Source of the DNA: a virus | IMG/VR virus record: IMGVR_UViG_3300029121_000001 | DNA length: 64,000 nucleotides | Reading direction: 5' to 3' (one strand) | Part shown: positions 1 to 64,000 of the stretch, one piece after another | Numbering within the stretch: the stretch's first letter is position 1 | Layout: each line of letters starts with the position of its first letter | Notes under the pieces: model-generated | What the model was told of the DNA's origin: nothing | Databases searched by the model: none | The model's input: only the letters and a program-made list of their open reading frames with translations | Made by a program: the position numbers and the translations under genes

Positions 1-323
1 ATAAACTCAATAAATTGGCTAATAGATTCTCCAGTATTAGAAAATACTTTAAGTAGTGTAGTAGAATGCTCTTTACAATCTTTTACATTATCATAGATAC
101 AATTAGAATCAAAAGAATAACATCTTCCAACCCAATTATCATCTACTTTAAGCATAAATAAATTATTAGTAACTTTATAGACATTAGAGTTACCATAATT
201 AGAAATGAGAGCTGCAATTCCTCCAATTATAGAAGGAAGAATATTATTCTGAGTAGATATTTTAATGCAATCATCTTTAATTCCATTAAAGAATTCTTGC
301 TGTTCAATTGTAATATTTCCCAT
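1..323 (-). CDS. Partial CDS (first 107 codons, runs off the window): GH73/FlgJ-type glucosaminidase-like domain
   Basis: ATG at 323-321 is preceded by TAAGGAGG. ILPSIIGGIAALISNYGNS...NNLFMLKVDDNWVG resembles the ILPS..AQA.LESGWG.S...NNLFGIK...W.G glucosaminidase signature. The Glu of the ES pair is Ile here. Confidence 0.5.
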   Translation of the reverse strand, partial: MGNITIEQQEFFNGIKDDCIKISTQNNILPSIIGGIAALISNYGNSNVYKVTNNLFMLKVDDNWVGRCYSFDSNCIYDNVKDCKEHSTTLLKVFSNTGESISQFIEF

Positions 324-388
324 AACGGTGCCTCCTTATAATTTTATAATGATGTTTTGCCGTATTTTATTTTCATCAATCGTCAAAA

Positions 389-404
389 AGATATTATAAC
401 AATG
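389..404 (+). promoter_or_regulatory. Promoter-like box AGATATTATAAcaATG
   Basis: Exact match to the recurrent 16-mer, 60-65 nt upstream of the 464 start and in the same orientation. A hairpin-prone leader follows. Confidence 0.5.
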
Positions 405-463
405 AGAGAATAAAAGATTATTTTATTTTCTCGGAATTATAATATAAGGACTGGTAAAACAAA

Positions 464-688
464 ATGTTCAACTTCAGAAAAAAGACTGCAAATTTTAAAC
501 ATCGTACTTGTGGTGAAGATACTACAACATATGGAAGAGCATTTACAGAAGTAGAAGAAAGTACAGCTCAAAATAATAGACCATTGCATGATTATATTCA
601 AGATATGAGAGATGAATATGAGATTTCACATCAGCAATCTGTAGAAACATCAGGATTTATATCTTATAATAATAAATATAGATATTAA
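464..688 (+). CDS. Hypothetical protein, 74 aa
   Basis: ATG ORF with a weak AAGGA SD, a promoter box upstream and a terminator hairpin downstream. Confidence 0.5.
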   Translation: MFNFRKKTANFKHRTCGEDTTTYGRAFTEVEESTAQNNRPLHDYIQDMRDEYEISHQQSVETSGFISYNNKYRY

Positions 689-715
689 AATAAAATATAA
701 GAATAAAAAAGATGA

Positions 716-734
716 GTAAGGCATAAAGCCTTAC
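716..734. terminator. Bidirectional hairpin terminator
   Basis: gtaaggc-ataaa-gccttac flanked by an A-run and a T-run, between convergent genes. Confidence 0.65.
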
Positions 735-748
735 CCACCTTTTATTTT

Positions 749-1303
749 TTATCGTCTACCGTTTCCGTGGCGCTTCTTATTGTTGTTATGATAATTCTGA
801 TTGTAATTATTCTGCTGAACAGGCTTCACTTCAGGAGGAGTAGTATCTGTAACTTCTTCCTGTTCATCTTCAATTACATCAGATTCTTGAACATCTTCTT
901 CAGATGTATCTTCATTTTCAATTACTTCTTCTTCCATAGGAGACTCTTCAACAGTCTCAACAGTAGGTTCAGGATCTGCAACTTTACGAACATCATACTC
1001 TACAATGTTAGATTCAACTACAGGAATAGGCTTAATAGGTTCTTTAACAGGATCTGTATACGCTTCATCCAATGCCTTATAATTACCACTACTAATAGCA
1101 ATCCATTCATTGGTAAGATTATTCAGAACTTCAATATCTGTCCAATCAAAGATTCTTTTAGTAATAGGATAAGGAGTATCTTCTAGAGTAATGACATCAG
1201 TACCTTTAAGATATTCTTCTCTAGAAATTAGACCTTTATTAAAAATTAGATCTGCCTTGGTAGAAGGAAACTTAATGGTACGACAATTATTAATATAATT
1301 CAT
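749..1303 (-). CDS. Hypothetical protein with acidic C-terminal half and basic tail
   Basis: 184-aa ORF with an AAAGGAG SD. E/D/T/P-rich region, then NNNKKRHGNGRR. Confidence 0.7.
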   Translation of the reverse strand: MNYINNCRTIKFPSTKADLIFNKGLISREEYLKGTDVITLEDTPYPITKRIFDWTDIEVLNNLTNEWIAISSGNYKALDEAYTDPVKEPIKPIPVVESNIVEYDVRKVADPEPTVETVEESPMEEEVIENEDTSEEDVQESDVIEDEQEEVTDTTPPEVKPVQQNNYNQNYHNNNKKRHGNGRR

Positions 1304-1358
1304 TAAAAGTTCTCCTTTTATTTTTTTTTTGATTATTACAAGGTTCTTTTAATTAAAA

Positions 1359-1385
1359 GCCATAGAGAATTGACTTCTCTATGGC
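1359..1385 (-). terminator. Hairpin terminator (TAGAGA-core family)
   Basis: gccatagagaa-ttgac-ttctctatggc, downstream of the 1396 stop. Confidence 0.55.
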
Positions 1386-1395
1386 AATTATTTAA

Positions 1396-3057
1396 TTACT
1401 CTTTGACAACTTCAAAAGTTCCAGTGAAGTTCTTTTCAGCCTTATATCCCTTAGCAAGATACTTTTCATCAGGCTCTTCTGCACAACGAGCATCATAAAT
1501 GAAATTCTTGCAATCATTCTCAGGATCAAGAGTTAGAACCTTACCATTTAGAGTAGTGCCATTCTTAATAATAATGGTAGTCTGATTGGTAGCTTCAGGA
1601 TTCTTCTGAGGATTGCCTTCCATAAATGCTGCAGAACCGGTCAGAATGCAATTATTAATAATTGCATTGACATTCTTCTTAGTGGTATGCTGAGCAACAG
1701 CAAATGCAATATTCGTTGCAGTAGTACCATTACCATTAGGAGTCATAATAGGCTCACCTGCATTGGTAGAAATAACCTTACTGTTACAAATATCAACGGT
1801 ACCAGCACGAAGTTCAATACCACTATCTGTACCTTCGATAATAGAATTACTAATGGTAGCTCCAATATTACCAGCTAGATACATACCAGTGCCAACAGTT
1901 CCTTCAGTACTACCAACGAAGACCATAGATGCCTGAAGAACATTACCATTGCAGTAAACACCAGCACCATTATCGGATCCATCGTTATTACCAACGACAT
2001 GACCACAGCATCTAGCATTCAGATTGACAGATTTACCATCAAACATCAATCCAGCCCAGCCCCATAGAGTAATACCACTGCCAATATGAACATTAGCAGA
2101 AACATTTTCATCGGTATTCTTCAGAATAACAGGAGCAAAGTAAGGTTTAGCTTCCTTAACAGTACCTTCACCAGTAATGGTTAGGCTACCATTAGTAACC
2201 ATGAAATATCCATTGATAGTAACAGTAATTCCATGGACCAGCTTCAGAACAACATTCTTACCACTATTAATGGTAATAGTCTTAGGAACTGTAATGGACT
2301 TGTAAATATCAATAACATCACCAGAGGAAGCTGCTGCAATAGCCATGCTCAGTTCCTCATACTGGATACCATTTAGCATACAATTAGGCAGATCATCTGT
2401 ATCAATCAGTACTTTACAGATCAGAGAATTATCAAAGATTGTTAGATTATCTCCAGATTCACCATCGACAGTTAGAGTGCTATCGATGCCGAAGAATGTA
2501 GAATTCAGAGAAGCATCATCGGTACCAAAGTAAATATAGTTAGTACCATCAACTAGTTCCTCAGTCTCACAAAGAATATGAGCCTTAGAATATCCTTCTG
2601 CTTCTGCTTCAGCCTTATCATACTCGAACATCATCCAGAAACCATTCTTATCGATCTTCTCATCGCCAATCTTCTTAAAATCTGTGACCTTAAATAGCTG
2701 GCCAGTAAGAATACCATTATAAATAGCACAATCCTGAATCTTCTTTGCTGTTTCAGAAGTACTAGCAGTAATAAAGTTTTCCATCTTCTTGACACCGAAC
2801 TTTTCATCAGCATCAACTGTAGGAGCTTCTCCAGCAACAGCCAGAGCAAACTGCTCCTTGTAGTTATCCTTATTGACAGGATAATACTTACCAGCAGTAT
2901 CAATAAGTGCTACATGTGCAGTATCCAAGATGGAAAGAATATGCCGATCAGAATACTCGTCAATAACATCGAGGAAGTTTCCTTCATTAAATAGTACCTT
3001 ATCAGTAGCACGACGAGTAGGATACTTAGGCTTAATCGCAATACGAATATTAGACAT
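1396..3057 (-). CDS. Right-handed beta-helix (pectate-lyase fold)-like structural protein, tailspike/fibre-like
   Basis: 553-aa ORF with an AAGGAGG SD. The C-terminal 300 aa carry periodic G-x-I/V-x-L/I rungs (ITINSGKNVVLKL, VTNGSLTITGEG, VHIGSGITLWG, NSIIEGTDSGIELRAG, NNCILTGSAAF) typical of parallel beta-helices. Confidence 0.5.
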   Translation of the reverse strand: MSNIRIAIKPKYPTRRATDKVLFNEGNFLDVIDEYSDRHILSILDTAHVALIDTAGKYYPVNKDNYKEQFALAVAGEAPTVDADEKFGVKKMENFITASTSETAKKIQDCAIYNGILTGQLFKVTDFKKIGDEKIDKNGFWMMFEYDKAEAEAEGYSKAHILCETEELVDGTNYIYFGTDDASLNSTFFGIDSTLTVDGESGDNLTIFDNSLICKVLIDTDDLPNCMLNGIQYEELSMAIAAASSGDVIDIYKSITVPKTITINSGKNVVLKLVHGITVTINGYFMVTNGSLTITGEGTVKEAKPYFAPVILKNTDENVSANVHIGSGITLWGWAGLMFDGKSVNLNARCCGHVVGNNDGSDNGAGVYCNGNVLQASMVFVGSTEGTVGTGMYLAGNIGATISNSIIEGTDSGIELRAGTVDICNSKVISTNAGEPIMTPNGNGTTATNIAFAVAQHTTKKNVNAIINNCILTGSAAFMEGNPQKNPEATNQTTIIIKNGTTLNGKVLTLDPENDCKNFIYDARCAEEPDEKYLAKGYKAEKNFTGTFEVVKE

Positions 3058-3078
3058 GATAGAATATCCTCCTTAAGT

Positions 3079-3450
3079 TTAAATTTCAGAAATGTCATCA
3101 TCGTCATCAAGATCATCTGCTGCTACATCAATACCATCATCTACATTCATAGCAATATCAATCAGCTCATCGTCCTCAAAAGGATCCATTGCAATATCTC
3201 TTTCAGCAGCAATGATTTCATCAGCATCTGCACCTTCAATATTGAGATCTGTCATATCTTCAGAATAATCTTGATTAGTATCGACAGGAATATCCTCATC
3301 GTCATCTACAAGATCATCATCGGAGATACCTTCAGACTCAATATCATCGAGTGCATCCTCAACAGAATCATCATCGAGAATTGCACAATCTTCAGGGTCT
3401 TCAATAGAATTCACACAATCAAAGACCTCAGGATCAATAATCTTTTGCAT
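3079..3450 (-). CDS. Hyper-acidic small protein, 123 aa
   Basis: ORF with an AAGGAG SD. Asp/Glu dominate (runs such as DDLDDDDDISEI) and there are almost no basic residues. Confidence 0.7.
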   Translation of the reverse strand: MQKIIDPEVFDCVNSIEDPEDCAILDDDSVEDALDDIESEGISDDDLVDDDEDIPVDTNQDYSEDMTDLNIEGADADEIIAAERDIAMDPFEDDELIDIAMNVDDGIDVAADDLDDDDDISEI

Positions 3451-3461
3451 ATTTTATCTCC

Positions 3462-3746
3462 TTATAGGTCATCAATGTCATCGTCATCTAGCAAATCTGC
3501 AACTTCAGAATCAGGAGCATTAAGCATTGCTACCATAATTTCCTGCTCTTCATCAGCTGTAAGCCCATCATCATTAACAGGCTTTGCATTTTCAAATAGA
3601 TGAACCTTACCATCATCAACAGGATTTCTATCTTCCATTACTCCAATAATGATATCTTCAGTTTCATCAGCAATTCCACCGAGACTAGCTTCTAGAGTAA
3701 CTTGATCTTCAATATCTTCTGCAAAAAGAGAAGTCAATCGTTCCAT
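3462..3746 (-). CDS. Acidic small protein, 94 aa
   Basis: The track ORF starts at 3767, but that ATG lies inside AAAAGGAGG. The second ATG (3746) has proper SD spacing. Confidence 0.65.
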   Translation of the reverse strand: MERLTSLFAEDIEDQVTLEASLGGIADETEDIIIGVMEDRNPVDDGKVHLFENAKPVNDDGLTADEEQEIMVAMLNAPDSEVADLLDDDDIDDL

Positions 3747-3767
3747 TGATCTATACCTCCTTTTCAT

Positions 3768-5039
3768 TTAATTAGGAATTCTTGCCATAGTATTCTTAAT
3801 ATTTCTTTCGATAATATAAATAATCATTGGAATTAAGAAATAATTTTCCATATTATTCTCGGTTTCAATGATTCTTTCGAGAGGTAGAATATCTTCAGTT
3901 CCAATAGTATCATCAAAGTTAAAATACTTAATGAGTAAATTATACTTAGCATATTTACTATCAGAAGGAAAGATTTGATTTTCTAGAATATGACCAATCA
4001 TTTGGTTATCTAGAATATTAAGTGCAGGAGCATATACTTCTTGAGCTGGATCTGGATTAACATAAGTTAATTCAAAATAATTCTCATATCTTGTTCCAAA
4101 GATAGTTCCAGGATCGCTTATATAAACAGCAGTAGACGCATGTTTACATCCAGGAAGTAAATCCTTTTCTCTATTTTCTATGACTTTCCAGATAGACTTA
4201 TTATACTTGATATTGAAATCAGGTTTTAAATTAGTCTTATGATCAATAAAGTCATATTTTTCTCCAGAATTAGATAGAATCTTATGTCTAATACAAAATT
4301 CTATCATATACGGATCATAGAAAAAATCTGAATTCATGCCTGTTTGACAGACATGATATAGATGAACAAAAGTATATGTTTGCACTTTATCATTGAAGTA
4401 TAATCCTTTAAACAGTTGCTTAAGATTTACACAAACATCATCAAGATGCTTACATACATCATATTTAGACTGCTGTAGAATAGGAGTATACTCGGTGCCA
4501 ATATTACCAGAAACAAATCTGAATTCATCCACAATGTTATTGACCATTCTAGAATCATCATTGTGAATAAGTGCATATTCGATTCTATAATAATTGGCTC
4601 CATTATCGAAAGTGTCAGGAGTTACACTTGTAACCTCAAACTGATACCGCTGCTTAATCATCTTGATAACAAATTGATCTCCAGGATATGGAGTAATAGT
4701 ATCAGGAAGAATATAAGCATCTCCAGAAACATCTCCTCCAGCAACACCGAAATCATTGTTTTCTAGAGCAACGGTAATACGATCTAATCCATATAGATAC
4801 ATATCATGAATCAGATTAAATCTAAATGGAGTATCCTTACCATCATCAGCATAGTTAATTTTAAGAGATTTATCAAGTGTAGATTTGTTTTTATTGATAT
4901 TATAATAATCTACAGGGAGTGCTTTCTTGTCATTGAACAAATAAAATGGATTTTTGAGTAGATCTCCCTGTAGATCAATTACTGATTGAGTCATCTGAGA
5001 ATGACTTATATTAAGCAATCCCACAGTATCTACCTCCAT
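3768..5039 (-). CDS. Hypothetical protein, 423 aa
   Basis: Long ORF. The ATG at 5039 has no SD. A GTG at 5024 sits 8 nt after GGAGG and may be the true start. Confidence 0.7.
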   Translation of the reverse strand: MEVDTVGLLNISHSQMTQSVIDLQGDLLKNPFYLFNDKKALPVDYYNINKNKSTLDKSLKINYADDGKDTPFRFNLIHDMYLYGLDRITVALENNDFGVAGGDVSGDAYILPDTITPYPGDQFVIKMIKQRYQFEVTSVTPDTFDNGANYYRIEYALIHNDDSRMVNNIVDEFRFVSGNIGTEYTPILQQSKYDVCKHLDDVCVNLKQLFKGLYFNDKVQTYTFVHLYHVCQTGMNSDFFYDPYMIEFCIRHKILSNSGEKYDFIDHKTNLKPDFNIKYNKSIWKVIENREKDLLPGCKHASTAVYISDPGTIFGTRYENYFELTYVNPDPAQEVYAPALNILDNQMIGHILENQIFPSDSKYAKYNLLIKYFNFDDTIGTEDILPLERIIETENNMENYFLIPMIIYIIERNIKNTMARIPN

Positions 5040-5065
5040 TTAAATAATTATATGGATGTTTTTGA

Positions 5066-5593
5066 TCAGCCTTTGTTGTTAGAATCCCAAATTACGGGCA
5101 TGTGGTTATAGAAAGTGATAAATGCAGCTTTCTGAACAGCATTATCAAATGTAGGAAGAATCTCATTTATTACAATCTTATTGATATCATCGATATTTGT
5201 ATTATTCACAAGACGTGTATTTGTTGAATCAAGGAAAGCTTTTTCTCTATCAAGAACGTCTGCATCTGAATAACCATTAAAATGAGGAGCATGAGGAATT
5301 TCAGGAACTTTAAAATCATTCCAGTATTCATTATCGCAATGATAAGTTACCATTCCATTAGGTGTAGGGAATCCAACAACAAACATTCCATCGAACATTG
5401 TTCCATCTTCATGTTTTCTTGCCTTCCAAGCATAAGGAAGATGAATCATTGCAAGGGCAAGTAGATAAGTACGATGTTTATAAAGATCACCAAAAGTATG
5501 ATATCCATCAGAAATATCATCTGCAGAGTTTTTAGTACGGTCTTTATATTCTTTGATCTCATTATTGATCTTTTCAATTATTGCATTTGTCAT
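5066..5593 (-). CDS. Conserved-looking phage protein (SDGYHTFGDLY...YH...W motif), function unknown
   Basis: 175-aa ORF with an AAGGAG SD. I recall the motif pattern from small Gram-positive phage proteins, but the family is not verifiable here. Confidence 0.6.
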   Translation of the reverse strand: MTNAIIEKINNEIKEYKDRTKNSADDISDGYHTFGDLYKHRTYLLALAMIHLPYAWKARKHEDGTMFDGMFVVGFPTPNGMVTYHCDNEYWNDFKVPEIPHAPHFNGYSDADVLDREKAFLDSTNTRLVNNTNIDDINKIVINEILPTFDNAVQKAAFITFYNHMPVIWDSNNKG

Positions 5594-5613
5594 GTTTATT
5601 TACTCCTTATAAA

Positions 5614-6093
5614 TTAAATAATATCAGAAAGATTAGTACTCTGAATAATTTGTTTAAATTGAGCATCAGAATCTTGATAAATCTTTATCAAGAATTTACA
5701 GTAGTGATAATAATCATGGAAAATTTGTTCAGCTTTTTGTCTATTGTTTACGATAGAATTGATATTAGGAATATTGATAGAATCCATATCAATTGTGATA
5801 TTTCCATTATCACAATTACCAAATGGGAAATCATTAATCCATCCAGTATCATTATCTTGATCAATTATACTATCAATCAAATCATTGAAGAATTCTATAA
5901 ATTCAGGTGCTTTTGCTTTTAGAGAATTAAACCAAAATACAGAATTAATAGGTCTTATTCTTTGTGTAAGATAGTTGTACTCATATCCAAGACTTGACGA
6001 ATAAAGAATAACCTTATGTTTAAGGTTATTAAATTTCAAACGTTCATCAAGGATATTAACCATTGCTTTAGTATAAACATCTTGATCCATCAT
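5614..6093 (-). CDS. Hypothetical protein, 159 aa
   Basis: ORF with an AGAGG SD, tightly packed in the operon. Confidence 0.65.
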   Translation of the reverse strand: MMDQDVYTKAMVNILDERLKFNNLKHKVILYSSSLGYEYNYLTQRIRPINSVFWFNSLKAKAPEFIEFFNDLIDSIIDQDNDTGWINDFPFGNCDNGNITIDMDSINIPNINSIVNNRQKAEQIFHDYYHYCKFLIKIYQDSDAQFKQIIQSTNLSDII

Positions 6094-6146
6094 TATTACC
6101 TCTTTCTAAAAATAATTTAATATACAAAGAGTATATTATTAATAAG

Positions 6147-6965
6147 TCAAAGATCGAAAATATGCTTTTTATAAGCATTCGTATTTTTAGATTGTTTAAT
6201 AGATACAGATTCATTAGAATTACAGATATCATCCGGATCTTCATAATATGGAGCATATCTAGACGATCCTTTATATCCACTATCTATATCAGAAACAGCA
6301 TTTCCAGGAAGCATTGATAGAAATGATTGAATCATTTGAAATCCCAACATTGTTAGATCACATCTACTCAATCTATAGATAATCTCCAACCATGTATTAT
6401 CTGCATCTACAATAAATGAATATTCTTTATTCATTGTAAATCTAACTCCAGGACATTTACCATATTGACTATGAACATAAACATCTGGAGTTACTTCAAT
6501 AGAAGAACCATTATATGGATTTGAGAAAATCTCAACTGATTTTACTTTATCTGAATATATGATGAGATTATTATTATTAATGCCAAAACAACGATTCAAT
6601 ACCTTTGAATTAAAGTATTTCATATTGTTTACGATATCATCAATCGCATATCCATTAATATAAATACCAGTTGATCTTAACTCATCTCCAGGATGATCTT
6701 TCGAATAATTCGGATTGGGATACTCAAAAAATAAATAAGTGTTGAGTTTATATGAAGCACTGATAAGATGATCTACATTCTTATATTTATCAGATCTATA
6801 TCTGATTTCATTATAAAATCTATGCTTATTTCCTTGAGGATCCTTCCAGCTTAGATCTGCTACTACTTTTAAATTTACCCCAGGAGCAATATATGGTACA
6901 AGATATGATTTTATATTCTCTAATTCAAATAAAAGATTTAATCTTTCTTTTTCTTCTTTAGTCAT
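6147..6965 (-). CDS. Hypothetical protein, 272 aa
   Basis: ORF with an AGAGAGG SD and a TGA stop. Confidence 0.7.
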   Translation of the reverse strand: MTKEEKERLNLLFELENIKSYLVPYIAPGVNLKVVADLSWKDPQGNKHRFYNEIRYRSDKYKNVDHLISASYKLNTYLFFEYPNPNYSKDHPGDELRSTGIYINGYAIDDIVNNMKYFNSKVLNRCFGINNNNLIIYSDKVKSVEIFSNPYNGSSIEVTPDVYVHSQYGKCPGVRFTMNKEYSFIVDADNTWLEIIYRLSRCDLTMLGFQMIQSFLSMLPGNAVSDIDSGYKGSSRYAPYYEDPDDICNSNESVSIKQSKNTNAYKKHIFDL

Positions 6966-7020
6966 TTATATATACCTCTCTAGCGAATTCTTTTATATAT
7001 AAAAGTCTCATAAAAAATAA

Positions 7021-7056
7021 AAGTCTAGCAGAGGGAGGAACCCTCCACCAGACTTT
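7021..7056 (-). terminator. Hairpin terminator after 7069-9000
   Basis: In the minus sense, agtctggtggaggg-ttcct-ccctctgctagact (with G-U pairs) followed by TTTTATTTTTT. Confidence 0.7.
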
Positions 7057-7068
7057 TAAATTTACTTG

Positions 7069-9000
7069 TTACTTACTATTCTTCTTATTGGTGCGAATAG
7101 AGTAACGAACTTCACCCTCCTTATGAGGCTTAGTGTTATCAACAGAGACAGTAAGTTCATCAGCTGCTGCATTCGTGTTCTGCACACAGCTCATGATCTT
7201 GCTGGGGAACGGATAATTCACACGACTATCCGCGACCATGATAAACTTATCAGGATTGGTATAAGAGCTAATCCGGAAACGAATATTATCAAGGCTCTTG
7301 TTTCCGAGAACCTTGTAAATATTCTTGACCAATTTCACCCAATCATCATAAGTGATCTCAGGAAGATTGCTCATGTCCATTCTATCAGCAAACATGAATC
7401 CATTGTTAATGGCGATAATCTCAGGAGGAATCTGAGCATTGAGCATACGATTGTCTTCCTGAGTAATAGTACCAAGAATAAACTTAGTTACCATTGCCTG
7501 ATCATGCAAGCAGATGCTCGGTTCACGACGAATATCATGACCTTTGATCAGGGGCATGACCCGGATATCATCGCCATAGATCGTCTTATAATCTACGCCA
7601 ATGATCTTAAGCAAGATCCAATTGCCATGCTGATCAAGCAAGGCAGGATTATAGATTCCTGCTGCAATGACACCAGGATAATCGGAGCTACCATAACTCA
7701 CGACCAGACCGAAACTATTGATCAAATTGGTCAACCGTTCAATGCCAGGATAAGTTCTGGCAAAGAGCTCGTTGTTTCCAGCCTCAACAGCAGCAATCTG
7801 AGGAGGCTTATTGGAAACAGGCTGTGCAGGAGCAGTAGGAGTTGCAGGAGCAGGCTGATTAGCCTCAGGAGCAGGAGTTACAGGAATAGCTTTTGCGACC
7901 CCATTGCCAGCAAGAACATCATCAAAAGTGATGTTCTGCTCATTGGGATCGGTGCCAGGCAAAGTAATTGCCTGAACCATCTGGACCTGACCTTCCGGAG
8001 GATCAACAACATGGAGATCAGTCACAGGAGTTACATTTCCTGCACTCTGAGGAGGCTGAGAAATTGCAGACGACACACGACGAATGGCTGCTGCGATAGG
8101 TTGTTCATTCGGACGAACAATCTCAGGAGCTCCATTATTGTTGTTTGCAATCGGCGCTGCTCCTTTAGGATTCTGTTGAGGAACAACAGCTTCCATGGGC
8201 TTTGCTGCATTCGCATCCAAGCTAATATCCTCTTCGGAATTATTAGCAGATGGCGTTACAATTGGCGTATCATCTGTAGGAGCTCGATAATCTACAGGGT
8301 CATCAAAATGACCTGCCTCAACATAGCCATTCTTTTCTGCGATGAACATATTGCGGACTTCTTCAGGAATGTCAGTCTGCATATCCACAGCCTCATTCCA
8401 GGCCTTGATCTTCTTATGGTCAATCCCATTGGCTTCATTATAGAAGTCGGGGATAAATTCCATAATAAGATCAAAATCCATGGTCCCGGTAATGAAGCCA
8501 TGGACGATGCCAAACGCAATAACTTTATAAACGTTGGCATTGCCTTGTTCATAAAGTTTCTTCGCGTTGCGGATGGTCTCCTTCTCATCTTCAGCGGATC
8601 CAATGTTGGTAAGAATAACTCTACCCAACACATTGAAATATCTATGAATAGTCATCATAGAGATTTCAGGTGCGCTATCATTGAAAGGAAGCTGGAACCA
8701 TCTATTTGCGATAGAGAATACGTGTCCATCAGCCGGAGTATACATGTTTGTGAATTGTCCCATCTCGAATTTGTCAATATAATTATTCACATAACGAGAT
8801 GCTTGATCACAAACATCCTGATCAATGCAGCTATCTGCAAGGAGCGTACTGAAGCAAATTTTGTGTTCAGGATCTTTCCCATACTCAGGGCACAGTCTGT
8901 CCATAGATTCCCAAAATTTTTCTTCATCGATAACGATACCGTATTTCTTGTTGAATTCAACAATGTCTTTAGGAATTTCACGATTTCTAGTTGCGGCCAT
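7069..9000 (-). CDS. Abundant-looking orphan protein, 643 aa, two globular halves joined by a P/A/Q/N-rich linker
   Basis: AAAGGAG SD. Locally raised GC and codon bias strong enough to leave the whole antisense frame open. Own terminator. Confidence 0.8.
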   Translation of the reverse strand: MAATRNREIPKDIVEFNKKYGIVIDEEKFWESMDRLCPEYGKDPEHKICFSTLLADSCIDQDVCDQASRYVNNYIDKFEMGQFTNMYTPADGHVFSIANRWFQLPFNDSAPEISMMTIHRYFNVLGRVILTNIGSAEDEKETIRNAKKLYEQGNANVYKVIAFGIVHGFITGTMDFDLIMEFIPDFYNEANGIDHKKIKAWNEAVDMQTDIPEEVRNMFIAEKNGYVEAGHFDDPVDYRAPTDDTPIVTPSANNSEEDISLDANAAKPMEAVVPQQNPKGAAPIANNNNGAPEIVRPNEQPIAAAIRRVSSAISQPPQSAGNVTPVTDLHVVDPPEGQVQMVQAITLPGTDPNEQNITFDDVLAGNGVAKAIPVTPAPEANQPAPATPTAPAQPVSNKPPQIAAVEAGNNELFARTYPGIERLTNLINSFGLVVSYGSSDYPGVIAAGIYNPALLDQHGNWILLKIIGVDYKTIYGDDIRVMPLIKGHDIRREPSICLHDQAMVTKFILGTITQEDNRMLNAQIPPEIIAINNGFMFADRMDMSNLPEITYDDWVKLVKNIYKVLGNKSLDNIRFRISSYTNPDKFIMVADSRVNYPFPSKIMSCVQNTNAAADELTVSVDNTKPHKEGEVRYSIRTNKKNSK

Positions 9001-9033
9001 AATAAATATATCTCCTTTTATTCGTAAAAATAA

Positions 9034-9060
9034 AGACCGTAGGAATTTTATCCTACGGTC
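9034..9060 (-). terminator. Hairpin terminator
   Basis: gaccgtagga-atttta-tcctacggtc followed by a T-run in the minus sense. Confidence 0.7.
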
Positions 9061-9072
9061 TGGCTAACACTA

Positions 9073-9255
9073 TTACTTCTTCTGATTCTGTGACGCTTTA
9101 GTATTGGATACTGTGCTCCAGAATTTTGCGCCACTTCCTGCAAAGAAGCAGACTACCACCATTTCGATGAAGCACAAGATCAACCGTGCATAGTCAGAAA
9201 TACCTTTGCATTTCTTTTTGAGAAACGCAAAATATACCATGCTATAAGTCAGCAT
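9073..9255 (-). CDS. Small membrane protein, 60 aa
   Basis: AAAGGAGG SD. Two hydrophobic stretches (YSMVYFAFL, LILCFIEMVVVCFFAG). Confidence 0.6.
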   Translation of the reverse strand: MLTYSMVYFAFLKKKCKGISDYARLILCFIEMVVVCFFAGSGAKFWSTVSNTKASQNQKK

Positions 9256-9270
9256 ATTTTTACCTCCTTT

Positions 9271-9735
9271 TTATGCTAACACATTTTCCTTCCGAGGGAT
9301 GTCCTCAAAAACCTTTTCAACACTGTTTGCAGCTTTGAGGATCTTAGCAAACTGCCGCAGCTTGAAGATGTCTGCATGCAGAAGCTCAATGCGGTAATTC
9401 GCTAACCCATCAGGACGATTGATCTTTCTGATGGAGATGCGTGCGTGATCCCATACCCAGAAAGTACTGCATGCGTCCTGAATCGTCCTTGCGATATCAT
9501 CGCCTTTAGATCCGCTCACCATGCCCTGAAAAATGAAGGCACGAACATATTTGCTTTCAACGCCAGTGCTGGTGCAAGCAACATCATTGCCATGAGAGAT
9601 GATCGATTTCCCCTCAAAGGTATTACGGATATCGTAATCCGCGGGATTCCAGTCGATTTTGGCCTGAATGAGTTTCTTGATTTCAGACTTATCGAAATTG
9701 TTGATAGACTTCTTCTCATTGTTGTTACTAGTCAT
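9271..9735 (-). CDS. Hypothetical protein, 154 aa
   Basis: The track start at 9810 is upstream of the SD. The ATG at 9735 follows AAGGAGG by 8 nt. Raised GC. Confidence 0.7.
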   Translation of the reverse strand: MTSNNNEKKSINNFDKSEIKKLIQAKIDWNPADYDIRNTFEGKSIISHGNDVACTSTGVESKYVRAFIFQGMVSGSKGDDIARTIQDACSTFWVWDHARISIRKINRPDGLANYRIELLHADIFKLRQFAKILKAANSVEKVFEDIPRKENVLA

Positions 9736-9811
9736 AATTTTGTACCTCCTTAAAAGTACGTTTAAAAAGTGTGAATAAAATGTTTTGATGGAAGATATTT
9801 CTACTTCCATT

Positions 9812-9827
9812 CACTATTATTATATCT
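9812..9827 (-). promoter_or_regulatory. Promoter-like box variant AGATATAATAAtaGTG
   Basis: One internal change from the consensus. 77-82 nt upstream of the 9735 start, followed by a tggaag/cttcca hairpin. Confidence 0.4.
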
Positions 9828-9857
9828 ACTCAAATTTAAGAGAAATTAAAAAAAAAT

Positions 9858-9887
9858 AATGAGTAAGGTATTTCTACCTTACTCATT
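9858..9887 (-). terminator. Hairpin terminator
   Basis: aatgagtaaggta-tttc-taccttactcatt plus a T9 run in the minus sense. Confidence 0.75.
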
Positions 9888-9895
9888 ATTATCAT

Positions 9896-10237
9896 TTACT
9901 TAATCTCAATAGAATTCTCATACAAAGGATACTCATAGATATTAAATCTATAGATATATTTGGGTCCTTGTGGATTATCACTCTTAGGAATAACGTTTAC
10001 AAAAGCACTATAAATAAGATGATTTTTAATATCTTTCTCACTCATATCACTATTGTAAATATTAACCTTTATGTCATTATTCTTTTCAAATTTCTTTGAA
10101 ATTTCTCCACATTTAGTCCCAATATAAAATATAGCACTATCTAAGCTAGTGAAGCAAATACCTGCTTCAACATCCATTTCAGTACCACAAATTACATTTT
10201 GACTATTTACATAATAAACATTTGGCATATTAATCAT
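9896..10237 (-). CDS. Hypothetical protein, about 113 aa
   Basis: The upstream part of the track ORF overlaps the helicase. ATG at 10237 (or 10227) overlaps the helicase stop (GATGATTAATATG), indicating translational coupling. Confidence 0.6.
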   Translation of the reverse strand: MINMPNVYYVNSQNVICGTEMDVEAGICFTSLDSAIFYIGTKCGEISKKFEKNNDIKVNIYNSDMSEKDIKNHLIYSAFVNVIPKSDNPQGPKYIYRFNIYEYPLYENSIEIK

Positions 10238-11882
10238 CCTTTCTGTTTTGAGTTTCTGATGCAAAATATATAGCTGGCATATCTTTTTGTTTAATAAACT
10301 CAATTGCTTGAATATTCTTTGGACAATTATATTCAATGGGATATTTAAATCTGTCTCGCATCTGAATGCGAGTCTCTTCATCTATATTAGCCAATTTCGG
10401 ATTATCTACAAACATCACTTTTGTTTTTGAGGCGTATTTATTAAATATAGGTCTCTTAGCATTGAAGTATGATGTAAGTTGCTTAAATCCGACATCTACT
10501 AGCTCAATATATGATGTATTATGATTTCTTGTTCTACCAAGTGTCTGTCTTGTAATAACTTCAGATTTAAAAGGTTCTGCTAAAACAACAGAATATTTCA
10601 GATCTGGAATATCCTCACCTGCACCTGCAGATTTAGTAGTTGTAAGAATATACTTCTTAAGTTTTTCATTTTGTTTATCATCACTAATAGAAGTATAAAT
10701 TCCAACATCATTCCACAGTTCAGGATAGTTGAACATAATCCTTTCATAAACTTTTTGAATTGCAGAATTGGTTCCAATATAAAATAATGCTTTGCCTCCA
10801 GTTCTATATATCAAAGAGAAGATATAATCAAACATTATCCAGAATCTATTATTCTTCATCAGATATTCAATATATAATGGATTACTCAATCCATATACAC
10901 TATTCTTACAATAGTTAATATCTGAAGGTTTAGGATAAGAATTATATTTAATAGCAATATAATTTGTATGAGCATCTACATCCGGATTAAACAAATTGAT
11001 AGATGGCACATTCTTCATATATAGCTTATAAATAATATCTTCTTGTCTATCAGATCTAGAAGGAGTTGCCGTGATATAATAAGTTCTCCATACGTCTTTT
11101 GTAGCAAAATCTATCAAAGCCATATTTTGAAAATTCTGATGAGCTTCGTCAAAAAACTTAATTCCGATTTTAAGTTTTTCAAATAACAATCCTACCTTAT
11201 CCCATCCATGAGTAGATCCATACGTCTGTAAAGTAGAATGTGTACAAAGATAAAGAGACTTATTGCTTATCATAGTAGAACCACTAATGATTCTACTAAT
11301 CATAGATCCTCCCTCAATCTTAACAATTTCAGAATCTTCTATATCTGTATATTCTTTAAACTTCTCTCTCCATTGATCAAGAATACCAGATTGAGAAGTA
11401 ATTACCATAGACCTTATTCCCAAATAACTAAGAGCACAAGCGGCAATAAAAGTCTTTCCTTTACCAGTAGTAAGATTCAATGAAAATTGTGATTTACTAC
11501 TATTCACATAATACTTATCCTTACAAAGAACAAACTTTAAAGATTCAGTTTGTACATCATCTCTAGGAAGCATTTTCATTCTAATAGATTTAGTTACTTT
11601 TGCGTATTGATGTGCATGAACAACAGAAGAACTAAAAGATCCATCATCGATAGTAGATTCTACTTTTCTTCGTACAAAATCTACATCAATTCCTCTAGGA
11701 AGATATAATCTTCTATTCTCTTTATCATAATAAATTCCAATGTATTCAATTCTATGGCAGAGTTTATTCCATATTCCAAATTGTCGTAATAGTGTAGGAA
11801 AATCAGATGGATCACAATCATTAATTACTATAGCAGAATTATGAAGAACCATCTTACATTCATTAGCTGATTTAAGTCCCAT
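10230..11882 (-). CDS. Superfamily 2 DEAD/DEAH-box helicase
   Basis: Walker A TTGKGKT, DEAH box FFDEAHQ, motif III ITATPS, motif V TTKSAGAGEDIPD, motif VI QTLGRTRN. The track start at 11936 lies inside the upstream terminator stem. The ATG at 11882 follows AGAAGG. Confidence 0.85.
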   Translation of the reverse strand: MGLKSANECKMVLHNSAIVINDCDPSDFPTLLRQFGIWNKLCHRIEYIGIYYDKENRRLYLPRGIDVDFVRRKVESTIDDGSFSSSVVHAHQYAKVTKSIRMKMLPRDDVQTESLKFVLCKDKYYVNSSKSQFSLNLTTGKGKTFIAACALSYLGIRSMVITSQSGILDQWREKFKEYTDIEDSEIVKIEGGSMISRIISGSTMISNKSLYLCTHSTLQTYGSTHGWDKVGLLFEKLKIGIKFFDEAHQNFQNMALIDFATKDVWRTYYITATPSRSDRQEDIIYKLYMKNVPSINLFNPDVDAHTNYIAIKYNSYPKPSDINYCKNSVYGLSNPLYIEYLMKNNRFWIMFDYIFSLIYRTGGKALFYIGTNSAIQKVYERIMFNYPELWNDVGIYTSISDDKQNEKLKKYILTTTKSAGAGEDIPDLKYSVVLAEPFKSEVITRQTLGRTRNHNTSYIELVDVGFKQLTSYFNAKRPIFNKYASKTKVMFVDNPKLANIDEETRIQMRDRFKYPIEYNCPKNIQAIEFIKQKDMPAIYFASETQNRKDD

Positions 11883-11906
11883 GATTAATACCTTCTTAAA
11901 AATAAA

Positions 11907-11933
11907 GACCGGAGAGTATTTAGCTCTCCGGTC
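11907..11933 (-). terminator. Hairpin terminator after the RNAP gene
   Basis: gaccggagag-tatttag-ctctccggtc followed by TTTATTTTT in the minus sense. Confidence 0.7.
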
Positions 11934-11940
11934 CATTTAA

Positions 11941-14067
11941 TTATTCTTGCTGATCTCCTTTATCATTAGATACAAAATAAATTGCATCTACATTACCCTT
12001 CATATCATATTCATCATTAGAACGGAATTCATCAGAAACCATTTCATCATTAACCATGAATTTCTGAGGTTGTTCCATAAAGTAAAGATCAAAGATACTG
12101 GGTTTATGCTTTTTAGTAGACAAAGGAGAAACCAGAGTCTTACCAACACGCTGATATTCGAAGTTAACAGTAATACTCGGAGAATAATTTAATGCAGAAC
12201 TTAGAGTGAGGATCTTATAAGGTGCATTCTCAATAGCCCAATTAGGCATTTCAAGAATATTATCAGGATCTCTCATCTGATTTGCAAGAATAGTCTCCAA
12301 ATGAACAGCAGAAATTACCAGACCACCTTCAAGGTTTGCATTGATAAATTCTGCAACGATACTATCCTTATCAAAGGAAGAAGTATCTTTCTTTCTATCA
12401 ATGATATGCTTAGATCTTTCAAGAGTTCTCTGAAGTTCCTTATTCTGAATCTTGACACTAAAGATACTAGGCAAACCTTTAATAGCATCAAGAGGAATAG
12501 TATATACTCCATCATCTTCTTTAGCTTTCTTAGATTTAAGAATTCTATTAAGATCTTCTGTTAGATAGATATTATCTTCATCCACTGTATGGAATGTTAC
12601 AATTCTACCATCAGGATACAGCACATCAAAAGATGGAGTGAATTCTTCATAAATAATTCCATCACTGTCATCATCGTCATCAGAATCAAATTTACTAGAA
12701 TCCAAAACCAGATAATATCCAGATACATCCGTATCTTCATCGATATTGATAGAATTCAATTCGATTTTAAAGATATCAAAGAACTCAGGATTCCACTTCA
12801 TTTCGATGACTGCAGATTCAAGCAAATGCTTTGCGGACAGAAGCATCTGTGTATATTTCTCAGACAGAAGCTCAGCAGCCAACTTGCCAGGATTGATATC
12901 TCTATTAGTATAATAAAGATCACCATAGCATTTATGGCAAATGCCATGACCTCTAGCATAAGACTGACATGTGATAGGAGATCTGAAATATAGAGTCTTT
13001 CCAATAAGATCAGTATCTTTATCAGAATCCAAAAGATAATCAGGACCATGAGGATTAAACTTATAATATCTCTTATCATAGAGCTTTAAAAGTTTAGCAT
13101 CCTTGATAGTCATCTTAATGAAGTTTGCAGTATCACAGCAATAATTAGGATCATCGTTCAAGAATGTATCCAGATTATTAGTTTCCAGTAAACGTGCAAA
13201 TGCACCAGAGGTACCGACATTCATCTTCTGCAGAATCTGGGCAATTCTACCGACAGAGGAGTCAATAACATAAGATTCAGGATTCTCGACACCACCATTC
13301 ATGAAAGAATTATTAATGATATATGGGAAAATTCCTCCCTGACCATCAGGTTTAGTGCCAATATTGACAGACACTTCCTTAAACTGTTTCGGAGAAATAG
13401 CTTCACCTGAAGTAAAAGAGTCTCTCAAGCAATGATCATTTGCTTTGATATATTTGATCTGCATATTGGTATAATCCATGCCAATAGCTTTTACATCTTC
13501 AATAGGTGTATTAGACAGATCAGCATGGATAGACTCATTAAAATCAGGATACCTTTCCATCAGTTTAATGGTATCAGTGAAATTGACAGTATTTGCTAGA
13601 TACATAGCAAATTCATCAATATACTTCATCTTGGAAATCATATCATCAAAAAGATTATTGAGCACCATAAAGTTAATATCTTTTCTATGTGCTTTAATAA
13701 GCTTATTACAATAAGCTTCAATATTCTTTTTGGTAATAGCTGTCGTATTAAAGATATACCTTACGGTAATAATATCTCCAATGCAAATCGAGAATGTCCA
13801 GAAAATTAGATTATACCAATAATCTACCAAAGTAAATGTTACAAACTCATCAGAAGGATCAAGTCTATACTCAGGATCATGATTAAAATGAACTCCAATC
13901 TTATATGCTTGAACATCAGGTTGCTCAATGCCATCTCTCATTATATTGAGAATTCCATTAAAGTGATCCATAAAATTATCAGGATTAATTGTGTTTACAT
14001 CAATCTCCTGATATCCAGTTTGTGCGAGTTGAACATATGGGCCATAGTTTTCATAATAAGTAACCAT
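11941..14067 (-). CDS. Multisubunit RNA polymerase beta-prime subunit, C-terminal half (split subunit)
   Basis: TSGEAISPKQ...GTKPDGQGGIFPYIINNSF..G...ESYV.DSSVGRIAQILQKMNVGTSGAFARLL aligns by eye with the bacterial [54 protein letters not shown] (region F / bridge helix). RSPITCQSYARGHGICHKCYGDLY...INPGKLAAELLSEKYTQMLLSAKH matches VRS..TC....GVCA.CYGRDL...[25 protein letters not shown] (trigger loop). No NADFDGD motif, so the N-terminal half is encoded elsewhere. Confidence 0.85.
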   Translation of the reverse strand: MVTYYENYGPYVQLAQTGYQEIDVNTINPDNFMDHFNGILNIMRDGIEQPDVQAYKIGVHFNHDPEYRLDPSDEFVTFTLVDYWYNLIFWTFSICIGDIITVRYIFNTTAITKKNIEAYCNKLIKAHRKDINFMVLNNLFDDMISKMKYIDEFAMYLANTVNFTDTIKLMERYPDFNESIHADLSNTPIEDVKAIGMDYTNMQIKYIKANDHCLRDSFTSGEAISPKQFKEVSVNIGTKPDGQGGIFPYIINNSFMNGGVENPESYVIDSSVGRIAQILQKMNVGTSGAFARLLETNNLDTFLNDDPNYCCDTANFIKMTIKDAKLLKLYDKRYYKFNPHGPDYLLDSDKDTDLIGKTLYFRSPITCQSYARGHGICHKCYGDLYYTNRDINPGKLAAELLSEKYTQMLLSAKHLLESAVIEMKWNPEFFDIFKIELNSINIDEDTDVSGYYLVLDSSKFDSDDDDDSDGIIYEEFTPSFDVLYPDGRIVTFHTVDEDNIYLTEDLNRILKSKKAKEDDGVYTIPLDAIKGLPSIFSVKIQNKELQRTLERSKHIIDRKKDTSSFDKDSIVAEFINANLEGGLVISAVHLETILANQMRDPDNILEMPNWAIENAPYKILTLSSALNYSPSITVNFEYQRVGKTLVSPLSTKKHKPSIFDLYFMEQPQKFMVNDEMVSDEFRSNDEYDMKGNVDAIYFVSNDKGDQQE

Positions 14068-14123
14068 TTATAATTCTCTCCTTTTATAGAACTATAATAT
14101 GTATCCATCAGTAATATTGAGTT

Positions 14124-14354
14124 TCAGAAACTATCAGTTTTAAAATAATCTCCTGCTGGAGTACTGATCTTATCTTCATCCAATACTGCTAGTATACAAT
14201 AATACAATTCAGGAAATTGTTTCTTTAAAGCTTCTTTATCAATATCAAATATTGCTTGAAGCTTTTCTTTATTAGATAAAGATTCCATTTTCATAATATT
14301 TTGCTTTGAGCTAGGATCTGCATGATAGACATGCATTTCAAGGAATTTATTCAT
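14124..14354 (-). CDS. Hypothetical protein, 76 aa
   Basis: The ATG at 14354 follows GGAGG by 8 nt. The longer track ORF begins upstream of the SD. Confidence 0.6.
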   Translation of the reverse strand: MNKFLEMHVYHADPSSKQNIMKMESLSNKEKLQAIFDIDKEALKKQFPELYYCILAVLDEDKISTPAGDYFKTDSF

Positions 14355-14417
14355 AATACAACCTCCATTTATTAATTGATAATTAGAATAATAAAATATC
14401 ACTTCTGGTATTCTATT

Positions 14418-14433
14418 CATAGTTATAATATCT
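14418..14433 (-). promoter_or_regulatory. Promoter-like box AGATATTATAActATG
   Basis: Exact consensus, 64-69 nt upstream of the 14354 start and in the same orientation. Confidence 0.5.
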
Positions 14434-14460
14434 TACTAAGCAAAAAATTAAAAGGAGTTG

Positions 14461-14484
14461 CATGGGAGGCATATGCCTCCCATG
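14461..14484 (-). terminator. Perfect palindromic hairpin terminator
   Basis: catgggaggcat/atgcctcccatg followed by a T-rich run in the minus sense. Confidence 0.75.
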
Positions 14485-14501
14485 TACTTTCCTTTCAAAT
14501 T

Positions 14502-14942
14502 TCATTTGACTGCATTGGGAGACATACAATCTTCCTTCAGCTCATATTTATAAATAGGTACAAGTATGACGCTATCATATTGAAGAATGCTAGCATCATT
14601 TTCGAGGCAATCATTTGCCTCTATGATGGCATACATCTCAAAACGATAATCCTTTGAATCAGTCATATCGAATCGAGATGCAATACTACTAAGAGTATCA
14701 CCATCCTTAACCCTGTAGCTGACATAGTGATCAACCACGAGTTTGCGGCTGGTGATCTTATCAACCCAACCTCCAAGCTTGAAGGTCATCATCAATACAA
14801 TGATGGCGGCAATGCAGTAAAGAATGCAACGATTACGACGTGCATTCTTGCGAGCCTTAGCAGCGGCACGCTTGTTACGGCGATACTCTGCATCGCTTAC
14901 GTAATTGTAATCCTTCTTCATACCAGTAGTCATAGTAGCCAT
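14502..14942 (-). CDS. LysM-domain protein with N-terminal basic segment and one transmembrane helix
   Basis: YRVKDGDTLSSIASRF...ILVPIY fits the LysM consensus Y.V..GDTL..IA......I.vP. RRNKRAAAKARKNARRNR is followed by ILYCIAAIIVLMMTF. AAGGAG SD. Confidence 0.75.
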   Translation of the reverse strand: MATMTTGMKKDYNYVSDAEYRRNKRAAAKARKNARRNRCILYCIAAIIVLMMTFKLGGWVDKITSRKLVVDHYVSYRVKDGDTLSSIASRFDMTDSKDYRFEMYAIIEANDCLENDASILQYDSVILVPIYKYELKEDCMSPNAVK

Positions 14943-15049
14943 AGTTCATAACTCCTTTATTTTTTACATCATTTATTTTTCGAAAGACTATAATCTAAGT
15001 CCTTCTTTCAATTTTATACTATACAAGTGAAATTTTGAATTATTAAAAA

Positions 15050-15075
15050 GCGGAAGGGACATGAATCCCTTCCGC
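15050..15075 (-). terminator. Hairpin terminator
   Basis: gcggaaggga-catgaa-tcccttccgc followed by TTTTT in the minus sense. Confidence 0.75.
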
Positions 15076-15080
15076 AATTA

Positions 15081-17621
15081 TTAATCTTGACTATTGGCAA
15101 GAATAAACTTTTGTCCATCTTTGACGTCTTCTGTATCAGCAACAAGATCAGTAGCAATATAATTGAGTAGTTTATCCTTATCGGGGAATAGACGTACAAT
15201 CTTAGTATTACTACCTTCTGCTTCGTTATCAAAATACTCAGGATGGAAGTCATAGACGAATTTATCTCCAGTGCTGACATCATTACGACCCAGATAGAAG
15301 TCAATAATAACATCATAGAGAATTGTCTTAAGACTAGCAAAGTTATCCTTATAATTTTCAGCAGGAGTTTCGAGTTCATAGATAGTGCCAAAGATCTTCT
15401 GAAGTCCAGCATAAGATTTACCAGATTCAGCATAAGTAGTAAGTAGAGTATTGATAAATGTTTTCCAAGTATCAGTAATAGACTTACCATTCTTATATAA
15501 ATATTTAGCTATCTCAGAATTTCCTGTAATATATTCCATAATGGTTACATTATCTACAGAATCTGCATAATGTCTACTTTCGGATTTATTATTAGTACCA
15601 TCAATAACAATATTTCCATTAGCATCTCTGACATACTTATCCATATTGATCAAAAGAGTATTTAGATCAATATCTTTAATATCCATAGGATTAACTTTGA
15701 GACCATTAATAAATAGCATGCAAGTATCTTTGGATAGAGGATATGTAGTAGGATAATTTACATCAGTAGGAGTATCTGTTAGAGTAAGTAATCCACTCTT
15801 AGGAATAGATACTTGTTTATATTTTTCTACTAGTATTTCAGGAATATAGAAGATATCAATATAATCTCCTTTATCTAGAATAGTAGTAAAATACAAAATA
15901 AGTTTATCAAAAGGCCGATACTTATTCATGAAAGTGATTGCATACTCAGTCTTATCAATCTTCTTACCATTAATAAAGATCATATATTGATCTGGATTAT
16001 GACAATAGTTGAACTGAGTTGGAAGTATAACTTTATACTGATTATCTTTTTGCTTGAATCGATAATATCTGAATTGCTTCTTAGGAACTATCTTAAGCTT
16101 TCTACCATAATATTCAGTATTAGTGAATTTAATCTTATAGTAGTCTTCTTTAGTATTCTCAAAAGTAAATTCTACAATGTAATTCTTTCTATCTTCATTG
16201 CTATCAGGAACTTCATATGTAGAATCAGGGCAATATTCAGACATTAGATAACAATCATTGAGATTATATTCAGAATGAAGATATACAGAAGTATTAGCAT
16301 CTGGAACTGTAACTTCAAGAATCTTATTATTACAATTTGTAAACATAAGAATCTCAACATGATCATCATCTAGAATTCCAAATATAGGAATATTAATAGT
16401 ATTTGTAGTATAAACTACATCAATCATATATTGATATAGCCTATTATTTACAAATACCATTACTACACTTTGGATAATATCTCCATATCTTCTTGATAGA
16501 TGTATGTATCCATCAGAATCTGCAAGCTCTTTGAAATCATGCCCTTCATAAGTAAAAGACTTGATATTTGATTCATCCACGAATACATCTTTCCACATGC
16601 TAAAATCATATTGAGTAATATATTCTGCTGCATTACTAATATTCTTTTCATAAGAAAGATTTCTGGAATGATCAAAATCAAAGCTCTGCAATAGAGGAGA
16701 TATAATAGCTTTCCAATCAGTACTAGAAGTATTGTTTTTATTTTTATCAATAATAGCTTTTACAAGATCTTTATTTACATCTTCTCTATTAAACAGAGAT
16801 TTATATTCAGTACAATGCTTTGTATTGTACATGCATATAGCCCATTTAATAGGAGTTGTAGTTGAAAGAACTTCGAATAATCCAAAAGTTCCTTTATAAA
16901 TATCATCAATTTTCTTATCTGTTCCAGTCATATTGAATAGACCAGTATCCATAAATGTGATAATATTATCCAATGTAGGAATATATCCATCAGGAAGATC
17001 GTCTAATTTCATTAATCCATTAGGAACTTCATACAGATTAATTTCTTTATAATAAATATCTGGATCTAGAATCTCAAGTCTCATATCAATCTGTACAAAA
17101 TCTGTGGATTCTAGTCTCTTACCATCTCTAAAATAAAATCCTTTTCTATCATGATCTAGAAGAACATCGCTATCTTCACCATATCTAATATATTTAGAAG
17201 CAATAGGGAAGATAACTATCTTAGCATCAAAATGAGTAGCGCCTTTCTTGAAACCATCAATTCTTAAATAGCTATAATCATAATCATGAATAATAGTTAT
17301 TTTACTCCATGGAATTGCAGATCCTTCAACGAATAGGATGAAAGGCCATACCTTATCTTCATTCACTAGATTATCTAGTCTATCCATAAATACAGTATTA
17401 TTCAATTCATTATCATAGCAATAAGGAATATCATTTACTGCATATACCTGAACATCTGTTTCCCAAACATTATACTTATATCCATCATACCAATATTCCC
17501 ATTGATGACGCATATAAAGATTTCTAACCATTGGACACAGATTTCTCTGCAATTCTGTAATACGAGAATATGTATGATGTCTCAAGTCTTCAATTTTATC
17601 AATGAATTTTTGATCCATCAT
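15081..17621 (-). CDS. Large hypothetical (probably virion) protein, 846 aa
   Basis: Long ORF whose start overlaps the upstream stop (TAATG). Confidence 0.75.
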   Translation of the reverse strand: MMDQKFIDKIEDLRHHTYSRITELQRNLCPMVRNLYMRHQWEYWYDGYKYNVWETDVQVYAVNDIPYCYDNELNNTVFMDRLDNLVNEDKVWPFILFVEGSAIPWSKITIIHDYDYSYLRIDGFKKGATHFDAKIVIFPIASKYIRYGEDSDVLLDHDRKGFYFRDGKRLESTDFVQIDMRLEILDPDIYYKEINLYEVPNGLMKLDDLPDGYIPTLDNIITFMDTGLFNMTGTDKKIDDIYKGTFGLFEVLSTTTPIKWAICMYNTKHCTEYKSLFNREDVNKDLVKAIIDKNKNNTSSTDWKAIISPLLQSFDFDHSRNLSYEKNISNAAEYITQYDFSMWKDVFVDESNIKSFTYEGHDFKELADSDGYIHLSRRYGDIIQSVVMVFVNNRLYQYMIDVVYTTNTINIPIFGILDDDHVEILMFTNCNNKILEVTVPDANTSVYLHSEYNLNDCYLMSEYCPDSTYEVPDSNEDRKNYIVEFTFENTKEDYYKIKFTNTEYYGRKLKIVPKKQFRYYRFKQKDNQYKVILPTQFNYCHNPDQYMIFINGKKIDKTEYAITFMNKYRPFDKLILYFTTILDKGDYIDIFYIPEILVEKYKQVSIPKSGLLTLTDTPTDVNYPTTYPLSKDTCMLFINGLKVNPMDIKDIDLNTLLINMDKYVRDANGNIVIDGTNNKSESRHYADSVDNVTIMEYITGNSEIAKYLYKNGKSITDTWKTFINTLLTTYAESGKSYAGLQKIFGTIYELETPAENYKDNFASLKTILYDVIIDFYLGRNDVSTGDKFVYDFHPEYFDNEAEGSNTKIVRLFPDKDKLLNYIATDLVADTEDVKDGQKFILANSQD

Positions 17622-18592
17622 TATGCATTCTCCCCTCCGATTCTAAGTAGCTCATTAGTGAAGTTAAGAACAGTTTTACTACCAGCAACTTTTTCAATAG
17701 TATTCTGCTGATTAATAAATGCACCATTATAACAGTCTGTCAGTATCTGAGAAAAAGGTACAAAGCATTCTAGACCAAGGAAAGTACTAGGGCCATATGC
17801 ATACATCCATCGCTGAACAAAAGAATCAACTGTAAGCTTAGCTCTATTCTTAGGGCTTATAGATCCTTCTTTTTGATCAAGAAATACTTCTGCAAATTTC
17901 ATAAGGAATTGATTAAAGTCAGCTGCTCCATCTTCAAATGTAAAAGAAAATAGTGTATGTAGATAGTCACAAACCTTTTTATCTTTAATGCCAGAAATTT
18001 GTTTTGCTACATTATAAATTGTTTCTCCAGGAGCAACACCTTCTACGCATAGCAAATAATATTCTGCTAGAACAAAAGACATTCTTTCCTTATTATCAGC
18101 ATAAGTAATAGGCACTTTAAGATATCCAAATACATAGAGCATCATATCTGCAAATGCTCCAGCACCATTCTTCATTAGAGTTACACTGCCAGTAATTAGC
18201 TTAGGATTATTATAGTATATAATATAAGTCATAGCAGCTGTCAAATAAGATATAAGAACTCCAACTTTCTTACACTTATAAACGCCATTTTCAATAGAAA
18301 TAATTCCAGAGCAATCGATAAATACTTTCTTTACATCTTTATCTTCTTTGATATCTTTTACATAGATTACCTTAAATGCTCTAGAAATTCCATTCTCTCT
18401 TACCATTAAAACAACTTTGTTGCTCAATAGAACCTTTAATAGAACTGAAGTAGCCTGTTGCTTAACCGCATAAACTATATCTTGAAAACTAGAGTTATTC
18501 TTATCTACTCGATCAGCTTCCATAAGGTATTTAAAAATTTCCTTATTATAATCGGTGACCTTATATAGATAAGAGTCAGATATTGCCTTCAT
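17621..18592 (-). CDS. Hypothetical protein, 323 aa
   Basis: ORF with a GGAGGG SD. Confidence 0.75.
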   Translation of the reverse strand: MKAISDSYLYKVTDYNKEIFKYLMEADRVDKNNSSFQDIVYAVKQQATSVLLKVLLSNKVVLMVRENGISRAFKVIYVKDIKEDKDVKKVFIDCSGIISIENGVYKCKKVGVLISYLTAAMTYIIYYNNPKLITGSVTLMKNGAGAFADMMLYVFGYLKVPITYADNKERMSFVLAEYYLLCVEGVAPGETIYNVAKQISGIKDKKVCDYLHTLFSFTFEDGAADFNQFLMKFAEVFLDQKEGSISPKNRAKLTVDSFVQRWMYAYGPSTFLGLECFVPFSQILTDCYNGAFINQQNTIEKVAGSKTVLNFTNELLRIGGENA

Positions 18593-18640
18593 AATCGGCC
18601 CTCCACTATATTAATTTATATTGATGTTTAATTTTGAAGA

Positions 18641-18677
18641 AATAACCACTACTTGGATATCCAAGTAGTGGTTATTA
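18641..18677 (-). terminator. Long hairpin terminator
   Basis: aataaccactacttgga-tat-ccaagtagtggttatt. Confidence 0.65.
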
Positions 18678-18679
18678 TT

Positions 18680-19297
18680 TTACGGTAAAACAACAGTTGT
18701 CTTATCAATATAAGCCTTATTAGCTGCATCTGCAGACATAGCAGCTGTAGTTACATATAGGCTATCAAAGTATATAGTTGCACCAGTATCAGGTAGAACA
18801 ATTAGTTCAATCTTAATCATATAAGATCCAGTAGCAGATCCCTTGAAATCAACAGTATGTCCAAGACTTACATACTTATTTGCAGTTCTAATCTGATCTC
18901 CATTAATTGTTTGAGTATCAATCTTAGTTTCCTTAGGATTAGTTGCAGAAGTATCCACAAAATAGGTATTAATTTCAAGTAGATTCTGAACACCAGATGC
19001 AATAGAAGACTTAATACGATAAACAATAGAAGTATTTCCAAAAGGAATATTAGCAATCTTTGTAGAAAATAGAATCTTTCTTACACTAGATGAACTTACA
19101 ATAATAGACTCACCATTATTTGCATCTCCATCAGCTGTCTTGATTCCTTCTGTATGAGTATTATCATTTTTATCTGTCGAAGCATTAGTAGAATCTAATA
19201 CTATTCCACCACCAGAATTTTCAGATGTTCCAATAGGGAAATATCTATTTCCTTGCCAGTCTTCGATTCTTATATGTCGATTTTCAATTTTGGCCAT
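18680..19297 (-). CDS. Hypothetical protein, 205 aa, adjacent to the tail-fibre gene
   Basis: ORF with an AAAGGAG SD. Ser/Thr/Asn-rich. Confidence 0.7.
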   Translation of the reverse strand: MAKIENRHIRIEDWQGNRYFPIGTSENSGGGIVLDSTNASTDKNDNTHTEGIKTADGDANNGESIIVSSSSVRKILFSTKIANIPFGNTSIVYRIKSSIASGVQNLLEINTYFVDTSATNPKETKIDTQTINGDQIRTANKYVSLGHTVDFKGSATGSYMIKIELIVLPDTGATIYFDSLYVTTAAMSADAANKAYIDKTTVVLP

Positions 19298-19355
19298 AAT
19301 GAATCGTCTCCTTTAATTAGAAATTTAAATCAAATCTTTTATTATCATGTTTTGA

Positions 19356-22300
19356 TTACATTATTATATCTGCTGTAATAACTAGATCAGTATTTGTATC
19401 GATATAGCCATCATCATTAGGTAATAGAGATTGAGTAGGAGCTTCATATTCAGCACTAGTACCAGTAAGATCAAGAACATTATTACCATACAAACTGTAA
19501 ATATGAACAGGGCTAGCATAATATCCAGCAGGTAGAATAATATCATTACCAGCAACTATTCTAAGTTTAGAAGTGGTATATGTAGGTATATTGCCTGTAA
19601 TCTTTTGGCCATTAACCCAAGCAGTCTTAGGAGCAAGTATATCAGAAGATGTAGCATCAGATACTGTTTGTTCTGCTAGAGATTGTGTAGAAATAATACC
19701 AGATCCATTATGGAATCCACTAGGAACAGTAATTTGAACTCCAGCAGGTATTTCCAATTCAGACCAGTCCATATTATTAGGCATGGTACCGATAACTTTT
19801 TTACCATTAACCCATGCAGTCTTTGCTGTGAGAATATTATATGCAATTGCAGTACCATCTGTTTGACTAGAAAGATCTTTCAAAACAATCTTTCCATTAC
19901 CATCATGATATCCCTTAGGAATAGCAATAGTAGAACCTGCTGTAACATCATCTTTTCCAAAACCAGTATTATCAGGCATAGTGCCCGTAATCTTTTTACC
20001 ATTAACCCAAGCTGTTTTATTAATCAAAAGATTAGCAGATACAGCATCAGATACTGTTTGTTCTGCTAGAGCCTGAGTAGTAATAGTACCATATCCAGAA
20101 TAATAGCCTTCAGGAATTTGAACAGTAGTTCCGGCTGCTAGATTGATAAAAGAAGTAGAACTCTTATTAGGCATTGTACCATCTACTTTTTTACCATTAA
20201 CCCAAGCGGATTTACTAATCAAAATATCATTAGCTGTAGCATCTGCTTTTGTTTGTGTAGCTAGGTCAACAGCAGATACAATAGATTTACCACTATGATA
20301 TCCAGCAGGAATTGTATAAGAATCTCCAGCATATAGAGAAGTCATTGTATCGGGAGATTGATACATTGTACCAATAAGCTTCTGCTTAAGATTATCACTA
20401 TAGAATGTAACTCCAGAAACTACTTTATCTGCTGTAGCATTACCGGTTAATTCCAAAGTGCCAACAACTTTTTCACCGTTAACCCATGCAGTAGATCCTT
20501 TGACAATATCATCAGCAGATGCAGTGCCAGAAGTCTGTCCTCCTAATCCTTTTGCAGTAATAACACCAGATCCATCATGATATCCCTTAGGAATCTTATA
20601 TGATTCATTTGCTTCTAGTGTAGCAGACACAGCACCATTATTAGGCATTGTACCAACTATCTTAGCCTTAGGATTTGTACTATAGAAAGTTTTATCTTCT
20701 AGAACATTCTCAGATTTTGCAGATCCAGTAAAAGTAAGTGAACCAACTTGTTTCTTCTTAGGATCTGTAGTATAGAATGTAGAGCCAGCAACTACATCAT
20801 CAGATAGAGCATTGCCAGTAAGTGCAAGAGTACCAGTTCTCTTAGTCTTTGAATCAATATTGTAGAAAGTCTTTCCTACTAATACATCATCAAGAGCTGC
20901 ACTACCTGTCAATTCAAGTGTGCCTGTTACCTTTTTACCATTCACCCAAGCTGTTCTATTTTTTAGAATATCAGTATTATCTGCATTGGCTATTGTCTGA
21001 GAAGCTAGATCTTTAGATATAATAATACCAGATCCATTATGATATCCTTTAGGAACAGTATAAGATTCTCCTGCTAGTAGAGTAGAAGATACAGCACCAT
21101 TATTAGGCATTGTACCATCTACCTTTTTACCATTAACCCATGCATTCTTAGTAATAAGAATATCAGGAGATGTAGCATTAGCTTGAGTATAATCAGATAG
21201 AGGTTTTACCCAAACATTACCAGTACCATCATGATATCCTTTTTTAATTTCATAAGATTCGCCAGGACCAATAGTTACAGAAGATCCTCCATTGTTAGGC
21301 ATAGTGCCAACAATCTTTTTGCCATTAACCCAAGCAGAAGATCCTTCTAGAATAGAGTCAGAAGTTGCTGTACCAACAGTTTCAGAAGAAAGTGTTTTTG
21401 CTTTTACTTTTCCATTACCAGTATGAAATCCTTTAGCAATATCAAATATTTCTCCTTCACCAAGTTCAACAACTTTAGGATCAATCATTGGTACAGTACC
21501 AACAATCTTTTGACCATTAACCCAAGCAGTTCTATCTGCAACGAGTGAATCTGGAGTAGCACTACCAACAGTAGCATCTTTTAAAGATTGAACTTTGATT
21601 GTTGTGCGTCCAGAATAATATCCCTCGGGAATAGTAAATGTAACACCATTTCTAAGAATCCTTTCAGGATCATTACTGTGATCTGGCATAGTACCAGATC
21701 GTACTTCTGCATATACAGAAGAATAAAAATTCTTACCACTCAGAACCTGATTCTGAGTAGCATTTGTAGTTTTTAAATATTCTTTTGTATTTTGTGCAAT
21801 ATCGAATGTACCAACAATCTTTTGACCATTAACCCAGGCTATTTGTCCTTTAATAATTTGACTAGACAAAGCATTGCCTACAGTTTGAGATGCTAGATCT
21901 GCAGCTGAAATAACTGTAGTACCAGCAGATAATCCATAAGGAAAAGTATAAGACTCTCCTGCAAGAAGATTCTTATCTTTTCTAGGTAATTTAGGAATAG
22001 TACCAGTAACTTTTTTGCCATTAACCCATGCTGTTCTAGGAGAAACAATATCAGAAGCAGTAGCATCTGCTTCTTGAGTAGCTTGTTTAATATCAAGAGT
22101 ACCGGTAACCTTCTTACCATTTACCCAGAATGTCTTAGTATTGATAACATCAGCAGCTGTTGCTGTGCCAGGTGTATACTCACTAAGATCTCCTACATAT
22201 ACAGATCCTGTTCCATCATGATATCCACGTGGAATGATATATCTATTATTAGTATGGCCATCATACTTAGGATCTATCTTTATCTTTTCTGCAGTATTAA

Positions 22301-22529
22301 GAGGCATTGTACCTACCAATACATCTCTTGTTACTGCATCTTTATATGCATATTTATCTTTAACTGACGATGGAGTAGCAATAGATTCGTCAGGCTCTTG
22401 TTGTGCTAATGCATCAAGATTGTTTGCACTAGATGTATCAAAATACATTTTGCCAGCCATATGTTGATCCAACTCCTCTCCTTTAATAATATTAATATAA
22501 TGTGCGAAAGCTCCTAAGTTCAACTTCAT
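19356..22529 (-). CDS. Repeat-built tail-fibre-like protein, 1057 aa
   Basis: About 17 tandem modules carry the core (T/S)AWVNG(K/Q)K(V/I)xGT(M/L)P or its TFY...K.GT variant, alternating with (A)GESYT(I/V)PKGYH(D/N)GSG...L(A/S)SQT. No SD before the ATG at 22529. An alternative ATG at 22460 lies 12 nt after GGAGAGGAG. Confidence 0.75.
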   Translation of the reverse strand: MKLNLGAFAHYINIIKGEELDQHMAGKMYFDTSSANNLDALAQQEPDESIATPSSVKDKYAYKDAVTRDVLVGTMPLNTAEKIKIDPKYDGHTNNRYIIPRGYHDGTGSVYVGDLSEYTPGTATAADVINTKTFWVNGKKVTGTLDIKQATQEADATASDIVSPRTAWVNGKKVTGTIPKLPRKDKNLLAGESYTFPYGLSAGTTVISAADLASQTVGNALSSQIIKGQIAWVNGQKIVGTFDIAQNTKEYLKTTNATQNQVLSGKNFYSSVYAEVRSGTMPDHSNDPERILRNGVTFTIPEGYYSGRTTIKVQSLKDATVGSATPDSLVADRTAWVNGQKIVGTVPMIDPKVVELGEGEIFDIAKGFHTGNGKVKAKTLSSETVGTATSDSILEGSSAWVNGKKIVGTMPNNGGSSVTIGPGESYEIKKGYHDGTGNVWVKPLSDYTQANATSPDILITKNAWVNGKKVDGTMPNNGAVSSTLLAGESYTVPKGYHNGSGIIISKDLASQTIANADNTDILKNRTAWVNGKKVTGTLELTGSAALDDVLVGKTFYNIDSKTKRTGTLALTGNALSDDVVAGSTFYTTDPKKKQVGSLTFTGSAKSENVLEDKTFYSTNPKAKIVGTMPNNGAVSATLEANESYKIPKGYHDGSGVITAKGLGGQTSGTASADDIVKGSTAWVNGEKVVGTLELTGNATADKVVSGVTFYSDNLKQKLIGTMYQSPDTMTSLYAGDSYTIPAGYHSGKSIVSAVDLATQTKADATANDILISKSAWVNGKKVDGTMPNKSSTSFINLAAGTTVQIPEGYYSGYGTITTQALAEQTVSDAVSANLLINKTAWVNGKKITGTMPDNTGFGKDDVTAGSTIAIPKGYHDGNGKIVLKDLSSQTDGTAIAYNILTAKTAWVNGKKVIGTMPNNMDWSELEIPAGVQITVPSGFHNGSGIISTQSLAEQTVSDATSSDILAPKTAWVNGQKITGNIPTYTTSKLRIVAGNDIILPAGYYASPVHIYSLYGNNVLDLTGTSAEYEAPTQSLLPNDDGYIDTNTDLVITADIIM

Positions 22530-22569
22530 AGTAATTTAGAGACATTTCCATACAGGGAGGTAAAACATT

Positions 22570-23883
22570 ATGCCCTTTACTGATTCTATTAATATCGTAA
22601 ATGTAGTTGTTACAGATAGATCTTTACTAAATGCTACACCTTCTGATGTTGCACAAGGTAAACAATTTATTGGTTCTACTCAGCATGTAGAAACAGGTAC
22701 AGTTCCTGTAAATAATCCTATCTCTGATATGACACTTCCTGCTGGTAGTACTCTTACAGTACCTTATGGTATCAATCCCAAACAATTTACTATCACTGCA
22801 CAAAGTATTGGAAGTGTAACTGCTGATGCAGATGCTACAGATGAAGACATCCTATGGGGAAAGACTGCTTGGGTTAATGGCCAAAAAATAAAAGGAGCTA
22901 TGCCTAACATTGGAGCAGAAAATGATATTATCCTATGTGATAACGTTCATACTATCTCTAGAGGATATCATGATGGCAATGGTGTTATTAGAGCCGAATC
23001 TCTAATGAAACAAACTCCTGCTTCAATTGTAGCTAAAGATATCATTGTTGGCTCTACATGTTGGGCAAATGGTAAGAAGATTACAGGAACAATGCCTGTA
23101 ATTAAAGATAATAGTGTTACTCGTGCATTGTATGCAGGAGAATCTTATACAGTTCCTGAAGGATATCACAGTGGTAAAGCTGTAATAAGTGCTGCTTCTC
23201 TAGCATCTCAAACTGGTGGTAATGCTATACCTGAAACCATTATTGAAGGATATACTGCTTGGGTTAATGGTCAGATGGTTAATGGTACAATTAAAAAGAT
23301 TAATCCAGAAAAAATTACTCTAGAAACTAATAAAACTTATTATATTCCTGCTGGATATCATACAGGAAAAGGATATGTAACTCAAAATGTTCCTAATATG
23401 GATGGTCAAACTGTTGCTCCTGGAAAGGATGCTCAGACCATTGAATGTGGCGGTTACTACATGAATAGTGATATTATTATTTCTGGAGTAGATGCTCTAA
23501 ATTATAGATTTCTCAATAATGATCCAGTAATAAATTCTTCTAATAAAGAGATTACTAATTATAATCTTACAGTAGAAAATAATTATGCTAGTGTTAAAGT
23601 CAATGTCGATAACTGGCATGATAATGCTACATTAAATGTATATAATTTGATATTTGATAATCTAATTGATTCTAATGGTAATAGAGTTAATCTAAATACC
23701 ACAGTTGTATTTAACTGGAAAGATCAATCCACAAATATTTATACATTAGGAAATATCACCATTGGTACTAAATATGAAGAAAATACTAATGCTCATATGA
23801 TCATTATTGGTGGTATTAAGAGTGGTATTCTAACTATGACTGAAGTTTTCTCTGCTCGTCAATTTGGTGTTATAAAAGAATAA
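22570..23883 (+). CDS. Second tail-fibre-like protein, 437 aa, same WVNG/GYH(D/S/T)G modules plus a unique C-terminal domain
   Basis: AGGGAGG SD. Contains TAWVNGQKIKGAMPN, TCWANGKKITGTMP, TAWVNGQMVNGTI. Divergent from 19356-22529 with only 40 bp between the starts. Confidence 0.75.
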   Translation: MPFTDSINIVNVVVTDRSLLNATPSDVAQGKQFIGSTQHVETGTVPVNNPISDMTLPAGSTLTVPYGINPKQFTITAQSIGSVTADADATDEDILWGKTAWVNGQKIKGAMPNIGAENDIILCDNVHTISRGYHDGNGVIRAESLMKQTPASIVAKDIIVGSTCWANGKKITGTMPVIKDNSVTRALYAGESYTVPEGYHSGKAVISAASLASQTGGNAIPETIIEGYTAWVNGQMVNGTIKKINPEKITLETNKTYYIPAGYHTGKGYVTQNVPNMDGQTVAPGKDAQTIECGGYYMNSDIIISGVDALNYRFLNNDPVINSSNKEITNYNLTVENNYASVKVNVDNWHDNATLNVYNLIFDNLIDSNGNRVNLNTTVVFNWKDQSTNIYTLGNITIGTKYEENTNAHMIIIGGIKSGILTMTEVFSARQFGVIKE

Positions 23884-23888
23884 AATTT

Positions 23889-23913
23889 GGGAGTAGGATT
23901 TTATCCTACTCCC
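23889..23913. terminator. Bidirectional hairpin terminator
   Basis: gggagtagga-tttta-tcctactccc between convergent genes. Confidence 0.7.
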
Positions 23914-23919
23914 ATTTGT

Positions 23920-24318
23920 TTACTTAATCTTATTCAGAAGACAATTAATAGTTGCATATAGAGTATAAGATAGCTTAGGTACTGTACCATTTACAGTATA
24001 TTTATAATGTGCTTTAATGCTTTCTTTAGCATTATTAAGAGTTTTTAATATATCATCTTTTAGATTATATCCATCATCTATCCATACCATATTTGTTTCT
24101 CTAAAATATGTACTACATAATTTTGTAAATCCTCTGGAAATTGCATATGCATCAATAGTCTCATTGTCAATCTCTACTCTAGGAGTTTCAATAGCAGTGA
24201 ACATATCACTCGTTGTTGAAATAAAAATTCCTAGTGATTCAATATACAAGAGATAGCAATACTTGTTATAATCTGCATATAGATCATTATAATAGATTCT
24301 TATATTCATATTATTCAT
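23920..24318 (-). CDS. Hypothetical protein, 132 aa
   Basis: ORF with an AAGAGG SD. Confidence 0.65.
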   Translation of the reverse strand: MNNMNIRIYYNDLYADYNKYCYLLYIESLGIFISTTSDMFTAIETPRVEIDNETIDAYAISRGFTKLCSTYFRETNMVWIDDGYNLKDDILKTLNNAKESIKAHYKYTVNGTVPKLSYTLYATINCLLNKIK

Positions 24319-24412
24319 TAATATTACCTCTTATTAAATACTAGGTGATGGATTATCTATATGTTTTGTACCAGAAAAACATCCTTATAAACTTATAAAG
24401 GAGGTAACCACG

Positions 24413-25606
24413 GTGGCTAAAAAGAAAAAAGAATATCTTATCGAAGATACTATTATTATAGATAATATATATCCTCTTGTAGAATCTAATCTAAATACTA
24501 GAGTTTCATCACTAAAGAAATGTATTGAGCGATTCATTAATTCTAGGCAAGCTGCTCTATATGATTATGCTCCAGTAGATAGAATCTATTTTAAGAAAAG
24601 TGATGTCAATGATTTCTTCAAGAGCATTAATGTAGATCTGAAAACTGTCACCAATATTCTTCCTAATTTGTATTATTGGAAAGAGGATGAACTTCAGGCA
24701 TGTAAAGATGAATTTTCTCTTACAGCTTTAATGGCTCTTAGGTATCTACTTAGAGAAAAGAAAGATAAGAATATTATTGAACTTACTGCAATTTATATTG
24801 CATTTTCTGGTAAATTCTATGCATCTTGTCATTATCAACAATGGCCTCATTATACTCCTAAAAGAGAAGTCATGGATTATGTTGTTAATTATATGCTTTC
24901 TCAGAAATATGATCTTGTTAAAGAGAAATCGGTATTTGGAGCTATAAGAAATCTAGTTCTTACTTGGCTTGGCAGATATAAAGATGAATTAGCATCTGAT
25001 ATTACTGATGAAAGATTATGCTATATAATTCATCAATTACATAATAGAATTCAAGCATCTCTTAGAAATATAGCAAATCTTTATTATAAAGCTTATGACA
25101 ATAAACTTTATTTGAATAAAGAGTCTGATAATTATGATAAAGAAGATTACAGAATAGCTAATAATAATTCTACTGTTATTTCTAATATCACAGAAAGAAC
25201 AATGAATTATTTTGTTAGTACTCAAATCAGTATTAATGTATGCTATAGTGTATCTGGATCTGGTGTTGATCCTTATGATGTAAAAGCAATCTTTGAAAAT
25301 ATTCTTAATAGTAATGAAGCTCTTGATGATCTTAGAACTGTTATTAATACTCTACTTACAGATTTCTGTAGTAAGTATCCTGAAGAAAAAGATCTTACTG
25401 GAACCAATTTCATTGCTAATAGTATTACAATGAAGCCTAATACTAAAGATAAAAATATTATTGAAATGAAGAATATTATTCTAGGCTGGCTTAACACTAG
25501 TGATAGATATAGACATATTAAAACTCAAGCTACAAAAAATAATTACTATAAAGCTATTCTTAGTTATATTGCAATCACTGTAAATATAGCTAATAAACAA
25601 TCTTAA
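24413..25606 (+). CDS. Hypothetical protein, 397 aa
   Basis: GTG start 6 nt after AAAGGAGG. Followed within 17 nt by the next gene. Confidence 0.7.
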   Translation: MAKKKKEYLIEDTIIIDNIYPLVESNLNTRVSSLKKCIERFINSRQAALYDYAPVDRIYFKKSDVNDFFKSINVDLKTVTNILPNLYYWKEDELQACKDEFSLTALMALRYLLREKKDKNIIELTAIYIAFSGKFYASCHYQQWPHYTPKREVMDYVVNYMLSQKYDLVKEKSVFGAIRNLVLTWLGRYKDELASDITDERLCYIIHQLHNRIQASLRNIANLYYKAYDNKLYLNKESDNYDKEDYRIANNNSTVISNITERTMNYFVSTQISINVCYSVSGSGVDPYDVKAIFENILNSNEALDDLRTVINTLLTDFCSKYPEEKDLTGTNFIANSITMKPNTKDKNIIEMKNIILGWLNTSDRYRHIKTQATKNNYYKAILSYIAITVNIANKQS

Positions 25607-25623
25607 AGGAGAAAGAAGTAACT

Positions 25624-26367
25624 ATGCCAAAAACTATAACTCCTGAAATTCGTCAAAAATGTGAAGAGATTATTTATAAAACATTTTCTGCAATTGATCC
25701 TACTGGTGCTAATACAGAATATTATCAAAAACTATTTGCAGATATGTCTGATGCTGAATTCACTAAACTAATTTCTGGTAGACTTCCTTTTAGATATCAT
25801 GTAGCTCCTTTTGATAATGAGCCTAAGATGCCTGATATATTTAAGGCATTTAAAGTTCTTGGTAAACCTCTAATGGAAACTGTTAAGCTTCCTTATCTAG
25901 CAAAAAATGCTGATGGTACACCTATCGAAAGTCAAGAGTGTATGGTAGGATATTTAAATATCAAACGTCTAAAGCAGATGCTTACCAAAAAGAATAATAC
26001 TGCTATTGAAATTGCTAAGCGTGATATGAAACTAACTGGCAGACTTCAGAGTACAGATAAGGGTGGTCTAGAATCAAATAAGGAATTCGAGGGAGCAATG
26101 GCTCTAAACCTAGAGAATACTACTGTAGAATATGCTCGTGTTAAAGCTGCTGCTATGAAATCTAAAGCGGAAGCTTATAATACAATCAATGTTAAGGGTG
26201 AAGTTAGTTTCAATGATATTGATATGGATAAAAATGATAGTATTCCTAAGAATGCTATGAATGTGTATCTAATCGGTGCTAATATTCATAGTAATCTTAT
26301 TGATGAAAATTATTATACTCCATATACATTGGAACGTCATGCTAAACGTCTAGAAAGAAATAATTAA
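25624..26367 (+). CDS. Possible RNA polymerase beta-subunit C-terminal fragment, 247 aa
   Basis: MVGYLNIKRLKQMLTKK...KLTGRLQSTDKGGLESNKEFEGAMAL aligns loosely by eye with the bacterial beta segment VGYMYMLKLNHLVDDK...[24 protein letters not shown]. Weak, and needs a profile search. Confidence 0.35.
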   Translation: MPKTITPEIRQKCEEIIYKTFSAIDPTGANTEYYQKLFADMSDAEFTKLISGRLPFRYHVAPFDNEPKMPDIFKAFKVLGKPLMETVKLPYLAKNADGTPIESQECMVGYLNIKRLKQMLTKKNNTAIEIAKRDMKLTGRLQSTDKGGLESNKEFEGAMALNLENTTVEYARVKAAAMKSKAEAYNTINVKGEVSFNDIDMDKNDSIPKNAMNVYLIGANIHSNLIDENYYTPYTLERHAKRLERNN

Positions 26368-26379
26368 AAAAAAAATAAA

Positions 26380-26408
26380 ACCGGTAGAGGATTAAATCCT
26401 CTACCGGT
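26380..26408. terminator. Bidirectional hairpin terminator
   Basis: accggtagagga-ttaaa-tcctctaccggt flanked by A10 and T5. Confidence 0.75.
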
Positions 26409-26513
26409 CTTTTTAGGAGAAAATATTATGCCAACCAATATCCATCGTAGCAATGATATCGGCTAAATAAGATATCCAACCAGCACCGAAATCAGATATC
26501 TTTAATATTATGT

Positions 26514-26774
26514 TTAAATATAAAGTATTTTAGAAGTGACTTTTCCTGAATATTCAGCTTGTAGACGTATCAATATAAAATAGCCTTTATTATCTTCATT
26601 ACGCTCCATATAAATGCCTGATATTGTAAATGGATGACTAGTATTATCACTAACATCTTTTATATATATTATTTGTAATGGAATTTTTGGATCTGGTACA
26701 TAATATATTGCTAACGTGCCACGCTGTACAGTAGTAATTGCGTCATCTATTTTAATTTTAGTAGAAGCGTCATT
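26514..26774 (-). CDS. Start-less cassette ORF 1 (NDASTKIK...KILYI), 86 codons
   Basis: Open frame beginning 2 codons after the TAA of cassette 2, in the same frame. Box variant TAATGACGCTTCTAC. First in-frame ATG is about codon 57. No SD. Confidence 0.5.
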   Translation of the reverse strand, partial: NDASTKIKIDDAITTVQRGTLAIYYVPDPKIPLQIIYIKDVSDNTSHPFTISGIYMERNEDNKGYFILIRLQAEYSGKVTSKILYI

Positions 26775-26776
26775 AT
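26757..26776 (-). repeat. Cassette box, copy 1 (TAAT-GACGCTTCTACTAAAAT)
   Basis: GACGCTTCTAC is identical to the other copies. The CT of CTGACG is missing. Confidence 0.8.
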
Positions 26777-26780
26777 GCTT

Positions 26781-27014
26781 TTAAATATATATTATATTTG
26801 CATAGGTGCTATATTTATCAAAATAAAATGTATCATTACCACTACCATGTGCATATGCAGCATATAGTTTATTATTATATTTATATATACCAGAATATTC
26901 TTCTCTAATTGATGGTGAATTTAATAAATCGTATCCTATTATTATACCTGCTAGTACATATCCTTTGGTTGCATCGATATATATTCCATCAAGCCTTTTT
27001 ATAGAAGCGTCAGA
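26781..27014 (-). CDS. Start-less cassette ORF 2 (SDASIKRL...ANIIYI), 77 codons
   Basis: Opens directly after TAA (27017-27015). No in-frame ATG, GTG or TTG anywhere and no SD. Closest paralogue is 44915-45139. Confidence 0.55.
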   Translation of the reverse strand, partial: SDASIKRLDGIYIDATKGYVLAGIIIGYDLLNSPSIREEYSGIYKYNNKLYAAYAHGSGNDTFYFDKYSTYANIIYI

Positions 27015-27018
27015 TTAT
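27001..27018 (-). repeat. Cassette box, copy 2 (ATAATCTGACGCTTCTAT)
   Basis: Preceded in the minus sense by the hairpin at 27034-27059 and T9. Confidence 0.85.
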
Positions 27019-27033
27019 AAAAAAAAATAAAAA

Positions 27034-27059
27034 GGAGTGAAGAGTAAAATCTTCACTCC
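27034..27059 (-). terminator. Hairpin terminator immediately upstream of cassette 2
   Basis: ggagtgaag-agtaaaat-cttcactcc followed by TTTTTATTTTTTTTT in the minus sense. Confidence 0.7.
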
Positions 27060-27066
27060 TTTTATC

Positions 27067-27237
27067 TTATTTGAAGAATATATTAAATGTGTCCATGTCT
27101 GGACCGTTGACCATTACACGTACATTTCGTGCACACACACAACATGGTCCGATGCAGTATTGTTCTCTGCAAGAGCAGTGGCAGCTCTTTTCATCTGCAG
27201 CAATTGCATAATTGCTACCATATGTATAAACTACTTT
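27067..27237 (-). other. 56-codon Cys-rich open frame continuing in frame after the TGA of 27238-27402 (no start of its own)
   Basis: KVVYTYGSNYAIAADEKSCHCSCREQYCIGPCCVCARNVRVMVNGPDMDTFNIFFK, then TAA. Locally raised GC. No SD and no ATG until codon 42. Confidence 0.4.
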
Positions 27238-27402
27238 TCATCCTTTAAAAGGAGGAATATAGTTCTCAACATCGATCGGGACAAATGCTCCGGATAGGAA
27301 ATCCAGTTCATTGATCCCGAGGATCTTGCACCTCCTAATATATTCTTCTTTACCGATTTTAAAATCGATGGGTTTACGACTCATGCGTAATACGTCAGCC
27401 AT
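27238..27402 (-). CDS. Hypothetical protein, 54 aa (MADVLRMSRKPIDF...)
   Basis: The ATG at 27402 follows AAGGAGG by 7 nt. TGA stop at 27240-27238. Confidence 0.65.
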   Translation of the reverse strand: MADVLRMSRKPIDFKIGKEEYIRRCKILGINELDFLSGAFVPIDVENYIPPFKG

Positions 27403-27472
27403 AATAGTCCTCCTTAAGACTTTCAATATAATGAATATTCTTTCTAAGAAGGAATACATTTATCCTTCTTAT

Positions 27473-27489
27473 CACTTTTATAATATATC
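27473..27489 (-). promoter_or_regulatory. Promoter-like box variant GATATATTATAAaaGTG
   Basis: About 71-76 nt upstream of the 27402 start. Confidence 0.35.
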
Positions 27490-27504
27490 AGTGAAATATT
27501 AAAA

Positions 27505-27535
27505 AATGAAATAGGATATAAAATCCTATTTCATT
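27505..27535 (-). terminator. Hairpin terminator
   Basis: aatgaaatagga-tataaaa-tcctatttcatt. Confidence 0.7.
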
Positions 27536-27540
27536 TATAT

Positions 27541-28185
27541 TTAATTTCCTTTAGTACTCTTAACACCAAAGCTTATAGCATCATCTTCCCTATCAGGTCC
27601 TACCATGAACTTAGCTTTGATATTCCTATCTTCAAGAATTTCATTAACTTTCTTTACATAGTTATGAGCATCCTTTTCATAATTCTCACTACCGTGATCC
27701 TTAAAATCAGGATATCCACTATAAGTATCACCATTCATAAGTTCGATAAATGCTTTCGGAGAACTACTGTAGTATTTACCAAAAGAAGATTCTCGTTCAC
27801 CCTCATCATTAATATGATCTTTATCATTAAGATCAACATAATCACAACATCTTTTCAACTTTGGAAAATCCATTAAAGTAGATGTAGCAATTGTCATGAT
27901 TCTACGAATTTCTTCTTTTGTCAAATGCTCAGGAGTTTGTTCTTTTTTCTCTTCACTTTTGTTCTTATCAGATTCAGACTTTGAATCTGAAGAAGATGAT
28001 TTCTTATCGTTTGATTTAGAAGAAGTTTTTTCTTTTTTATCGTCTTCTTCATCATCTTCCTCGTCGTCATCCTCATCTTCGTCATCATCATTATCTTCAT
28101 CTTTATCATCGTCATCATCCAAATATTGTGCATATTTAGAAACATATTTTTCATTCAAGATAAACTTTTTGTTGAATATAGACAT
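27541..28185 (-). CDS. Acidic/Ser-Lys low-complexity protein, 214 aa
   Basis: AGGAG SD. DDDDKDEDNDDDEDEDDDEEDDEEDD followed by KKSSSSDSKSESDKNKSEEKK. Confidence 0.7.
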   Translation of the reverse strand: MSIFNKKFILNEKYVSKYAQYLDDDDDKDEDNDDDEDEDDDEEDDEEDDKKEKTSSKSNDKKSSSSDSKSESDKNKSEEKKEQTPEHLTKEEIRRIMTIATSTLMDFPKLKRCCDYVDLNDKDHINDEGERESSFGKYYSSSPKAFIELMNGDTYSGYPDFKDHGSENYEKDAHNYVKKVNEILEDRNIKAKFMVGPDREDDAISFGVKSTKGN

Positions 28186-28211
28186 AATATATTCTCCTAA
28201 AAATAAAAGAA

Positions 28212-28721
28212 TTATTCAAGAAAATTATTATTTCTATCTCTAGTCATATAATCTTCTTTAATTCTTTCAGCCGTCATTTTAGTCATATCATTCTTAAATT
28301 CTTTATGGTTAAGACAATAATTATTATAATTGGTAATATCAAATAGTACTTGTTGGAAATGATCACGAGAATGATTCTTTCCATGACTAACTTCATCACC
28401 GAATCTTAAAATACGAGTTCTAGCTTCAACTGCTTTATTTTCATCAATAGTATAATCTATTTTATCGATCTTAGATTCTATACTATCAATTTGTTTTTGG
28501 ACCCTTTTGTTATTTTCATCTATCTTATTATTCATTCCATCAATCTTTTCTGATAAATCTTTAGTAATTGTACTCACTAGCCAATTATTAATATGGCCAA
28601 TAGGATCTATCTTTAAAGGATTAATTTTAATAAGAGTTCCGATAACAATAAGAATTCCAATTACAAGTCCAAGGTCTCCAGGCTTAGCAGTTATAGTTGT
28701 AAAGATCTCATATATAGACAT
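28212..28721 (-). CDS. Membrane-anchored coiled-coil protein, 169 aa
   Basis: AAAGGAG SD. N-terminal TM segment GDLGLVIGILIVIGTLI, then a heptad-like region. Confidence 0.65.
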   Translation of the reverse strand: MSIYEIFTTITAKPGDLGLVIGILIVIGTLIKINPLKIDPIGHINNWLVSTITKDLSEKIDGMNNKIDENNKRVQKQIDSIESKIDKIDYTIDENKAVEARTRILRFGDEVSHGKNHSRDHFQQVLFDITNYNNYCLNHKEFKNDMTKMTAERIKEDYMTRDRNNNFLE

Positions 28722-28784
28722 CTGGAAAAATCTCCTTTTATAATAAATATATTTGGTGCTTAACCAGAGCTATTAATGAGAACG

Positions 28785-30278
28785 CTATTTGTTAACAATA
28801 AATCTTGCTTTGTTCCCTCGTTTCAGATTTGTAGTAGTTTGAGGTTTACTATCTTCTATGATATGTCCATCATAGTAACATTTTTTCATGGACTCTTCAG
28901 TATCATGATCAGAAGTCCGTTCACTTTCTACAATTCTATTGCTCTGTGCTTTTGTCTTTTCGATAATCTTCTCATTTACATAACCACGGTCAATATAAAT
29001 TGCAATATAGAAATAGGTGTTAGGCGTATTAGAAGGAAGAATAATTTTTCTTTTTTTCCAATCCATTTGAATTGGTAACCGTCCAGTACCATCTATTGCT
29101 AAATCATTGGTATATATAGCGACTTCTATAAATACATCGGGATTTATGAATTGATTAATAGCATCTTGAATAAGATCATCCAAAGATGTACCAACCTTAA
29201 TATCTACCGGAGCTTTGAAAAGTTCTGTAATGTCTATGGATTCTATGCATTCTCCATCATCATTATCAGATGTATAATTACTATGACCATAGATAGGCCA
29301 ATGCTTATAATTTTCTTCAGGAATATCAAATACCTTCATAGAAACAACTTTAATAGCATCGTCTTTCTCAAGCTTAATAAATTCCTGAGTGTGCATTTCA
29401 TCATACAATGCAAATGTACGTACTGCAGGGAATCTAACTGCTATTTGAAATTCGATCATAAAGTTATTCTGAATCATTCCTACCTGATTTCCATCATCAA
29501 CATCAAGTTGATCTTGAAAATCAAGATGCACAGGAAGATTCCTCATTCTAAGAAAGTATTCATATTTCTGATTAATTTCTCTAAGCTTATATAGTATAGG
29601 CATCTGAGAATATTGATTAAGAAATCTTGTAAAATTCCATGGATCACTTACTTCTGTATTTGCAGCATCAACCATAAAACCAGAAGCTTTAGCCATCTCA
29701 ATAATCATGTCATTATCGAGATGAAAATCGCAATCTATATCTACTGTTTCTGTGCATCCTAAACGAAATACTTTACGAATTCTATTAAATAAATCTAACT
29801 GCTGAGCCTTTGTACTTACTCTAAATCTGAAGTTATAATTAATCATCATAGCTTCAAGATCCATACCAAGGTATACGCCTTTATGTGGACATTTAAAGAA
29901 GCTTCTCTGCCACTGAGACTTCTTTAAATACTTATTGGTACTAAGCAGATTCATATCGATATTATTGTCATTATAATCATATTGCACAGTGTAAGAAATT
30001 GCAACTGCAGGGTTATCCCTAATAGGGAAATTACCCTTCTGCAGTCTTCTGAAATCCTCAAATGGATGCTTACCTGAAACATGAATCGTAGTGAAATAAT
30101 TCTTAGGAAATCTACTCAAGACGTAATTGTAAATAAACTCAGTAGCTATAGATAAGGAGTGCACATAAGACGGTATAAAAAGATCACACTTTAGTGATGG
30201 ACGAAATCTATCTACATTAACTATATTTAGCATTTCTTCATCACTGATTTCCTGCTTAGAATCTATACTACTCGGCAT
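28785..30278 (-). CDS. Hypothetical protein, 497 aa
   Basis: ORF with an AAAGGAG SD. Confidence 0.75.
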   Translation of the reverse strand: MPSSIDSKQEISDEEMLNIVNVDRFRPSLKCDLFIPSYVHSLSIATEFIYNYVLSRFPKNYFTTIHVSGKHPFEDFRRLQKGNFPIRDNPAVAISYTVQYDYNDNNIDMNLLSTNKYLKKSQWQRSFFKCPHKGVYLGMDLEAMMINYNFRFRVSTKAQQLDLFNRIRKVFRLGCTETVDIDCDFHLDNDMIIEMAKASGFMVDAANTEVSDPWNFTRFLNQYSQMPILYKLREINQKYEYFLRMRNLPVHLDFQDQLDVDDGNQVGMIQNNFMIEFQIAVRFPAVRTFALYDEMHTQEFIKLEKDDAIKVVSMKVFDIPEENYKHWPIYGHSNYTSDNDDGECIESIDITELFKAPVDIKVGTSLDDLIQDAINQFINPDVFIEVAIYTNDLAIDGTGRLPIQMDWKKRKIILPSNTPNTYFYIAIYIDRGYVNEKIIEKTKAQSNRIVESERTSDHDTEESMKKCYYDGHIIEDSKPQTTTNLKRGNKARFIVNK

Positions 30279-30311
30279 TATTCTACTCCTTTCTCTATAG
30301 AGATTATTATA

Positions 30312-30488
30312 TTAAAGTTCTGGATCACCAACAACGCACTCAGGACATTTTCTTTTATCAAGGCAATACTTGCAATCATATTTAAACTCACATGATTCTA
30401 TACACTTAGAATATGTAATCATGCAAAACATTTCTCCATCTTCTGATATAGATGAATAAATACAATTAAACTTAGATTTGTGTTCCAT
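30312..30488 (-). CDS. Cys-rich small protein, 58 aa (not in the ORF track)
   Basis: The ATG at 30488 follows AGGAGG by 8 nt. MEHKSKFNCIYSSISEDGEMFCMITYSKCIESCEFKYDCKYCLDKRKCPECVVGDPEL has 8 Cys, including CxxC-type pairs. Confidence 0.6.
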   Translation of the reverse strand: MEHKSKFNCIYSSISEDGEMFCMITYSKCIESCEFKYDCKYCLDKRKCPECVVGDPEL

Positions 30489-30560
30489 AATAAAACCTCC
30501 TGTTTATTAAAGTTTTAATATGGTGTTTTAAAATATGTATTTAATCAAAAAAAAAATAAA

Positions 30561-30589
30561 GAGGAGTGGGCAAATGGAACCCACTCCTC
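30561..30589 (-). terminator. Hairpin terminator
   Basis: gaggagtggg-caaatggaa-cccactcctc followed by TTTATTTTTTTTTT in the minus sense. Confidence 0.8.
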
Positions 30590-30598
30590 AATATCGGA

Positions 30599-30979
30599 TT
30601 ACTTCTTATCGATATTGGTATCGGTATCAGTAGTCTTGCCCGTTTCGCCCAATGCCAATGCTGAGTCAGTCATAAACCCAACATGATACGATGCCATCTG
30701 AAGTCTCATGATATTATCGAGCATATTGATACACACATCGATGATTGCGATCTGTGTATCAAGATCGCAATGCTTTTCGGTGATCTCCTGAATGCCATCG
30801 ATATTTTTGCAGATGGCATTGACAAGCTTATCACGATCAACACGGGCATTGATATATGCAAGATACTTCTTCCCTTCACGAGAACTGAGAAGCATCTCAG
30901 CAGCAACGTCTTCAATGCTCATGTTAACATTCTTATCACCATCCTGATGAATAAATCCGCGTCCTTTGTTCATGTCCAT
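30599..30979 (-). CDS. Hypothetical protein, 126 aa
   Basis: The track start is a TTG inside the SD. The ATG at 30979 follows GGAGG by 8 nt. Raised GC. Confidence 0.7.
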   Translation of the reverse strand: MDMNKGRGFIHQDGDKNVNMSIEDVAAEMLLSSREGKKYLAYINARVDRDKLVNAICKNIDGIQEITEKHCDLDTQIAIIDVCINMLDNIMRLQMASYHVGFMTDSALALGETGKTTDTDTNIDKK

Positions 30980-31031
30980 AGTTTTAACCTCCAAAAATTA
31001 TTTCTAACAAAGGATCCATTTCCCTTTGTTT

Positions 31032-31047
31032 CATCTTTATAATATCT
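31032..31047 (-). promoter_or_regulatory. Promoter-like box AGATATTATAAagATG
   Basis: Exact consensus, 53-58 nt upstream of the 30979 start, followed by a caaagg(g)a/tcctttg hairpin. Confidence 0.5.
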
Positions 31048-31064
31048 ATTTAAGATAATATAAA

Positions 31065-32144
31065 TTACAATTTATCGAGATCTATCGGAGTATTGTAATA
31101 ATATCTCGAGATGATATTTTTTAATCCTTGTACATCTTCAAGATCAAACAACTGATAATCTACCAATTCAGGTTTCTCGATAGGAAGAATATACATAGAT
31201 TGAAACTGAGTAGAGATAGCCTTGTATCTCATATCAAATTCTATAGGATTGTATCCTGATACATCCATAACTGCAAGTGCAGTATTTACAGATGCTTGAT
31301 TATAGAATTTAGTAGGATCAAGAAATCCATTTTGAATAGCCATAGATAGAATCTTCATAGCTTTAGGAATAGTAAATATAGCACTAATTCCTCTCTCAGT
31401 CACATTAGTCATTGTAAGAATATTTGATATAAAATTATTAGGAATATTATCTATTGGTGTAGATTTAAGTTTTCTATAAAATCCATAGAAATGAATCCAT
31501 AGATTACTATTATCTACAATAATAGAGCAATCTCCATCTTTATTCTTTATAGGCCTTAAAATTCTTACATTATACTCAGGAACCAATTGAAGCATTAAGA
31601 TATCTTTACTAATAACTATATTTTCAAAGCCATTAGCTATAGCATTTGATTTCTTAATAATGTGAGCTATCATAGATGATACTTCACATTGTCCAATATT
31701 AAAGAAATATATTTTAGGAAGATATTGTGTTATAACATTCAAGATTGCAAGATTATCATCTATAAGATTAGTAATTGGCTCTTTCTTCATATAGGATCTC
31801 ACAAATTTGCTGTTATATCCAGATACATAAGTCGAATTGGATTTAGGACAATTCAATCCATAAATAAGATATATTGTTGTACTTACACCAAGTCTTCTAA
31901 AGAATTGTCTATAATGTCCACACATATTCAATATAATAGCAGACATTTCATATCTACTTACAGATTTATATCCCCAAGCATCGATACTGTATAGACCTTT
32001 GACAAGAGAATTGATATCGATAAATAGATTAATTTTATTACAATTAGATCCAGTATAAGACTGACTAATCAGCTCAGCCATTTTCTCATACTTGATAAAA
32101 TGTCCAGTCATTAATTGTTCTAGTGTATATTTATCATCTATCAT
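31065..32144 (-). CDS. 5'-3' exonuclease / flap endonuclease (T4 RNase H, PIN-like) family protein
   Basis: INLFIDINSL resembles the N-terminal acidic motif. CEVSSMIAHIIKK resembles G.EADD.IA. IVISKDILMLQLV resembles SGDKDLLQLV. Some catalytic acids appear substituted. Confidence 0.55.
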   Translation of the reverse strand: MIDDKYTLEQLMTGHFIKYEKMAELISQSYTGSNCNKINLFIDINSLVKGLYSIDAWGYKSVSRYEMSAIILNMCGHYRQFFRRLGVSTTIYLIYGLNCPKSNSTYVSGYNSKFVRSYMKKEPITNLIDDNLAILNVITQYLPKIYFFNIGQCEVSSMIAHIIKKSNAIANGFENIVISKDILMLQLVPEYNVRILRPIKNKDGDCSIIVDNSNLWIHFYGFYRKLKSTPIDNIPNNFISNILTMTNVTERGISAIFTIPKAMKILSMAIQNGFLDPTKFYNQASVNTALAVMDVSGYNPIEFDMRYKAISTQFQSMYILPIEKPELVDYQLFDLEDVQGLKNIISRYYYNTPIDLDKL

Positions 32145-32491
32145 TCATTTCCAACTCCTTTATTATTAAATCTACCTGTATGTCTATGCTCAACTTTAGA
32201 TGGTAGTTCGAGATTAAATCTATTTCTAACTGATCTAATCTCTTCAATTATATTAAAGTCAAGATCAAGAGCTTCATAAATAAGAATTAGATTATCAATA
32301 GAAATCTGATATTTAGATTCCATCTTACTAACCATAGAATGTGTAACACCAATTCTTCTTGCGAGTTCATCTTGAGAAATATCTTTCTCTAATCTAGTAG
32401 CTTTAATCTTATCAATAAGATTTCTTTTTACTTGTTCAACTAACATTGATTGGGCAATATTTTCATAAACTTTACTACAAGGACCATTCAT
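32141..32491 (-). CDS. XRE/Cro-type helix-turn-helix DNA-binding protein
   Basis: RLEKDISQDELARRIGVTHSMVSKMESK matches the HTH_3 pattern. The ATG at 32491 follows GGAGG by 8 nt. Its stop overlaps the start of the FEN gene. Confidence 0.75.
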   Translation of the reverse strand: MNGPCSKVYENIAQSMLVEQVKRNLIDKIKATRLEKDISQDELARRIGVTHSMVSKMESKYQISIDNLILIYEALDLDFNIIEEIRSVRNRFNLELPSKVEHRHTGRFNNKGVGNE

Positions 32492-32516
32492 TTTACAATC
32501 CTCCAATAATTAAAAA

Positions 32517-32543
32517 GGAGTAGAGAATTAAATTCTCTACTCC
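32517..32543 (-). terminator. Hairpin terminator (TAGAGA-core family)
   Basis: ggagtagagaatt-a-aattctctactcc. Confidence 0.7.
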
Positions 32544-32552
32544 GATTGTTAT

Positions 32553-32948
32553 TTAATCAATAATAGTACGTAAATCAAAGGTTTCATCAATATCGTCAGG
32601 AACCTTATCACCATAACAAGCTCTTACTGCTTCAGGGAAATCAGAACGATTCTTAATAGCACCAAGAATCTTCTCAGTCTTACCAAAGCCTTCTTCAACA
32701 AGAGCATGGGTCAGCTCATGAGGACCATCTTCTGTAAGAAAACTACAGCCTTTAAGCATTCTTTCATTACCATCTGCGTCTGTAGTATATTTACGAATAT
32801 CAAGCTTAATCTTACTAGGATCTACTTCTTCATCTGCTCCAACCCAAGCAATCTGTGCAAGACGAATAAATTGATTATTCTTTTCATCTACTACACGATT
32901 AACACCACGAAAAGAATATTTAAATTCAGAATTCTTACTGAATGCCAT
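32553..32948 (-). CDS. PC4/YdbC-like ssDNA-binding protein
   Basis: IRLAQIAWVG......KLDIRKY......ERMLKGCSFLTEDG..ELTHAL parallels the YdbC pattern LNLISWNG..PKYDIRDW....KMGKGITLT.EE...L. Confidence 0.5.
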   Translation of the reverse strand: MAFSKNSEFKYSFRGVNRVVDEKNNQFIRLAQIAWVGADEEVDPSKIKLDIRKYTTDADGNERMLKGCSFLTEDGPHELTHALVEEGFGKTEKILGAIKNRSDFPEAVRACYGDKVPDDIDETFDLRTIID

Positions 32949-32984
32949 ATTAATTACTCCTTAATTTTATTTAAAAAATAAAAA

Positions 32985-33013
32985 GGTCTGGGAGACCTTA
33001 GGCTTCCCAGACC
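32985..33013 (-). terminator. Hairpin terminator
   Basis: ggtctgggag-accttagg-cttcccagacc with an A-run and a T-run. Confidence 0.7.
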
Positions 33014-33037
33014 CTTCATGATTTTTAGTTTACTAGA

Positions 33038-33889
33038 TTAGTAGCAAACAATTGCACCCTGATAATTAGTGGTATAATTGCTGTCAGGCTTGACCTTGCT
33101 CATAGCCTCACAATCAAGCTCTCTGATATCAAGGATCCAATCATTGTTAGCCATAGCCTGATAATAAATATTGGACATCATGCCCATATTCATCTGCTGA
33201 GGAACAGTGCACACTTCCTGAAGAGGTGCAATGCTATATCCAAAGTTGATATCATCCTTATGGCCACGAGCAGCTGCAATGACCTTCAGGATATCCATGC
33301 ACTTGACCGAAACCTGAGTCTGCTCAGTATTGGTCTTTACATCGTAAGAATCCTGAGCAGTAATGATATTATTCCATTCAACTCTCAGATTGTTGTTGGG
33401 AAGCAGGAAATCACTCAGAATATCCTTTGCATCCTGAGTAATACCAACTGCATACTTGCTACCACCTCTGCTCATTGCGGCATTGACATTCTTCCAGATG
33501 TTGATCTTGTTATACAGCTCTTCAACAGATCTGGTCTTCTGATGCAGATTTGCACCCAGGATAGTGAATGCAACAAACTTACCATCATCAGGAAGCTTAT
33601 TGATCTCGTCCTGGCTCATGAGCTTAAACACAAGCTCAACAGTGACATATCTGATTCCGGTATTGGGATTAGGAGTAATCTTGACAACAGTGCCCTGATA
33701 ATCTGCAAACGTCTGCTTAAACATATGAGTGATATTACGGCAGAGTTCAGTAGATTTGATGAAGAGTTCAGACATACCAGGCTGAGTAATGATAGTAGGA
33801 GTAGTGGGATGCATGCTCAGTTTGCCTTCGATACGTGCGCCAGTGTTAGTGAACTTTTTGGTGTTGTTGTTAGTGCTGCGGATTTCCAT
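33038..33889 (-). CDS. Abundant-looking orphan protein, 283 aa
   Basis: The ATG at 33889 follows GGAGG by 8 nt. Raised GC and strong codon bias (a 229-aa antisense frame is left open). Own promoter box and terminator. Confidence 0.8.
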   Translation of the reverse strand: MEIRSTNNNTKKFTNTGARIEGKLSMHPTTPTIITQPGMSELFIKSTELCRNITHMFKQTFADYQGTVVKITPNPNTGIRYVTVELVFKLMSQDEINKLPDDGKFVAFTILGANLHQKTRSVEELYNKINIWKNVNAAMSRGGSKYAVGITQDAKDILSDFLLPNNNLRVEWNNIITAQDSYDVKTNTEQTQVSVKCMDILKVIAAARGHKDDINFGYSIAPLQEVCTVPQQMNMGMMSNIYYQAMANNDWILDIRELDCEAMSKVKPDSNYTTNYQGAIVCY

Positions 33890-33974
33890 GGTAGGTACCT
33901 CCAAATTAAAAAATTGTTTTACACCGTGTACTTTGGTGTTTACGTATAATAAAAGATATTTTCATATCTTCTAT

Positions 33975-33990
33975 CACTATTATAATATCT
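33975..33990 (-). promoter_or_regulatory. Promoter-like box AGATATTATAAtaGTG
   Basis: 86-91 nt upstream of the 33889 start, followed by an aagatat-gaaa-atatctt hairpin. Confidence 0.5.
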
Positions 33991-34020
33991 TGCCATTTTA
34001 AATATTAGACTATCAATATT

Positions 34021-35067
34021 TTACTTATTATGATTATCATAATTTTCCATGGCAGCTTTCAATCTTGTCTGTATTCTATTAGTTTGCTCCTCAGTCATTT
34101 TATAAAATTCAAGAGGACTAAATTCCTGTTCAGATTCAATAAAAGGAACAATCCAAAGAATCTCATCAGAATCCATAATAATCATATACTTCATCTTGAT
34201 AGAGTTTAAATCAATATCGTATCCAAACTTAATAGGAACAGCTTTTACGATATTAATTCCACCACACATCATAGACAGAAATACCTTATTCTCATCAGAA
34301 ATGGGCTTATTAAACTCAAGTTTAAAATCAGTTTTAATAATTCCAATCTTAGAATAAATATCAGTCATCAATCCACAATGGCCAATAAACTTAAAGAGAC
34401 TATTACAATATCCATTATAGCAATCATCTTTAATCGCATTCAGGAAATTCAGAGTAGTATCTTTAGCATATCGAATTGCGGTTTCATAAAGATCATTAAG
34501 AATGTCTTGTGTAGTAGTATTATCGAGTAAAACAGCAAGTGTGCTAGGTGTATCAAATTTGTAAACGTTAGCCATACGAGAATCAATGATTTTAGAAGCT
34601 GCACTAAGATCACTAAAACTATATCCTTCAGGACAAGCATCATCGGTAATGGAAAATCCTACGTCGTCTTCATTAGGATCAAGAAAAGTTTTAAAGATAT
34701 TCATTAGAGATTGACGTGCAAGAATGCAAGGACTATCTGCATCGATCATATGAATATCTTTATTCTCCATAAAGAAAAGCATAATGATATCTTTAATTTC
34801 TCTACCATTTTCTAATTCAGTAACTACTACGTTACTAAGAGACAGAATACCATCAGGAGCTAGAGGAGTATAACCCTTAATCATTTCCTTAAATTTATCT
34901 TTAGGAAGAGTTTTATATCCTTTCACCTTATAATCATGATCAAGTTCTGCATAATTCCAACTTTTACCATTATCAGATTCTTTGATAATACGAACCATAT
35001 CAAAACCATCATCAATACTATTATATTTGCAAAACAGTTTACCGATATTTGTTTTCAATTCTGTCAT
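34021..35067 (-). CDS. Hypothetical protein, 348 aa
   Basis: ORF with an AAAGGAG SD. Confidence 0.75.
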   Translation of the reverse strand: MTELKTNIGKLFCKYNSIDDGFDMVRIIKESDNGKSWNYAELDHDYKVKGYKTLPKDKFKEMIKGYTPLAPDGILSLSNVVVTELENGREIKDIIMLFFMENKDIHMIDADSPCILARQSLMNIFKTFLDPNEDDVGFSITDDACPEGYSFSDLSAASKIIDSRMANVYKFDTPSTLAVLLDNTTTQDILNDLYETAIRYAKDTTLNFLNAIKDDCYNGYCNSLFKFIGHCGLMTDIYSKIGIIKTDFKLEFNKPISDENKVFLSMMCGGINIVKAVPIKFGYDIDLNSIKMKYMIIMDSDEILWIVPFIESEQEFSPLEFYKMTEEQTNRIQTRLKAAMENYDNHNK

Positions 35068-35127
35068 GATGATTACTCCTTTTCAAACATCTGTTATTGT
35101 ACAGTTTTTATTGTAATAAACAATAAA

Positions 35128-35157
35128 AGACCAATAGGACGAAACTCCTATTGGTCT
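35128..35157 (-). terminator. Hairpin terminator
   Basis: agaccaatagga-cgaaac-tcctattggtct followed by TTTTATT in the minus sense. Confidence 0.75.
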
Positions 35158-35190
35158 CATTATTATATTATCTCAGCAATTGGAAATTTA

Positions 35191-35514
35191 TCATCGACAT
35201 TCTTGAACATACAAATTAGCACAATTACCCGTAGATTGAGCATCTATTCTAAATACTTTGCCATATATATTCTTTCGATTATGAATATCATAATTAATAT
35301 AATTAACCATGTTAGCCAAATCGGAAGGATTAGATGTCATGATTTGCATTTGAAGCGTATAATGGTTTGAGTCAGTGATACCACACACTCCAGTTACATT
35401 ATATTGCTTTACAATATCATATATTGCCATTGAATGGTCAAAGAATCGTAGAATATCATCAATAGGATAAGTAGATGCTTTATATGTCTGTCCAATGAAT
35501 TCTGGCATATTCAT
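35191..35514 (-). CDS. Hypothetical protein, 107 aa
   Basis: ORF with an AAAGGAG SD. Confidence 0.7.
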   Translation of the reverse strand: MNMPEFIGQTYKASTYPIDDILRFFDHSMAIYDIVKQYNVTGVCGITDSNHYTLQMQIMTSNPSDLANMVNYINYDIHNRKNIYGKVFRIDAQSTGNCANLYVQECR

Positions 35515-35529
35515 TAGAGTTTGACTCCT

Positions 35530-35685
35530 TTAGGTAAGATTATCTTCTATCATTCTACCTACTTGTCTAGCTCCTTGTTCCTCTTTTGATAATTTACTTT
35601 CTTCTTCTTTTTCTCTCCAATACATATAATACAATGTATTTATATCAGATAATAGAAGATGATCGAATTCTAACATAGAGGTCAT
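35530..35685 (-). CDS. Possible small protein, 51 aa (not in the ORF track)
   Basis: ATG ORF MTSMLEFDHLLLSDINTLYYMYWREKEEESKLSKEEQGARQVGRMIEDNLT exactly fills the gap between two genes. No clear SD. Confidence 0.35.
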   Translation of the reverse strand: MTSMLEFDHLLLSDINTLYYMYWREKEEESKLSKEEQGARQVGRMIEDNLT

Positions 35686-35708
35686 GTTTTTAAAATACTT
35701 AACCAGAG

Positions 35709-37658
35709 TTACTTTTCTGTATATGTAGTCGCGATACGAACCAATTGCTGCCGTGTAAAAAGCATACCACGAGGATTGACAGTGCTCTCAGCTACCTTAT
35801 TACCACACTTCGGACAATTAGTTTCAGGCATCACATACTCAATATCAGCATTAGACTTAATAACAGCAGCATTGATTAGAGAAGCAACAATGCTAAATTC
35901 AACAGTATTAAATTCCTTAAGGATCTTAGAATATGCAGCAATCTTAGACTTGAAAGTCTTAGCATGATCGCCAGGATACTTTTTCCATCCAACAGGATAT
36001 AGATTACCATCATCACCGATCATATAAATACGATCAATGAATCTAATGACACTAATAATGGATTCATACTTTCTGATGAATGCATCATCAAGAGCACCAT
36101 ATTCATACATGATAGTGAACAAAGAAGGCATCTTGATACCAACAGCAAATCTATCATTGATGACAGTAACTACAGATTCATATGCTCCAGAGTTGTCAGG
36201 TGTTAGTTCCATATTCTTGATAGAATCAAACTTCTTCTTGGTATCATCGCTTCCGAATTTAACCATCTTATCAATGGGAAGATCATCGGATAGCCAAGCA
36301 TATTGGCAATGATCATTGTCACATGTGTAAGGTACATAGTTAGCACCTTCTAGAGATGCTACATATAGTGCCATAAAAATGCTATCTAGATCGCCAAAAG
36401 GAATGGTCTTAGCCCATGCTTCCAGAGTAGCAGGACGATACGGATTGACATCATGCTCAAAAATAATACGAGCCTGAGTAGTTGTCAGAACAGTATTAGA
36501 ATTATTATCCTGCTCTGCTAGCAATGCAACTTCAGCACCCTTTAGAGAAGATGCAATATAAGGACGATTTGCAAACATCAAAGGCCAAGTAGCAGTCTTA
36601 ACTGCAACGGGCTTAGTATTTTTCAAAACGTCCTTAATATTAATGACCTTATTAGAAACAACAAGCTGAGATGCATTTACTTTACGACCAGTGTTAACAA
36701 TCTTCTTCATGATATCATTACGAAGATTTGCCATTGCAACATCAACAAGTTTTTCAGATTCCTCATCATCAATAGGATCAGTTCTAGAACTTTCATCCTC
36801 ATCATCAGACTCTTCTTCAAAATCATTGTCATCAATATCTTCTAGATCATCAGATGTCACATGAGAAATATTGTTATCCATACTAGTCAAGGTATCATGC
36901 TTATCATCTTCAGCAGCAAGAATCTCTGCATCCTCGGACTCAACAGCACTATCTTCCTCAACGTCATCTGTGACGGTCTCATCCTCCGCATTCTCTTCTT
37001 CAGGAGCAGCTTCTTCCTCTACAATATGAGCAAAAGGATGAGGATTATTATCTTCTTCGATATCTTGATTATGAATCACAACATGAGTAGGCTCTTCAAC
37101 TTCTTCATCCTCATCATAATCAGAATCTTCAAAGTCATCATTTAGATCTTCGGACACAATACCATTATCTGTATTGATTGGTGCCTTAATCTTGTCATCT
37201 TCACTCATAGGTGTATATAGAGGATTCGGCATATACTGAATCTCATCACCAACATTCTCTAGACCATTCTCAATGCTTTCACGGTTAGCAGCATCTTCTT
37301 CTTCCATCTTAGCAACAGCTTCATGGAATTCCTGCTTACGACGAGTAACAGCAGCTGCTAGTTCGTTGACATACTTCTCTTGAATAGGCTTAGGTTCAGG
37401 CTTACTAACAGGCTCAATATAATCATTAGGATTAATTTCTTGAATCTGATCTGCAGATTCAACAGTACGATGAACACGCTTACGATTAGGATTAATCTTA
37501 ATTGTCTGACGGTTAGGATTCTGATTTTCATCAGCAATACCAGTAACAGTACCACCTGCTGCATTGATATTAATAGGTTGAGTATTCTGGGCAGGAGTTA
37601 CGCCAGGCTGTGTAATAACAACCTTAGGTCCAGTTCTATTTAGATCATTCACATTCAT
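35709..37658 (-). CDS. Hypothetical protein, 649 aa, acidic central region and C-terminal Cys4 zinc-ribbon-like pairs
   Basis: AAGGAG SD. Cys pairs YTCDNDHC and NCPKCGNK. Long D/E-rich linker. Confidence 0.75.
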   Translation of the reverse strand: MNVNDLNRTGPKVVITQPGVTPAQNTQPININAAGGTVTGIADENQNPNRQTIKINPNRKRVHRTVESADQIQEINPNDYIEPVSKPEPKPIQEKYVNELAAAVTRRKQEFHEAVAKMEEEDAANRESIENGLENVGDEIQYMPNPLYTPMSEDDKIKAPINTDNGIVSEDLNDDFEDSDYDEDEEVEEPTHVVIHNQDIEEDNNPHPFAHIVEEEAAPEEENAEDETVTDDVEEDSAVESEDAEILAAEDDKHDTLTSMDNNISHVTSDDLEDIDDNDFEEESDDEDESSRTDPIDDEESEKLVDVAMANLRNDIMKKIVNTGRKVNASQLVVSNKVINIKDVLKNTKPVAVKTATWPLMFANRPYIASSLKGAEVALLAEQDNNSNTVLTTTQARIIFEHDVNPYRPATLEAWAKTIPFGDLDSIFMALYVASLEGANYVPYTCDNDHCQYAWLSDDLPIDKMVKFGSDDTKKKFDSIKNMELTPDNSGAYESVVTVINDRFAVGIKMPSLFTIMYEYGALDDAFIRKYESIISVIRFIDRIYMIGDDGNLYPVGWKKYPGDHAKTFKSKIAAYSKILKEFNTVEFSIVASLINAAVIKSNADIEYVMPETNCPKCGNKVAESTVNPRGMLFTRQQLVRIATTYTEK

Positions 37659-37685
37659 TTGATTATCTCCTTACTAAAAATATAA

Positions 37686-38060
37686 TTAAGATACTAGATC
37701 ATTTAGTTCTATAGGAGTAGAACTATTTTCTGTATCATATATGAACTTAGTACCATCAGCAATAATTATGATATTGAGATATTTAGTATTTTCTTTCAAA
37801 TTTAAAATTACATCACATGCAAGAAATTCTCCAGACATATATGTTTCAATTTGTTTTTGAATTCTAGTACGAAGCATCTCAAGATCATCTTCAGAAATAA
37901 ATCTGTACTTAGGTCCTAGTCCTACACCCATTCCAGGATGCAAAGGATTAGATCCAGGCTGTAATATTAATAGTCTAAAGAGTAGTGTTCCATAAGCATC
38001 TGCTCCTTTAATTGATTTAGGTTCAAGATACTCACTCGTAGTCAATAAATGTTCTACCAT
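37686..38060 (-). CDS. Baseplate wedge gp25/GPW-like protein
   Basis: LLILQPGSNPLHPGMGVGL...LRTRIQKQIETYM parallels the GPW_gp25 pattern iLlT.pGER...PdFG.gL...l...i..al..wEP. Size of 124 aa is typical. Confidence 0.5.
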   Translation of the reverse strand: MVEHLLTTSEYLEPKSIKGADAYGTLLFRLLILQPGSNPLHPGMGVGLGPKYRFISEDDLEMLRTRIQKQIETYMSGEFLACDVILNLKENTKYLNIIIIADGTKFIYDTENSSTPIELNDLVS

Positions 38061-38101
38061 ATGATTACCACCTACCTAATTATATAATTGTATTCCATAT
38101 A

Positions 38102-38117
38102 AAATATTATAACAATT
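38102..38117 (+). promoter_or_regulatory. Promoter-like box variant AAATATTATAAcaATT
   Basis: About 75-80 nt upstream of the 38192 start. Confidence 0.3.
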
Positions 38118-38191
38118 AATATTAAGTCAATGAAAATAGGATGGCTAAACATCCAAATAATTTACTGAGTATATTTTAAGGAGGAATAGTA

Positions 38192-41100
38192 ATGCAGTCT
38201 ATTATTCTTGCAGAATCAGTTGTTGCTAATACTGCTAAGAGTACTTATCAAAAGAAATATAAGTGCCCTTATTGTGATAAACGATTTGTAAGAGCAAAAC
38301 TTCATATTCATATTCAAAATGAACATGAAGATCTTATACCTGAAGGTTATACTGCTCTTAGAGTAGCATTCAATACTATTAATCATAAAACAGAAGGTCA
38401 TTGCATTATGTGTGGTGCAGTGACTGATTGGAATGAAGACAAAGGTAGATATGAAAGACTCTGCAATAATCCTAAATGCCATGAAGCATATAAGAAGATG
38501 GTTGCAGAACGTACTAAGAAAAAGTATGGCACAGAACGTCTTCAGACAGATCCAGAATATGCAGAATATGTTCAAAGAAAAGCACTTGCTGGACGCAAAA
38601 TGCATGGAGAATATAAATTTGCTGATGGTGGAGTAATTGAGTATTTCGGAAGTTATGAAAAGAAATTCCTTCAGTTTATGGATCAAATAATGCATTGTAA
38701 ATCTGAAGATATTCTTGCTCCTGCTCCTAGTATCAAATATATTTATAATGGAGAGCAGCATCTATATATTCCTGACTTCTATTATATTCCTTATAATCTT
38801 ATTATAGAGATTAAAGATGGTGGAAGTAATCCGAATAACCATCCTCATCGTACTGGAGAAGATGAACTTAAGCTTAGATGTAAAGAAGAAGCTATTATAC
38901 AGCTTAATGAATTTAGCTATGTAAGAGTAGTTAATAATGACTTTAGCCAAGTATTGAGTATCATGGCAGTGCTTAAATATAACATGGCTCATAGATACAA
39001 AGACCCTGTTGTTAAGGTAAATGAGAGTACGCTTCTAGAAACTGCTAGTATAGTAGATAAGAATTTCAAGCCTAAAGACAGAATTAATCTATATTCTTTG
39101 AAGAAAGTTCATATCACGGAAGCCGTCATTGAAAAGTATAAGAAACAGTATCCTGATCTGCGTCATGTTAGATGCAAAGATACTGATACTTATAAATGTG
39201 ATGGATATATGTGGTTTGATAATGAGAATCTAGTAGCCCAAGTAGGATCTTGTGAGTATCTAGATGATGGAACAAAATGGATTGTAAGTCTAGATATTAT
39301 GAAAGATTATAAGGGTCATGGTTTAAGTAAACAAATTCTTGATTTTGCAACTAAGATCATGAAATGCAAATATCTTTCTGTAGATAAAAATAATAAACTT
39401 GCAAAAATGATTTATGATCAGTATGGATTTAAAGTTTATTATGAAGATGATAAGATGTACTACATGACTCTAGAAGCAAATCCTGTAAAGGTCAATGAAT
39501 CTACTTTATTAGAATCTGTATCTAATAATTATCCTAAGGATCTTTATAACTGGATGAAGGCAAATATTACATATAAATCTACTGGAATTCTTCTATCACC
39601 TGAAGAGGTAGAAGAATATGGATATGGAGATTGTCATGATCAGGCAAATTATATTCATAGTAAATTGTCTACTAAAGATATTTCTAATGGAAGATTATTT
39701 GTGATTGAATATAATGATCTAAATTCTCCTGCAGGAAAAACTCATACTGCTGCTTATTATAAGCAGAATGGAAAGTATTATTGGATTGAAAATGCTTGGT
39801 ATGAGCAAACTGGAATCCATGGTCCTTATAATAGTATTTTCGATCTTAAAATTGCTATTGTAAATGTATGGGTTTGGGGTAATTATAAGAATCTATATAT
39901 AGGCTCTGTAAATAGATCTAAAATTAAGAATGGTATGAATCTAAATGATTATGTAAATGCTTGTCTTCCTGAGAATGAAAAAATGATTAAGCCTTTTATT
40001 ATCAATGAAGATAATACCAATCATATTAAGAATAAAGTTGTTGAGTCTATGTCTGATACTATTGGTGGTGCATTACCACTAACTCCTAATCCTATTCCTT
40101 ATGAATCTAATAAAGATAATTATTACATTATCCAGCATATGGAGAATAATGCTTTTGCTTATTCTCTTACTAAAGATCCTGTACAATATACAATGTATTC
40201 TGTAGATCCTGAATCTAAAGGATTTTATAAAGTTTTTAAGTCTGATAAGAGTAAGATTAATAAAAAATATTCTACTTTTAAGATCAAGGATCGCCAAAAA
40301 GCAAAAGAACTTTATGATGAATTAGCAAAGATTGAATCTTCTAATTCTAAAACTTTCTTTGCTGGAGATACTTCTAATGATTATATTTATCAACGTCTAA
40401 CTGAAGGCTCTAAAATAATTTCTGATGATCAAATTAGATATGATACTAGATTTGAAGAAGTTAAAAACTTCAATGAAGAAGTTCAAGATATCTGTGAATC
40501 TGTAAGAAATTTCATTCTTGGTGATCCCATCACTAGACTAGAAGAGCAGGTATCTACTCTATCCAATCTAGTAAATATCAATGAATCTTCTAATTATGTC
40601 TCTAGTGATTATGACATGATTACTAGTATAGAAGATTATGATAATAAAGTTCTTAAAGCAAAAACTGCTGAACAAATGGGTTTAATTATTCTATATCCTG
40701 AGTTTAAATATGGTACTTGTAATAAAAATACCATTGATAAACTTAAGAAGAAATATGCAGACTTTAATGCTCTTTCCCAAGAAAAAAGAACTCTATCTAA
40801 TAGAACAGCATATCATATCTTTGGATATGATAATGATACTCTATATAGTAAGCTACTTAATCTCTATGTATCAACAACTATGAAATCCGGAGGAGGATCA
40901 GAAGGATATTCATATAATACTATGAGATCTATTACTCCTCCTATTGAGCAATATTATAAACCTGGTGAAAAAGTTGGTACAGTTAGTTCTGATACTAAAG
41001 TGGCTAGAGAATCTTTTACTGATGATTCTTCTTGGAGACAAGTTGTAAGCAAACTTTGTCTAGAAGCAAATAACACAAGTGATGCAAAAAAGAAAAATGA

Positions 41101-41902
41101 TCTCAAAAATGAGATCATCAATCTTGGATGGAATCCTGAAATTCCTTTCAATGAAGAAGCCATTACTAGAGTAAAAAATATGAGACATAAGCTTCATATT
41201 TTTACAGAGGTGGATGCTGAAGAGTATATCAGAAATATTCATACTTTCAATGAAGCTACTTATAATCAATTGAAAGATAAGATTGTTCCTGTATTCATTT
41301 GCCTATTCAAAGGTAAAGCTCTTCATAGTAGAGGAATTGAGCTGTATACCGGATCTGAATGGTCTCATGCTGCAATATCATTCGATTCTTCTATGAAACA
41401 AATGTATACATTTAATATGAATCCTAAAGTAACTTCTAATGGAATATCTAAAGGATTTACTATTGAAAGTATAGAAGCTTATTGGAAAATAGATCCTTCT
41501 ATCAAATTCAAAGTTCATGCTCTATTTGTTACAAAAGAGCAAAAGATTATGATGGAAGATGCAATCAAATGGTATGTAACTCATCAGAATGAAACTAAGT
41601 ATTCTTTTAAAACCATTATCAATATTGCTCTAAAACGAGTATCAGATTTTGGTTCTGAATATGCAAATAAAACTGAAATGGTATGTAGTCAGTTTGTATA
41701 TACTATTTTGGCAATTGCAGATTTCAAAACTAAGGTCACTAAAGATGCAAGTCTAGTAAGTCCTGGAGATCTTGATACTAGTATTGATGATAGACTATAC
41801 TCTATGTTTATTGGAGGTATTGGCCTATATAGTAGTAAAAAGATTGATAGAATGGTTAGACAAATCATTCCTACACTACCATTAGATAAGTATAATATTT
41901 AA
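38192..41902 (+). CDS. Polyvalent multi-domain protein: C2H2 and Cys4 zinc fingers + PD-(D/E)xK nuclease-like + GNAT acetyltransferase + transglutaminase-like Cys protease + long linker + permuted papain-like (YiiX/C92-like) domain
   Basis: YKCPYCDKRFVRAKLHIHIQNEH. HCIMCG...LCNNPKCH. YIPDFYY...LIIEIKDG. DIMKDYKGHGLSKQILDFA...YGFK. YGYGDCHDQANYI...GKTHTAAYY...WIENAW. EWSHAAISFD...MVCSQFVYTIL...VSPGDL. AAGGAGG SD. Confidence 0.7.
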   Translation: MQSIILAESVVANTAKSTYQKKYKCPYCDKRFVRAKLHIHIQNEHEDLIPEGYTALRVAFNTINHKTEGHCIMCGAVTDWNEDKGRYERLCNNPKCHEAYKKMVAERTKKKYGTERLQTDPEYAEYVQRKALAGRKMHGEYKFADGGVIEYFGSYEKKFLQFMDQIMHCKSEDILAPAPSIKYIYNGEQHLYIPDFYYIPYNLIIEIKDGGSNPNNHPHRTGEDELKLRCKEEAIIQLNEFSYVRVVNNDFSQVLSIMAVLKYNMAHRYKDPVVKVNESTLLETASIVDKNFKPKDRINLYSLKKVHITEAVIEKYKKQYPDLRHVRCKDTDTYKCDGYMWFDNENLVAQVGSCEYLDDGTKWIVSLDIMKDYKGHGLSKQILDFATKIMKCKYLSVDKNNKLAKMIYDQYGFKVYYEDDKMYYMTLEANPVKVNESTLLESVSNNYPKDLYNWMKANITYKSTGILLSPEEVEEYGYGDCHDQANYIHSKLSTKDISNGRLFVIEYNDLNSPAGKTHTAAYYKQNGKYYWIENAWYEQTGIHGPYNSIFDLKIAIVNVWVWGNYKNLYIGSVNRSKIKNGMNLNDYVNACLPENEKMIKPFIINEDNTNHIKNKVVESMSDTIGGALPLTPNPIPYESNKDNYYIIQHMENNAFAYSLTKDPVQYTMYSVDPESKGFYKVFKSDKSKINKKYSTFKIKDRQKAKELYDELAKIESSNSKTFFAGDTSNDYIYQRLTEGSKIISDDQIRYDTRFEEVKNFNEEVQDICESVRNFILGDPITRLEEQVSTLSNLVNINESSNYVSSDYDMITSIEDYDNKVLKAKTAEQMGLIILYPEFKYGTCNKNTIDKLKKKYADFNALSQEKRTLSNRTAYHIFGYDNDTLYSKLLNLYVSTTMKSGGGSEGYSYNTMRSITPPIEQYYKPGEKVGTVSSDTKVARESFTDDSSWRQVVSKLCLEANNTSDAKKKNDLKNEIINLGWNPEIPFNEEAITRVKNMRHKLHIFTEVDAEEYIRNIHTFNEATYNQLKDKIVPVFICLFKGKALHSRGIELYTGSEWSHAAISFDSSMKQMYTFNMNPKVTSNGISKGFTIESIEAYWKIDPSIKFKVHALFVTKEQKIMMEDAIKWYVTHQNETKYSFKTIINIALKRVSDFGSEYANKTEMVCSQFVYTILAIADFKTKVTKDASLVSPGDLDTSIDDRLYSMFIGGIGLYSSKKIDRMVRQIIPTLPLDKYNI

Positions 41903-41912
41903 CAAACAAAAA

Positions 41913-41939
41913 TCGGCTAGGGAGTTAATCCCTAGCCGA
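41913..41939 (+). terminator. Hairpin terminator
   Basis: tcggctaggga-gttaa-tccctagccga. Confidence 0.7.
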
Positions 41940-41982
41940 CTTATTCAAATCTGCAGTCATTGATTTTCACTTTCCTTCAATT

Positions 41983-41998
41983 AGATATTATAAATATG
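41983..41998 (+). promoter_or_regulatory. Promoter-like box AGATATTATAAatATG
   Basis: Exact consensus, 56-61 nt upstream of the 42054 start, followed by the palindrome aaactctagagttt. Confidence 0.5.
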
Positions 41999-42053
41999 AA
42001 ACAATAGACCCAAACTCTAGAGTTTCAAATAATATTAAAAGGAGGAAAGTACC

Positions 42054-42305
42054 ATGTCCGTACTTCCTGAAATACAGTTCTCAAAAGTTTCTGTTTACAA
42101 ATATGATGATGGCAAAGCCACTCATATTATCAAGCACGAAGTAATACCGCATCTCATAAATGATGTATTGAACTGTAGAGACTCTACAAAGATCCTACCA
42201 GATAGATACATGAAATCTATCAACAATGCTAACGACCACTACTTGAAAGAGTACAACAAAGTCGCTGGCATTGCTAAAGTCCCTTCAATAACTGCATTAC
42301 TATAA
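42054..42305 (+). CDS. Hypothetical protein, 83 aa
   Basis: AAAGGAGG SD and raised GC. Confidence 0.7.
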   Translation: MSVLPEIQFSKVSVYKYDDGKATHIIKHEVIPHLINDVLNCRDSTKILPDRYMKSINNANDHYLKEYNKVAGIAKVPSITALL

Positions 42306-42313
42306 TGTATATA

Positions 42314-42338
42314 GGTGTAGAGAATTATTCTTTACACT
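42314..42338. terminator. Imperfect bidirectional hairpin
   Basis: gtgtagagaa-ttat-tctttacac followed by a T-run, between convergent genes. Confidence 0.5.
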
Positions 42339-42347
42339 TTTTATTTT

Positions 42348-44822
42348 TTATTTCTTTTCGCCTTCGTTATTAGGCTGATTATTATTCTCTTGATTCTGAT
42401 TATTCTCTTGATTACCGTTATTTTTCTTATTATTCTTTTCCTGTTTCTTTTCGTTCTTACTAGAAGCTTTAATAACAGTTTTAAATAGATTCATATTCTG
42501 TTTATATGCTGCAAAAGCATTAGTACACTTAGCAGTTATAACAGAAATGTTTGTAGAGAAACAACGATGAATAGCATCATCAAGAGTTTTAGAATTATTA
42601 TCATCAACCTTACCAGTAGCCTTTTCAGCATCTTCAGTGGTCTTTTCACCAGGAGTAATCTCTGCTTCATTGAAAGGAAGTTCATCATCAATCTGAGAAA
42701 GTCCTAGACATTCAGCAAGATTAAATCCAGAATTAAAATCACTGATAGCAGACTCATGCCCAGTCTGTTGTTGGGCAGGTTTCTGAGATCCGGTTTCACT
42801 CTTAGGTTCACCAGAACTAGGTTGTTGTTGAGTTGCTTGATTATTGGTATCATTCGAAGGATTATTTCTCATCTTTACCATATAATCATTATAATTTCTA
42901 GAAGCATTCTTATAATCTTCATCAATTTGCTTATAATCATCATTAATAGTTCCAAGAGCATCAGATGAATATCCCTTATAAACAAATTCATCAACGTATT
43001 TAAATGCTTCATCAAAATTATATCTAATATTTGCTAGAGTCTTACCTTTACTATTATCAATATTAATATAAGCTCCTTGGTAAGCTTTATTAACTCTAGT
43101 AAGGAAAGAGTCATCCTTATCTTTTCCAGCAGTAGCTTTATAATCAGTTCCGGTAGTGCCATGAATTTTATTAAGTGCTGCATTCTCCATAGCATCATCA
43201 GACTGAAGATCTTTGCTAACAGGATCAAACTTAATGACTGTAGAATTCTTGAACAAATTAAGATTATAACAATACCATTGGTTAACTTGAGTATCCATGA
43301 TATTGATATTCTTTAGTTTATTCTTATTATCTTCCCAGAACTGTTTGTCTCCACCCTTGCCAAGAACTTCATCGATTCGCTGCTTAAATCTACCAATAGC
43401 CTCTCCAAGTCTAGAAATAATTTGTTTAAGCCAATTAAGGATACCAAATTTATTTTTAGACTTAGAATTATTTTCTTTATTATTATTCGAATCATTATTA
43501 TTTGAATTATTACTATCTTTATTTTGATTTTCTTGCGGCTTAGATTCTTCTGCTTTTCCATCACTTTTGCTACTGGAATCTTCTGGTCTTCCGATAGTAG
43601 GCTCATTAGATTGAGCGTCCCATTCTTCTCTAGTTAATTCTGTCAAGTATTGTTCAAGCATGCACTCAAACTTATACTCATTATAAACGTTCTCAATGAG
43701 CATATTAGTCATTGTGTTGTCATGCTGAATATCATAGAATTCTTTAACAGAATCTTCACCATTGAAGGAAATAGAATCAGCAGGAGTATCTTGAGCAACA
43801 TCTTCAACTGGCTTATCAGTATTTTCAGATAGATCACAGTATTTAAGAATTAATTCATGAGCAGTATTAATTACTGTAATAGAATCTTTTCCATATCCAT
43901 AAATATCAATTAATCTATGAATCTTTCTACTAGCAACAATATTAGCTACACAAATTACATTCTGAATTACATTAATCAAAGATGCTGACCGATGTCCATA
44001 TATATTTTTATATTCATTAGAACCATTATTCTCTAGATTATTAATATACTCATCTATTTTATGAAGGCAATTATTAAAGCTGGATTCTACATCAGCTTTC
44101 ATATAATCTAGAAGCTCAATAACTGTATCAATAGAATTAAGATTAGAATATGCTCTGATATAAGTATCTAGAAGAAATCTCTGAGTATATTTACGATCCG
44201 GCATTAATGTATCTGCAATTCCAACTGCAAAAGACATAGTGTTAGCGGCCTTAGAAGGATCATAAAAACTACCAAGCATATTATAAAGAATATTATCTTT
44301 AAAAGAATTGAAATCAGTATTCTCAGTAGTGATTCCCTTAATAGCAGAAATATTGGGGAACATCTTGTCTAGAATAACATTTCCAGCAGTAATTTCTCCA
44401 ATATTATGAATTTGTAGCTCTGCAGGATCTGCGATTACAATCATTCTCTTAATAAATTCAATTCTCTGTGATATAGAATATTTATATTCAATAGGATTTT
44501 TCTCTCTTGTCTTACAAGATTCGATAGTTTCCTTAGCACCAGAAATTTCTTCTAGTAGAGAATTCTTTACTGTAGAAATAGCTTCTTTAGCAGTTGTAAG
44601 AGAATCATAAATCTGGCTAAATTGAATATCTCCAGGCTCTTCAGATTCATTAATAGAAACAATATTTTGAACAGATTCTCTAAGAGTATTATTAAACTTA
44701 AGAGTATTTTGAAGAGTAAATTCTTCTACATTAACGCAATTATTGTAGTTAATATAATCAGGAATATGGCAATGAGAATTATATCCTTCAAGAAAGAATT
44801 TATAATTCATATTTAGTCCCAT
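42348..44822 (-). CDS. Large hypothetical protein, 824 aa, with N/Q/K/S-rich low-complexity inserts
   Basis: Long ORF with an AAAGGGG SD. C-terminal NNGNQENNQNQENNNQPNNEGEKK. Confidence 0.75.
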   Translation of the reverse strand: MGLNMNYKFFLEGYNSHCHIPDYINYNNCVNVEEFTLQNTLKFNNTLRESVQNIVSINESEEPGDIQFSQIYDSLTTAKEAISTVKNSLLEEISGAKETIESCKTREKNPIEYKYSISQRIEFIKRMIVIADPAELQIHNIGEITAGNVILDKMFPNISAIKGITTENTDFNSFKDNILYNMLGSFYDPSKAANTMSFAVGIADTLMPDRKYTQRFLLDTYIRAYSNLNSIDTVIELLDYMKADVESSFNNCLHKIDEYINNLENNGSNEYKNIYGHRSASLINVIQNVICVANIVASRKIHRLIDIYGYGKDSITVINTAHELILKYCDLSENTDKPVEDVAQDTPADSISFNGEDSVKEFYDIQHDNTMTNMLIENVYNEYKFECMLEQYLTELTREEWDAQSNEPTIGRPEDSSSKSDGKAEESKPQENQNKDSNNSNNNDSNNNKENNSKSKNKFGILNWLKQIISRLGEAIGRFKQRIDEVLGKGGDKQFWEDNKNKLKNINIMDTQVNQWYCYNLNLFKNSTVIKFDPVSKDLQSDDAMENAALNKIHGTTGTDYKATAGKDKDDSFLTRVNKAYQGAYINIDNSKGKTLANIRYNFDEAFKYVDEFVYKGYSSDALGTINDDYKQIDEDYKNASRNYNDYMVKMRNNPSNDTNNQATQQQPSSGEPKSETGSQKPAQQQTGHESAISDFNSGFNLAECLGLSQIDDELPFNEAEITPGEKTTEDAEKATGKVDDNNSKTLDDAIHRCFSTNISVITAKCTNAFAAYKQNMNLFKTVIKASSKNEKKQEKNNKKNNGNQENNQNQENNNQPNNEGEKK

Positions 44823-44881
44823 TTATAAGCGCCCCTTTCTTTATGAATAGAAGTAGATTATTATAAAGTTTTCAAGATAAA

Positions 44882-44910
44882 GTCCCTATGGACTTTTAAT
44901 CCATAGGGAC
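44882..44910 (-). terminator. Hairpin closing cassette 3
   Basis: gtccctatgga-cttttaa-tccatagggac. Confidence 0.6.
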
Positions 44911-44914
44911 GATT

Positions 44915-45139
44915 TTAAATATATATTATATTAGCATAACTACTATAGTTTCTAAAATCGAACCCACTGCTCCAGTCAAATCCATATGTAGCATATACTT
45001 TACCGTTATATTGATATGCTGTAAAATATTCAGATTGTCCTGGACTATCTAATAAATCACATCCTATCATTGTGCCATTTAATGGATATCCACTAGTAGT
45101 AATATAAATATTATTAAGCTTTTTTATAGAAGCGTCAGA
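44915..45139 (-). CDS. Start-less cassette ORF 3 (SDASIKKL...ANIIYI), 74 codons
   Basis: Opens directly after TAA (45142-45140). First in-frame ATG is at codon 23. No SD. Paralogue of 26781-27014. Confidence 0.55.
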   Translation of the reverse strand, partial: SDASIKKLNNIYITTSGYPLNGTMIGCDLLDSPGQSEYFTAYQYNGKVYATYGFDWSSGFDFRNYSSYANIIYI

Positions 45140-45143
45140 TTAT
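45126..45143 (-). repeat. Cassette box, copy 3 (ATAATCTGACGCTTCTAT)
   Basis: Preceded in the minus sense by the hairpin at 45156-45179 and a T-run. Forms a 16-bp perfect inverted repeat with 45660-45675. Confidence 0.85.
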
Positions 45144-45155
45144 AAAAAAAATAAA

Positions 45156-45179
45156 AGGTGGGCGAATGAAACCCACCCC
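45156..45179 (-). terminator. Hairpin terminator upstream of cassette 3
   Basis: aaggtggg-cgaatgaaa-cccacc(cc)tt followed by TTTTATTTTTTTT in the minus sense. Confidence 0.6.
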
Positions 45180-45228
45180 TTCCGTAAAATTCTGATTGAT
45201 ACAGGATCTGTCAATTGTATACTAACGT

Positions 45229-45555
45229 TTATCCGATTATATCCATGATAAACTTAATACATTCTTTGGCCATATCACAGGCAACTCCAACATACTTTCG
45301 ATCCTCCTTATTGACAATGTACACATGTACATTGTCAATTTTGGAGACATCATTATTGAATAAATCAATAATAATTTCTTCCATTTTTGAACTGTTAAAT
45401 TCCATTTTGATCCCATCAGACGATAATATTAAAGCATTACCATCATCGTTTTTACTGATGTATGCAATAAAATCACATATATCAGTACCAAAGTATTTGG
45501 TAAATAGTGCTTTGCATTTATCAGTGCTTAGCTTGAGACGTACATCTATCATCAT
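45229..45555 (-). CDS. Hypothetical protein, 108 aa
   Basis: The ATG at 45555 follows AAGGAGG by 9 nt. The longer track ORF starts upstream of the SD. Confidence 0.65.
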   Translation of the reverse strand: MMIDVRLKLSTDKCKALFTKYFGTDICDFIAYISKNDDGNALILSSDGIKMEFNSSKMEEIIIDLFNNDVSKIDNVHVYIVNKEDRKYVGVACDMAKECIKFIMDIIG

Positions 45556-45637
45556 AATAATTAACCTCCTTTTATGATGATGAAACAATCCGAAATAGAG
45601 AATTCTTATATTCCTATCTCAATTTTATATTATGTAA

Positions 45638-45922
45638 GTGAAAATATACACTTTAAATAAATCTGACGCTTCTATTAAGATAAAGAATAAAATTGTAAAT
45701 GTAAAAGATTATTATACATTTAGAGATGGTATCATATTAAATACCTGCCTTATGACGTATTCTAATGTAAGTTATTCATATAGGCCATTTATTCAAGTGC
45801 GTTACGATAATAATGATAATAGTTATAGTATTAGAATACAATGTATCATTAATAGTGATATTGATGGATATAATTTCGATAATAGTGTGAATGATGGAAG
45901 TATTATAATATATTATATATAA
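45638..45922 (+). CDS. Cassette ORF 4 (MKIYTLNK-SDASIKIK...SIIIYYI), the only plus-strand copy
   Basis: The frame opens right after TAA with a GTG 8 codons before the box. No SD. Ends in IIYYI like 51132-51371. Confidence 0.55.
   Translation: MKIYTLNKSDASIKIKNKIVNVKDYYTFRDGIILNTCLMTYSNVSYSYRPFIQVRYDNNDNSYSIRIQCIINSDIDGYNFDNSVNDGSIIIYYI
45658..45676 (+). repeat. Cassette box, copy 4 (TAAATCTGACGCTTCTATT)
   Basis: Inverted relative to all the other copies. Confidence 0.85.
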
Positions 45923-45926
45923 AATA

Positions 45927-45955
45927 ATCCAGTAGGAATTAAATTCCTACTGGAT
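45927..45955. terminator. Bidirectional hairpin terminator
   Basis: atccagtaggaatt-a-aattcctactggat between cassette 4 and the radical SAM gene. Confidence 0.75.
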
Positions 45956-45962
45956 ATTATTG

Positions 45963-47297
45963 TTACTTATTAAATGCTTCTTTTTCTAGATTAAATAAAT
46001 AATCAGCTTCTTCTTTACCAAGAATATCTACTACTTCATTATATGGAAGATTGATCTTTGTTGGATCTTTATCTCCTAACTCAATACATCTTCTATTATA
46101 ATAGTAATAGTATCCTAATACTCTACCTTTATGAGCATAACAAATTCCAGTATATCTTTTATTCGCAGTTCCATATAATTCATAATTATATGCAGAACAC
46201 CAACCACAATTCAAAGATACAGGACAATCAATACACTTCTTTGGAGATTGAGAAGTGAATGTTATAGAATCAAGTTCTTTCTTGATATTCTTACTACTCT
46301 CTGATTTAAATAATCCATTAAAGCAATCACCAATAATAATTTTATTAGCTTTCTCTTTTCCAATAGATATAGGAGCATATCTAATACAAGGATAAGCATT
46401 GCCATCTGGGTCAAATGCCATCATATGACCGGTACCACCACAGAAATTCTTATCATCATGCTGTAGATTGACTGCTCCTCCGAGAGTAGAATCAAGTAAA
46501 GCTACAATAGCATTACTTTTATTTTGAATTAAATAATTAGAAAGCTTCTTTAATTCAAAATAAATATTCTTTGCATCACTAATAGAATATTCTGGTTCAT
46601 ATGCAAAATTGCAATTAACAAGGTTACATCCATTCTCAATCATCATCTTAATAGATGGAGTAATATATTGAACAGAATTGGGAACAAATGTCATTTTACT
46701 ATTCGCTGAACCATAAATATTTTTTACATCAAGAAATGCTTTATATGCTTTTTCAAATGATCCTTCTCCATATCTATCGATTCTATATTTATCATGAAGA
46801 TCTTGAATACCATCAATAGATACAGTAATTGATAAGAATTCTTTATACTTATGCACAAAATGTTGTACATCTTTATCAAACCAATTCTGACCATTTGTAG
46901 CAAAAGCAATTCTAGTAAATTGAGCAATAGGAATATTCCTTAAATAGCATTGATGAAAGAAATAATCACATATTTCTTCTACTAATTTTGCTTCTAGCAT
47001 TGGTTCTCCACCAATAAAATCAAGAATAATACTTTTTGTATTCTTATTGATAAAATCAGTGTCATTATCCTCATACATATCTAGAATTCTATCAATACAT
47101 TTTTTACCAATATAGAGAGACATAGATCCATCAGACTTATGATGTTCATAACAATAAGAGCAACGAAGATTACACTGATTTGTTACCTGAAATGTAATTT
47201 CTCGTGCAGCCTCCATTTTTCGATCTTCTCCATTTGAAAAAATCTCTCGAATATACTCACCATAATTGTCTCTAGATCGACTATTAATACTTACCAT
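45963..47297 (-). CDS. Radical SAM enzyme with C-terminal SPASM/twitch-type auxiliary cluster domain (anSME / peptide-maturase-like)
   Basis: CNLRCSYC (CX3CX2C), GGEPML, then CGGTGHMMAFDPDGNAYPC, CIDCPVSLNCGWC and GICYAH. The start overlaps the upstream stop (ATGGTAA). Confidence 0.85.
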   Translation of the reverse strand: MVSINSRSRDNYGEYIREIFSNGEDRKMEAAREITFQVTNQCNLRCSYCYEHHKSDGSMSLYIGKKCIDRILDMYEDNDTDFINKNTKSIILDFIGGEPMLEAKLVEEICDYFFHQCYLRNIPIAQFTRIAFATNGQNWFDKDVQHFVHKYKEFLSITVSIDGIQDLHDKYRIDRYGEGSFEKAYKAFLDVKNIYGSANSKMTFVPNSVQYITPSIKMMIENGCNLVNCNFAYEPEYSISDAKNIYFELKKLSNYLIQNKSNAIVALLDSTLGGAVNLQHDDKNFCGGTGHMMAFDPDGNAYPCIRYAPISIGKEKANKIIIGDCFNGLFKSESSKNIKKELDSITFTSQSPKKCIDCPVSLNCGWCSAYNYELYGTANKRYTGICYAHKGRVLGYYYYYNRRCIELGDKDPTKINLPYNEVVDILGKEEADYLFNLEKEAFNK

Positions 47298-47584
47298 GTT
47301 AATTCTACCTCATTATTATCGAAATCAAATTCATATTCTATAGAAGAAGGAACTTTTCCGATTATAGAGGCAATAAGAGTATTTACGTTTACCATAAATT
47401 CAATATAGGCATTCTGATAATCTACTCTATATTTATCTATCATAGCTGCAGTTTCTGCGGATTTATTTTCTGCAAATTCACGAGCCAATACACAAATGAA
47501 ATTTTTATAACTCATCATAATATAATGAAGTCTTTCAATTGTAATAGATTGCTCTTTATCAATATTAACTTTCTTTTTCTGCAT
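47291..47584 (-). CDS. Hypothetical helical protein, 97 aa, translationally coupled to the radical SAM gene
   Basis: The track start is a TTG. The ATG at 47584 is more likely. Overlaps both neighbours. Confidence 0.6.
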   Translation of the reverse strand: MQKKKVNIDKEQSITIERLHYIMMSYKNFICVLAREFAENKSAETAAMIDKYRVDYQNAYIEFMVNVNTLIASIIGKVPSSIEYEFDFDNNEVELTW

Positions 47585-48185
47585 TATTATTAGTCTCCAT
47601 TTCAATCAGATGATAAGCTGTAGTTTCAGTTTTAAGAGATTCATATCGATCTCTTATATAAAAAATTTTATCGAGAATCCTGATAAGAAGACTATTGTCT
47701 CTATCCTTTTCTTCAATCATCTTATTAGCAATTGAACGTAGCACAGTATAAAGACAATATACATGAAAATTAGAATTTGTACTCATACTTAGAAAAATGT
47801 TTATTTTATTATTATCTATAGGAAATCCATCAATAACAGTAAAATTGCATTTATCTGAATATGTCTTTAAAGTAATTGTATATATAGTAAGAAGTATTTC
47901 TTCATCTGTAGCATCATAATTACATGCTGAAAAAATACTAGATACTACAGAACTTACATATTTTGCATAATCATGTATATTAATAGAAAAGTCAGAATGA
48001 CAAAGTGTGCAAAAATAATCTATATAACAAAATTCGGGTTCTTTAGATATATTATCAAAAATAATAAGCATATCTTTAGTAATTGGATCCATTGAAAGAA
48101 ATCTATTAAGTAAGAAATTCTTTTTAAAGAATTTATCATTTTTAGAATAATTTATAGTAAAGGTATCATTAGTAATATCTATCAT
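47565..48185 (-). CDS. Hypothetical protein, 206 aa
   Basis: GGAGG SD. Same operon. Confidence 0.7.
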   Translation of the reverse strand: MIDITNDTFTINYSKNDKFFKKNFLLNRFLSMDPITKDMLIIFDNISKEPEFCYIDYFCTLCHSDFSINIHDYAKYVSSVVSSIFSACNYDATDEEILLTIYTITLKTYSDKCNFTVIDGFPIDNNKINIFLSMSTNSNFHVYCLYTVLRSIANKMIEEKDRDNSLLIRILDKIFYIRDRYESLKTETTAYHLIEMETNNNAEKES

Positions 48186-48198
48186 AAAATATCCTCCA

Positions 48199-48756
48199 TT
48201 ACATTAACCAAAATCCACATCCAGAGCAAGATTCACAAGTATGAGCACATCCAGATCCACACCCTTCGCATCCATCACACCCTCCACTACATCCTCCACT
48301 ACATCCAGAGCAAGTAGTGTTACATCCTCCACTACAATTTGTTTTACAATTTCCAGAACATCCTTTACAACCACCATAGCAACCAGTATTGCACAATCCA
48401 CTACAAGATGCTTTACATCCAGTAGAGGTCGCATCTTTAGCAATTTTAGAAAGATTGCCTACTGATGTAGTAGCATTTGTAAGTACACTAGCAATAACAT
48501 TAGCATTTTTATCAGGAGTTGTATTACTACCAGTAACAGCATCCAAAGGTTTAGTAATCTTTTGAATGTGTTCTAAATTGATTTTAATATCTTTACCTTG
48601 AGCTGGTGTAGTAGTATAATCATATGAAGTTCCATTATAGGATTTCATACTTCCAACACTTGCTGAATTTGATCTACGTGTAATCTCCGATTTTACGAGT
48701 TTCTTAAGTGCAGTAAAATCACTAGCATTAATTAATTCGCTTTTTTTAATACCCAT
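48199..48756 (-). CDS. Protein with extreme Cys/Gly/Ser-rich C-terminal tail, 185 aa
   Basis: The last 74 residues contain 19 Cys spaced CX2C/CX3C (GCKASCSGLCNTGCYGGCKGCSGNC...CSGGCSGGCDGCEGCGSGCAHTCESCSGCGFWLM). AAGAGGG SD. Confidence 0.75.
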   Translation of the reverse strand: MGIKKSELINASDFTALKKLVKSEITRRSNSASVGSMKSYNGTSYDYTTTPAQGKDIKINLEHIQKITKPLDAVTGSNTTPDKNANVIASVLTNATTSVGNLSKIAKDATSTGCKASCSGLCNTGCYGGCKGCSGNCKTNCSGGCNTTCSGCSGGCSGGCDGCEGCGSGCAHTCESCSGCGFWLM

Positions 48757-48760
48757 AATA

Positions 48761-49270
48761 TTACCCTCTTACACGAATGCGTACTCGACGAATATCTGTA
48801 TTAAGATCTTCATCGACTGCATATCCTACAATTTGTGTATTTTCTACTATTTCATCATGAAGTTTTGCTTTACCAACTCCAGAAATATCAGAAACTATAA
48901 TAGTATCTCCACGATGAATTTCTCCAATACACTTACAGTATACACGGCCACATAGTGATACAGGAATATATTTCTTAATATTCTTAGAAATATAATCATC
49001 ACTATTATCATATTGATCACCACCAATAATCATAGCATATTCATCAGAATGAACACCTGCAATAATACTACTTTTATTAGTAGCTTTAATATAGCTTTCT
49101 TTATCAGAAGATAGATCAAGAGCAATAATATCTCCAGGTTCTGTATATTCTCCTCTAGGGAAGAATTCTGCATAGTCATTATATACAGCACCATAACATT
49201 TACTAAATTTTGCTACACCATTTTTATCTACATAATAACTAGCACTACCAAAATTAATAGTACCCGTCAT
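48761..49270 (-). CDS. Hypothetical protein, 169 aa, first gene of the radical SAM operon
   Basis: GGTGGA SD. NDYAEFF...PGD...GRVYCKCIGEIHRGDTI recalls modules seen in phage fibre-associated proteins (unverified). Confidence 0.65.
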   Translation of the reverse strand: MTGTINFGSASYYVDKNGVAKFSKCYGAVYNDYAEFFPRGEYTEPGDIIALDLSSDKESYIKATNKSSIIAGVHSDEYAMIIGGDQYDNSDDYISKNIKKYIPVSLCGRVYCKCIGEIHRGDTIIVSDISGVGKAKLHDEIVENTQIVGYAVDEDLNTDIRRVRIRVRG

Positions 49271-49282
49271 TGTTCCACCAGA

Positions 49283-49310
49283 CTTAAGAAGATAAGCGTC
49301 AAATTATTAT
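49283..49310 (-). repeat. Cassette-box variant in the 5' leader of the radical SAM operon (ATAATAATTTGACGCTTATCTTCTTAAG)
   Basis: Shares ATAAT, TGACGCTT and CT..TAAG with the cassette boxes. Here it is followed by an SD and ATG 12 nt downstream of the box end. Confidence 0.6.
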
Positions 49311-49338
49311 AATTTTAATATATTTCAAAAAAAAGAAA

Positions 49339-49366
49339 AACCAATAGAGAGAAATCTCTATTGGTT
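49339..49366 (-). terminator. Hairpin terminator closing cassette 5
   Basis: aaccaatagaga-gaaa-tctctattggtt. An inverted paralogue of 51390-51417 with a compensatory pair change. Confidence 0.75.
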
Positions 49367-49371
49367 TATAA

Positions 49372-49587
49372 TTAAATATAATACACTATACAAGATATAT
49401 TATCATCCGTCCAAGTTGATGTATTACTACCTAAAGTAAAATGAATACAATATATCCAAGATGATTTAGATATAAATGCAATATAATTATAATAGTTTTC
49501 TTTAATTGCAACAGATATTGGAATTCCTAATGTAAACTTTTGTCCTGATTTAAAATCTATACTCTTAATTTTAGTAGAAGCGTCAGA
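49372..49587 (-). CDS. Start-less cassette ORF 5 (SDASTKIKSIDF...CIVYYI), 71 codons
   Basis: Opens directly after TGA (49590-49588). The only in-frame ATG/GTG/TTG is a GTG 4 codons before the stop. No SD. Confidence 0.55.
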   Translation of the reverse strand, partial: SDASTKIKSIDFKSGQKFTLGIPISVAIKENYYNYIAFISKSSWIYCIHFTLGSNTSTWTDDNISCIVYYI

Positions 49588-49590
49588 TCA
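49572..49590 (-). repeat. Cassette box, copy 5 (TGATCTGACGCTTCTACTA)
   Basis: Preceded in the minus sense by the hairpin at 49606-49632 and T10. Confidence 0.85.
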
Positions 49591-49605
49591 TTCAAAAAAA
49601 AAATA

Positions 49606-49632
49606 AAAGCATGAAATTAGATTTCATGCTTT
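49606..49632 (-). terminator. Hairpin terminator upstream of cassette 5
   Basis: aaagcatgaaat-tag-atttcatgcttt followed by TATTTTTTTTTT in the minus sense. Confidence 0.75.
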
Positions 49633-49646
49633 TATTTTATGATATC

Positions 49647-50390
49647 TCAAATATGTTCTTTTATAATATCAATAATTGCCTTAATCAATCTTCTTTCATC
49701 GTGCTTTTCAATATTACTATTACTGCAAAAATCATTGAATTTTGTTCTAAAGTTTTCAATATCAGAAGAAGTCATATAAATATGAGATAATTGTGTCATA
49801 CTTAAAAGATTATAGTCTGGTTTTCCGAATAGATCATTATAAAGTTTGTCAACCAAGTATTCTTTTCTTTTTTGATCAATACATCTTATCCATACATCTC
49901 CAAGAGTGATAGAATCACTATTATTGACATTGATATATAATTCATATATATTTTCTAAAAGTCTAATGGTAATGACTACTTTATTATCAGAATCTAATTT
50001 TTTACTAATAAATTCCAAAGATTCAATCATTCTATTTGTTGTATTAATATTATGACAATTAATAAAATATCTTATCATATCATCATTATTTAATTTAATT
50101 TTACGCATCCTTCTACCAGATAATACTTTGTTACTGTTACAAAATGCAATAGATTTGAACTGCTCATATTTATCTTTAGCACATTCATAACTTTCAAAAT
50201 TATATCTACTAATTTTAACCTTTTTACCTCCATTAATATCGAATATAATATTTCTAATTGTAATAACATATGATAGATAATCATTATAACTATAACTTTC
50301 AATCATAACACATGTTTTACTATCAGAAGAATATCCCAATAAACTAACCATAATATCATCTTTTATAGTAGTAATAAATCTTTCTCTCAT
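49647..50390 (-). CDS. Hypothetical protein, 247 aa
   Basis: ORF with an AAAGGAG SD. Confidence 0.7.
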   Translation of the reverse strand: MRERFITTIKDDIMVSLLGYSSDSKTCVMIESYSYNDYLSYVITIRNIIFDINGGKKVKISRYNFESYECAKDKYEQFKSIAFCNSNKVLSGRRMRKIKLNNDDMIRYFINCHNINTTNRMIESLEFISKKLDSDNKVVITIRLLENIYELYINVNNSDSITLGDVWIRCIDQKRKEYLVDKLYNDLFGKPDYNLLSMTQLSHIYMTSSDIENFRTKFNDFCSNSNIEKHDERRLIKAIIDIIKEHI

Positions 50391-50447
50391 TGTAATTCTC
50401 CTTTATTTTAGATAATTTAAAATAGAGTACATTATTCTCTATTTCTT

Positions 50448-50463
50448 CAATTTTATAATATCT
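50448..50463 (-). promoter_or_regulatory. Promoter-like box AGATATTATAAaaTTG
   Basis: 58-63 nt upstream of the 50390 start, followed by an aaatagag/ctctattt hairpin. Confidence 0.5.
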
Positions 50464-50541
50464 AATTCAAAATCATTATATATATAACGATATTTCACAT
50501 CATAATAATTCTCAAAACTTTTCATAAAGGAGACAATTATT

Positions 50542-51045
50542 ATGAATTTTAATATGAAACAACTTCATACTATCTATGAATGTGATACCAATGATCAGAC
50601 TGGAGCAAATCTAGATAATACTCTTTCTTCTAATAATCTTCTAGATATCTTTGATAATATTTGTCCTATTACTGGTGATATCTATAAGACCATGAAGAAT
50701 GCTGCTGCAGATCCTAAGAATCTAAAGGTTACTGCTGCTAAGTCTGGAGATGGAGAGAAAGCAAGTCTTTTCATTGAAGCTGTAGAGTTTATGACTTATG
50801 TAGAAGCTTCTGGTAAGACTATTGGTGAAGCAGCAGAAGATATTGTAGATACTTATCAATCTGATATCCCTGGTATGGCAAGTGATGATATCCATGTTGT
50901 ATTTCCCAGTGATGCTCTTAATAAAAATAATCTCGGCAGTCAGAATTATGGCAGAGATGTTAAGAACGATTGGGCAATGCAACTTATGACTGGAATTCGT
51001 AGATATGGCCTAAAGGCAAATATTGGAGTTGACGAAAGTAAATAA
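50542..51045 (+). CDS. Hypothetical protein, 167 aa
   Basis: ORF with an AAAGGAG SD. Confidence 0.7.
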   Translation: MNFNMKQLHTIYECDTNDQTGANLDNTLSSNNLLDIFDNICPITGDIYKTMKNAAADPKNLKVTAAKSGDGEKASLFIEAVEFMTYVEASGKTIGEAAEDIVDTYQSDIPGMASDDIHVVFPSDALNKNNLGSQNYGRDVKNDWAMQLMTGIRRYGLKANIGVDESK

Positions 51046-51098
51046 GTATTTATAAATTCTCAATATAGTATATAGTAAAACATATTCGAATTAAAATA

Positions 51099-51126
51099 AT
51101 CCACTAGAGATTCTTCTCTAGTGGAT
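51099..51126. terminator. Bidirectional hairpin terminator (TAGAGA-core family)
   Basis: atccactagaga-ttct-tctctagtggat. Confidence 0.75.
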
Positions 51127-51131
51127 TTTAT

Positions 51132-51371
51132 TTATATATAATAAATTATTGCTGTACCTGATACACAGTTATCAACATCATGTGAATTATATCCAGTATT
51201 TGCACATATATAATATAAATTTTCAGTATAATATTTATTATTCATTGTTATACTACACACAGGATAATTAGTACCATTATATATTAATACAGCAGATATT
51301 GGCGTTCCTGGTACAGAAAAATAACTTGACACTTTTACTGTTATATTTTTAATCTTAGTAGAAGCGTCAGA
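51132..51371 (-). CDS. Start-less cassette ORF 6 (SDASTKIKNITVKV...GTAIIYYI), 79 codons
   Basis: Opens directly after TGA TAA (51377-51372). The track catches only the part from an internal GTG (51332). No SD. Confidence 0.55.
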   Translation of the reverse strand, partial: SDASTKIKNITVKVSSYFSVPGTPISAVLIYNGTNYPVCSITMNNKYYTENLYYICANTGYNSHDVDNCVSGTAIIYYI

Positions 51372-51375
51372 TTAT
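51356..51375 (-). repeat. Cassette box, copy 6 (ATAATCTGACGCTTCTACTA)
   Basis: Preceded in the minus sense by the hairpin at 51390-51417 and T12. Confidence 0.85.
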
Positions 51376-51389
51376 CAAAAAAAAAAATA

Positions 51390-51417
51390 AACCAGTAGAG
51401 ATTTCTCTCTACTGGTT
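51390..51417 (-). terminator. Hairpin terminator upstream of cassette 6
   Basis: aaccagtagaga-tttc-tctctactggtt followed by TATTTTTTTTTTTT in the minus sense. Confidence 0.8.
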
Positions 51418-51424
51418 CTTTATA

Positions 51425-52084
51425 TTATGAATTTTCTCTTAAGAATCTTTGCTCATCTTCATATTCTTTTCTAATTCTAAATATCATTACATTAGGATCA
51501 TTTGCGTATTTCTTATATATTGGACTTACAAAAGATACTGTTTGATTATCTATATTCCCTTCATAGAATTCATCATCGTAATTATATTGTTTTATATATC
51601 CTTTACTTATAGGAATGCTTCTTACATGAGCATCTCCTAATTGTACTAAACATCTTCCTTTTCCTGAATATTGTTGAATAGTATTTATCATTATAGTTTC
51701 TCTTGTTTTAAACTCTTCTTCTCTAGACTTAAATTTCTTAGTATCTCCTCTATCTATTCCAATTAAAGGAATATTATATTTATATGCTAATTCATATAGC
51801 CAATAATTATATTGATAATCACATGGACCCCTCCCGCCATTAGTAGCATGGTCCATCTTATATTTGATATCTTCTCTTGTAAGAGCTTTATCAGCATAAG
51901 CAAATTCAGCTAAAAGATAATCATATTTACTTTGAGATAAAAGTTTATCATAAATACCAATCATTGAATTATTATGATATTCACCTACAATAACCATTTT
52001 ATATTTATCTAGTTTAGCAGATTTAATATCTTGATGCTTTGAATATGGAGTAACTTTTTCATTTATAATATTAAATACTTTCAT
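51425..52084 (-). CDS. Possible ChaN/Tiki/erythromycin-esterase-superfamily protein, 219 aa
   Basis: MVIVGEYHNN near the N-terminus and LVQLGDAHV later resemble the paired GE.H / G..H motifs of that superfamily. Unverified. Confidence 0.35.
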   Translation of the reverse strand: MKVFNIINEKVTPYSKHQDIKSAKLDKYKMVIVGEYHNNSMIGIYDKLLSQSKYDYLLAEFAYADKALTREDIKYKMDHATNGGRGPCDYQYNYWLYELAYKYNIPLIGIDRGDTKKFKSREEEFKTRETIMINTIQQYSGKGRCLVQLGDAHVRSIPISKGYIKQYNYDDEFYEGNIDNQTVSFVSPIYKKYANDPNVMIFRIRKEYEDEQRFLRENS

Positions 52085-52124
52085 AATATTATCTTCTTTC
52101 TTTTTATTATTACTAATTTGTATT

Positions 52125-52140
52125 CAATATTATAATATCT
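52125..52140 (-). promoter_or_regulatory. Promoter-like box AGATATTATAAtaTTG
   Basis: 41-46 nt upstream of the 52084 start. Confidence 0.45.
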
Positions 52141-52158
52141 TTTTATAAATTAATTGGT

Positions 52159-52287
52159 ATGGCTAGTGTTGTAACTGGTAATATTCCATCATTAAATATT
52201 GGAAATAAATATTATGACATAAAAGTTATATTAGATTATACATACAGTAAAGATTTATCTGTGATCGTATCGGTTATATATTATTAA
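52159..52287 (+). CDS. Possible small protein, 42 aa, ending VIYY (not in the ORF track)
   Basis: ATG ORF MASVVTGNIPSLNIGNKYYDIKVILDYTYSKDLSVIVSVIYY followed by a terminator. No SD. Its C-terminus recalls the cassette family. Confidence 0.3.
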   Translation: MASVVTGNIPSLNIGNKYYDIKVILDYTYSKDLSVIVSVIYY

Positions 52288-52293
52288 AATAAA

Positions 52294-52321
52294 ACCCAGA
52301 GGGTCTTAAGACCCTCTGGGT
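52294..52321. terminator. Bidirectional palindromic hairpin terminator
   Basis: acccagagggtc-ttaa-gaccctctgggt. Confidence 0.75.
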
Positions 52322-52346
52322 AATTTTATATAGTAATTATTATAAA

Positions 52347-53405
52347 TTAATAGACGGGGAAGAAGCGATCATCAGAGAAGATAGCAGAATTATGCTGACC
52401 CTGAAGAGGCTTATCGTCATTATGCTTCATAATTTCATCTCTGGTGAATCTGGCGTCTCCATCAGTGAAACGCTGCTTAATATAATCATATGTATACTTA
52501 TCAGTACCCTTAGCCCAAGCATGCATTGCCTTATCAAGATCCTTATCACCATCATATGTATCCTTGGCGATAGACTTATTCTTCAGGGCAAACTTCAGAA
52601 TCTCAACATACTGACCAACATAAGAATGATACCACTTAATAAGTTCAGAAGATGCAAGAGAGATATATCTGCATGTAGCATTAACCGCCTTCAACTTATC
52701 ACTCTTATCCTCATCATTTTCTTCTCTAATATCCTTCTTAGCATCATTAAGAGTCTTTAGTGCTGTAGCTTTAGATTTACGAATTTCATTAAAAATAGTT
52801 CTATCAGTATTAAAAACAATATTCTCTGCGTGTGTTAGAATACCCTTATTAATTTCTACATTCTTCTTGGATGTCACAACTGCTTTTTTGATTTTCATCT
52901 TAACATCAGAAGCTTCAGCATTAGCATTAGAGTTGTTAGCATCAATAGCAAGGAAATTAGCAACGTTTTTGTTAAGATCTTCTTTCTCGACCCAATTAGT
53001 AATTTCCTTATTATACTTTGCAGTGTTACTCCAATTAGCAATGATATTATCAAGCTTCTTCTTGTTAATACCAGCCTTATTGAAGAACTCACGAACATCT
53101 TCAACACGATCCTGAACCCAGGTAATCAGCTTGTCCCACATATCGGAGACAGTCTTGGTAACCTTATCAATAGCACCCTTGATCTTTTCCTTCAGCTGAT
53201 AGTTAGCCTCGTTAACATACTGAATTTCAGTGCCGTTCTCCAGCAGATAAGCATGCTCATTCAGCAGAATGCTCATGTTCATCTCATTCAGTGCATCAGC
53301 AGTATATGCCTGAGCCATGCCACAAGCCTCTGCCAGGCTCATGCCAGGAAACGGATTAGGGTTAGTATAGCCAGAGCTCTGACCACTAATAACATTAACA
53401 ATCAT
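52347..53405 (-). CDS. Hypothetical protein, 352 aa
   Basis: AAAGGAG SD. Raised GC at the 5' end. Confidence 0.75.
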   Translation of the reverse strand: MIVNVISGQSSGYTNPNPFPGMSLAEACGMAQAYTADALNEMNMSILLNEHAYLLENGTEIQYVNEANYQLKEKIKGAIDKVTKTVSDMWDKLITWVQDRVEDVREFFNKAGINKKKLDNIIANWSNTAKYNKEITNWVEKEDLNKNVANFLAIDANNSNANAEASDVKMKIKKAVVTSKKNVEINKGILTHAENIVFNTDRTIFNEIRKSKATALKTLNDAKKDIREENDEDKSDKLKAVNATCRYISLASSELIKWYHSYVGQYVEILKFALKNKSIAKDTYDGDKDLDKAMHAWAKGTDKYTYDYIKQRFTDGDARFTRDEIMKHNDDKPLQGQHNSAIFSDDRFFPVY

Positions 53406-53447
53406 GATTTAATCTCCTTTGTTTAAAATTACGATCGTAAGGAAAAA

Positions 53448-53996
53448 TTAATATAGATCGTCCCAACCTGTTGTGGACTCGTCAATACTGTCATCCTCAG
53501 CCAATTCAGCAGGGCTTGCTCCATCGACATACGATCCATCATCGAAGCTGGCTTCAAAGTTGTCATCTTCGTTGTTGAATTGAGGAATTGTATTGGGATC
53601 AACAGGGATCTCTTCAGATTCATTCACTAGACTTGCGTCCTTTTCAAATCCAGAGAAATCTTCATGAAAAGAATCATGGAACGATAAATCTACATCAGTG
53701 TCTTTTCCATCACTAGCATCTGCAAACTGATCAGCAGCAGCGATACCAGCGTCAAGACCATACTTAGCAGGGCGACCGAGCTTGTCGACTCCAAAGCCAT
53801 CAAAACCAGAATCTTCAGTGGATTCTTCAAATACATCTGCACTCTCATCTGCAAATGAATTCTGCTTATGCTTAATGTCAGAAGCAGTATCTCCGAATCC
53901 ACTATTATCATCTTGTTCCTGGCTATCATCCCAGGTATTGTGAGGCTCATCTTTATGCCAAGTATCTTCATGAAGAAGACTATTAAAAATACTCAT
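53448..53996 (-). CDS. Acidic hypothetical protein, 182 aa
   Basis: AAAGGAG SD. D/E/S/F-rich and looks disordered. Confidence 0.7.
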   Translation of the reverse strand: MSIFNSLLHEDTWHKDEPHNTWDDSQEQDDNSGFGDTASDIKHKQNSFADESADVFEESTEDSGFDGFGVDKLGRPAKYGLDAGIAAADQFADASDGKDTDVDLSFHDSFHEDFSGFEKDASLVNESEEIPVDPNTIPQFNNEDDNFEASFDDGSYVDGASPAELAEDDSIDESTTGWDDLY

Positions 53997-54048
53997 AATA
54001 GTAGTTTCTCCTTTCCTGAGATTTATTATAAAGTTATATATTTAAGAA

Positions 54049-55209
54049 TTAGAATAATCCGCCACCATTATCATCACCATATGTGGTTTGATCATCTTCA
54101 TCGTATCGATGTTTAGATTCTTCTTTTTCATTCTGTTCAGTTTCTCTAGTTGCTTTAGAGTTCTTAAGAGCAATTGCGTTAGCAATCTTTCTAAATCTAT
54201 CAACCCATTTAATTTGACGATCATAAACTTTCTTTTTATGATCATCGCCTTTTTCATCTTCACGATACTTAAGGTTTTCTGCATTGATCTGCAGATAATT
54301 AGCTTGAAGTTCAAACCAATCAGATACATCCATACGAGTCTTAAGAGTAAAGAATGCAACTTTACGAAGAAGCCAAATGAACAGAATAGCGCTCATACCA
54401 GCACCAACTACTGTAGCAATGAATGCTCCAATAGGTCCAGCTGCTGCTAGTGATGTAAGTAGAGGACCAGCACTAGCACCAGTAGCAGCACCTACAATAG
54501 CCTTAGTAAAGTCGGTAAATGTCTTATTACCATTTTCATCATAATCAATGAAAATTCCATCTTCATTGATTCCTGTAGCAGATTCACCAGTACTAGTAAT
54601 ATTACTCTTAATGCATCCATTAATGAGTTTATCAATAGTGCCATTAGCACAGTTACGATTAAATTGATTAATATACTCCAGAGTCAAATTGTCTCTAGAC
54701 TTAATATAACCAGTTTTATCGAGTGCAACACTGAAAGAATCATGGCCATTCTTAATGAATTCTACAGAAGAAGAGATCAAAAGAGAAGTAGATGTGATAA
54801 TAGACATTACTGTCATATTATATAGCATAATAGGAAATTCAATGTTAAGAGTAAATGCCTTGGTAAATAGACGCTCTCTATCATGAATATTACTAATAGC
54901 AGTAGATAGTTCATCTACAGGCTTAGTAGGTTCATTATAGCTCTTAACAAGATCATGAATACTATTAATGCAATCTACAATACTTGCATAATTTTCAACC
55001 TTAGTAATTACTCCCTTAGAACGAGGAATGGTACCAAAGTCAATTCCAGTTACATCATTCTTGATATGGCTATAAAGTCTACCAACAATGTTTTCAATAT
55101 TTGCTTGCCTCTTAGCTTCATTGCAAAAGAGAACATTCTTCTTAGTATAATAATCAGATAGATCATATGCTTCACTTACGAGTTGCATATATTCTGCACC
55201 TGTAATCAT
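54049..55209 (-). CDS. Membrane-associated hypothetical protein, 386 aa
   Basis: AAAGGAGG SD. Gly/Ala-rich hydrophobic stretch GAATGASAGPLLTSLAAAGPIGAFIATVVGAGMSAILFIWLL. Confidence 0.75.
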   Translation of the reverse strand: MITGAEYMQLVSEAYDLSDYYTKKNVLFCNEAKRQANIENIVGRLYSHIKNDVTGIDFGTIPRSKGVITKVENYASIVDCINSIHDLVKSYNEPTKPVDELSTAISNIHDRERLFTKAFTLNIEFPIMLYNMTVMSIITSTSLLISSSVEFIKNGHDSFSVALDKTGYIKSRDNLTLEYINQFNRNCANGTIDKLINGCIKSNITSTGESATGINEDGIFIDYDENGNKTFTDFTKAIVGAATGASAGPLLTSLAAAGPIGAFIATVVGAGMSAILFIWLLRKVAFFTLKTRMDVSDWFELQANYLQINAENLKYREDEKGDDHKKKVYDRQIKWVDRFRKIANAIALKNSKATRETEQNEKEESKHRYDEDDQTTYGDDNGGGLF

Positions 55210-55230
55210 TACAAATATCCTCCTTTCAAT

Positions 55231-56931
55231 TTATCTAGAAGAAGCCATTAGATTAATAAGTTTCTTATAAGTACCACCATCTTGAGTTTCTCTCTCAAGC
55301 ATAGTATAAGAGATATCTTCGAAACTCTTACTACCATTATCAAGCAATAGATGCAGAACCTCATTAGAATCATCTACAATAGCGAATCCCATAAGATTAT
55401 AAGAACTCATAAATCTTAGGGCATTCTTAGGATCACTGATATCCAAATTCTCTTCACGATATAGTTCATCTACATCTTCCTGAGAAATCAAAACTGTAGT
55501 GATAGCAGAGAAATCATTATGCTTACCAGACTTAATTTGAGATTTAGCGGCAGCAGCTCTATTCTGAAGCAGTGTCCAAAGGTCTCCACGTGCTCCCTTT
55601 ACCTTATAAGATTTGACATCATCAGTAATACGAGACAATCCAAGAATAACTTCAGATGCTTTAAGCTCACCAGTAATAGTACGCATGAACTTCAAGAATT
55701 TCTGGCCATCCTTATTATCGTTCATAATACGACGAAGAATCTCAGTAGTAGTAATAGGAACAATTTTGGATTTAACACCAATTAGAAATTCAGTAGGAAT
55801 ATCAGAGATACCACCATTATTATCACGCTGATAAAAACGGACAACAAGAATAGAAGGAACGGCGTCATTCATCTTCTTGATATCCTGATCTTTCAGAATC
55901 ATTGCAGAGCCATATCTAAATTGTTGAGCTCTTTGGGTATTATATTGGCTATCAGCACGCTCTTTAGCAGCTTTCTCTTCTTCTGCTTTACGTTTAATAG
56001 ATTCGAGTTCTTTCTGATTCTTAAATTGGTTATTCTGTTCTGCTTCTTTATTATCATGGCGTTGTTTTTCTTCTGCAGTCTGGTTGTTATGGCGTTTCTC
56101 TTCACGTGCGCTAGCTTTCTGATCATCGTAATCAGATGCTTTATTTCTGGCAGCTATATATCCAGAATAATCTTTTTGCTGAGTTTGATTATTATTCTGG
56201 TTACTATTTCCACTATTCTGATTATTACCATTATTATAGTTATTCTTTACTTTGCCTGTATACTTCTTAGCCTCATTGAGATCCATGTATCCCATCGTGA
56301 CCTTATAAGTACCATTAGCAAATTCTCTAACTATATAGTCATTAACAGAAACAGGATTAAGATTAGTATCTAGAACTTCAATATTTGCATTTTCATGCAT
56401 TAGATTTACTAGATCTCTAATATCAGTAGAACTAATCTTAACATTATCAGCTTGGAACATGAAAGGATCAACAGAAGCTTCAGCAAAAGCTTCTGCATTC
56501 ATAGAACCAGCAATTGTAGCATTTTCAAAAGTTCCTCTTTCATAAGCATCTAGCCAAGATTGCATAGTAGCAATAATAGCATTACTATTATCATCACCAA
56601 GATCTAGATTCTGATGGAAATTTCTTAGGTAATCAATACCATTTTTAACATTACTAATATTAGCTTGCTGTAGAGCCAGCATAAAGAACTGACAAGAGAT
56701 CTGCTCAATATACTTAGAAACAGCATGTGCAGAAGACATACTTACAGTACGACTTGTCAAAACAGGAAATACAGCAATAAGCTTAGATGCTGCTCTTGCG
56801 ATAGATGAATAAGAATATGAATTATTACCACTAGTATTCTGATATCGCTGTGTAGCAACATTGCTAAGACCCTTTGCCATGTCAACCATATCATCAAAGC
56901 CATAGCTGTTTGCTTCGCGCAAACTATCCAT
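55231..56931 (-). CDS. Hypothetical protein, 566 aa, with a central charged coiled-coil-like insert
   Basis: AAAGGAGG SD. REEKRHNNQTAEEKQRHDNKEAEQNNQFKNQKELESIKRKAEEEKAAKER. Confidence 0.75.
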   Translation of the reverse strand: MDSLREANSYGFDDMVDMAKGLSNVATQRYQNTSGNNSYSYSSIARAASKLIAVFPVLTSRTVSMSSAHAVSKYIEQISCQFFMLALQQANISNVKNGIDYLRNFHQNLDLGDDNSNAIIATMQSWLDAYERGTFENATIAGSMNAEAFAEASVDPFMFQADNVKISSTDIRDLVNLMHENANIEVLDTNLNPVSVNDYIVREFANGTYKVTMGYMDLNEAKKYTGKVKNNYNNGNNQNSGNSNQNNNQTQQKDYSGYIAARNKASDYDDQKASAREEKRHNNQTAEEKQRHDNKEAEQNNQFKNQKELESIKRKAEEEKAAKERADSQYNTQRAQQFRYGSAMILKDQDIKKMNDAVPSILVVRFYQRDNNGGISDIPTEFLIGVKSKIVPITTTEILRRIMNDNKDGQKFLKFMRTITGELKASEVILGLSRITDDVKSYKVKGARGDLWTLLQNRAAAAKSQIKSGKHNDFSAITTVLISQEDVDELYREENLDISDPKNALRFMSSYNLMGFAIVDDSNEVLHLLLDNGSKSFEDISYTMLERETQDGGTYKKLINLMASSR

Positions 56932-56993
56932 TTATAATACCTCCTTTTTAGGCCTACTAATATTATACTAATGTTAAAAAATAAAAAATAATG

Positions 56994-57020
56994 CTCTGGA
57001 GCCTATTTTGGGCTCCAGAG
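56994..57020 (-). terminator. Hairpin terminator
   Basis: ctctggagcc-tattttg-ggctccagag followed by a T-rich run in the minus sense. Confidence 0.75.
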
Positions 57021-57028
57021 ACTTTTAT

Positions 57029-57937
57029 TTATTTCTTATGCTGATGCATGGGAATTACACTTATGCCGTCATTGTAGTAGACAACGAGATATTTCTCATT
57101 ATCATCTATATATTCCAGCAAAGAATTCATTCTATTAAAGCTAATAGTTTTAATACCTTGAACCTGATTAAATACTCCATCCATATCAACGAATACAAAG
57201 TATTTGCAATGAGCAAGATATCTTCTAAGAAGTTTACCTTTAATAAATCCCTTCCATCTTCTATCATCTACAACAAATTTATCACGATAATCTTCAGTTG
57301 TAAGATTATCATCAATACTTTTATTTACGTAAACAATAGATTCTTGAATTCTTTTACTAGCCTTTTTATACCGTTTTGTATTAGCTATTTTTAGTGCTCT
57401 ATTTAACATCCTCTCTTCATCAATATCCGATAGCATAAATCCAAATTCAGGATGAAGATATGCACTTGTATTATCATTTATAAACAAATTTCTTAAACGT
57501 GCATTACTTTCAATATTGAGATCAACAGTGCTCATTTTATTTGTATAAATAAAAAGAGCATACTCATGATCATCGATTATATTATTTATCACCCATTCTT
57601 TGTTTACTATAAGAGCAGTACTATTATCCCTTTCTACATTTGTATTATCAAAGATAAGAGACCATCCACATTGTTTGAATAAATACTTTAACCTACTACC
57701 ATTGATCGTATGCTTAAAGTATTCGATTCTAATGTCTGGATCATAGTCTTTATCAGCTGACCAATCCTGAACATATTCAGAATCAACAAAGACCATAGAT
57801 TCACAAAGCTCATTCATAGCTTCATTATATCCATTATCTTCGATCATCAATTTTTCAGAATTACTTAAAGTTCTTTGCATTTCTTCATGTTTAAGAAGAG
57901 CTGCAAATCTAGGATCAAGTATCACTGATTCATTCAT
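57029..57937 (-). CDS. Hypothetical protein, 302 aa
   Basis: ORF with a GAAAGGA SD. Confidence 0.7.
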   Translation of the reverse strand: MNESVILDPRFAALLKHEEMQRTLSNSEKLMIEDNGYNEAMNELCESMVFVDSEYVQDWSADKDYDPDIRIEYFKHTINGSRLKYLFKQCGWSLIFDNTNVERDNSTALIVNKEWVINNIIDDHEYALFIYTNKMSTVDLNIESNARLRNLFINDNTSAYLHPEFGFMLSDIDEERMLNRALKIANTKRYKKASKRIQESIVYVNKSIDDNLTTEDYRDKFVVDDRRWKGFIKGKLLRRYLAHCKYFVFVDMDGVFNQVQGIKTISFNRMNSLLEYIDDNEKYLVVYYNDGISVIPMHQHKK

Positions 57938-57954
57938 TTTTATTCCTTTCTTCT

Positions 57955-58224
57955 TTAAAATTTTCTTCTCTTGTGATTCATGAAATACACTGCCTGTTTA
58001 TCTTCTACAGGAGTTCTTCCCATGATAGTATCACAATAGTAGTTTTTTGTTTCTACAAAAGAACCTTTAATAGACTGAGTAGGAGTGAAATCCACATCTC
58101 TTCTCTTATCATAATTATTGACAAACCTCTTGCCTACATCACATACACCATATACTACAGTGTCGATGATTACAGGCATTGCATCCTTTAAAACCTCACC
58201 AATACTAAATCCATTTGCTACCAT
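57955..58224 (-). CDS. Hypothetical protein, 89 aa
   Basis: ORF with a GAAAGG SD and a promoter box upstream. Confidence 0.6.
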   Translation of the reverse strand: MVANGFSIGEVLKDAMPVIIDTVVYGVCDVGKRFVNNYDKRRDVDFTPTQSIKGSFVETKNYYCDTIMGRTPVEDKQAVYFMNHKRRKF

Positions 58225-58275
58225 TTTTAATCAAACCTTTCGTTTAAAATTTATGAGAAATATTCTCATATCTCT

Positions 58276-58291
58276 CATAATTATAATATCT
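58276..58291 (-). promoter_or_regulatory. Promoter-like box AGATATTATAAttATG
   Basis: 52-57 nt upstream of the 58224 start, followed by a tatgagaa/ttctcata hairpin. Confidence 0.5.
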
Positions 58292-58377
58292 TTTTATAGG
58301 GTACTTTAAAGGCTCTAATATGTTAGCTCTGGAACATCCGTATAATATTTATTATATAAGAAAAGGAGGAAAAGGTA

Positions 58378-59589
58378 TTGGCTAATAATAGCAAATATAG
58401 TTATACTAGTGAGACAATACGTCAAGGTGAAAGTAATACTGATGTATTAGCTCAGGACTACGTAACTGATGAGCTTATGCACTCTCGTGGAATTTATTCC
58501 AAGAGTGATATTAAAGATGCTAAATTTAATAAATACTCTCGTTTTGGCCGGATACTTGATCCATATGGAAGAGTAAATGGAGGAAGAGAATATCTATTCT
58601 TTGTCAAACCTGATCTTCATATAGTAGTGCCTTATGGAAAATCTACATCAGATACTTTGTATACTATGGGTGGATTTCAAAAGACTAATACTATTGCTGG
58701 TAATGGTTATAGGCTTAATCCACAACTAGCGAATAATTCTTATTTCGTTGGATTGCTTAATACAAATCCTGATATAATTCCAGAAATTCAAAAGAGTGCT
58801 ACTGCCAGTGTAGATCCATTTAGTCATCTTTTAAGTTTTTCTGTAAATAGTGCTTTGCCTTTGGATTCTTCTAATTCGCAAACTATGGACAATCCTGCTA
58901 CTATATATGGAACAGCTTATAAGTATCTTCAAGATTCTGAACCCTCTGATGAAAACTACAGTTTCTCACTAGAATTTGTCGATGATAAAAGCCTGAGTAC
59001 TTACCAATTTTTCAAAGCATATTCTGAATATCATATTGCTAGAAAATCTGGTCTAGTAACTCCTCCTAGTTTAGATTATTATAAATATAAACGTCTTCAT
59101 AATACAATGGGTATATATAAATTCATTGTAGATGAAGATATGGAAACTCTAATTTATTGGGCTTACTTATGGGGTGTATATCCAACATCATGTCCTAGAG
59201 ATGCATTTCAGGATGCATCTTTTAGTGACGGCTTAACTTTTTCTGTTAGTTTTGATGCAGCGTTTATTGAAGATATGACTCCTGCTATACTAAGTCAATT
59301 TAATTATCTTATGATGAAAGTTTTGAACAAAAACGGAATCAATAAGAACGATTGGCTTCCTGTAGTTAAACATAATAGAAAATCTGATATGCTTTATGGT
59401 AGAAATCATGGTTATGATTCTTCTTTGAGCTTAGGAGCATCAGAACAATCTTTTAGTGGCATGAAATATAATGTCGGTGTTACTGAATGGATAGATGGTA
59501 CTCTTCCTTGTGCTGCTCTAGTCGATGGAAGAGTTCTTGAAACTGATTCAAGAAGCAAATATCGTCTCAGATGGTATGCTAAAAAATAA
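58378..59589 (+). CDS. Possible tail-tube/baseplate-tube fold protein (T4 gp19/gp48/gp54-like), 403 aa
   Basis: TTG start 8 nt after AAGGAGGA. REYLFFVKPDLHI and NYSFSLEFVDD...YQFFKAYSEYHI resemble the R.N.F.V.I and tF.D....FF..W..I patterns of tube-family proteins. Sits directly upstream of the J-like gene. Confidence 0.35.
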   Translation: MANNSKYSYTSETIRQGESNTDVLAQDYVTDELMHSRGIYSKSDIKDAKFNKYSRFGRILDPYGRVNGGREYLFFVKPDLHIVVPYGKSTSDTLYTMGGFQKTNTIAGNGYRLNPQLANNSYFVGLLNTNPDIIPEIQKSATASVDPFSHLLSFSVNSALPLDSSNSQTMDNPATIYGTAYKYLQDSEPSDENYSFSLEFVDDKSLSTYQFFKAYSEYHIARKSGLVTPPSLDYYKYKRLHNTMGIYKFIVDEDMETLIYWAYLWGVYPTSCPRDAFQDASFSDGLTFSVSFDAAFIEDMTPAILSQFNYLMMKVLNKNGINKNDWLPVVKHNRKSDMLYGRNHGYDSSLSLGASEQSFSGMKYNVGVTEWIDGTLPCAALVDGRVLETDSRSKYRLRWYAKK

Positions 59590-59609
59590 ATTGATAAGGA
59601 GAATTTCAG

Positions 59610-62600
59610 ATGGCAAAGAAAACAGTTAATTCTGATATCTACAATCTGTCATCATTGGTTGAAGATGTCAAATCGGTATTTCTTCCAGATGAAAATGAAG
59701 AAACCTTAGCAATTGGTACATATGGATATCTTGGTGCTCTAGAGGCAAAAAGACTTCAGACTCAGGTTCAAATGACTGGTGAATTATGTAATGAAGTTTT
59801 TCCTTCCAGAGCAAGGCTAGAAAGAAACGTTATTACTCATGCAATAATGATGAATATCGAAAACATCAATGCTGTTCCTGCAAAGATGACTGCTTTTCTA
59901 GCTATCAAAGAATCTGATATTGCTGATTACTTTGATGAAAATAATATATTTACCATTGATAGAGAATGTCCTCTAGAGATTGGTGACTATGAATTTCATC
60001 TGGAATATGATATTAAGTTAAAAAGAATTTATATTGAGAAGAAAGCTACAAATACTTATACTGCTCAATATGAAATTCCTGCAAATAGAGATGTACCTAC
60101 GTCTACTATCAATGTAGAAAATCAATATCTAAGTCCTCCTAATGTTGTCATTGTCAACCATGAAGCATATATTTATCTAACAGTAATTCTTGCTCAGGTT
60201 GAACATAACACAGTTTCCAAAAAGTTGGTTACTTCAAATATTATTGATAACAAAACTATCAATTTTGAATTTGAAAATCAACTTGCATATTTCGAGATTC
60301 ATTCTAAAGAGTCTGATCAAGATTACTATATTACTCCTGTATTTGAAGGAAGCTCTGTACCAAGTGATACTAAATCTAAGTATTATTGTTGGTATCAATA
60401 TATCGATACTAATCTTATCAGAGTGCGTTTTGACAGACAGTCATATATGCCTGGTCTAAATGCTACTGTAGAATGTCTAGTTAAAACTTGTCAAGGCTCT
60501 GGTGGTAACTTTACATATGGTAAAGATGTAGACGTTACTCTAGAATCTACAAATTTTAATTATCGAAATATTACATGTAGACTTACTCCTATTACCAATT
60601 CTTCTGGTGGTATTGATAGAAAATCTAAGAAAGAACTACAAGGAATTATTCCTAAAGAAGCACTTTCTAGAGGATCTCTTACTACTATTACAGATTTGAA
60701 TAACTATTTTGGAATGCTAGATTCTGATTCTGCTCGAATTGTTATTCAAAAGAAAATTGATAATCAGATTGAGCGAGTTTATTACGCATACTTCGTAGCT
60801 AAAGATACTAATGGAGATATTCTTCCTAGTAATACTATTGATATTAAAGTTCCTATGAGTGCTCTCATTGAATCTAAAATCAATGAAGTTGATTCTCCTA
60901 GATATCTATTGCCTGCTGGTACATGCTTTAGACTAGGTGCAGATGGCATTGGATATATCAATGATAAGCCTATCATTGATAAAGGCTATGAAATCGATGG
61001 CCCTTCTGTCTCCAATGGTACTGTAGTTCAAGGAATTATCACTGTTGAAGTAGTAGATGAAACTAAAGCTCCTTTTAGCGTATCTTTTGATGTTGATGGA
61101 GTAGCATTTCCTACTCATTATTTCCCTGATAAGACTACAGGAGATATTAATGGCACCCTTGCATATGATAAAGAATTTGTTACTAATAGTAAAACAGAAT
61201 CTAAAATAGTAGAAAATTATATTCAGATGGGTGTTGGCAATGATTATGTATACACTGCCAGTTATGAAACTAGATATGATAATTCTATTATCAAGGTAAG
61301 AGATAAGTATCTTCCTAATCTTGATTTTGTTAAAGCTTATTACACTATCGAAGGTAAAACAACAGAATTTGATTCTCTTCCTATTGTTGTTACAGATCAA
61401 CCTACTGGAACCAAAATTGAATTTGGCATTATTAGAAGACTTAATGAAAAGACTTCTGGTGTTATCTATTTCGGTGAAGGAGAAAATAAATATAGTTTAA
61501 ATCAGCTTACAAAAGTAAATCTATCCACTGTTCTTAACTCTCTAGGATATAGTGGTCAGGTTACTGATTGTGTATCTTCTGATGAAAACTATGTATCTGT
61601 TACTTCTAATGGTACAGTAGAAAATCCAATTATTAAAGATCCTAATAAAGAAGATACTACTAATACTGATACACCTAGTGTGCCAGTTGAAACTAAGAAA
61701 GAGTATAAATTCAATGTTGTTAATCCTGATACCATTCCTCCTATAAGTAAGAGAGAAAAGAATAGTTGGTATGGTAACGTTTTGGAATCATCTACAATAG
61801 ACAAAGAAGCATCTGATACTCCTGCTGGCAAACTTGATAAATATAATATCAAAGTTACTGCAGAAAAAGATATGCCTGATCTTAAGGATCGTAAAGAGAA
61901 CGAATGGTATATGGGTATCGTCAATTCTTCTAAAGTTCCTGGTGGTGGAGAACAGCAAGAGTCTGATGATGATAATGATTATGCACTAAGTGTTGTTAAT
62001 GAAGAAGATCTTCCTGAAATTAATGATCGTCCTCAGAATAACTGGTACTATGTCATTGATCATGTAGAAGAAACTGAATCTGAACCTGATGATCCAGATG
62101 TACCTGAGAAAAAGATTAGTGGTAATGAATATATCATTGAAGTAAAGAAACGTCTTACTGGTCCTACTAGTATCAATGTTTCTATTGATGGTAAAATTTA
62201 TACTATCAAGATCACTCAAGATGTTTATGCTATTGAAAATGGTATTTATATTTATGAGGGATCTGAAAATACTTATAAGGATATCAATACCACTTATACT
62301 CCGAGAATTGATGAGATAAGTAATATTCTTGCTATCAAGAATGGTACTCAGATTACTTATAAATTCTCTTATAAGTCTCTTGGCACTAACTATACTCCTA
62401 AGATTACAGTAAAAGTATCTAAGGGTTTGGAGTATATGATTTTCAGTAATTATCTGAAATATAATGGTAAGCAATATCAGTATGAGCCCAAAGAATCTAC
62501 TATTGAGAAAGAAAAAGGATTTATCTATACTAATCCTTATGCAGTTAATATTAATGGATATCGTCTATATTCAGCATTTTACATGATGTCTATGGAAGAA

Positions 62601-64000
62601 AATCCATATCTACATTTTGATTATATTAATGATAAATCTAATATCCAATTTATCTCCACTAATCTTCATTGGACTAGACCCTTCTGTGAAGATAGAAAAG
62701 ATAAATATTCTCTTCAGATTGAATTTATGCAATCTGTTCAAGATGATCTTGGCATTATTCCTGAAGAGGAAGGTGCAACTCCTCTTATTAAAGCATTTGC
62801 TGTATTTAGAAGAAATAATTCTAATTACAGATACAGAGCATTAAATCTACTAAGCTATGATGATTCTGATTATACATTTACTTTTGGTCAAGATTTCTCT
62901 GCTGAAGATATCTTTGATCAAGATAATAATATCAGAGTTTCTAACGTTCAAGTATGTGGCCAATCAGAATACACTGTTACTATTTCTAATGATAAAAACA
63001 CCTATAGAATGAATAATGGTGGCATTGTAAATCTATCTACTATTCTTACAAATCTTGGTCTTGAAGTTCCTAGTGAATATGACTATGCTATTTCTAGTAA
63101 TGCAAATGCATTAAGCTTCGATCCTATTCTTGATAAAGATGGTAAGAAAGTTGATTATAGAGTTATTTCTTTCACTGATTTTGCAGACGAAATTGAAATT
63201 TCTTATGCAGGATCTGATGCAGATGCCCCTGTTACTATTAAAGCTACAAGTACTCAACCTGCTTTGACAGAATATGGATTCTTTAATCCTACTACAGAGA
63301 TGAAGATTTATGTTCTGTGTGCTATACCCGATACTAATGGAGTTTACTCTAGAAATGGCTTCGATGCTATTTGTCCTGGTCTAAAGAATTGGACACTTAC
63401 TAACATCTTTGACGTTGTCAACGGTGTTACTATGTATCATAATTATTCTGAAATTATGGGTTCTAGAGTTAAACCTTATGGTACAGATATAGAAAAGGCA
63501 GAAGATGATACTAGTACTACTAGAATGAATCTTGAAGGTTATTATGTTGCAAGCGTTCCTATGCTTGGATACGATTATTGCCAAGATGAGATTCTAGTTC
63601 AATCTGCAATCAATGCTTTGAATTATAGAAAAGCTTATATTGAATCTGCTATACAGAAACTTGAAAATTCTTTCGGAGTTGACTTTAAGCTATTCAATAC
63701 ATATGGACCTTCCAATACATTCTATATTATCAAAGATAAAGACAATAATGGCCTACTCGATGATACTATTGAATATATTGATCGTGTCAATATTAGTCTA
63801 TACTTCAGAGTCAAGTTGGTTGCAGAGAATGACTCTTATACAAAGAATAATATTGTTCAGGAAATTAAGGACTATATCGAAGATCTAAATGATCTTAGTG
63901 AGTTGCATATTCCTAATCTGGTTACACAGATTACTACCAACTATAAAGAGCAAATTACTTACTTCGAGTATCTTGGATTTAATGATTATGGTGCTAACAT
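59610..64000 (+). CDS. Large baseplate wedge J/gp6-like protein, at least 1463 codons, runs off the window
   Basis: Missing from the ORF track only because no stop occurs before the window end. I read the frame codon by codon from ATG 59610 (AAGGAG SD) to 63998 with no stop. CNEVFPSRARLERNVITHAIMMNI..VPAKMTAFLAI and SSGGIDRKSKKELQGIIPKEALSRGSLTTITDLNNYF match Baseplate_J-like patterns. Confidence 0.6.
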   Translation, partial: MAKKTVNSDIYNLSSLVEDVKSVFLPDENEETLAIGTYGYLGALEAKRLQTQVQMTGELCNEVFPSRARLERNVITHAIMMNIENINAVPAKMTAFLAIKESDIADYFDENNIFTIDRECPLEIGDYEFHLEYDIKLKRIYIEKKATNTYTAQYEIPANRDVPTSTINVENQYLSPPNVVIVNHEAYIYLTVILAQVEHNTVSKKLVTSNIIDNKTINFEFENQLAYFEIHSKESDQDYYITPVFEGSSVPSDTKSKYYCWYQYIDTNLIRVRFDRQSYMPGLNATVECLVKTCQGSGGNFTYGKDVDVTLESTNFNYRNITCRLTPITNSSGGIDRKSKKELQGIIPKEALSRGSLTTITDLNNYFGMLDSDSARIVIQKKIDNQIERVYYAYFVAKDTNGDILPSNTIDIKVPMSALIESKINEVDSPRYLLPAGTCFRLGADGIGYINDKPIIDKGYEIDGPSVSNGTVVQGIITVEVVDETKAPFSVSFDVDGVAFPTHYFPDKTTGDINGTLAYDKEFVTNSKTESKIVENYIQMGVGNDYVYTASYETRYDNSIIKVRDKYLPNLDFVKAYYTIEGKTTEFDSLPIVVTDQPTGTKIEFGIIRRLNEKTSGVIYFGEGENKYSLNQLTKVNLSTVLNSLGYSGQVTDCVSSDENYVSVTSNGTVENPIIKDPNKEDTTNTDTPSVPVETKKEYKFNVVNPDTIPPISKREKNSWYGNVLESSTIDKEASDTPAGKLDKYNIKVTAEKDMPDLKDRKENEWYMGIVNSSKVPGGGEQQESDDDNDYALSVVNEEDLPEINDRPQNNWYYVIDHVEETESEPDDPDVPEKKISGNEYIIEVKKRLTGPTSINVSIDGKIYTIKITQDVYAIENGIYIYEGSENTYKDINTTYTPRIDEISNILAIKNGTQITYKFSYKSLGTNYTPKITVKVSKGLEYMIFSNYLKYNGKQYQYEPKESTIEKEKGFIYTNPYAVNINGYRLYSAFYMMSMEENPYLHFDYINDKSNIQFISTNLHWTRPFCEDRKDKYSLQIEFMQSVQDDLGIIPEEEGATPLIKAFAVFRRNNSNYRYRALNLLSYDDSDYTFTFGQDFSAEDIFDQDNNIRVSNVQVCGQSEYTVTISNDKNTYRMNNGGIVNLSTILTNLGLEVPSEYDYAISSNANALSFDPILDKDGKKVDYRVISFTDFADEIEISYAGSDADAPVTIKATSTQPALTEYGFFNPTTEMKIYVLCAIPDTNGVYSRNGFDAICPGLKNWTLTNIFDVVNGVTMYHNYSEIMGSRVKPYGTDIEKAEDDTSTTRMNLEGYYVASVPMLGYDYCQDEILVQSAINALNYRKAYIESAIQKLENSFGVDFKLFNTYGPSNTFYIIKDKDNNGLLDDTIEYIDRVNISLYFRVKLVAENDSYTKNNIVQEIKDYIEDLNDLSELHIPNLVTQITTNYKEQITYFEYLGFNDYGAN

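Follow-up and report, generated by a model that had tools for sequence, protein, structure and literature searches.

In the IncI shufflon (R64), the tyrosine recombinase Rci acts on the C-terminal segments of pilV at sfx sites, which have a 7-bp core and are conserved mainly on one side of it. The Mu Gin/G segment, P1 Cin and p15B Min are serine invertase systems with two to six inverted crossover sites adjoining the constant part, and in Mycoplasma pulmonis the vsa genes are recombined at vrs sites by the tyrosine recombinase HvsR. Integrons combine the integrase IntI, attI and attC sites and promoterless gene cassettes, and Neisseria pilE/pilS and Borrelia vlsE vary by non-reciprocal copying of segments through homologous recombination over longer homology. 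The shufflon is also mentioned in published work (PMC9881135).

Here we describe a phage system whose logic resembles that of shufflons and of Mycoplasma vsa, with the difference that the promoter-bearing head is mobile and the library of alternatives is large and dispersed. We analysed a stretch of 64,000 nt of viral DNA (IMG/VR virus record IMGVR_UViG_3300029121_000001), referred to below as the window. The seven ORFs of the window that open at a conserved box are very probably silent alternative C-terminal modules of one tail-fibre-like protein, with a head element that recombines in at the box.

Start-less ORFs Open at an Invariant Box

The window contains six copies of CTGACGCTTCTA (at most one mismatch) against 0.10 expected, a number reached in 0 of 100 shuffles, and every copy of this 12-mer forms the first codons of an ORF that has neither a start codon nor a Shine-Dalgarno (SD) sequence. 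An earlier sequence-only reading, which had proposed this count, placed all six of its box ORFs correctly but overlooked a seventh, 48761-49303 (-), of 180 aa, which opens at a box variant and in which the ATG assigned by the ORF finder sits within a GGTMTG motif. Its ORF frames and its statements on start codons were all verified: in-frame ATG, GTG and TTG are absent throughout 26781-27014, the sole GTG of 49372-49587 is codon 68 of 71, and in four copies TAA or TGA stands in frame directly 5' of the box. When the window and its relatives are taken together, 34 of 40 box-led ORFs are without an upstream in-frame canonical start and 18 have a stop immediately 5' of codon 1. Box-led ORFs do not show the in-frame start and ribosome-binding site of an ordinary gene, and the N-terminal extensions given to them by gene finders are unrelated junk. 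In all, 85 unique box-led ORFs were found, and more than 85 cassettes have open frames and an invariant core; the core proper is TGACGCT(TCT), the base 5' of it is C, A or T, never G, and GAC is fixed in the box although DNA of 31% GC would predict GAT. The earlier propositions that the constraint acts on the nucleotide sequence of the box, and that these units are neither ordinary genes nor decaying pseudogenes, both hold.

The one canonical start that had been reported upstream of a box, the GTG of the plus-strand copy, is present, but it is part of a recurring promoter-like 26-mer (Table 1) and is probably not a start codon. The second copy of this motif stands before an ordinary SD-bearing gene, and in L094 the motif is followed by an in-frame stop ahead of the box.

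Four copies are preceded, as had been described, by a hairpin, which is followed by 8-11 T and by ATAAT, GATAAT or GAATGAT. Terminator-like hairpins lie 3' of 44915, 45638 (+), 49372 and 51132, and the claim that each unit is closed by its own terminator is correct for these four but not for 26781, which has none of its own because 26514 comes 6 nt after it. Array members are spaced by 0-14 nt, with no hairpins in the spacers. The T-run and TATAAT before solo cassettes are better read as the terminator of the upstream gene than as a promoter for leaderless translation, and are perhaps also the left arm of a recombination site; where head elements have inserted in sister genomes, the left junction is a flank of the architecture seen at 27015-27064. 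A radical SAM gene is located at 45963-47297.

Table 1. Box-Led ORFs and Associated Features in the Window
Position	Strand	Feature	Box	Flanks and remarks	Head-fused homologue
26514..26774	-	Silent cassette NDASTKIK...KILYI, 86 aa + stop	Variant ATGACGCTTCTA at 26762-26773	Second of two-cassette array	P0154, 36% identity, residue 1 to residue 1
26781..27014	-	Silent cassette SDASIKRLDG...ANIIYI, 77 aa + stop	27002-27013		P0228/P0148, 51% identical
27015..27064	-	Terminator hairpin (GGAGTGAAGA...TCTTCACTCC) + T9 run + ATAAT abutting box		Left arm of site
44915..45139	-	Silent cassette SDASIKKLNN...ANIIYI, 74 aa + stop	45127-45138	Upstream hairpin 45153-45181; downstream terminator 44882-44910	C-terminal module of P0148/P0228 (NCBI DAN22965.1), 78% identity
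45618..45643	+	Promoter-like 26-mer (CTCAATTTTATATTATGTAAGTGAAA), recurring		Holds supposed GTG start; second copy 15007-15032
45662..45922	+	Silent cassette (SDASIKIKNKIV...IIIYYI), 86 aa + stop	45663-45674	Terminator 45927-45955	P0146, 46% identical
48761..49303	-	Box-led module (FDAYLLKSGGTMTG...), 180 aa + stop	Variant TTTGACGCTTAT at 49292-49303	Empty integration site; tail-fibre-like, C-terminal intramolecular-chaperone domain (homologues carry PF11962)	P0026/P0044/P0060, full-length (head + module of this type)
49372..49587	-	Silent cassette (SDASTKIKSIDF...CIVYYI), 71 aa + stop	49575-49586	Upstream hairpin 49600-49638; downstream terminator 49338-49367	P0145, 47% identical
51132..51371	-	Silent cassette (SDASTKIKNITV...AIIYYI), 79 aa + stop	51359-51370	Two similar flanking hairpins, 51389-51418 and 51098-51127	P0193, weak match only

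Cassettes Are Fused to a Conserved Head in Sister Phages

All evidence for expression comes from the comparison genomes, which are sister human-gut phages of ~260 kb; the window itself contains no head, recombinase or rearranged junction. In the sister phages, a conserved head of 137 aa (M.NVDHIKVGSTSYDISP...IYSMNQTLTSLN) has its own SD and ATG, and a protein search with this head returned 83 proteins, mostly of 205-242 aa, in which it is joined at N|DAS to different cassettes ending in ..IVYYI. The sequence-only reading had suggested looking for orthologues fused to a larger ORF, and such fusions exist: the cassette types of the window occur in frame behind the SD/ATG head with 36-89% identity, residue 1 to residue 1. 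Sister L122 has flanks with 94% identity to the window and carries the head element exactly at the box matching 49303, so that the SD/ATG head passes at AATGACGCTTAT into the module that lacks a head in the window. One and the same long cassette (P0231) is head-fused in 3 contigs and silent in 20.

The common protein frame claimed for the six window copies was recovered as a weak family of 18-26% identity, with xDAS[TI]K at the N terminus and YI at the C terminus, and the 3' ends of cassettes are conserved as protein, not as DNA. The cassette is predicted to fold into a confident beta domain (pLDDT 91-96) that starts right after a helix; the small cassette fold gave no PDB match, and no Pfam or PHROG family was found for the small cassette. 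Paralogues of the head and the DAY module match tail-fibre PHROGs weakly (E 1e-4 to 1e-7); among homologues, fibre repeats (PF22337) occur and, in the case of the DAY module, the PF11962 chaperone domain. These weak matches and motifs suggest that the box-led ORFs of the window belong to a tail-fibre-like protein. Estimates of dN/dS gave 0.45-1.1, which fits diversifying selection and, equally, relaxed constraint.

The DNA itself contains head-cassette fusions equipped with a normal SD and ATG, which makes it unnecessary to invoke non-AUG initiation, RNA joining or RiPP precursors, and none of these three earlier options found support. Expression in situ, in which the box would signal SD-independent initiation via an out-of-frame NTG, a near-cognate AUA/AUU or a leaderless 5' end, is highly improbable. 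It would be in line with the base before TGACGC, which yields CTG, ATG or TTG but never GTG, with upstream stops that in arrays sometimes overlap as TAATG or CTGA, and with the -10-like hexamer abutting the box in solo copies. However, the NTG lies in the +1 frame, which runs for 4-37 codons before it closes and has no slippery site, the codon overlapping the +1-frame stop is not significantly enriched for AUA, and we found no rRNA complementarity and no tRNA, tmRNA or Rfam element; a complete conventional expression route exists, and in-situ initiation is therefore not needed. Joining at the RNA level, by trans-splicing or a spliced leader at the box, is barely credible, as is the use of cassettes as RiPP precursors for a radical SAM enzyme, despite the invariance of the box as nucleotides and the nearby radical SAM gene: assembled DNA from many samples already contains the fusions, neither an intron nor a ribozyme was found, the cassettes are predicted to be beta domains of 70-300 aa on a fibre head, and the radical SAM gene of a sister genome has a Cxxx-repeat candidate substrate of its own next to it (a faint match).

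The Head Is Carried on a Probable Mobile Element

In the sister genomes the head is carried on an element of 840-950 bp (about 840 bp or about 944 bp), which is 92-94% conserved and occupies at least nine different cassette sites, with at least nine different left flanks and at least ten different partner modules; in L137 the cassette at which it has inserted is internal to an array. At its end the element reads ...CTA AAT GAC GCT, which is the box found at the start of every cassette. Left junctions always read NTG|ACGCT-ATTACGAAGTAG and right junctions always AAATGACGCT|TCT.., all of them within the 7-bp core TGACGCT. The contigs L147 and L148 represent an empty and an occupied site: downstream they share 99.97% identity over 3 kb, upstream the identity is 96.6%, and what separates them is an insertion of exactly 944 bp that lies between two copies of TGACGCT. 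The inserted sequence is 98-99% identical to contig L126, which is cyclic, 944 bp long and has a terminal repeat of 141 nt, equal to k. L126 is a circular permutation of the head element (not of a cassette) with its ends joined at TGACGCT; the empty, occupied and circular forms were taken from different assemblies, and a tandem duplication, instead of a free circle, could also have produced this cyclic de Bruijn path.

In addition, two single cassettes have been lost precisely between neighbouring boxes. Cassettes are dispersed, occur in direct arrays as well, and differ between otherwise similar genomes. At the place orthologous to 26781-27014, contig A (L119) has a single cassette of a different kind, with flanks of 94-96% identity, and it carries a different cassette type behind the same hairpin as 44915-45139 (L081 6417). 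Cassette 51132-51371 is missing in L122, where a single hairpin is found, and is present in L125 with 90% nucleotide identity. Inverted box pairs are present (L056 6915/6936), with an inverted box inside the head element too, and given these pairs inversion may be an additional event. Some box-led ORFs are degraded; L120 1180, for example, has 21 aa.

The variation of cassettes between similar genomes, the dN/dS range, the degraded ORFs such as L120 1180 and the circumstantial nature of the link to a recombinase (see below) would all agree with module shuffling on an evolutionary timescale only, by occasional illegitimate or homologous recombination at a short junction, with no dedicated recombinase or programmed switching and with the headless copies as leftovers. 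We consider this unlikely. Although the shared homology amounts to just 7-10 nt, at least nine independent sites have the crossover in the same 7 bp; the L147/L148 insertion is exact, the circular-junction contig has exactly the length of the element, and single cassettes are deleted precisely. Moreover, more than 85 cassettes retain open frames, the invariant core and the fixed GAC in 31% GC DNA, and cassettes keep their own terminators. An exact insertion amid flanks of such near-identity indicates that these events are much faster than point divergence.

A Candidate Recombinase

A tyrosine recombinase of 329 aa (R..HxxR..Y, XerA/C/D-like) is conserved in the relatives, the copy in contig A being 92% identical, and its gene is found 1.3 kb upstream of a cassette site; two genomes have this site empty, and one has it occupied. 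Integron-integrase models match this protein at 9e-29, below cut-off (TIGR02249, 100.8 vs 265 bits). No Xer-type inverted-repeat arms are evident around the core, no resolvase/invertase families were detected among the 76 ORF representatives of sister loci or the window ORFs scanned, and roughly 170 kb of related sequence contained no serine recombinase. Co-occurrence and proximity suggest that the Xer/integron-integrase-like tyrosine recombinase may catalyse recombination at the box.

Proposed Mechanism

In the mechanism that we propose, recombination within TGACGCT would place the element, with its promoter, SD, ATG and 137-aa head, before a cassette. The product would be a head-N|DAS-cassette gene, fused in frame and ending at the stop and terminator that belong to the cassette, and a 3-codon stub (DA|ITK*) would be left attached to the former left flank of the site. 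Reversal of the reaction would release the element as a circle or leave it as a tandem copy, and the same reaction between neighbouring boxes would delete single cassettes. DNA fusions, element insertions and deletions support the earlier suggestion of silent or exchangeable cassettes that recombine at the box and so become linked to an expression site, with one amendment, namely that the expression site appears to be not a fixed locus but a small mobile element landing before a cassette.

We infer that switching occurs often enough to act as a switch. The modules presumably bind receptors, in which case switching would change host range, and the system probably allows a human-gut jumbo phage to vary its binding targets. 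More tentatively, and as a possibility that we take seriously without favouring it, an Xer-like recombinase might move a minicircle of ~0.9 kb, carrying the promoter, start and N-terminal half, among more than 40 dispersed start-less modules at high frequency during infection, as an 'inside-out integron'. If this were true, one phage genome would encode dozens of receptor specificities and each burst would be a mixture.

Comparison with Described Systems

As in the shufflon, a constant N-terminal adhesin part is combined with alternative start-less C-terminal segments that open at an in-frame invariant short repeat, represented here by the 85 unique box-led ORFs, many with the head fused at N|DAS. 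A 7-bp core, with conservation mostly to one side of it, is a further point of resemblance. Shufflon segments, however, are few, clustered directly behind pilV and bounded by inverted sites, and they undergo inversion only, whereas in the present system dozens of cassettes are spread over >200 kb, on both strands and in head-to-tail arrays, a promoter + head element of 0.84-0.94 kb appears to insert and excise, and cassettes are deleted precisely. The candidate tyrosine recombinase scores as XerA/C/D-like and is clade-conserved near one cassette locus. The Gin, Cin and Min systems likewise allow a phage to change the C-terminal receptor-binding part of its fibre by in-gene site-specific recombination, with start-less unused alternatives, but here the roughly 170 kb of related sequence yielded no serine recombinase, the library far exceeds theirs in size, and it is the constant part that moves.

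With vsa the system shares a single expression site (promoter and 5' coding end) that recombines, through a short conserved site in the coding region, with many silent genes truncated at their 5' ends. In vsa this proceeds by inversions in one chromosomal cluster of a bacterium and concerns surface lipoproteins, whereas the present case involves a lytic-type jumbo phage, an excisable head element and dispersed targets. Integrons are similar in their Xer-related tyrosine recombinase, head-to-tail promoterless arrays, precise unit excision and small circular intermediate, although the 944-bp cyclic contig belongs to the head element and not to a cassette. Integron cassettes are each a complete gene, have folded attC hairpins as sites and are brought to a promoter that stays in place; in the present system it would be the cassettes that stay in place while the promoter and the 5' half of the gene travel, and the in-frame site creates protein fusions. 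Neither an IntI match above threshold, nor attC hairpins, nor a fixed attI/Pc platform was found in the present system. Finally, a large store of start-less, promoter-less partial genes for one expressed surface protein is also a feature of pilE/pilS and vlsE. In contrast to the gene conversion of the pilE/pilS type, the products here look reciprocal and conservative, and each junction has a copy of the duplicated 7-bp core; the expression unit is found at changing positions, and the junctions share only the core of 7-10 nt.

The box and the silent cassettes of the window

The 12-mer CTGACGCTTCTA was found at six sites in the window with at most one mismatch, against a chance expectation of 0.10, and every copy forms the first codons of an ORF with 71-86 sense codons between the box and the stop, in DNA of 28-32% GC. 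The start codons are missing as the sequence-only reading had described: TAA or TGA lies directly 5' of TCT GAC GCT TCT in four copies, cassette 26781 contains no ATG, GTG or TTG, and the sole canonical start of cassette 49372 is a GTG at codon 68 of 71. Alignment of the six cassettes gave a weak but real protein family with the common frame proposed earlier (N-terminal xDAS[TI]K and a C-terminal ..I(I/V)YYI) and a GIPI-like motif, and the box is unvarying while the codons of the C-terminal motif vary synonymously, in agreement with the claim that it is constrained as nucleotides. The upstream arrangement of a hairpin, 8-11 T and then ATAAT, GATAAT or GAATGAT is likewise present before four copies. 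The statement that each unit is closed by its own terminator held for four copies, 3' of which terminator-like hairpins were found, and not for every unit. Hairpins around the cassettes belong to two families, CCAnTAGAGA..TCTCTAnTGG and GGAGTGRR..YYCACTCC. In the sister-phage locus L122, which shares 94% identity with the window in its flanks, cassette 51132 is absent and there is one hairpin versus two in the window, so that hairpin and cassette seem to be gained or lost jointly. A seventh box-led ORF, the tail-fibre-like DAY module, had been overlooked; its ORF-finder ATG falls within a GGTMTG motif. All seven box-led ORFs of the window are in the silent state.

Coordinates of cassettes, hairpins, motifs and other genes (positions in the window unless a sister-phage locus is named; P-numbers are head-bearing proteins)
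Feature	Position	Strand	Details
Cassette 26514			best head-fused match P0154, 36% identity
Cassette 26781	26781-27014		best head-fused match P0228/P0148, 51% identity
Cassette 44915			best head-fused match P0148/P0228, 78% identity
Cassette 45638		+	best head-fused match P0146, 46% identity
Cassette 49372	49372-49587		best head-fused match P0145, 47% identity
Cassette 51132			weak head-fused match, no more
DAY module	48761-49303	-	180 aa, begins FDAYLLKSGGTMTG..., box variant TTTGACGCTTAT; best head-fused match P0026, 89% identity
Terminator hairpin	44882-44910		cassette-flanking
Terminator hairpin	45927-45955		cassette-flanking
Terminator hairpin	49338-49367		cassette-flanking
Terminator hairpin	51098-51127		cassette-flanking
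Terminator hairpin	51389-51418		cassette-flanking
26-nt motif	15007-15032	+	precedes an ordinary SD gene
26-nt motif	45618-45643	+	
Inverted third box	L122 9847	-	
Inverted third box	L123 5846	-	
Inverted third box	L124 5846	-	
Inverted third box	L125 321	-	
Inverted third box	L126 924		
Tyrosine recombinase	L139 5793-6779		329 aa
Second head paralogue	L146 8418-8741		
Tandem-repeat protein gene	L145 8470-9970		helicase-like, eight units of ~189 bp each
1038-aa ORF	19356-22472	-	phrog_13589
1236-aa ORF	38192-41902	+	phrog_15137
Radical SAM enzyme	45963-47297	-	phrog_1802
Genes downstream of radical SAM	47291-48756		
Further genes of relatives	L128 4645-6357		sister loci

Box-led ORFs in related phages

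The window had no match in the annotated phage collection. Close relatives, contigs about 250-276 kb long, were found in IMG/VR and among human-gut metagenomes, and one NCBI member is labelled 'MAG TPA_asm Bacteriophage sp.'; scanning the collection with the bare 14-mer gave mostly chance matches, and a longer pattern recovered the relatives. In these phages the cassette family is much bigger: some cassettes form head-to-tail arrays with spacers of 0-14 nt, others form divergent pairs, and modules of 170-307 aa occur as well. All modules in the relatives' fragments begin at the box. No in-frame canonical start lies upstream in 34 of the 40 box-led ORFs first examined, and a stop directly precedes codon 1 in 18 of them. 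The consensus over 85 unique sites is (A/T-rich) N TGACGCT TCT A..AA, with G never found at the two positions preceding the core. Behind one flank, genomes with 94-96% identical flanks can carry different family members. Cassette orthologues gave dN/dS values of 0.45-1.1, compared with 0.06-0.12 for the adjoining ordinary gene, which would fit diversifying or intermittent selection. Searches of Pfam, PHROG and PDB with cassettes and neighbour genes returned almost no matches.

We considered several ways in which the cassettes might be expressed in situ. The base preceding TGACGC gives CTG, ATG or TTG in the +1 frame, and in array copies the upstream stop at times overlaps this NTG as TAATG or CTGA; however, a +1 start with frameshift, or a uORF with termination-reinitiation, was rejected, as the +1 ORFs span 4-37 codons and share no common slippery site. 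The +1 stop overlaps a main-frame AUA in 24 of 40 cases, against a 49% background (xTA codons), with no significant AUA/AUG preference. The box showed no convincing complementarity to the 16S or 23S rRNA of E. coli, a stand-in that may differ from the host's, and no tRNA, tmRNA, intron, ribozyme or Rfam family was found in the window. The box was also rejected as a promoter: one copy lies ~25 nt downstream of another, recurring promoter-like motif, and in array copies the distance to a -10 element is not constant. The GTG that had been taken as the start of the plus-strand copy sits inside a 26-nt promoter-like motif, TTCAATTTTATAYTATRYAAGTGAAA, which also occurs in the sister loci L069, L081, L094 and L120, precedes an ordinary SD gene as well as cassettes, and in one relative is followed by an in-frame stop ahead of the box; it is probably a phage promoter class.

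Cassettes are fused in frame to a conserved head

Homologues of the 180-aa module include sister-phage proteins of 310-315 aa that begin with a conserved 137-aa head, M.NVDHIKVGSTSYDISPSPTG...IYSMNQTLTSLN, and continue with DAYLLKSGGTMTG. In L122 the head has its own SD and ATG and the box, AATGACGCTTAT, is internal to the gene, whereas the window holds the same module headless, with homology restarting exactly at the box. A search with the head alone retrieved 83 proteins, mostly of 205-242 aa, in which the head is joined between N and DAS[TIFLM]K to differing small cassettes ending in ..IVYYI; fusion to a larger ORF in relatives was one outcome that the sequence-only reading had raised. A profile (HMM) search with 35 cassettes missed these head fusions; its matches were all proteins of 85-113 aa, with unrelated N-terminal extensions that reflect chance lengthening of the ORFs. 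Every cassette type of the window other than 51132 has a clear head-fused counterpart, with residue 1 of one aligned to residue 1 of the other. For one long cassette, 3 contigs have the head-fused form and 20 the silent form, in which gene callers choose an internal ATG as the start. A diverged second head paralogue (MASVNKVKVETD..., 58-59% identical) has a strong SD and a fixed locus, seen in L127 (ENA ERZ27271590 k95_34715) and L146, and in L127 it also reads into the short DAITK stub described below, so a genome may carry more than one head. Neither the head nor the loci that hold it in L123 and L124 were found in the window.

The head element moves as a unit between boxes

The mobile unit consists of the head and about 430 bp of upstream spacer, is conserved at 92-94%, and comes in size classes of 836-840 bp and about 944-949 bp. 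Long modules are joined mostly to the 944-bp class, and the two classes may serve different cassette subsets. No tRNA, tmRNA, intron or ribozyme was found in the spacer. The position of the element varies among genomes: over 20 loci we counted at least 9 left flanks and at least 10 partner modules, all different. A single element occurs at many sites, and its junctions are identical. On the left it is always the target's own flank and NTG/ACGCT (slash, junction) followed by ATTACGAAGTAG, which reads as the stub DAITK and a stop; on the right it is always ...CTAAATGACGCT, directly followed by the cassette body. In L137 the insertion is at an internal array cassette with no terminator before it.

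Three junction forms were recovered: empty, occupied, and circular (or tandem). L147 differs from L148 by an exact 944-bp insertion between two TGACGCT copies, the 3 kb downstream of the site being 99.97% identical and the upstream side 96.6%; the empty site in L148 reads ..ttatttcaatc TGACGCT tctaagaat.., and the occupied site in L147 has the core at either end of the insert. Contig L126 (1085 bp, MEGAHIT) has a 141-nt terminal repeat equal to k and so represents a 944-bp cycle, a circular permutation of the head element that is 98-99% identical to the L147 insert, although this junction form could also be tandem. Its ends meet at TGACGCT and the head therefore reads into the stub. In the same L147/L148 comparison, two single cassettes are precisely deleted between adjacent boxes. 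A third box, inverted, lies inside the head element ~270 bp after the stub and is kept in both size classes. If this box recombined with the one that belongs to the head, the promoter-head segment would be inverted and the head fused to a 7-aa stub, SYSLQLL and a stop; this inverted box is not accounted for by the mechanism that we propose.

A candidate recombinase

Among 76 ORF representatives from sister loci, one encodes a tyrosine recombinase of 329 aa (HPHRFRR...LGH...Y), with profile scores that are XerA/XerC/XerD-like and more weakly integron-integrase-like, all under family cut-offs. Close relatives keep it: contig A, the closest relative of the window, has a copy with 92% identity, and three others have copies with 99-100%. 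It is located 1.3 kb upstream of a cassette site, which in two genomes is empty and in a third contains the head element. Tyrosine recombinases typically use a 7-bp identical overlap. We infer that this Xer-like enzyme carries out recombination at the box. No recombinase is present among the window ORFs scanned, and for the window we conclude that head and recombinase are located elsewhere in its genome. A 288-kb phage (L145) carries a 63%-identical copy, with no TGACGCT boxes within the 13 kb fetched; the eight tandem units of a helicase-like gene there were rejected as a cassette array and belong to an ordinary tandem-repeat protein.

Proposed mechanism and comparison with known systems

In the proposed mechanism, box-led ORFs would stay silent until the mobile head element, with promoter and 5' half of the gene, joins them at the box. 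The terminator of each cassette would serve the fusion gene, which requires one, and the terminator and T-run before solo cassettes would insulate them; perhaps they also form the left arm of the recombination site. Weak tail-fibre PHROG matches were obtained for the head paralogues and the DAY module, and homologues bear fibre repeats (PF22337) and an intramolecular-chaperone domain (PF11962). AlphaFold modelled a head-cassette fusion with a long helix at residues 121-137, which ends at LTSLN, and a beta domain (pLDDT 91-96) directly after it, so that the box is predicted to encode the hinge that links neck and tip. For the tip, no PDB match was returned by the fold search. The tips presumably bind receptors, and recombination is presumably common enough within a population to act as a switch.

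The same logic underlies shufflons, the Mu/P1/p15B fibre switches and the Mycoplasma vsa locus, while the behaviour of the arrays and the circle recall integrons. However, shufflons are inversion-only and clustered, and this system is neither; the Mu/P1/p15B switches use a serine invertase, which was not found here; integrons have attC hairpins and a fixed platform, both absent; and gene conversion over long homology is not a feature. What is new is that the mobile partner is the promoter-bearing 5' half of a gene, and that a jumbo phage carries a large, dispersed cassette library. Our literature search found no description of such a system.

Recombination-based host-range switches are known in only a few phages, where the alternatives number two to six. 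Counting 7 cassettes in the window (64 kb) and 85 unique ones among the examined fragments, the present system would exceed known switches by one or two orders of magnitude, and in mode it is the expressed 5' half that moves while the cassettes stay. Gene callers overlook cassettes or assign false starts, so many open frames of gut jumbo phages would look non-coding or start-less. Assemblies of these phages often break near the head element, which its mobility would explain. The compact natural site (7-bp core) and candidate recombinase could be of practical use for in-frame domain swapping, and how gut phages track variable host surfaces becomes testable on existing read-level data.

Other genes

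The window encodes a radical SAM enzyme (6.5e-56) with further genes downstream. In L122 the gene beside the fibre gene faintly matches the radical-SAM-target Cxxx-repeat family PF27846; this hints at a peptide-modification operon of its own, with no relation to the cassettes. The 1236-aa ORF combines an endonuclease-like N-terminus (4e-43) with a GNAT acetyltransferase domain and a C-terminus that resembles enoyl-CoA hydratase, a fusion unusual for a phage. Relatives encode an RNA polymerase beta'-like fragment, a gyrase A/B-like protein, thymidylate synthase, DHFR and a T4-type prohead protease, together with an HNH/NUMOD4 endonuclease and one reverse-transcriptase match (RVT_1, 1e-12) that could mark a DGR, retron or intron. 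The 1038-aa ORF of the window has nine matched stretches to its PHROG family (2.7e-104), and its product is therefore internally repetitive.

Follow-up and report, generated by a model that had tools for sequence, protein, structure and literature searches.

The closest described relative of the locus analysed here is the bacterial CXXX-repeat system, a set of models comprising the radical SAM (rSAM) enzyme TIGR04115, defined as the peptide maturase of the CXXX-repeat target family, the Cys-repeat targets TIGR04114 and TIGR04117, the SPASM-only maturase TIGR04119 and the small partner TIGR04116. The system has so far been known only as annotation models, and here it is seen as a distinct phage clade. 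We know of no member of the TIGR04115 system that has been biochemically characterised, and our literature search likewise found none; it also found no paper on CXXX-repeat rSAM chemistry, nor on this phage cassette or a phage version of the system. Therefore, the thioether chemistry considered below is extrapolated from far lower-scoring relatives of the PapB and SCIFF types.

PapB forms thioethers (PMC12373016). The PapB/freyrasin-type and SCIFF maturases have the same rSAM/SPASM architecture with two auxiliary clusters, and they make multiple thioether links from the repeated Cys of one substrate. Their substrates, however, are short peptides with CX3D/E motifs or with six Cys in 45 residues, whereas the phage counterpart is a 185-aa protein with 19-36 Cys, and, unlike the phage module, these systems have no tail-fibre context.

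A second kind of precedent comes from phage tails. Exchangeable receptor-binding tips with helper genes are found in T4 (gp37/gp38), lambda (stf/tfa) and Mu (S/U), and in these modules, as in the one described here, the genes immediately downstream move between unrelated phages together with the C-terminal portion of the fibre. The helpers in those modules are chaperones or adhesins and carry out no enzymatic maturation; to our knowledge, no rSAM enzyme or Cys-repeat protein occurs among them.

Organisation of the phage operon

The window, that is, the whole stretch of 64,000 nucleotides analysed, comes from a gut jumbo phage, and the module in it is a diverged copy of a radical-SAM system from bacteria. 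The initial annotation had described five co-oriented, tightly packed minus-strand genes encoding 169, 185, 206, 97 and 444 aa. All five ORFs were confirmed, and the unit (minus strand, 45927-49367) lies between two hairpin terminators (Table 1), the downstream one, already proposed as the 3' end of the operon, proving to be bidirectional. The upstream hairpin, with which a small cassette ends, sets the 5' limit of the unit. Terminator-like sites are frequent in this 8.5-kb region, with 16 found against 1.4 expected.

Table 1. Features of the operon and its boundaries (window coordinates)
Feature	Coordinates	Strand	Description
Hairpin terminator	49338..49367	-	13-bp stem, 4-nt loop, then T-run
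Leader	49271..49337	-	Promoter-like TATAAT, then invariant core TGACGCTT
Gene 1, 169 aa	48761..49270	-	Putative Peptidase_G2-like tail-fibre C-terminal domain
Gene 2 whole, 185 aa	48199..48756	-	Cys-free N-domain and CXXX-repeat tail
Gene 2 N-terminal domain, residues 1-111	48424..48756	-	Conserved, Cys-free, helical
Gene 2 CXXX-repeat tail, residues 112-185 and stop codon	48199..48423	-	Predicted rSAM substrate
Gene 3, 206 aa	47565..48185	-	All-helical accessory protein
Gene 4, 97 aa (ATG at 47584)	47291..47584	-	Divergent, remote TIGR04116 homolog
Gene 5, 444 aa	45963..47297	-	Radical SAM/SPASM peptide maturase
Hairpin terminator	45927..45955	both	Bidirectional, common to plus-strand cassette 45638-45922

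Shine-Dalgarno-like sequences are present 5' of all five genes, that of gene 1 being GGTGGA, 5 nt ahead of its ATG. Gene 4 has an alternative start (TTG at 47605) that would give 104 aa with the same stop at 47291. That stop codon runs into the start of gene 5 in the sequence ATGGTAA, which confirms the overlap from which translational coupling to the enzyme gene had been proposed. The leader core TGACGCTT is shared by the operon and six small cassettes. Read in the frame of gene 1, the leader gives *FDAYLLKSGGT, a remnant of the tail-fibre motif DxxYLxxSGGTMTG. When the small cassettes were considered as rSAM substrates, no CXXX repeats and no support for such a role were found in them.

The maturase, the Cys-repeat protein and the accessory proteins

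The best family match of the 444-aa enzyme was the NCBIfam model TIGR04115 (292.5 bits, E 5.8e-87, profile positions 1-359 of 359), with a lead of 155 bits over the next family. The runner-up was the PapB profile NF047865 (137.3 bits, cut-off 340); the SCIFF maturase TIGR03974 scored 83.1 bits (cut-off 425) and the anaerobic sulfatase maturase (anSME) TIGR03942 55.8 bits (cut-off 349), and none of these three cut-offs was reached. The search of rSAM-SPASM subfamilies that the initial annotation had called for thus led to a peptide maturase and to no housekeeping rSAM family, and its statement that the module could be placed in no known family no longer stands, as the module belongs with the in-silico-defined set TIGR04114-04119. 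The score is, however, under the curated TIGR04115 cut-off of 350 bits, which counts against plain membership; the bona fide member from the bacterial locus used for comparison (L002) scores 630 bits.

The motifs first noticed in the enzyme could be assigned to positions: CX3CX2C at C42/C46/C49, GGEP at 96-99 and the seven conserved cysteines of the SPASM domain at 286, 304, 355, 358, 364, 367 and 386 (numbering counts the initial Met; the alignment of members, which lacks it, runs offset by +1). All of these are invariant across the enzymes of the window, L001, L005-L007, phage SPN3US and L002, and no other long ORF in the window bears CX3CX2C. Enzyme subclade tracks target type, since all 79 viral loci have an enzyme nearer to that of the window and all 67 cellular-type loci one nearer to that of L002. 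Gene 5 encodes a full-length radical SAM/SPASM peptide maturase, in a phage-type sister group of TIGR04115; relative to the bacterial system, the enzyme family is the same and matched over its full length, but the phage enzyme is sub-cut-off and in a separate clade.

The 185-aa protein had been reported to end in 74 residues with 19 Cys at CX2C and CX3C spacing, and both counts and spacing proved correct. Cys makes up 26% of this tail, against 1.35% in the long ORFs of the window, and the spacings are solely CX3C (12) and CX2C (6) in a matrix of Gly, Ser and Thr; residues 1-111 contain no Cys at all, and the tail is the only Cys-rich stretch of the window. The protein matches PHROG 6085 at 1e-11 and, weakly, TIGR04117 (E 0.094), while its ortholog in L001 is above the TIGR04114 cut-off (21.3 vs 20 bits) and some relatives carry PF27846 (tSAM_targ_Cxxx_rpt). 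The N-domain family comprises 270 homologs (protein clusters), with invariant first repeats, TGCKxSCSGLCxTGC, and a median Cys count of 26 in the tail. Asp and Glu together account for about 5% of tail residues across the family; acceptors of the PapB type (Asp/Glu) are rare in the tail, which counts against the thioether reading favoured below.

AlphaFold2 (AF2) modelled the N-domain as three long helices (pLDDT 70-91), for which a structural comparison with the PDB gave no fold match. Among 113 representative proteins of 47-324 aa the domain is always N-terminal, one spurious repeat-protein match aside, and all six representatives examined end in Cys-repeat tails, some of them cut or frameshifted. 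It was absent from the cultured phages of the GenBank set. Bacterial CXXX targets have the same CX3C repeats in a Gly/Ser matrix but mostly carry an RR motif (a Tat signal, noted in the bacterial loci compared here and not a curated criterion), whereas the phage target has no such signal and begins with the conserved 111-aa folded helical domain instead. We propose that this is a docking or leader-like domain.

The suggestion that the Cys-tailed protein is a candidate substrate of a peptide-modifying rSAM enzyme is supported by these results, as the best match of the enzyme is the maturase of CXXX-repeat targets, the 97-aa protein is related to the small partner of that system and the module is conserved in many phages, and we predict that the tail is the substrate. 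A Cys-rich tail could instead be metal-, Fe-S- or disulfide-based, like a metallothionein or knottin, and not covalently cross-linked, with the enzyme and its partners either acting on something else, such as the fibre, or serving purely as a chaperone that handles clusters. The density of CX2C and CX3C is indeed typical of metal-binding sequences, AF2 gives the tail no fold, and the Fe-S/metal-binding option had been raised in the initial annotation. We nevertheless judge this quite improbable: the enzyme subclade could be told from the target type in all 146 loci, 85 of the 89 loci have a Cys-repeat protein, the curators of NCBIfam and Pfam define such repeats as rSAM targets, and the operon has no other Cys-rich or obvious candidate substrate. 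Even with the tail as substrate, the modification might be other than a thioether, either anSME-like formylglycine or undescribed links from Cys to Cys or to the backbone. Over its full length the enzyme resembles anSME (56 bits) weakly, as it does numerous further SPASM maturases, and the TIGR04115 family offers no characterised chemistry for guidance, neither in itself nor through our literature search; however, the closest characterised relatives by score, the PapB and SCIFF maturases, form thioethers, and to us a different chemistry seems very improbable.

The 97-aa protein had been suggested as a partner of the enzyme, a role that agrees with its identity as a divergent, remote homolog of TIGR04116, the small accessory protein of the CXXX system (CXXX repeat peptide modification system protein). 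The window's own protein gave no match to the TIGR04116 HMM, and a direct match was seen in 3 of 31 phage members of the family. However, profile-profile alignment of the phage family with bacterial TIGR04116 proteins (hhalign) gave 97.2% and E 3.8e-11 over the full length, and a phage-only HMM matched 47 of 66 bacterial TIGR04116-type proteins, collected by L002-seeded jackhmmer, at E 1e-8 to 7e-3. The bacterial partner is likewise a helical protein of ~90 aa with a C-terminal FDF...EV hairpin motif.

For gene 3, relatives were detected solely within this phage module. Its family is present in 60 of the 89 loci, its position being taken in others by an unrelated helical protein, and its AF2 model was unusable (pLDDT 46). 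In L004, a 96%-identical relative, an A-run that differs by 2 nt joins the 206- and 97-aa genes into a single ORF of 296 aa. We rejected gene 3 as a TIGR04119 protein, as it lacks SPASM cysteines and gave an hhalign probability of 0.1%. The bacterial system has TIGR04119, whereas neither the operon nor the phage loci were found to contain such a gene, which counts against the favoured reading, and the phage cassette carries the non-homologous helical protein of ~200 aa instead. In both systems the genes are clustered on one strand and the hosts are anaerobic, but the order differs: target, helical protein, small partner and rSAM in the phage, and target(s), rSAM, TIGR04119 and small partner in bacteria.

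Tail-fibre linkage and distribution

A further feature that sets the phage version apart from the bacterial CXXX system is its linkage to a tail-fibre domain. Gene 1 was correctly placed in the operon by the initial annotation, both as an ORF and by position, but it is not anonymous. Using jackhmmer, its domain was found in 61 of the 89 loci, and 61 of 89 have this fibre C-domain immediately 5' of the Cys gene. In most of the distinct matches listed, it forms the C-terminal ~170 aa of proteins of 278-862 aa, which PHROGs and Pfam identify as tail fibres; some others are stand-alone or cut fragments, and stand-alone homologs of 164-169 aa occur on contigs of 257-276 kb. Many close homologs (58-77% identity) have a precomputed match to PF11962 (Peptidase_G2), and three fibre orthologs scored below threshold against it (16-22 bits, cut-off 25), while the window's own protein has no Pfam match. 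Gene 1 begins at the M of the fibre motif SGGTMTG. It appears to be a stand-alone copy of a Peptidase_G2-like tail-fibre C-terminal domain, of the intramolecular-chaperone type. The tail assignment is weakened by the lack of a fibre shaft in the window's gene 1 and by neighbouring genes that are mostly unannotated.

The expectation that the operon would be conserved as a unit in related phages was borne out, with the same gene order in many phage contigs. The cassette (fibre C-domain, Cys protein, helical protein, 97-aa protein and rSAM) was seen in ~60-85 of the 89 loci examined, which are mostly viral contigs and in which it usually occupies the tail-fibre position; a 97-aa family gene lies directly upstream of the rSAM gene in 82 of 89. 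Relatives of the enzyme are encoded on at least 488 IMG/VR contigs, and the gut phages bearing the module range from about 30 kb to about 260 kb. Apart from one or two possible exceptions at most, the cellular relatives listed come from lineages of the gut, the rumen or other anaerobic groups, as would suit an rSAM chemistry that is sensitive to oxygen.

In the loci inspected, the module lies 3' of Baseplate_J, Tail_P2_I, Mu gp48 and tail-fibre genes and 5' of lysis genes. The fibres differ in their N-terminal parts, but their C-terminal domain accompanies the module, the pattern expected of exchangeable receptor-binding tips and their helpers. The slot between tail-fibre and lysis genes, however, commonly houses cargo genes, which counts against a place in the virion, as do the missing PDB match of the gene 2 N-domain and the lack of any fusion of it to a fibre. 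The module could be a RiPP-like cargo locus, with the N-domain as a long NHLP/Nif11-type leader and the modified peptide, cleaved or not, released at lysis as a bacteriocin-like, signalling or exclusion factor that acts on bacteria or the host and is no part of the virion. In favour of this, the family of the enzyme is by definition one of peptide maturases, the pairing of a conserved N-domain with a variable repeat tail recalls the leader and core of a precursor, and the bacterial counterparts are exported through Tat signals; moreover, the module is immediately 5' of lysis genes in several loci, and the N-domain was never fused to a fibre among the 113 representative proteins. Yet no protease, transporter or immunity gene accompanied the module in any inspected locus, the junction of domain and tail showed no conserved cleavage motif, the module is 0-5 nt from the fibre gene or overlaps it, and it moves between unrelated phage backbones together with the C-terminal domain of the fibre. 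We regard a cargo role as unlikely.

Proposed maturation of the Cys-repeat protein

The explanation that we favour, with somewhat more confidence than doubt, is that the cassette is a phage-specific variant of the CXXX-repeat maturation system, predicted to cross-link a tail-fibre-associated protein and housed in a horizontally mobile distal tail-fibre cassette. Late in infection of an anaerobic host, the 97-aa protein would bind the 185-aa protein at its conserved N-domain or at the invariant first repeats. It is probably joined at this step by the 206-aa helical protein, as the two binding proteins are fused in one relative. The accessory proteins would then offer the Cys-repeat tail to the rSAM enzyme, whose 5'-deoxyadenosyl radical and auxiliary SPASM clusters could form many intramolecular Cys-S-to-carbon cross-links, thioethers of the sactionine or ranthionine type, along the tail. 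The product would be a compact, redox-insensitive and protease-resistant domain whose formation in the cytoplasm needs no oxidative folding, and the matured protein may work with the tail fibre as a distal tip, an adhesin or a fibre-associated element. Both the chemistry and the virion location of the cross-linked protein are what we infer here, the latter being suggested by synteny.

We put forward more tentatively the specific proposal that a phage radical SAM enzyme turns a tail-fibre-associated virion protein into a multiply thioether-cross-linked "Cys ladder" domain. If true, this would be RiPP-type chemistry on a viral structural or receptor-binding protein and an oxygen-independent substitute for disulfide stabilisation in phages of anaerobes, with the variable repeat tail as an exchangeable distal tip. 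A tail that is both cross-linked and on the virion would mean that structural proteins of phages can undergo post-translational maturation of a new kind, and it would add a new class of hyper-cross-linked protein domain. It would also open the chemistry of the TIGR04115 family as a whole, with its bacterial members, to testing.

A distant analogue, also phage-borne, is found in jumbo phages of the SPN3US type, which encode the radical SAM proteins gp163 and gp164. SPN3US is a genetically tractable model jumbo phage. The best family match of gp163 is again TIGR04115 (125 bits), but the similarity is much weaker (27% identity), and SPN3US, unlike the window module, has a second rSAM gene; no member of the 97-aa or 206-aa family was detected in it. 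Two Cys-repeat ORFs (130 and 134 aa) with GCSGxC repeats lie upstream of the rSAM genes, and their N-terminal regions are short and unrelated. These two ORFs and the two rSAM genes adjoin the gene for the tail protein gp168, a protein of the tail/baseplate periphery (PMC5105663). One of the two SPN3US target ORFs is annotated in the wrong frame.

Architecture of the five-gene unit

Five ORFs of 169, 185, 206, 97 and 444 aa follow one another on the minus strand, each with a Shine-Dalgarno-like sequence ahead of it. The first three are spaced 4 nt and then 13 nt apart, and the remaining two junctions are overlaps, the last of them ATGGTAA; the 97-aa ORF becomes 104 aa if begun at an upstream TTG. 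G+C-rich hairpins, each followed by a T-run, bound the unit. The initial annotation had proposed a single co-oriented unit, with the 97-aa gene joined to the enzyme gene by the ATGGTAA overlap, and ORF sizes, ribosome-binding sequences, spacing and flanking hairpins all bear this out. Terminator-like sites are strongly over-represented in the 8.5-kb region around the unit (16, against 1.4 expected). The neighboring genes of the window, which derives from a jumbo phage of ~250-260 kb, are mostly without annotation, and two upstream ORFs match 'virion structural protein' PHROGs.

Features of the window in and around the five-gene unit
Feature	Position	Strand	Remark
Five-gene unit	49367-45927	-	five ORFs
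Hairpin and T-run	49338-49367		bounds unit
Hairpin and T-run	45927-45955		bounds unit
Cassette/element site	44915-45139	-	
Cassette/element site	45638-45922	+	
Cassette/element site	49375-49587	-	
Cassette/element site	51132-51371	-	
Cassette/element site	26755-26774	-	
Cassette/element site	26995-27014	-	
824-aa ORF	42348-44822	-	just downstream of unit
247-aa ORF	49647-50390	-	between two cassettes

What had been called start-less cassettes are separate small units, in which a terminator hairpin and T-run, (T)ATAAT, the invariant core TGACGCTT, an ORF of 65-90 codons (often ending IIYYI) and a terminator succeed one another. The 20-nt element was matched seven times, with none expected, and since the leader of the five-gene unit carries the same core TGACGCTT, the element is probably a common promoter or 5' leader. 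The cassette peptides are conserved in the closest relative only, at 63-66% amino acid identity within flanking DNA that is 90-96% identical. This distribution, the absence of CXXX repeats and the fact that the peptides never form the ends of fiber genes in other loci argue against them as substrates of the radical SAM (rSAM) enzyme or as fiber tips. Neither of the larger ORFs in the table matches a PHROG. The 824-aa ORF has long low-complexity stretches rich in Asn, Ser, Lys and Gln. The 247-aa ORF is without a counterpart in the 96%-identical relative L004, which has ~180 bp at this site compared with ~900 bp in the window, and it looks like an insertion.

The enzyme, its target and the accessory proteins

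The last gene encodes a protein with CX3CX2C (C42/C46/C49), GGEP and seven C-terminal Cys, all invariant across distant relatives, as anticipated when it was first read as an rSAM enzyme with a multi-Cys, SPASM-like C-terminus. Although the module had then seemed impossible to place in a known family, the best NCBIfam match of the enzyme is TIGR04115 ('radical SAM peptide maturase, CXXX-repeat target family'), at 292.5 bits over the entire 359-position model but under the curated cut-off of 350; PapB-type ranthipeptide maturase scored 137 bits, SCIFF maturase 83 and anaerobic sulfatase maturase 56. The enzyme of the bacterial-type reference locus L002, a bona fide TIGR04115 member, scores 630 bits. 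Nearly all of the best 25 NCBIfam matches are peptide maturases, which rules out a housekeeping rSAM and agrees, as a family match, with the proposal that the module modifies a peptide or protein. PHROGs assigns the enzyme to phrog_1802 and the Cys protein to phrog_6085.

The 185-aa protein is the predicted target. Its residues 1-111 hold no Cys and its last 74 hold 19, spaced exclusively as CX3C or CX2C, so that the tail described in the initial annotation stands by residue count; it is the sole such stretch in the window, where the background Cys frequency in long ORFs is 1.35%. The family comprises 270 clusters, with a median of 26 Cys per tail, spacings that are 78% CX3C and 20% CX2C, a tail composition of 27% C, 24% G, 19% S and 9% T, and nearly invariant first repeats, TGCKxSCSGLCxTGC. 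Residues 1 to ~110 are also well conserved. AF2 modeled this N-domain confidently as three long helices and loops (pLDDT 70-91), leaving the Cys tail unmodeled. The model matched no PDB structure; of its BFVD matches, the two with an E of at most 0.001 are Cys-rich proteins from uncultured phages and seem to be members of the family. A filter-free phmmer search with the N-domain against 1.84 billion representatives returned 113 proteins, short (47-324 aa) and many of them fragments, in all of which the domain is N-terminal; the single long match was spurious, being a repeat protein. We examined six of the matched proteins, and every one ends in a Cys-repeat tail, cut or frameshifted in some cases. 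We found no cultured phage in GenBank with this N-domain, nor any cultured phage with the exact module of the window.

BLAST detected no similarity between the 97-aa protein and TIGR04116, the family of a small protein encoded in CXXX-repeat systems. Nevertheless, a profile built from the phage members alone matches the 91-aa protein of L002 over its full length at 22 bits, as well as 47 of 66 bacterial TIGR04116-type proteins gathered by L002-seeded jackhmmer (E 1e-8 to 7e-3; 3,708 ORFs searched). The curated TIGR04116 model in turn matches three of 31 phage members directly and is the sole family to recur, and profile-profile alignment with hhalign pairs the two families end to end (97.2% probability, E 3.8e-11; 92.8% against the L002 sequence alone), both having a pair of long helices and, toward the C-terminus, an FDF..EV hairpin. 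Because these four lines of evidence agree, we consider the 97-aa protein, as judged by profile comparison, to be homologous to TIGR04116. Searched against PDB sequences, the profiles of gene 1 and gene 4 had no significant match.

The 206-aa protein is all-helical, with a single near-invariant Cys and no SPASM motif. It is not an equivalent of TIGR04119, the SPASM-only protein of CXXX-repeat systems, since the SPASM Cys are absent and the hhalign probability is 0.1%. Nor is it an Erv/ALR-type sulfhydryl oxidase; PDB sequence matches were non-significant (E 0.3-1) and the family has no conserved CxxC. An AF2 model from a three-sequence alignment was unusable (pLDDT 46). Its slot is taken in more distant phages by a helical protein of 170-190 aa that is unrelated to it, and no relation was found to the helical protein at the same position in locus L005. 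In the jumbo contig L004 (7117-8007), the 206- and 97-aa genes form one 296-aa ORF owing to a 2-nt difference within an A-run (window 47565-47605; GC--AGAAAAAG versus GCAAAAAAAAAG). The difference could reflect true fusion, slippage or faulty assembly; either way, it ties the two proteins together. A homolog search with the fused protein gave two near-identical proteins and nothing more, so the accessory families were collected by synteny.

Spread of the module and comparison with CXXX-repeat systems

IMG/VR has at least 488 contigs with a gene for a relative of the enzyme. Among 89 loci compared, the 97-aa family lies directly upstream of the rSAM gene in 82, a Cys-repeat protein is present in 85 (its gene mostly upstream of the enzyme, at times just downstream) and the 206-aa family in 60. 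A cellular scan of one genome per species yielded at least 353 relatives. Gut, rumen or other anaerobic lineages, chiefly Bacteroidales and Clostridia, account for the 80 listed, of which one or two at most may be exceptions. In most of the 80 loci kept for comparison, Cys-repeat proteins with an RR signal are encoded upstream of the rSAM gene, and a TIGR04116-like gene follows ~1 kb downstream of it. A phage-type target is present instead in nine loci, mostly from Bacillota MAGs, and in seven of the nine a 97-aa-type gene stands just upstream of the rSAM gene.

The layout of L002 is a Tat-signal CXXX-repeat protein (TIGR04117/TIGR04114), the rSAM enzyme (TIGR04115), the SPASM-only protein (TIGR04119) and the 91-aa protein (TIGR04116). 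This 6.8-kb record (MT837480) is filed under 'Bacteriophage sp.'; it looks bacterial rather than viral, with TatA/TatC-like genes after the CXXX-repeat system and nearest enzyme relatives that are mostly Bacteroidales loci. To our knowledge, the CXXX-repeat system, though known, has yet to be characterized biochemically. The window module has three of its four parts in common with that system and is predicted to work alike. It differs in that the enzyme scores under the curated threshold, TIGR04119 is absent, and target architecture and gene order are different; the module is therefore a phage-specific version, not a plain member, of the CXXX-repeat system. Full-text literature searches turned up no account of a CXXX-repeat/rSAM tail module in phages.

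When enzymes were grouped by target type, BLAST scores placed every one of the 79 viral loci nearer the window enzyme and every one of the 67 cellular-type loci nearer that of L002, and on this split the phage enzymes are a clade of their own beside TIGR04115 proper. Such strict co-variation of target type with enzyme clade argues against the view that the tail relies on metal or disulfides and is left unmodified by the enzyme, an explanation we consider improbable.

SPN3US-type jumbo phages carry a distant analogue, in which two ORFs with GCSGxC repeats accompany gp165 and two rSAM genes, the larger of which again matches TIGR04115 best. In SPN3US itself (JN641803), the ORFs (130 aa, 2142-2534; 134 aa, 2545-2949) lie upstream of gp165 and both rSAM genes; the former overlaps no annotated CDS, and the region of the latter is annotated in another frame as gp166 (2618-2953). 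Both Cys-repeat ORFs would thus escape proteomic searches that rely on the deposited annotation. The locus adjoins gp168, a tail protein related to a phiKZ baseplate-periphery protein according to the SPN3US authors (PMC5105663). The rSAM genes of Campylobacter phages do not represent the same module; that of CP21 has no Cys-repeat gene nearby and lies among replication genes.

Linkage to tail-fiber genes and proposed function

The first gene product begins MTGTINFGS, and the leader just upstream reads, in frame after a stop codon, FDAYLLKSGGT; together these are a classic tail-fiber junction motif. Of the 89 loci, 61 have this ~168-aa domain directly upstream of the Cys gene. Most of its distinct matches form the C-terminal part of 278-862-aa proteins, starting at the junction motif, and others are stand-alone or cut fragments. 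PHROGs and Pfam identify the longer proteins as tail fibers, with Phage_tail_fib and collagen repeats, and many close homologs carry precomputed matches to Peptidase_G2 (PF11962, the IMC autoproteolytic domain). Stand-alone versions of 164-169 aa recur on contigs of 257-276 kb, and the truncated gene of the window is therefore no accident.

Where a contig represents a phage or prophage of the P2/Mu type, the module comes after gpW/gp25, Baseplate_J and either Tail_P2_I or Mu gp48, and lysis genes come close behind it in two of three such contexts. A 30-kb gut phage contig, L001, has the five genes in the same order as the window, flanked by what look, from ORF translations (one with the fiber junction motif), like baseplate and tail-fiber genes. 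Among 17 aligned orthologs, all but one have a fiber C-domain that shares 47-73% identity with gene 1, whereas the N-terminal parts of the fibers differ; the distal fiber domain and the four downstream genes therefore travel as one cassette. Exchangeable receptor-binding tips and their helper genes show this pattern of co-transfer. Because the module is coupled to the fiber gene and, in the loci inspected, has no protease, transporter or immunity gene with it, the product is unlikely to be a released, RiPP-like cargo with a long leader domain.

The identity of the parts, their conservation and their constant association are established. We suggest that the 97-aa protein would bind the target and present its tail to the enzyme, probably in concert with the 206-aa protein. 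By analogy with the nearest characterized relatives, PapB and SCIFF maturases, the enzyme would then introduce many Cys-to-carbon thioether links (for PapB, see PMC12373016); that it performs some other Cys chemistry on the tail seems very improbable to us. The thioether-linked product, made in the cytoplasm of an anaerobe, would be a compact, cross-linked domain. Because of the synteny and co-transfer with the fiber C-domain, as in exchangeable tips with helper genes, we infer that the matured product would act with the tail fiber.

Two further observations concern individual loci. On the IMG/VR contigs of loci L066-L072 (20-179 kb), one in-frame stop (…SSTV*LGDYNG…) breaks the rSAM ORF (locus positions ~7100-8290), and the Cys-repeat gene lies downstream. 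This suggests that these phages recode the stop codon or that the sequences share an error. On the jumbo contigs IMGVR_UViG_3300045988_138928 and _156218 (~255-259 kb; loci L015/L052 and L016/L053), two different full modules, with enzymes 58% and 56% identical to that of the window, occupy opposite ends of the same contig; they would be adjacent if the genome were circular or permuted.

Follow-up and report, generated by a model that had tools for sequence, protein, structure and literature searches.

A very likely empty attachment site of a fibre-diversifying recombination system in a human-gut jumbo phage

Results

A start-less fibre frame and a radical SAM operon behind a terminator

The window analysed here, a 64,000-nt stretch of viral DNA (~31% G+C), is part of a ~258-kb gut jumbo phage: it is 100% identical to the 258,080-bp JGI contig L151, from a human-gut data set, and it encodes a phiKZ-type RNA polymerase beta subunit together with several virion proteins. 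The locus of interest lies on the minus strand, where an intrinsic terminator (49338..49367, 13-bp stem and T-run), which belongs to an upstream cassette, is followed in order by GAAATATATTAAAATTATAATAATT, the octamer TGACGCTT (49301-49294), ATCTTCTTAAG, TCTGGTGGAACA and an ATG at 49270. The 28 bases that concern us (minus strand, 49310-49283) read ATAATAATTTGACGCTTATCTTCTTAAG, and GTCTGGTGGAACA-ATG stands directly 3' of them. An earlier, sequence-only reading had described this 28-bp sequence, the upstream terminator with its T-run, the downstream Shine-Dalgarno-like stretch and the ATG, and all are as it reported. It had interpreted the 28 bases as a degenerate and non-coding copy of a cassette box, located in the 5' leader of a radical SAM operon.

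The ATG is internal to a 180-codon open frame (FDAYLLKSGGTMTGTINFGS...RVRIRVRG; 48761..49303, minus strand), for which gene callers propose only a 169-aa piece starting at 49270. The product corresponds to the C-terminal domain of a fibre or appendage protein and is Peptidase_G2-like: PF11962 is a precomputed assignment on close homologues and matches the related protein P0108 with E=3e-5, just below the cutoff, and the NCBI name is 'Preneck appendage protein barrel'. In appendage and spike proteins, Peptidase_G2 acts as an auto-cleaving domain; the motif SGGTMTG is typical of phage fibres.

Four genes follow this frame on the same strand without gaps. They encode a 185-aa protein with a C-terminal run of CxxxC and CxxC repeats (48199..48756), whose L145 orthologue is faintly flagged PF27846, a 206-aa protein (47565..48185) with orthologues in contigs L081, L145 and L146, a 104-aa protein (47291..47605) and a radical SAM/SPASM peptide maturase (45963..47297; PF04055, phrog_1802). 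The maturase is related to the family that acts with CXXX-repeat targets (TIGR04115, 292 bits, below the cutoff of 350), and the Cys-repeat protein is likely to be its substrate. The next terminator-like hairpin (45955-45927) lies after the radical SAM gene.

Start-less cassettes across the window

The 180-codon frame is not isolated, as the window contains six small frames (71-94 codons) that start with (S/N)DAS(T/I)K and end with (I/V/L)(I/Y)YI before the stop codon. Three of them are found singly on the minus strand: SDASTKIKSIDFKSG...CIVYYI (49372..49587, core 49585-49579; fused relatives P0053 and P0046), SDASTKIKNITVKV...AIIYYI (51132..51371, core 51369-51363) and SDASIKKLNNIYI...ANIIYI (44915..45139, core 45137-45131; fused relative P0049, 79% identity; L158). 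Two more form a tandem pair on that strand, with SDASIKRLDGIYI...ANIIYI (26781..27014, core 27012-27006) preceding KHNDASTKIKIDD...KILYI (26514..26780, core 26772-26766; P0063). The only plus-strand cassette is ..KSDASIKIKNKIVNV...IIIYYI (45638..45922, core 45664-45670; fused relative P0050).

None of the seven frames has a usable start, a stop codon being present 1-9 codons upstream, and the cassettes also lack a promoter and a ribosome-binding site. Each opens at a box with the core TGACGCT; the full box marks the six small frames, and a longer form, ATCTGACGCTTCTA, is found exactly at five other places in the window. Both strands carry cassettes, either alone behind a terminator or in tandem arrays; many are in direct orientation, and they are scattered over more than 200 kb. 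They end at ordinary terminators or abut the next box, and boxes within tandem arrays directly follow the previous stop codon. One related IMG/VR contig carries at least 29 cassettes within 45 kb of DNA. A search with one small cassette returned only short, mis-started ORFs.

A box-specific 19-mer retrieved four IMG/VR contigs of 161-271 kb, each with many cassettes; the 19-mer is specific, whereas a 14-mer scan of viral contigs gave mostly chance matches. The INPHARED phage collection yielded only one distant relative, of 30 kb.

The box is translated and is also a nucleic-acid signal

The resemblance between the 28 bases and the cassette boxes, from which the sequence-only reading set out, is only partly borne out. 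The window contains 8 copies of the octamer TGACGCTT, where 0.65 would be expected (the copy at 9091 on the plus strand being probably a chance match), but with a weight matrix built from 54 boxes of related phages, the site scores 11.6 bits, whereas the six clear boxes reach 31-37 bits. In 30 of 100 first-order Markov random windows with the same dinucleotide make-up, at least 11.6 bits was reached. In this test of chance similarity in AT-rich DNA, the motif likeness alone is thus not above chance, and we regard the site as validated by the comparative evidence given below, not by its resemblance to the cassette box.

The GAC of the box is in frame with the ATG: TAA TTT GAC GCT TAT CTT CTT AAG TCT GGT GGA ACA ATG translates as a stop followed by FDAYLLKSGGTM. 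This stop lies two codons 5' of GAC, a distance shared by five of the small cassettes; in the sixth, the stop is a few codons more remote. Among four genomes, all differences in the box codons are synonymous (CTT/CTA, AAG/AAA). One of the relatives, L081, is syntenic with the region and keeps the degenerate box, with two synonymous changes relative to the window. Such a pattern contradicts the description of the box as non-coding. At the same time, the T before GAC, as well as an AAT further upstream, remain unchanged although the codons they belong to differ and may be stop codons. As these bases are conserved out of frame, the box must be a nucleic-acid signal as well as a set of codons, so that the proposal of a DNA or RNA signal, which had included a protein-binding site among its options, is retained.

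The supposed normal Shine-Dalgarno sequence and start codon are in fact the codons GGT GGA ACA ATG of the fibre motif SGGTMTG. Other homologues of the C-terminal domain are fibres of 278-310 aa with unrelated N-termini, and homologues with other N-termini carry Leu or Phe in place of the supposed start Met (LSGGTLTG, VSGGTFTG), and therefore cannot start there. The 169-aa ORF, with GGTGGA ahead of its ATG, could nonetheless be made alone in the empty state described below. No sigma-70-like promoter was detected on the minus strand between the terminator and the ATG, in a scan that was at background level overall.

The site is empty in the window and occupied in related phages

Contigs L145 (259,495 bp) and L146 are syntenic with the window from 44 to 57 kb. 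Their gene order is that of the window, with genes for proteins of 566, 386, 182, 352 and 219 aa, a gene for 167 aa on the opposite strand, and then a fused gene, the Cys-repeat protein, two small genes, the radical SAM gene and the 824-aa gene. In both contigs a module is inserted exactly at the core of the box. The left junction in L145 reads terminator-...AAATAATA-TGACGCT-ATTACGAAGTAGTCTGAG and the right one ...CTGACTTCGCTAAA-TGACGCT-TATCTTCTTAAGTCTGGTGGAACAATGAC. Homology between the window and L145 begins at 49301, which is the first base of the core (49295..49301, minus strand), the putative crossover region. The window thus shows the empty state of the site and L145/L146 the occupied state.

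The box (49283..49310, minus strand) can accordingly be written ATAATAATT-TGACGCT-TATCTTCTTAAG, an attB-like and unoccupied attachment box at the 5' edge of the start-less cassette, and in an alignment it stands beside attL and attR of L145/L146 and the circle junction of contig L144. The terminator at 49338..49367 also flanks the module on its left side in L145 and L150, and in L128 the left flank of the box is followed by a different cassette. The box and the small cassettes differ in their arms (TATCTTCTTAAG in the former, TCTAYWAAR in the latter). The cassette boxes, including this one, share only part of one module-junction arm (TAC.AAG / ..TAAG), and would in this respect resemble weak attB sites.

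At this site the fused gene encodes proteins of 310-313 aa, which read ...MNQTLTSLN/DAYLLKSGGTMTG... (the slash marks the junction). Five proteins are fused at this box (P0108, P0124, P0106, P0127 and P0131), and in all of them the constant N-terminus runs through it, contrary to the view that the box cannot act as codons. Fused homologues read ...TSLN/DAYLLKSGGTMTGTINFGS... or ...DACLKKSGGTMTG...; the P0108 cluster has 13 members, five of which are fused (312-315 aa). For the same reason the box does not behave as a promoter, an initial transcribed region or a processing site of a 5' leader, that is, as untranslated DNA upstream of a genuine start: it is translated in the fused homologues.

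As the site is empty in the window and a terminator stands directly upstream, the cassette and the four genes that follow lack a module-supplied promoter. Blast detected neither a module nor a recombinase in the window, no long window ORF carries DA(S/T).. in frame, and no expression site was found inside the window. A metagenome scan for the left end of the module did not return the window's own contig.

A mobile module supplies a constant fibre N-terminus

The module measures 0.83-0.94 kb (831-944 bp) and consists, in order, of a terminator-like hairpin, ~530 bp of non-coding DNA, a ribosome-binding site, an ATG and 137 codons of a constant fibre N-terminus. Its AT-rich non-coding part contains five TGTGAAGNC..TTAAGA repeats and one inverted box, which is present inside every module, and a promoter is probable within this region. 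The constant N-terminus (MPIIDKIKV...NHSHKVAQL...MNQTLTSLN) reads in frame into the cassette through GAC GCT, which become the codons Asp-Ala of the fused protein. The right end of the module is ..TTCGCTAAA/TGACGCT and the left end TGACGCT/ATTACGAAG, and the two ends are imperfectly inverted (CAGACT..ACTTCG..TAA.T). Every inserted module is bounded on both sides by the core TGACGCT, of which the circular junction has a single copy.

A search with the constant part yielded 78 protein clusters. When all searches are pooled, 81 sequences show the junction ...SLN/DA.., with the frame preserved in every one, and 76 of these have tails of at least 30 aa, which make up at least 28 families. For each of the seven cassettes in the window, related sequences are found among these tails. 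For one fusion protein, AlphaFold predicts the small cassette as a confident all-beta domain (pLDDT ~90-95) and the constant part poorly; Foldseek found no match to this fusion-protein model better than E=0.27 in the PDB.

The module is present at no fewer than 10 different left flanks, in different assemblies, and several cases bear directly on its mobility. The module of contig 139374 is joined to a cassette of 282 aa, and contigs 121810 and 126218 have this cassette in silent form, with a terminator in front of it. Among ENA contigs syntenic with the window from 17 to 30 kb, L132 and L134 carry 935 bp that are absent from L131 and L133: L132 corresponds to L131 plus 935 bp exactly at a box, flanked by the 9-bp repeat AATGACGCT, and its fusion product is a 208-aa protein. 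Over 11,638 nt, L134 matches L132 at 99.99% identity; just past the core, after GACGCTTCTAT, the two part and L134 runs on into another cassette. L150 carries a paralogous fused cassette with a second radical SAM operon in a different genomic context, and in L135 a cassette brings a reverse transcriptase. L149 joins the constant part to non-cassette sequence, at 1.5x coverage.

Finally, L144, a megahit contig (k=141) of 1085 nt, has a 141-nt terminal repeat and thus represents a 944-bp unit, either circular or repeated head to tail (tandem). The junction of this unit reads CTAACTTCGCTAAA-TGACGCT-ATTACGAAGTAG (also written CAGACTCTAACTTCGCTAAA-TGACGCT-ATTACGAAGTAGTCTGAG), and two proteins that end in ...LNDAITK and a stop (P0035 and P0069) encode such a circle or tandem junction. 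In the module junction, ACTTCGCTAAAT-GACGCT-ATTACGAAGT with outer CAGACT / AGTCTG, imperfect inverted arms of ~10-12 bp surround the core in a dif/lox-like layout. The architecture expected of an Xer/dif- or lox-like site (two inverted arms of ~11-13 bp and an asymmetric centre of 6-8 bp) can therefore be recognised in this junction.

A conserved Xer-like recombinase

A 329-aa tyrosine recombinase (PF00589, E=4e-39) is encoded next to the module in L135 and 2.7 kb away from it in contig 139374. Its best NCBIfam matches are XerA, XerC and XerD, below their cutoffs. Orthologues with 91-100% identity are present in all four cassette-bearing IMG/VR jumbo contigs, and around the gene contigs 139374 and 121810 are mosaic relative to each other. 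Synteny with contig 126218 would place the recombinase gene of the phage studied here ~40 kb beyond the end of the window. No resolvase or invertase domain was found in any of the ORFs scanned, which cover part of the genomes, and no transposase family was found among the scanned ORFs of the window and L135.

A box-like motif before the 824-aa gene

The sequence-only reading had also pointed to an echo of the box before the 824-aa gene. The echo exists (ATAATCTACTTCTA, 44848-44861, minus strand) and is 100% conserved in L081, L145 and L146, but it lacks the GACGCT core and scores less than 6 bits with the weight matrix. For the pattern ATAATCT-N0-6-CTTCTA, four occurrences compare with an expectation of 0.12. 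None of the genomes compared was seen to have a module inserted at the echo. The echo may be a decayed box; alternatively, it may be a promoter-like element akin to the AT-rich sequence on the left of the boxes.

Discussion

A model for the empty site

Comparisons across metagenome assemblies, along with one circular-looking contig, show as far as assembled sequences go that recombination at the core happens. The 28 bases are very probably an attachment site, left empty in the window, at which site-specific recombination serves to diversify a short tail-fibre or appendage protein. Cassettes devoid of promoter, ribosome-binding site and start would stay silent until a module sits at their box, where it would provide the missing parts, the constant part being fused in frame through GAC GCT. 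An Xer-like tyrosine recombinase encoded elsewhere in the genome would cut and rejoin DNA within TGACGCT. The module would move by excision as a 0.94-kb circle followed by re-integration, as suggested by the insertion/absence case and the circle, and/or by inversion between opposite boxes, as suggested by the difference between L132 and L134 and by the inverted box inside every module. The module promoter would drive the fused gene and, as the radical SAM operon is contiguous with the cassette and has no earlier terminator, probably that operon as well. The biological purpose would be host-range variation. Both programmed switching within an infection and a slower evolutionary shuffling would fit the comparative data.

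The small cassettes and the radical SAM operon had been proposed to belong to one regulon. The box does tie them into one system, not as co-regulated transcription units: they are alternative and probably mutually exclusive targets of one mobile module made of a promoter and a 5' gene part. A bolder version of the model, to which we give somewhat less than even chances, is that a free 0.94-kb circle, with the promoter and the first 137 codons of a fibre gene, is repeatedly excised by the Xer-like enzyme and re-integrated during infection into dozens of boxes spread across the 260-kb genome, so that one burst releases virions with different fibre ends, and that landing at some boxes also switches on accessory operons (radical SAM/CxxxC here, reverse transcriptase in a relative).

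Alternative explanations

The rival that we take most seriously, although it is unlikely, accepts the site as real and attributes the exchanges to short-homology or general recombination over evolutionary time, in the manner of pilS or vls gene conversion, with no dedicated recombinase and no programmed switching. All the evidence does come from between-sample comparison, and the mosaic regions around the recombinase gene (contigs 139374 and 121810) and the odd L149 junction would suit such a process. Yet identity at the junctions extends over only 7-9 bp, too short for efficient homologous recombination, and the breakpoints are base-precise and always within TGACGCT. The dif/lox-like inverted arms of the excised or tandem junction, the conservation of an Xer-like recombinase in every genome checked and the near-identity of L132 and L134, which differ only at the junction, likewise argue for a site-specific reaction. 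A still smaller probability goes to the model of the sequence-only reading, in which the 28 bases are a non-coding promoter, leader, processing or regulator-binding element, cassettes and operon are co-regulated, and translation starts normally at ATG 49270. This model conflicts with the in-frame box that is translated in fused homologues, with 'leader' differences that are synonymous, with the replacement of Met by Leu or Phe and with the six small cassettes, where no start is usable and a stop lies 1-9 codons upstream. The minus strand from terminator to ATG shows no sigma-70-like promoter (again in a scan at background level overall), and tandem-array boxes that abut the previous stop codon leave no room for one. 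What the leader model accounts for is the ATAAT-like element and T-run ahead of many boxes, the GGTGGA located 5 nt before the ATG, the 166-169 aa versions listed by gene callers and NCBI, and the conservation of a core-less box-like motif before the 824-aa gene.

We consider it very unlikely that the module is a non-autonomous, MITE-like transposon, with terminal inverted repeats at its ends and a duplicated target, whose mobility depends on a DDE transposase that strongly prefers TGACGCT. The apparent duplication always has an identical sequence, the design is in frame, the conserved neighbour is a tyrosine recombinase and not a transposase, and the ORF scans of the window and L135 contain no transposase family. 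Moreover, only the right junction is changed in L134, which fits site-specific exchange better, even if the imperfect inverted ends, the core duplicated at both ends and the circular junctions also known from copy-out-paste-in insertion sequences are transposon-like. Least credible of all, to the point of being almost negligible, is a combination of chance resemblance in AT-rich DNA and fused genes elsewhere that are assembly chimeras across a short repeat. The site's score is indeed matched in 30 of 100 random windows, but the repeat of 7-9 bp is far below the assembler k-mers (119-141), so that the junctions must be present in the reads. The same fusion is moreover recovered across assemblers and samples (SPAdes NODE contigs, megahit k119/k141, Logan), and all 81 fusions keep the frame.

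Several other ways of expressing a start-less frame were tried and rejected. Translational bypass or read-through in the style of T4 gene 60 does not account for upstream C-termini that are unrelated and in other frames, for intervening terminators, or for array cassettes in different frames. Leaderless or non-AUG initiation at the box, or an NTG in the +1 frame with a frameshift, meets stops within 4-10 codons in that frame, and expression is already explained by the fused proteins. Long ORFs are normal in table 11, which leaves no place for an alternative genetic code, and the template and variable repeats of a diversity-generating retroelement (DGR) do not fit cassettes that are mutually unrelated in sequence.

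Significance

If the attachment-site model is true, a group of common human-gut jumbo phages has one of the largest viral receptor-binding repertoires known, with at least 28 fibre-end families and at least 29 cassettes in one genome, served by one movable module. It would explain the abundant start-less or truncated small ORFs that are mis-annotated as proteins of 50-170 aa, and would link a radical SAM peptide-maturation operon to fibre switching. The model also bears on host prediction for gut phages and on strain-level structural variation in viromes. Finally, it offers a candidate minimal pair of recombinase and att site, the latter with a core of 7 bp, that might be turned into a tool for programmable in-frame gene fusion.

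Comparison with known systems

Phage tail-fibre shufflons have been described in BV01-like phages (PMC13596623) and in the Bifidobacterium prophage Rin (PMC6109161). As in shufflons such as R64 Rci/sfx, the present system would combine a tyrosine recombinase, here a predicted one, with short asymmetric repeats where a constant 5' part meets alternative 3' parts, and many isoforms are fused in frame. Classical shufflons are compact (1.7-2 kb, 3-4 segments), located next to the gene and restricted to inversion at one locus, whereas dozens of cassettes are distributed genome-wide here and it is the promoter-bearing 5' module that appears to move. The invertases Gin (Mu), Cin (P1), Min (p15B) and Pin (e14) also provide alternative C-terminal fibre segments, sometimes with an accessory gene (U/U'). 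They are serine recombinases that use a Fis enhancer and 26-bp near-palindromic sites, and their single invertible region comprises two to six segments. Nothing of this kind was seen here, where the core is asymmetric and 7 bp long.

With integrons, the system would share promoterless cassettes expressed from a single promoter by means of a tyrosine recombinase, and circular intermediates. The roles are exchanged, however: the cassettes stay put and the small circle would be the unit carrying promoter and 5' gene part, there are no attC-type folded sites, and the fusion is translational, not just transcriptional. The recombinase scores 100 and 69 bits with the integron-integrase models, far below their cutoffs of 265 and 435. 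In the literature on jumbo phages combined with shufflons or tyrosine recombinases we found no description of this system, which does not prove that none exists. For any virus, the literature searched likewise gave no description of such a putative roaming expression site, in effect an integron in reverse.

The closest parallel may be the vsa system of Mycoplasma pulmonis, in which the tyrosine recombinase HvsR joins a promoter, a ribosome-binding site and a 5' coding region to silent 3' genes, the recombination site being inside the 5' coding region (PMC2268961). Both systems would have a single expression site (with a putative promoter in our case), an Xer-like tyrosine recombinase, silent genes without promoter, ribosome-binding site or start, and a recombination site within the coding region, and both would express one variant at a time from many silent ones. 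The variable product is a virion fibre of a virus here and a lipoprotein there, and in the phage the cassettes, partly arranged in tandem arrays, are spread over both strands and more than 200 kb. Related systems in Mycoplasma are vpma/Xer1 and vsp/Mbr. Some cassettes of the phages, unlike vsa genes, bring whole operons, namely the radical SAM operon and, in L135, the reverse transcriptase. The Mycoplasma systems work by inversion only, whereas here, beside a possible inversion, the insertion/absence polymorphism and the 944-bp circular or tandem junction point to excision and integration of the expression module itself.

Distribution of the cassette system

A more distant jumbo phage (IMG/VR 3300021256_001754, 249,585 bp; L141) carries, at 11715-11733, an arm-core-arm sequence, AACTTCGCTAAATGACGCTATTAC, heading a start-less cassette (..TSLNDAITPTTL..), and the cassette headed by AACTTCGCTAAATGACGCTATTAC is followed by a variant box, AATGACGCAATAAAT. 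Among homologous proteins, P0074-P0089 have more divergent constant domains and the junction SLNDA[LIYWM]. These divergent domains show that the cassette system reaches past the window phage's own clade.

Within the fused gene, composition changes greatly from one half to the other: G+C content is 42% in the constant 5' part (11214-11840 in L132, a module-carrying ENA contig) versus 23-29% in the window cassettes and 32% in the long cassette at the 49283-49310 box. A longer, paralogous fibre gene shows about 60% identity to the constant N-terminus (3620-4192 in contig L129 and 775-1206 in contig L123), and in both contigs a homopolymer run (G7-G9) carries a frameshift that breaks its frame. 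The cause is either misassembly or phase variation by strand slippage. On a short contig (ENA ERZ1745276, 912 nt, 1.5x coverage; L149), the constant module meets the antisense of another gene at the core, and the product of this junction (P0048) has a tail of 28 aa. This junction may have arisen by off-target recombination, or the arrangement may simply be a rare one.

Box pairs and a core-less echo

Boxes can also occur in opposed pairs. In L145, which is syntenic with window positions 44-57 kb, a minus-strand box at 7258 and a plus-strand box at 7282 stand head to head about 20 nt apart, with cassettes opened in opposite directions. The window holds a wider counterpart of this pair: its minus-strand box (45137) and plus-strand box (45664) are about 530 bp apart and flank a 119-aa ORF.

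Upstream of the 824-aa gene lies an echo of the box without its core, ATAATCTACTTCTA (44848-44861, minus strand). The intergenic region that holds it is identical throughout in the three syntenic loci L081, L145, and L146, despite their differing upstream cassettes. The echo pattern was observed four times, versus 0.12 expected. The echo may be a phage promoter element that the boxes also carry on their left.

Other genes

Two further window proteins stand out. The first (1236 aa, 38192-41902, plus strand) joins an endonuclease-like N-terminal region (phrog_15137) to acetyltransferase-like and enoyl-CoA hydratase-like regions, an unusual domain fusion. The second (1057 aa) contains nine phrog_13589 unit repeats, and this repeat is also borne by a 437-aa protein encoded divergently from it; the pair lies at 19356-23883.

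Immediately after the fibre cassette, a radical SAM/SPASM maturase and a 185-aa protein are encoded together (45963-48756, minus strand). The maturase is kin of the CXXX-repeat target family (TIGR04115 match, below cutoff), and the C-terminal end of the 185-aa protein consists of about 20 CxxxC/CxxC repeats in series (CKASCSGLCNTGCYGGCKGCSGNC...). Together they constitute a RiPP-like cross-linking system within a jumbo phage. A second, paralogous copy of the operon is present in the related locus L150.

Finally, in IMG/VR contig 3300045988_139374 (L135, 11358-13767), a 419-aa module-fused long cassette is followed immediately by genes for a reverse transcriptase (PF00078) and a 272-aa protein; both of these genes are missing at the equivalent position of the related contig 121810. 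The reverse transcriptase locus of L135 may represent a diversity-generating retroelement superimposed on the cassette system.
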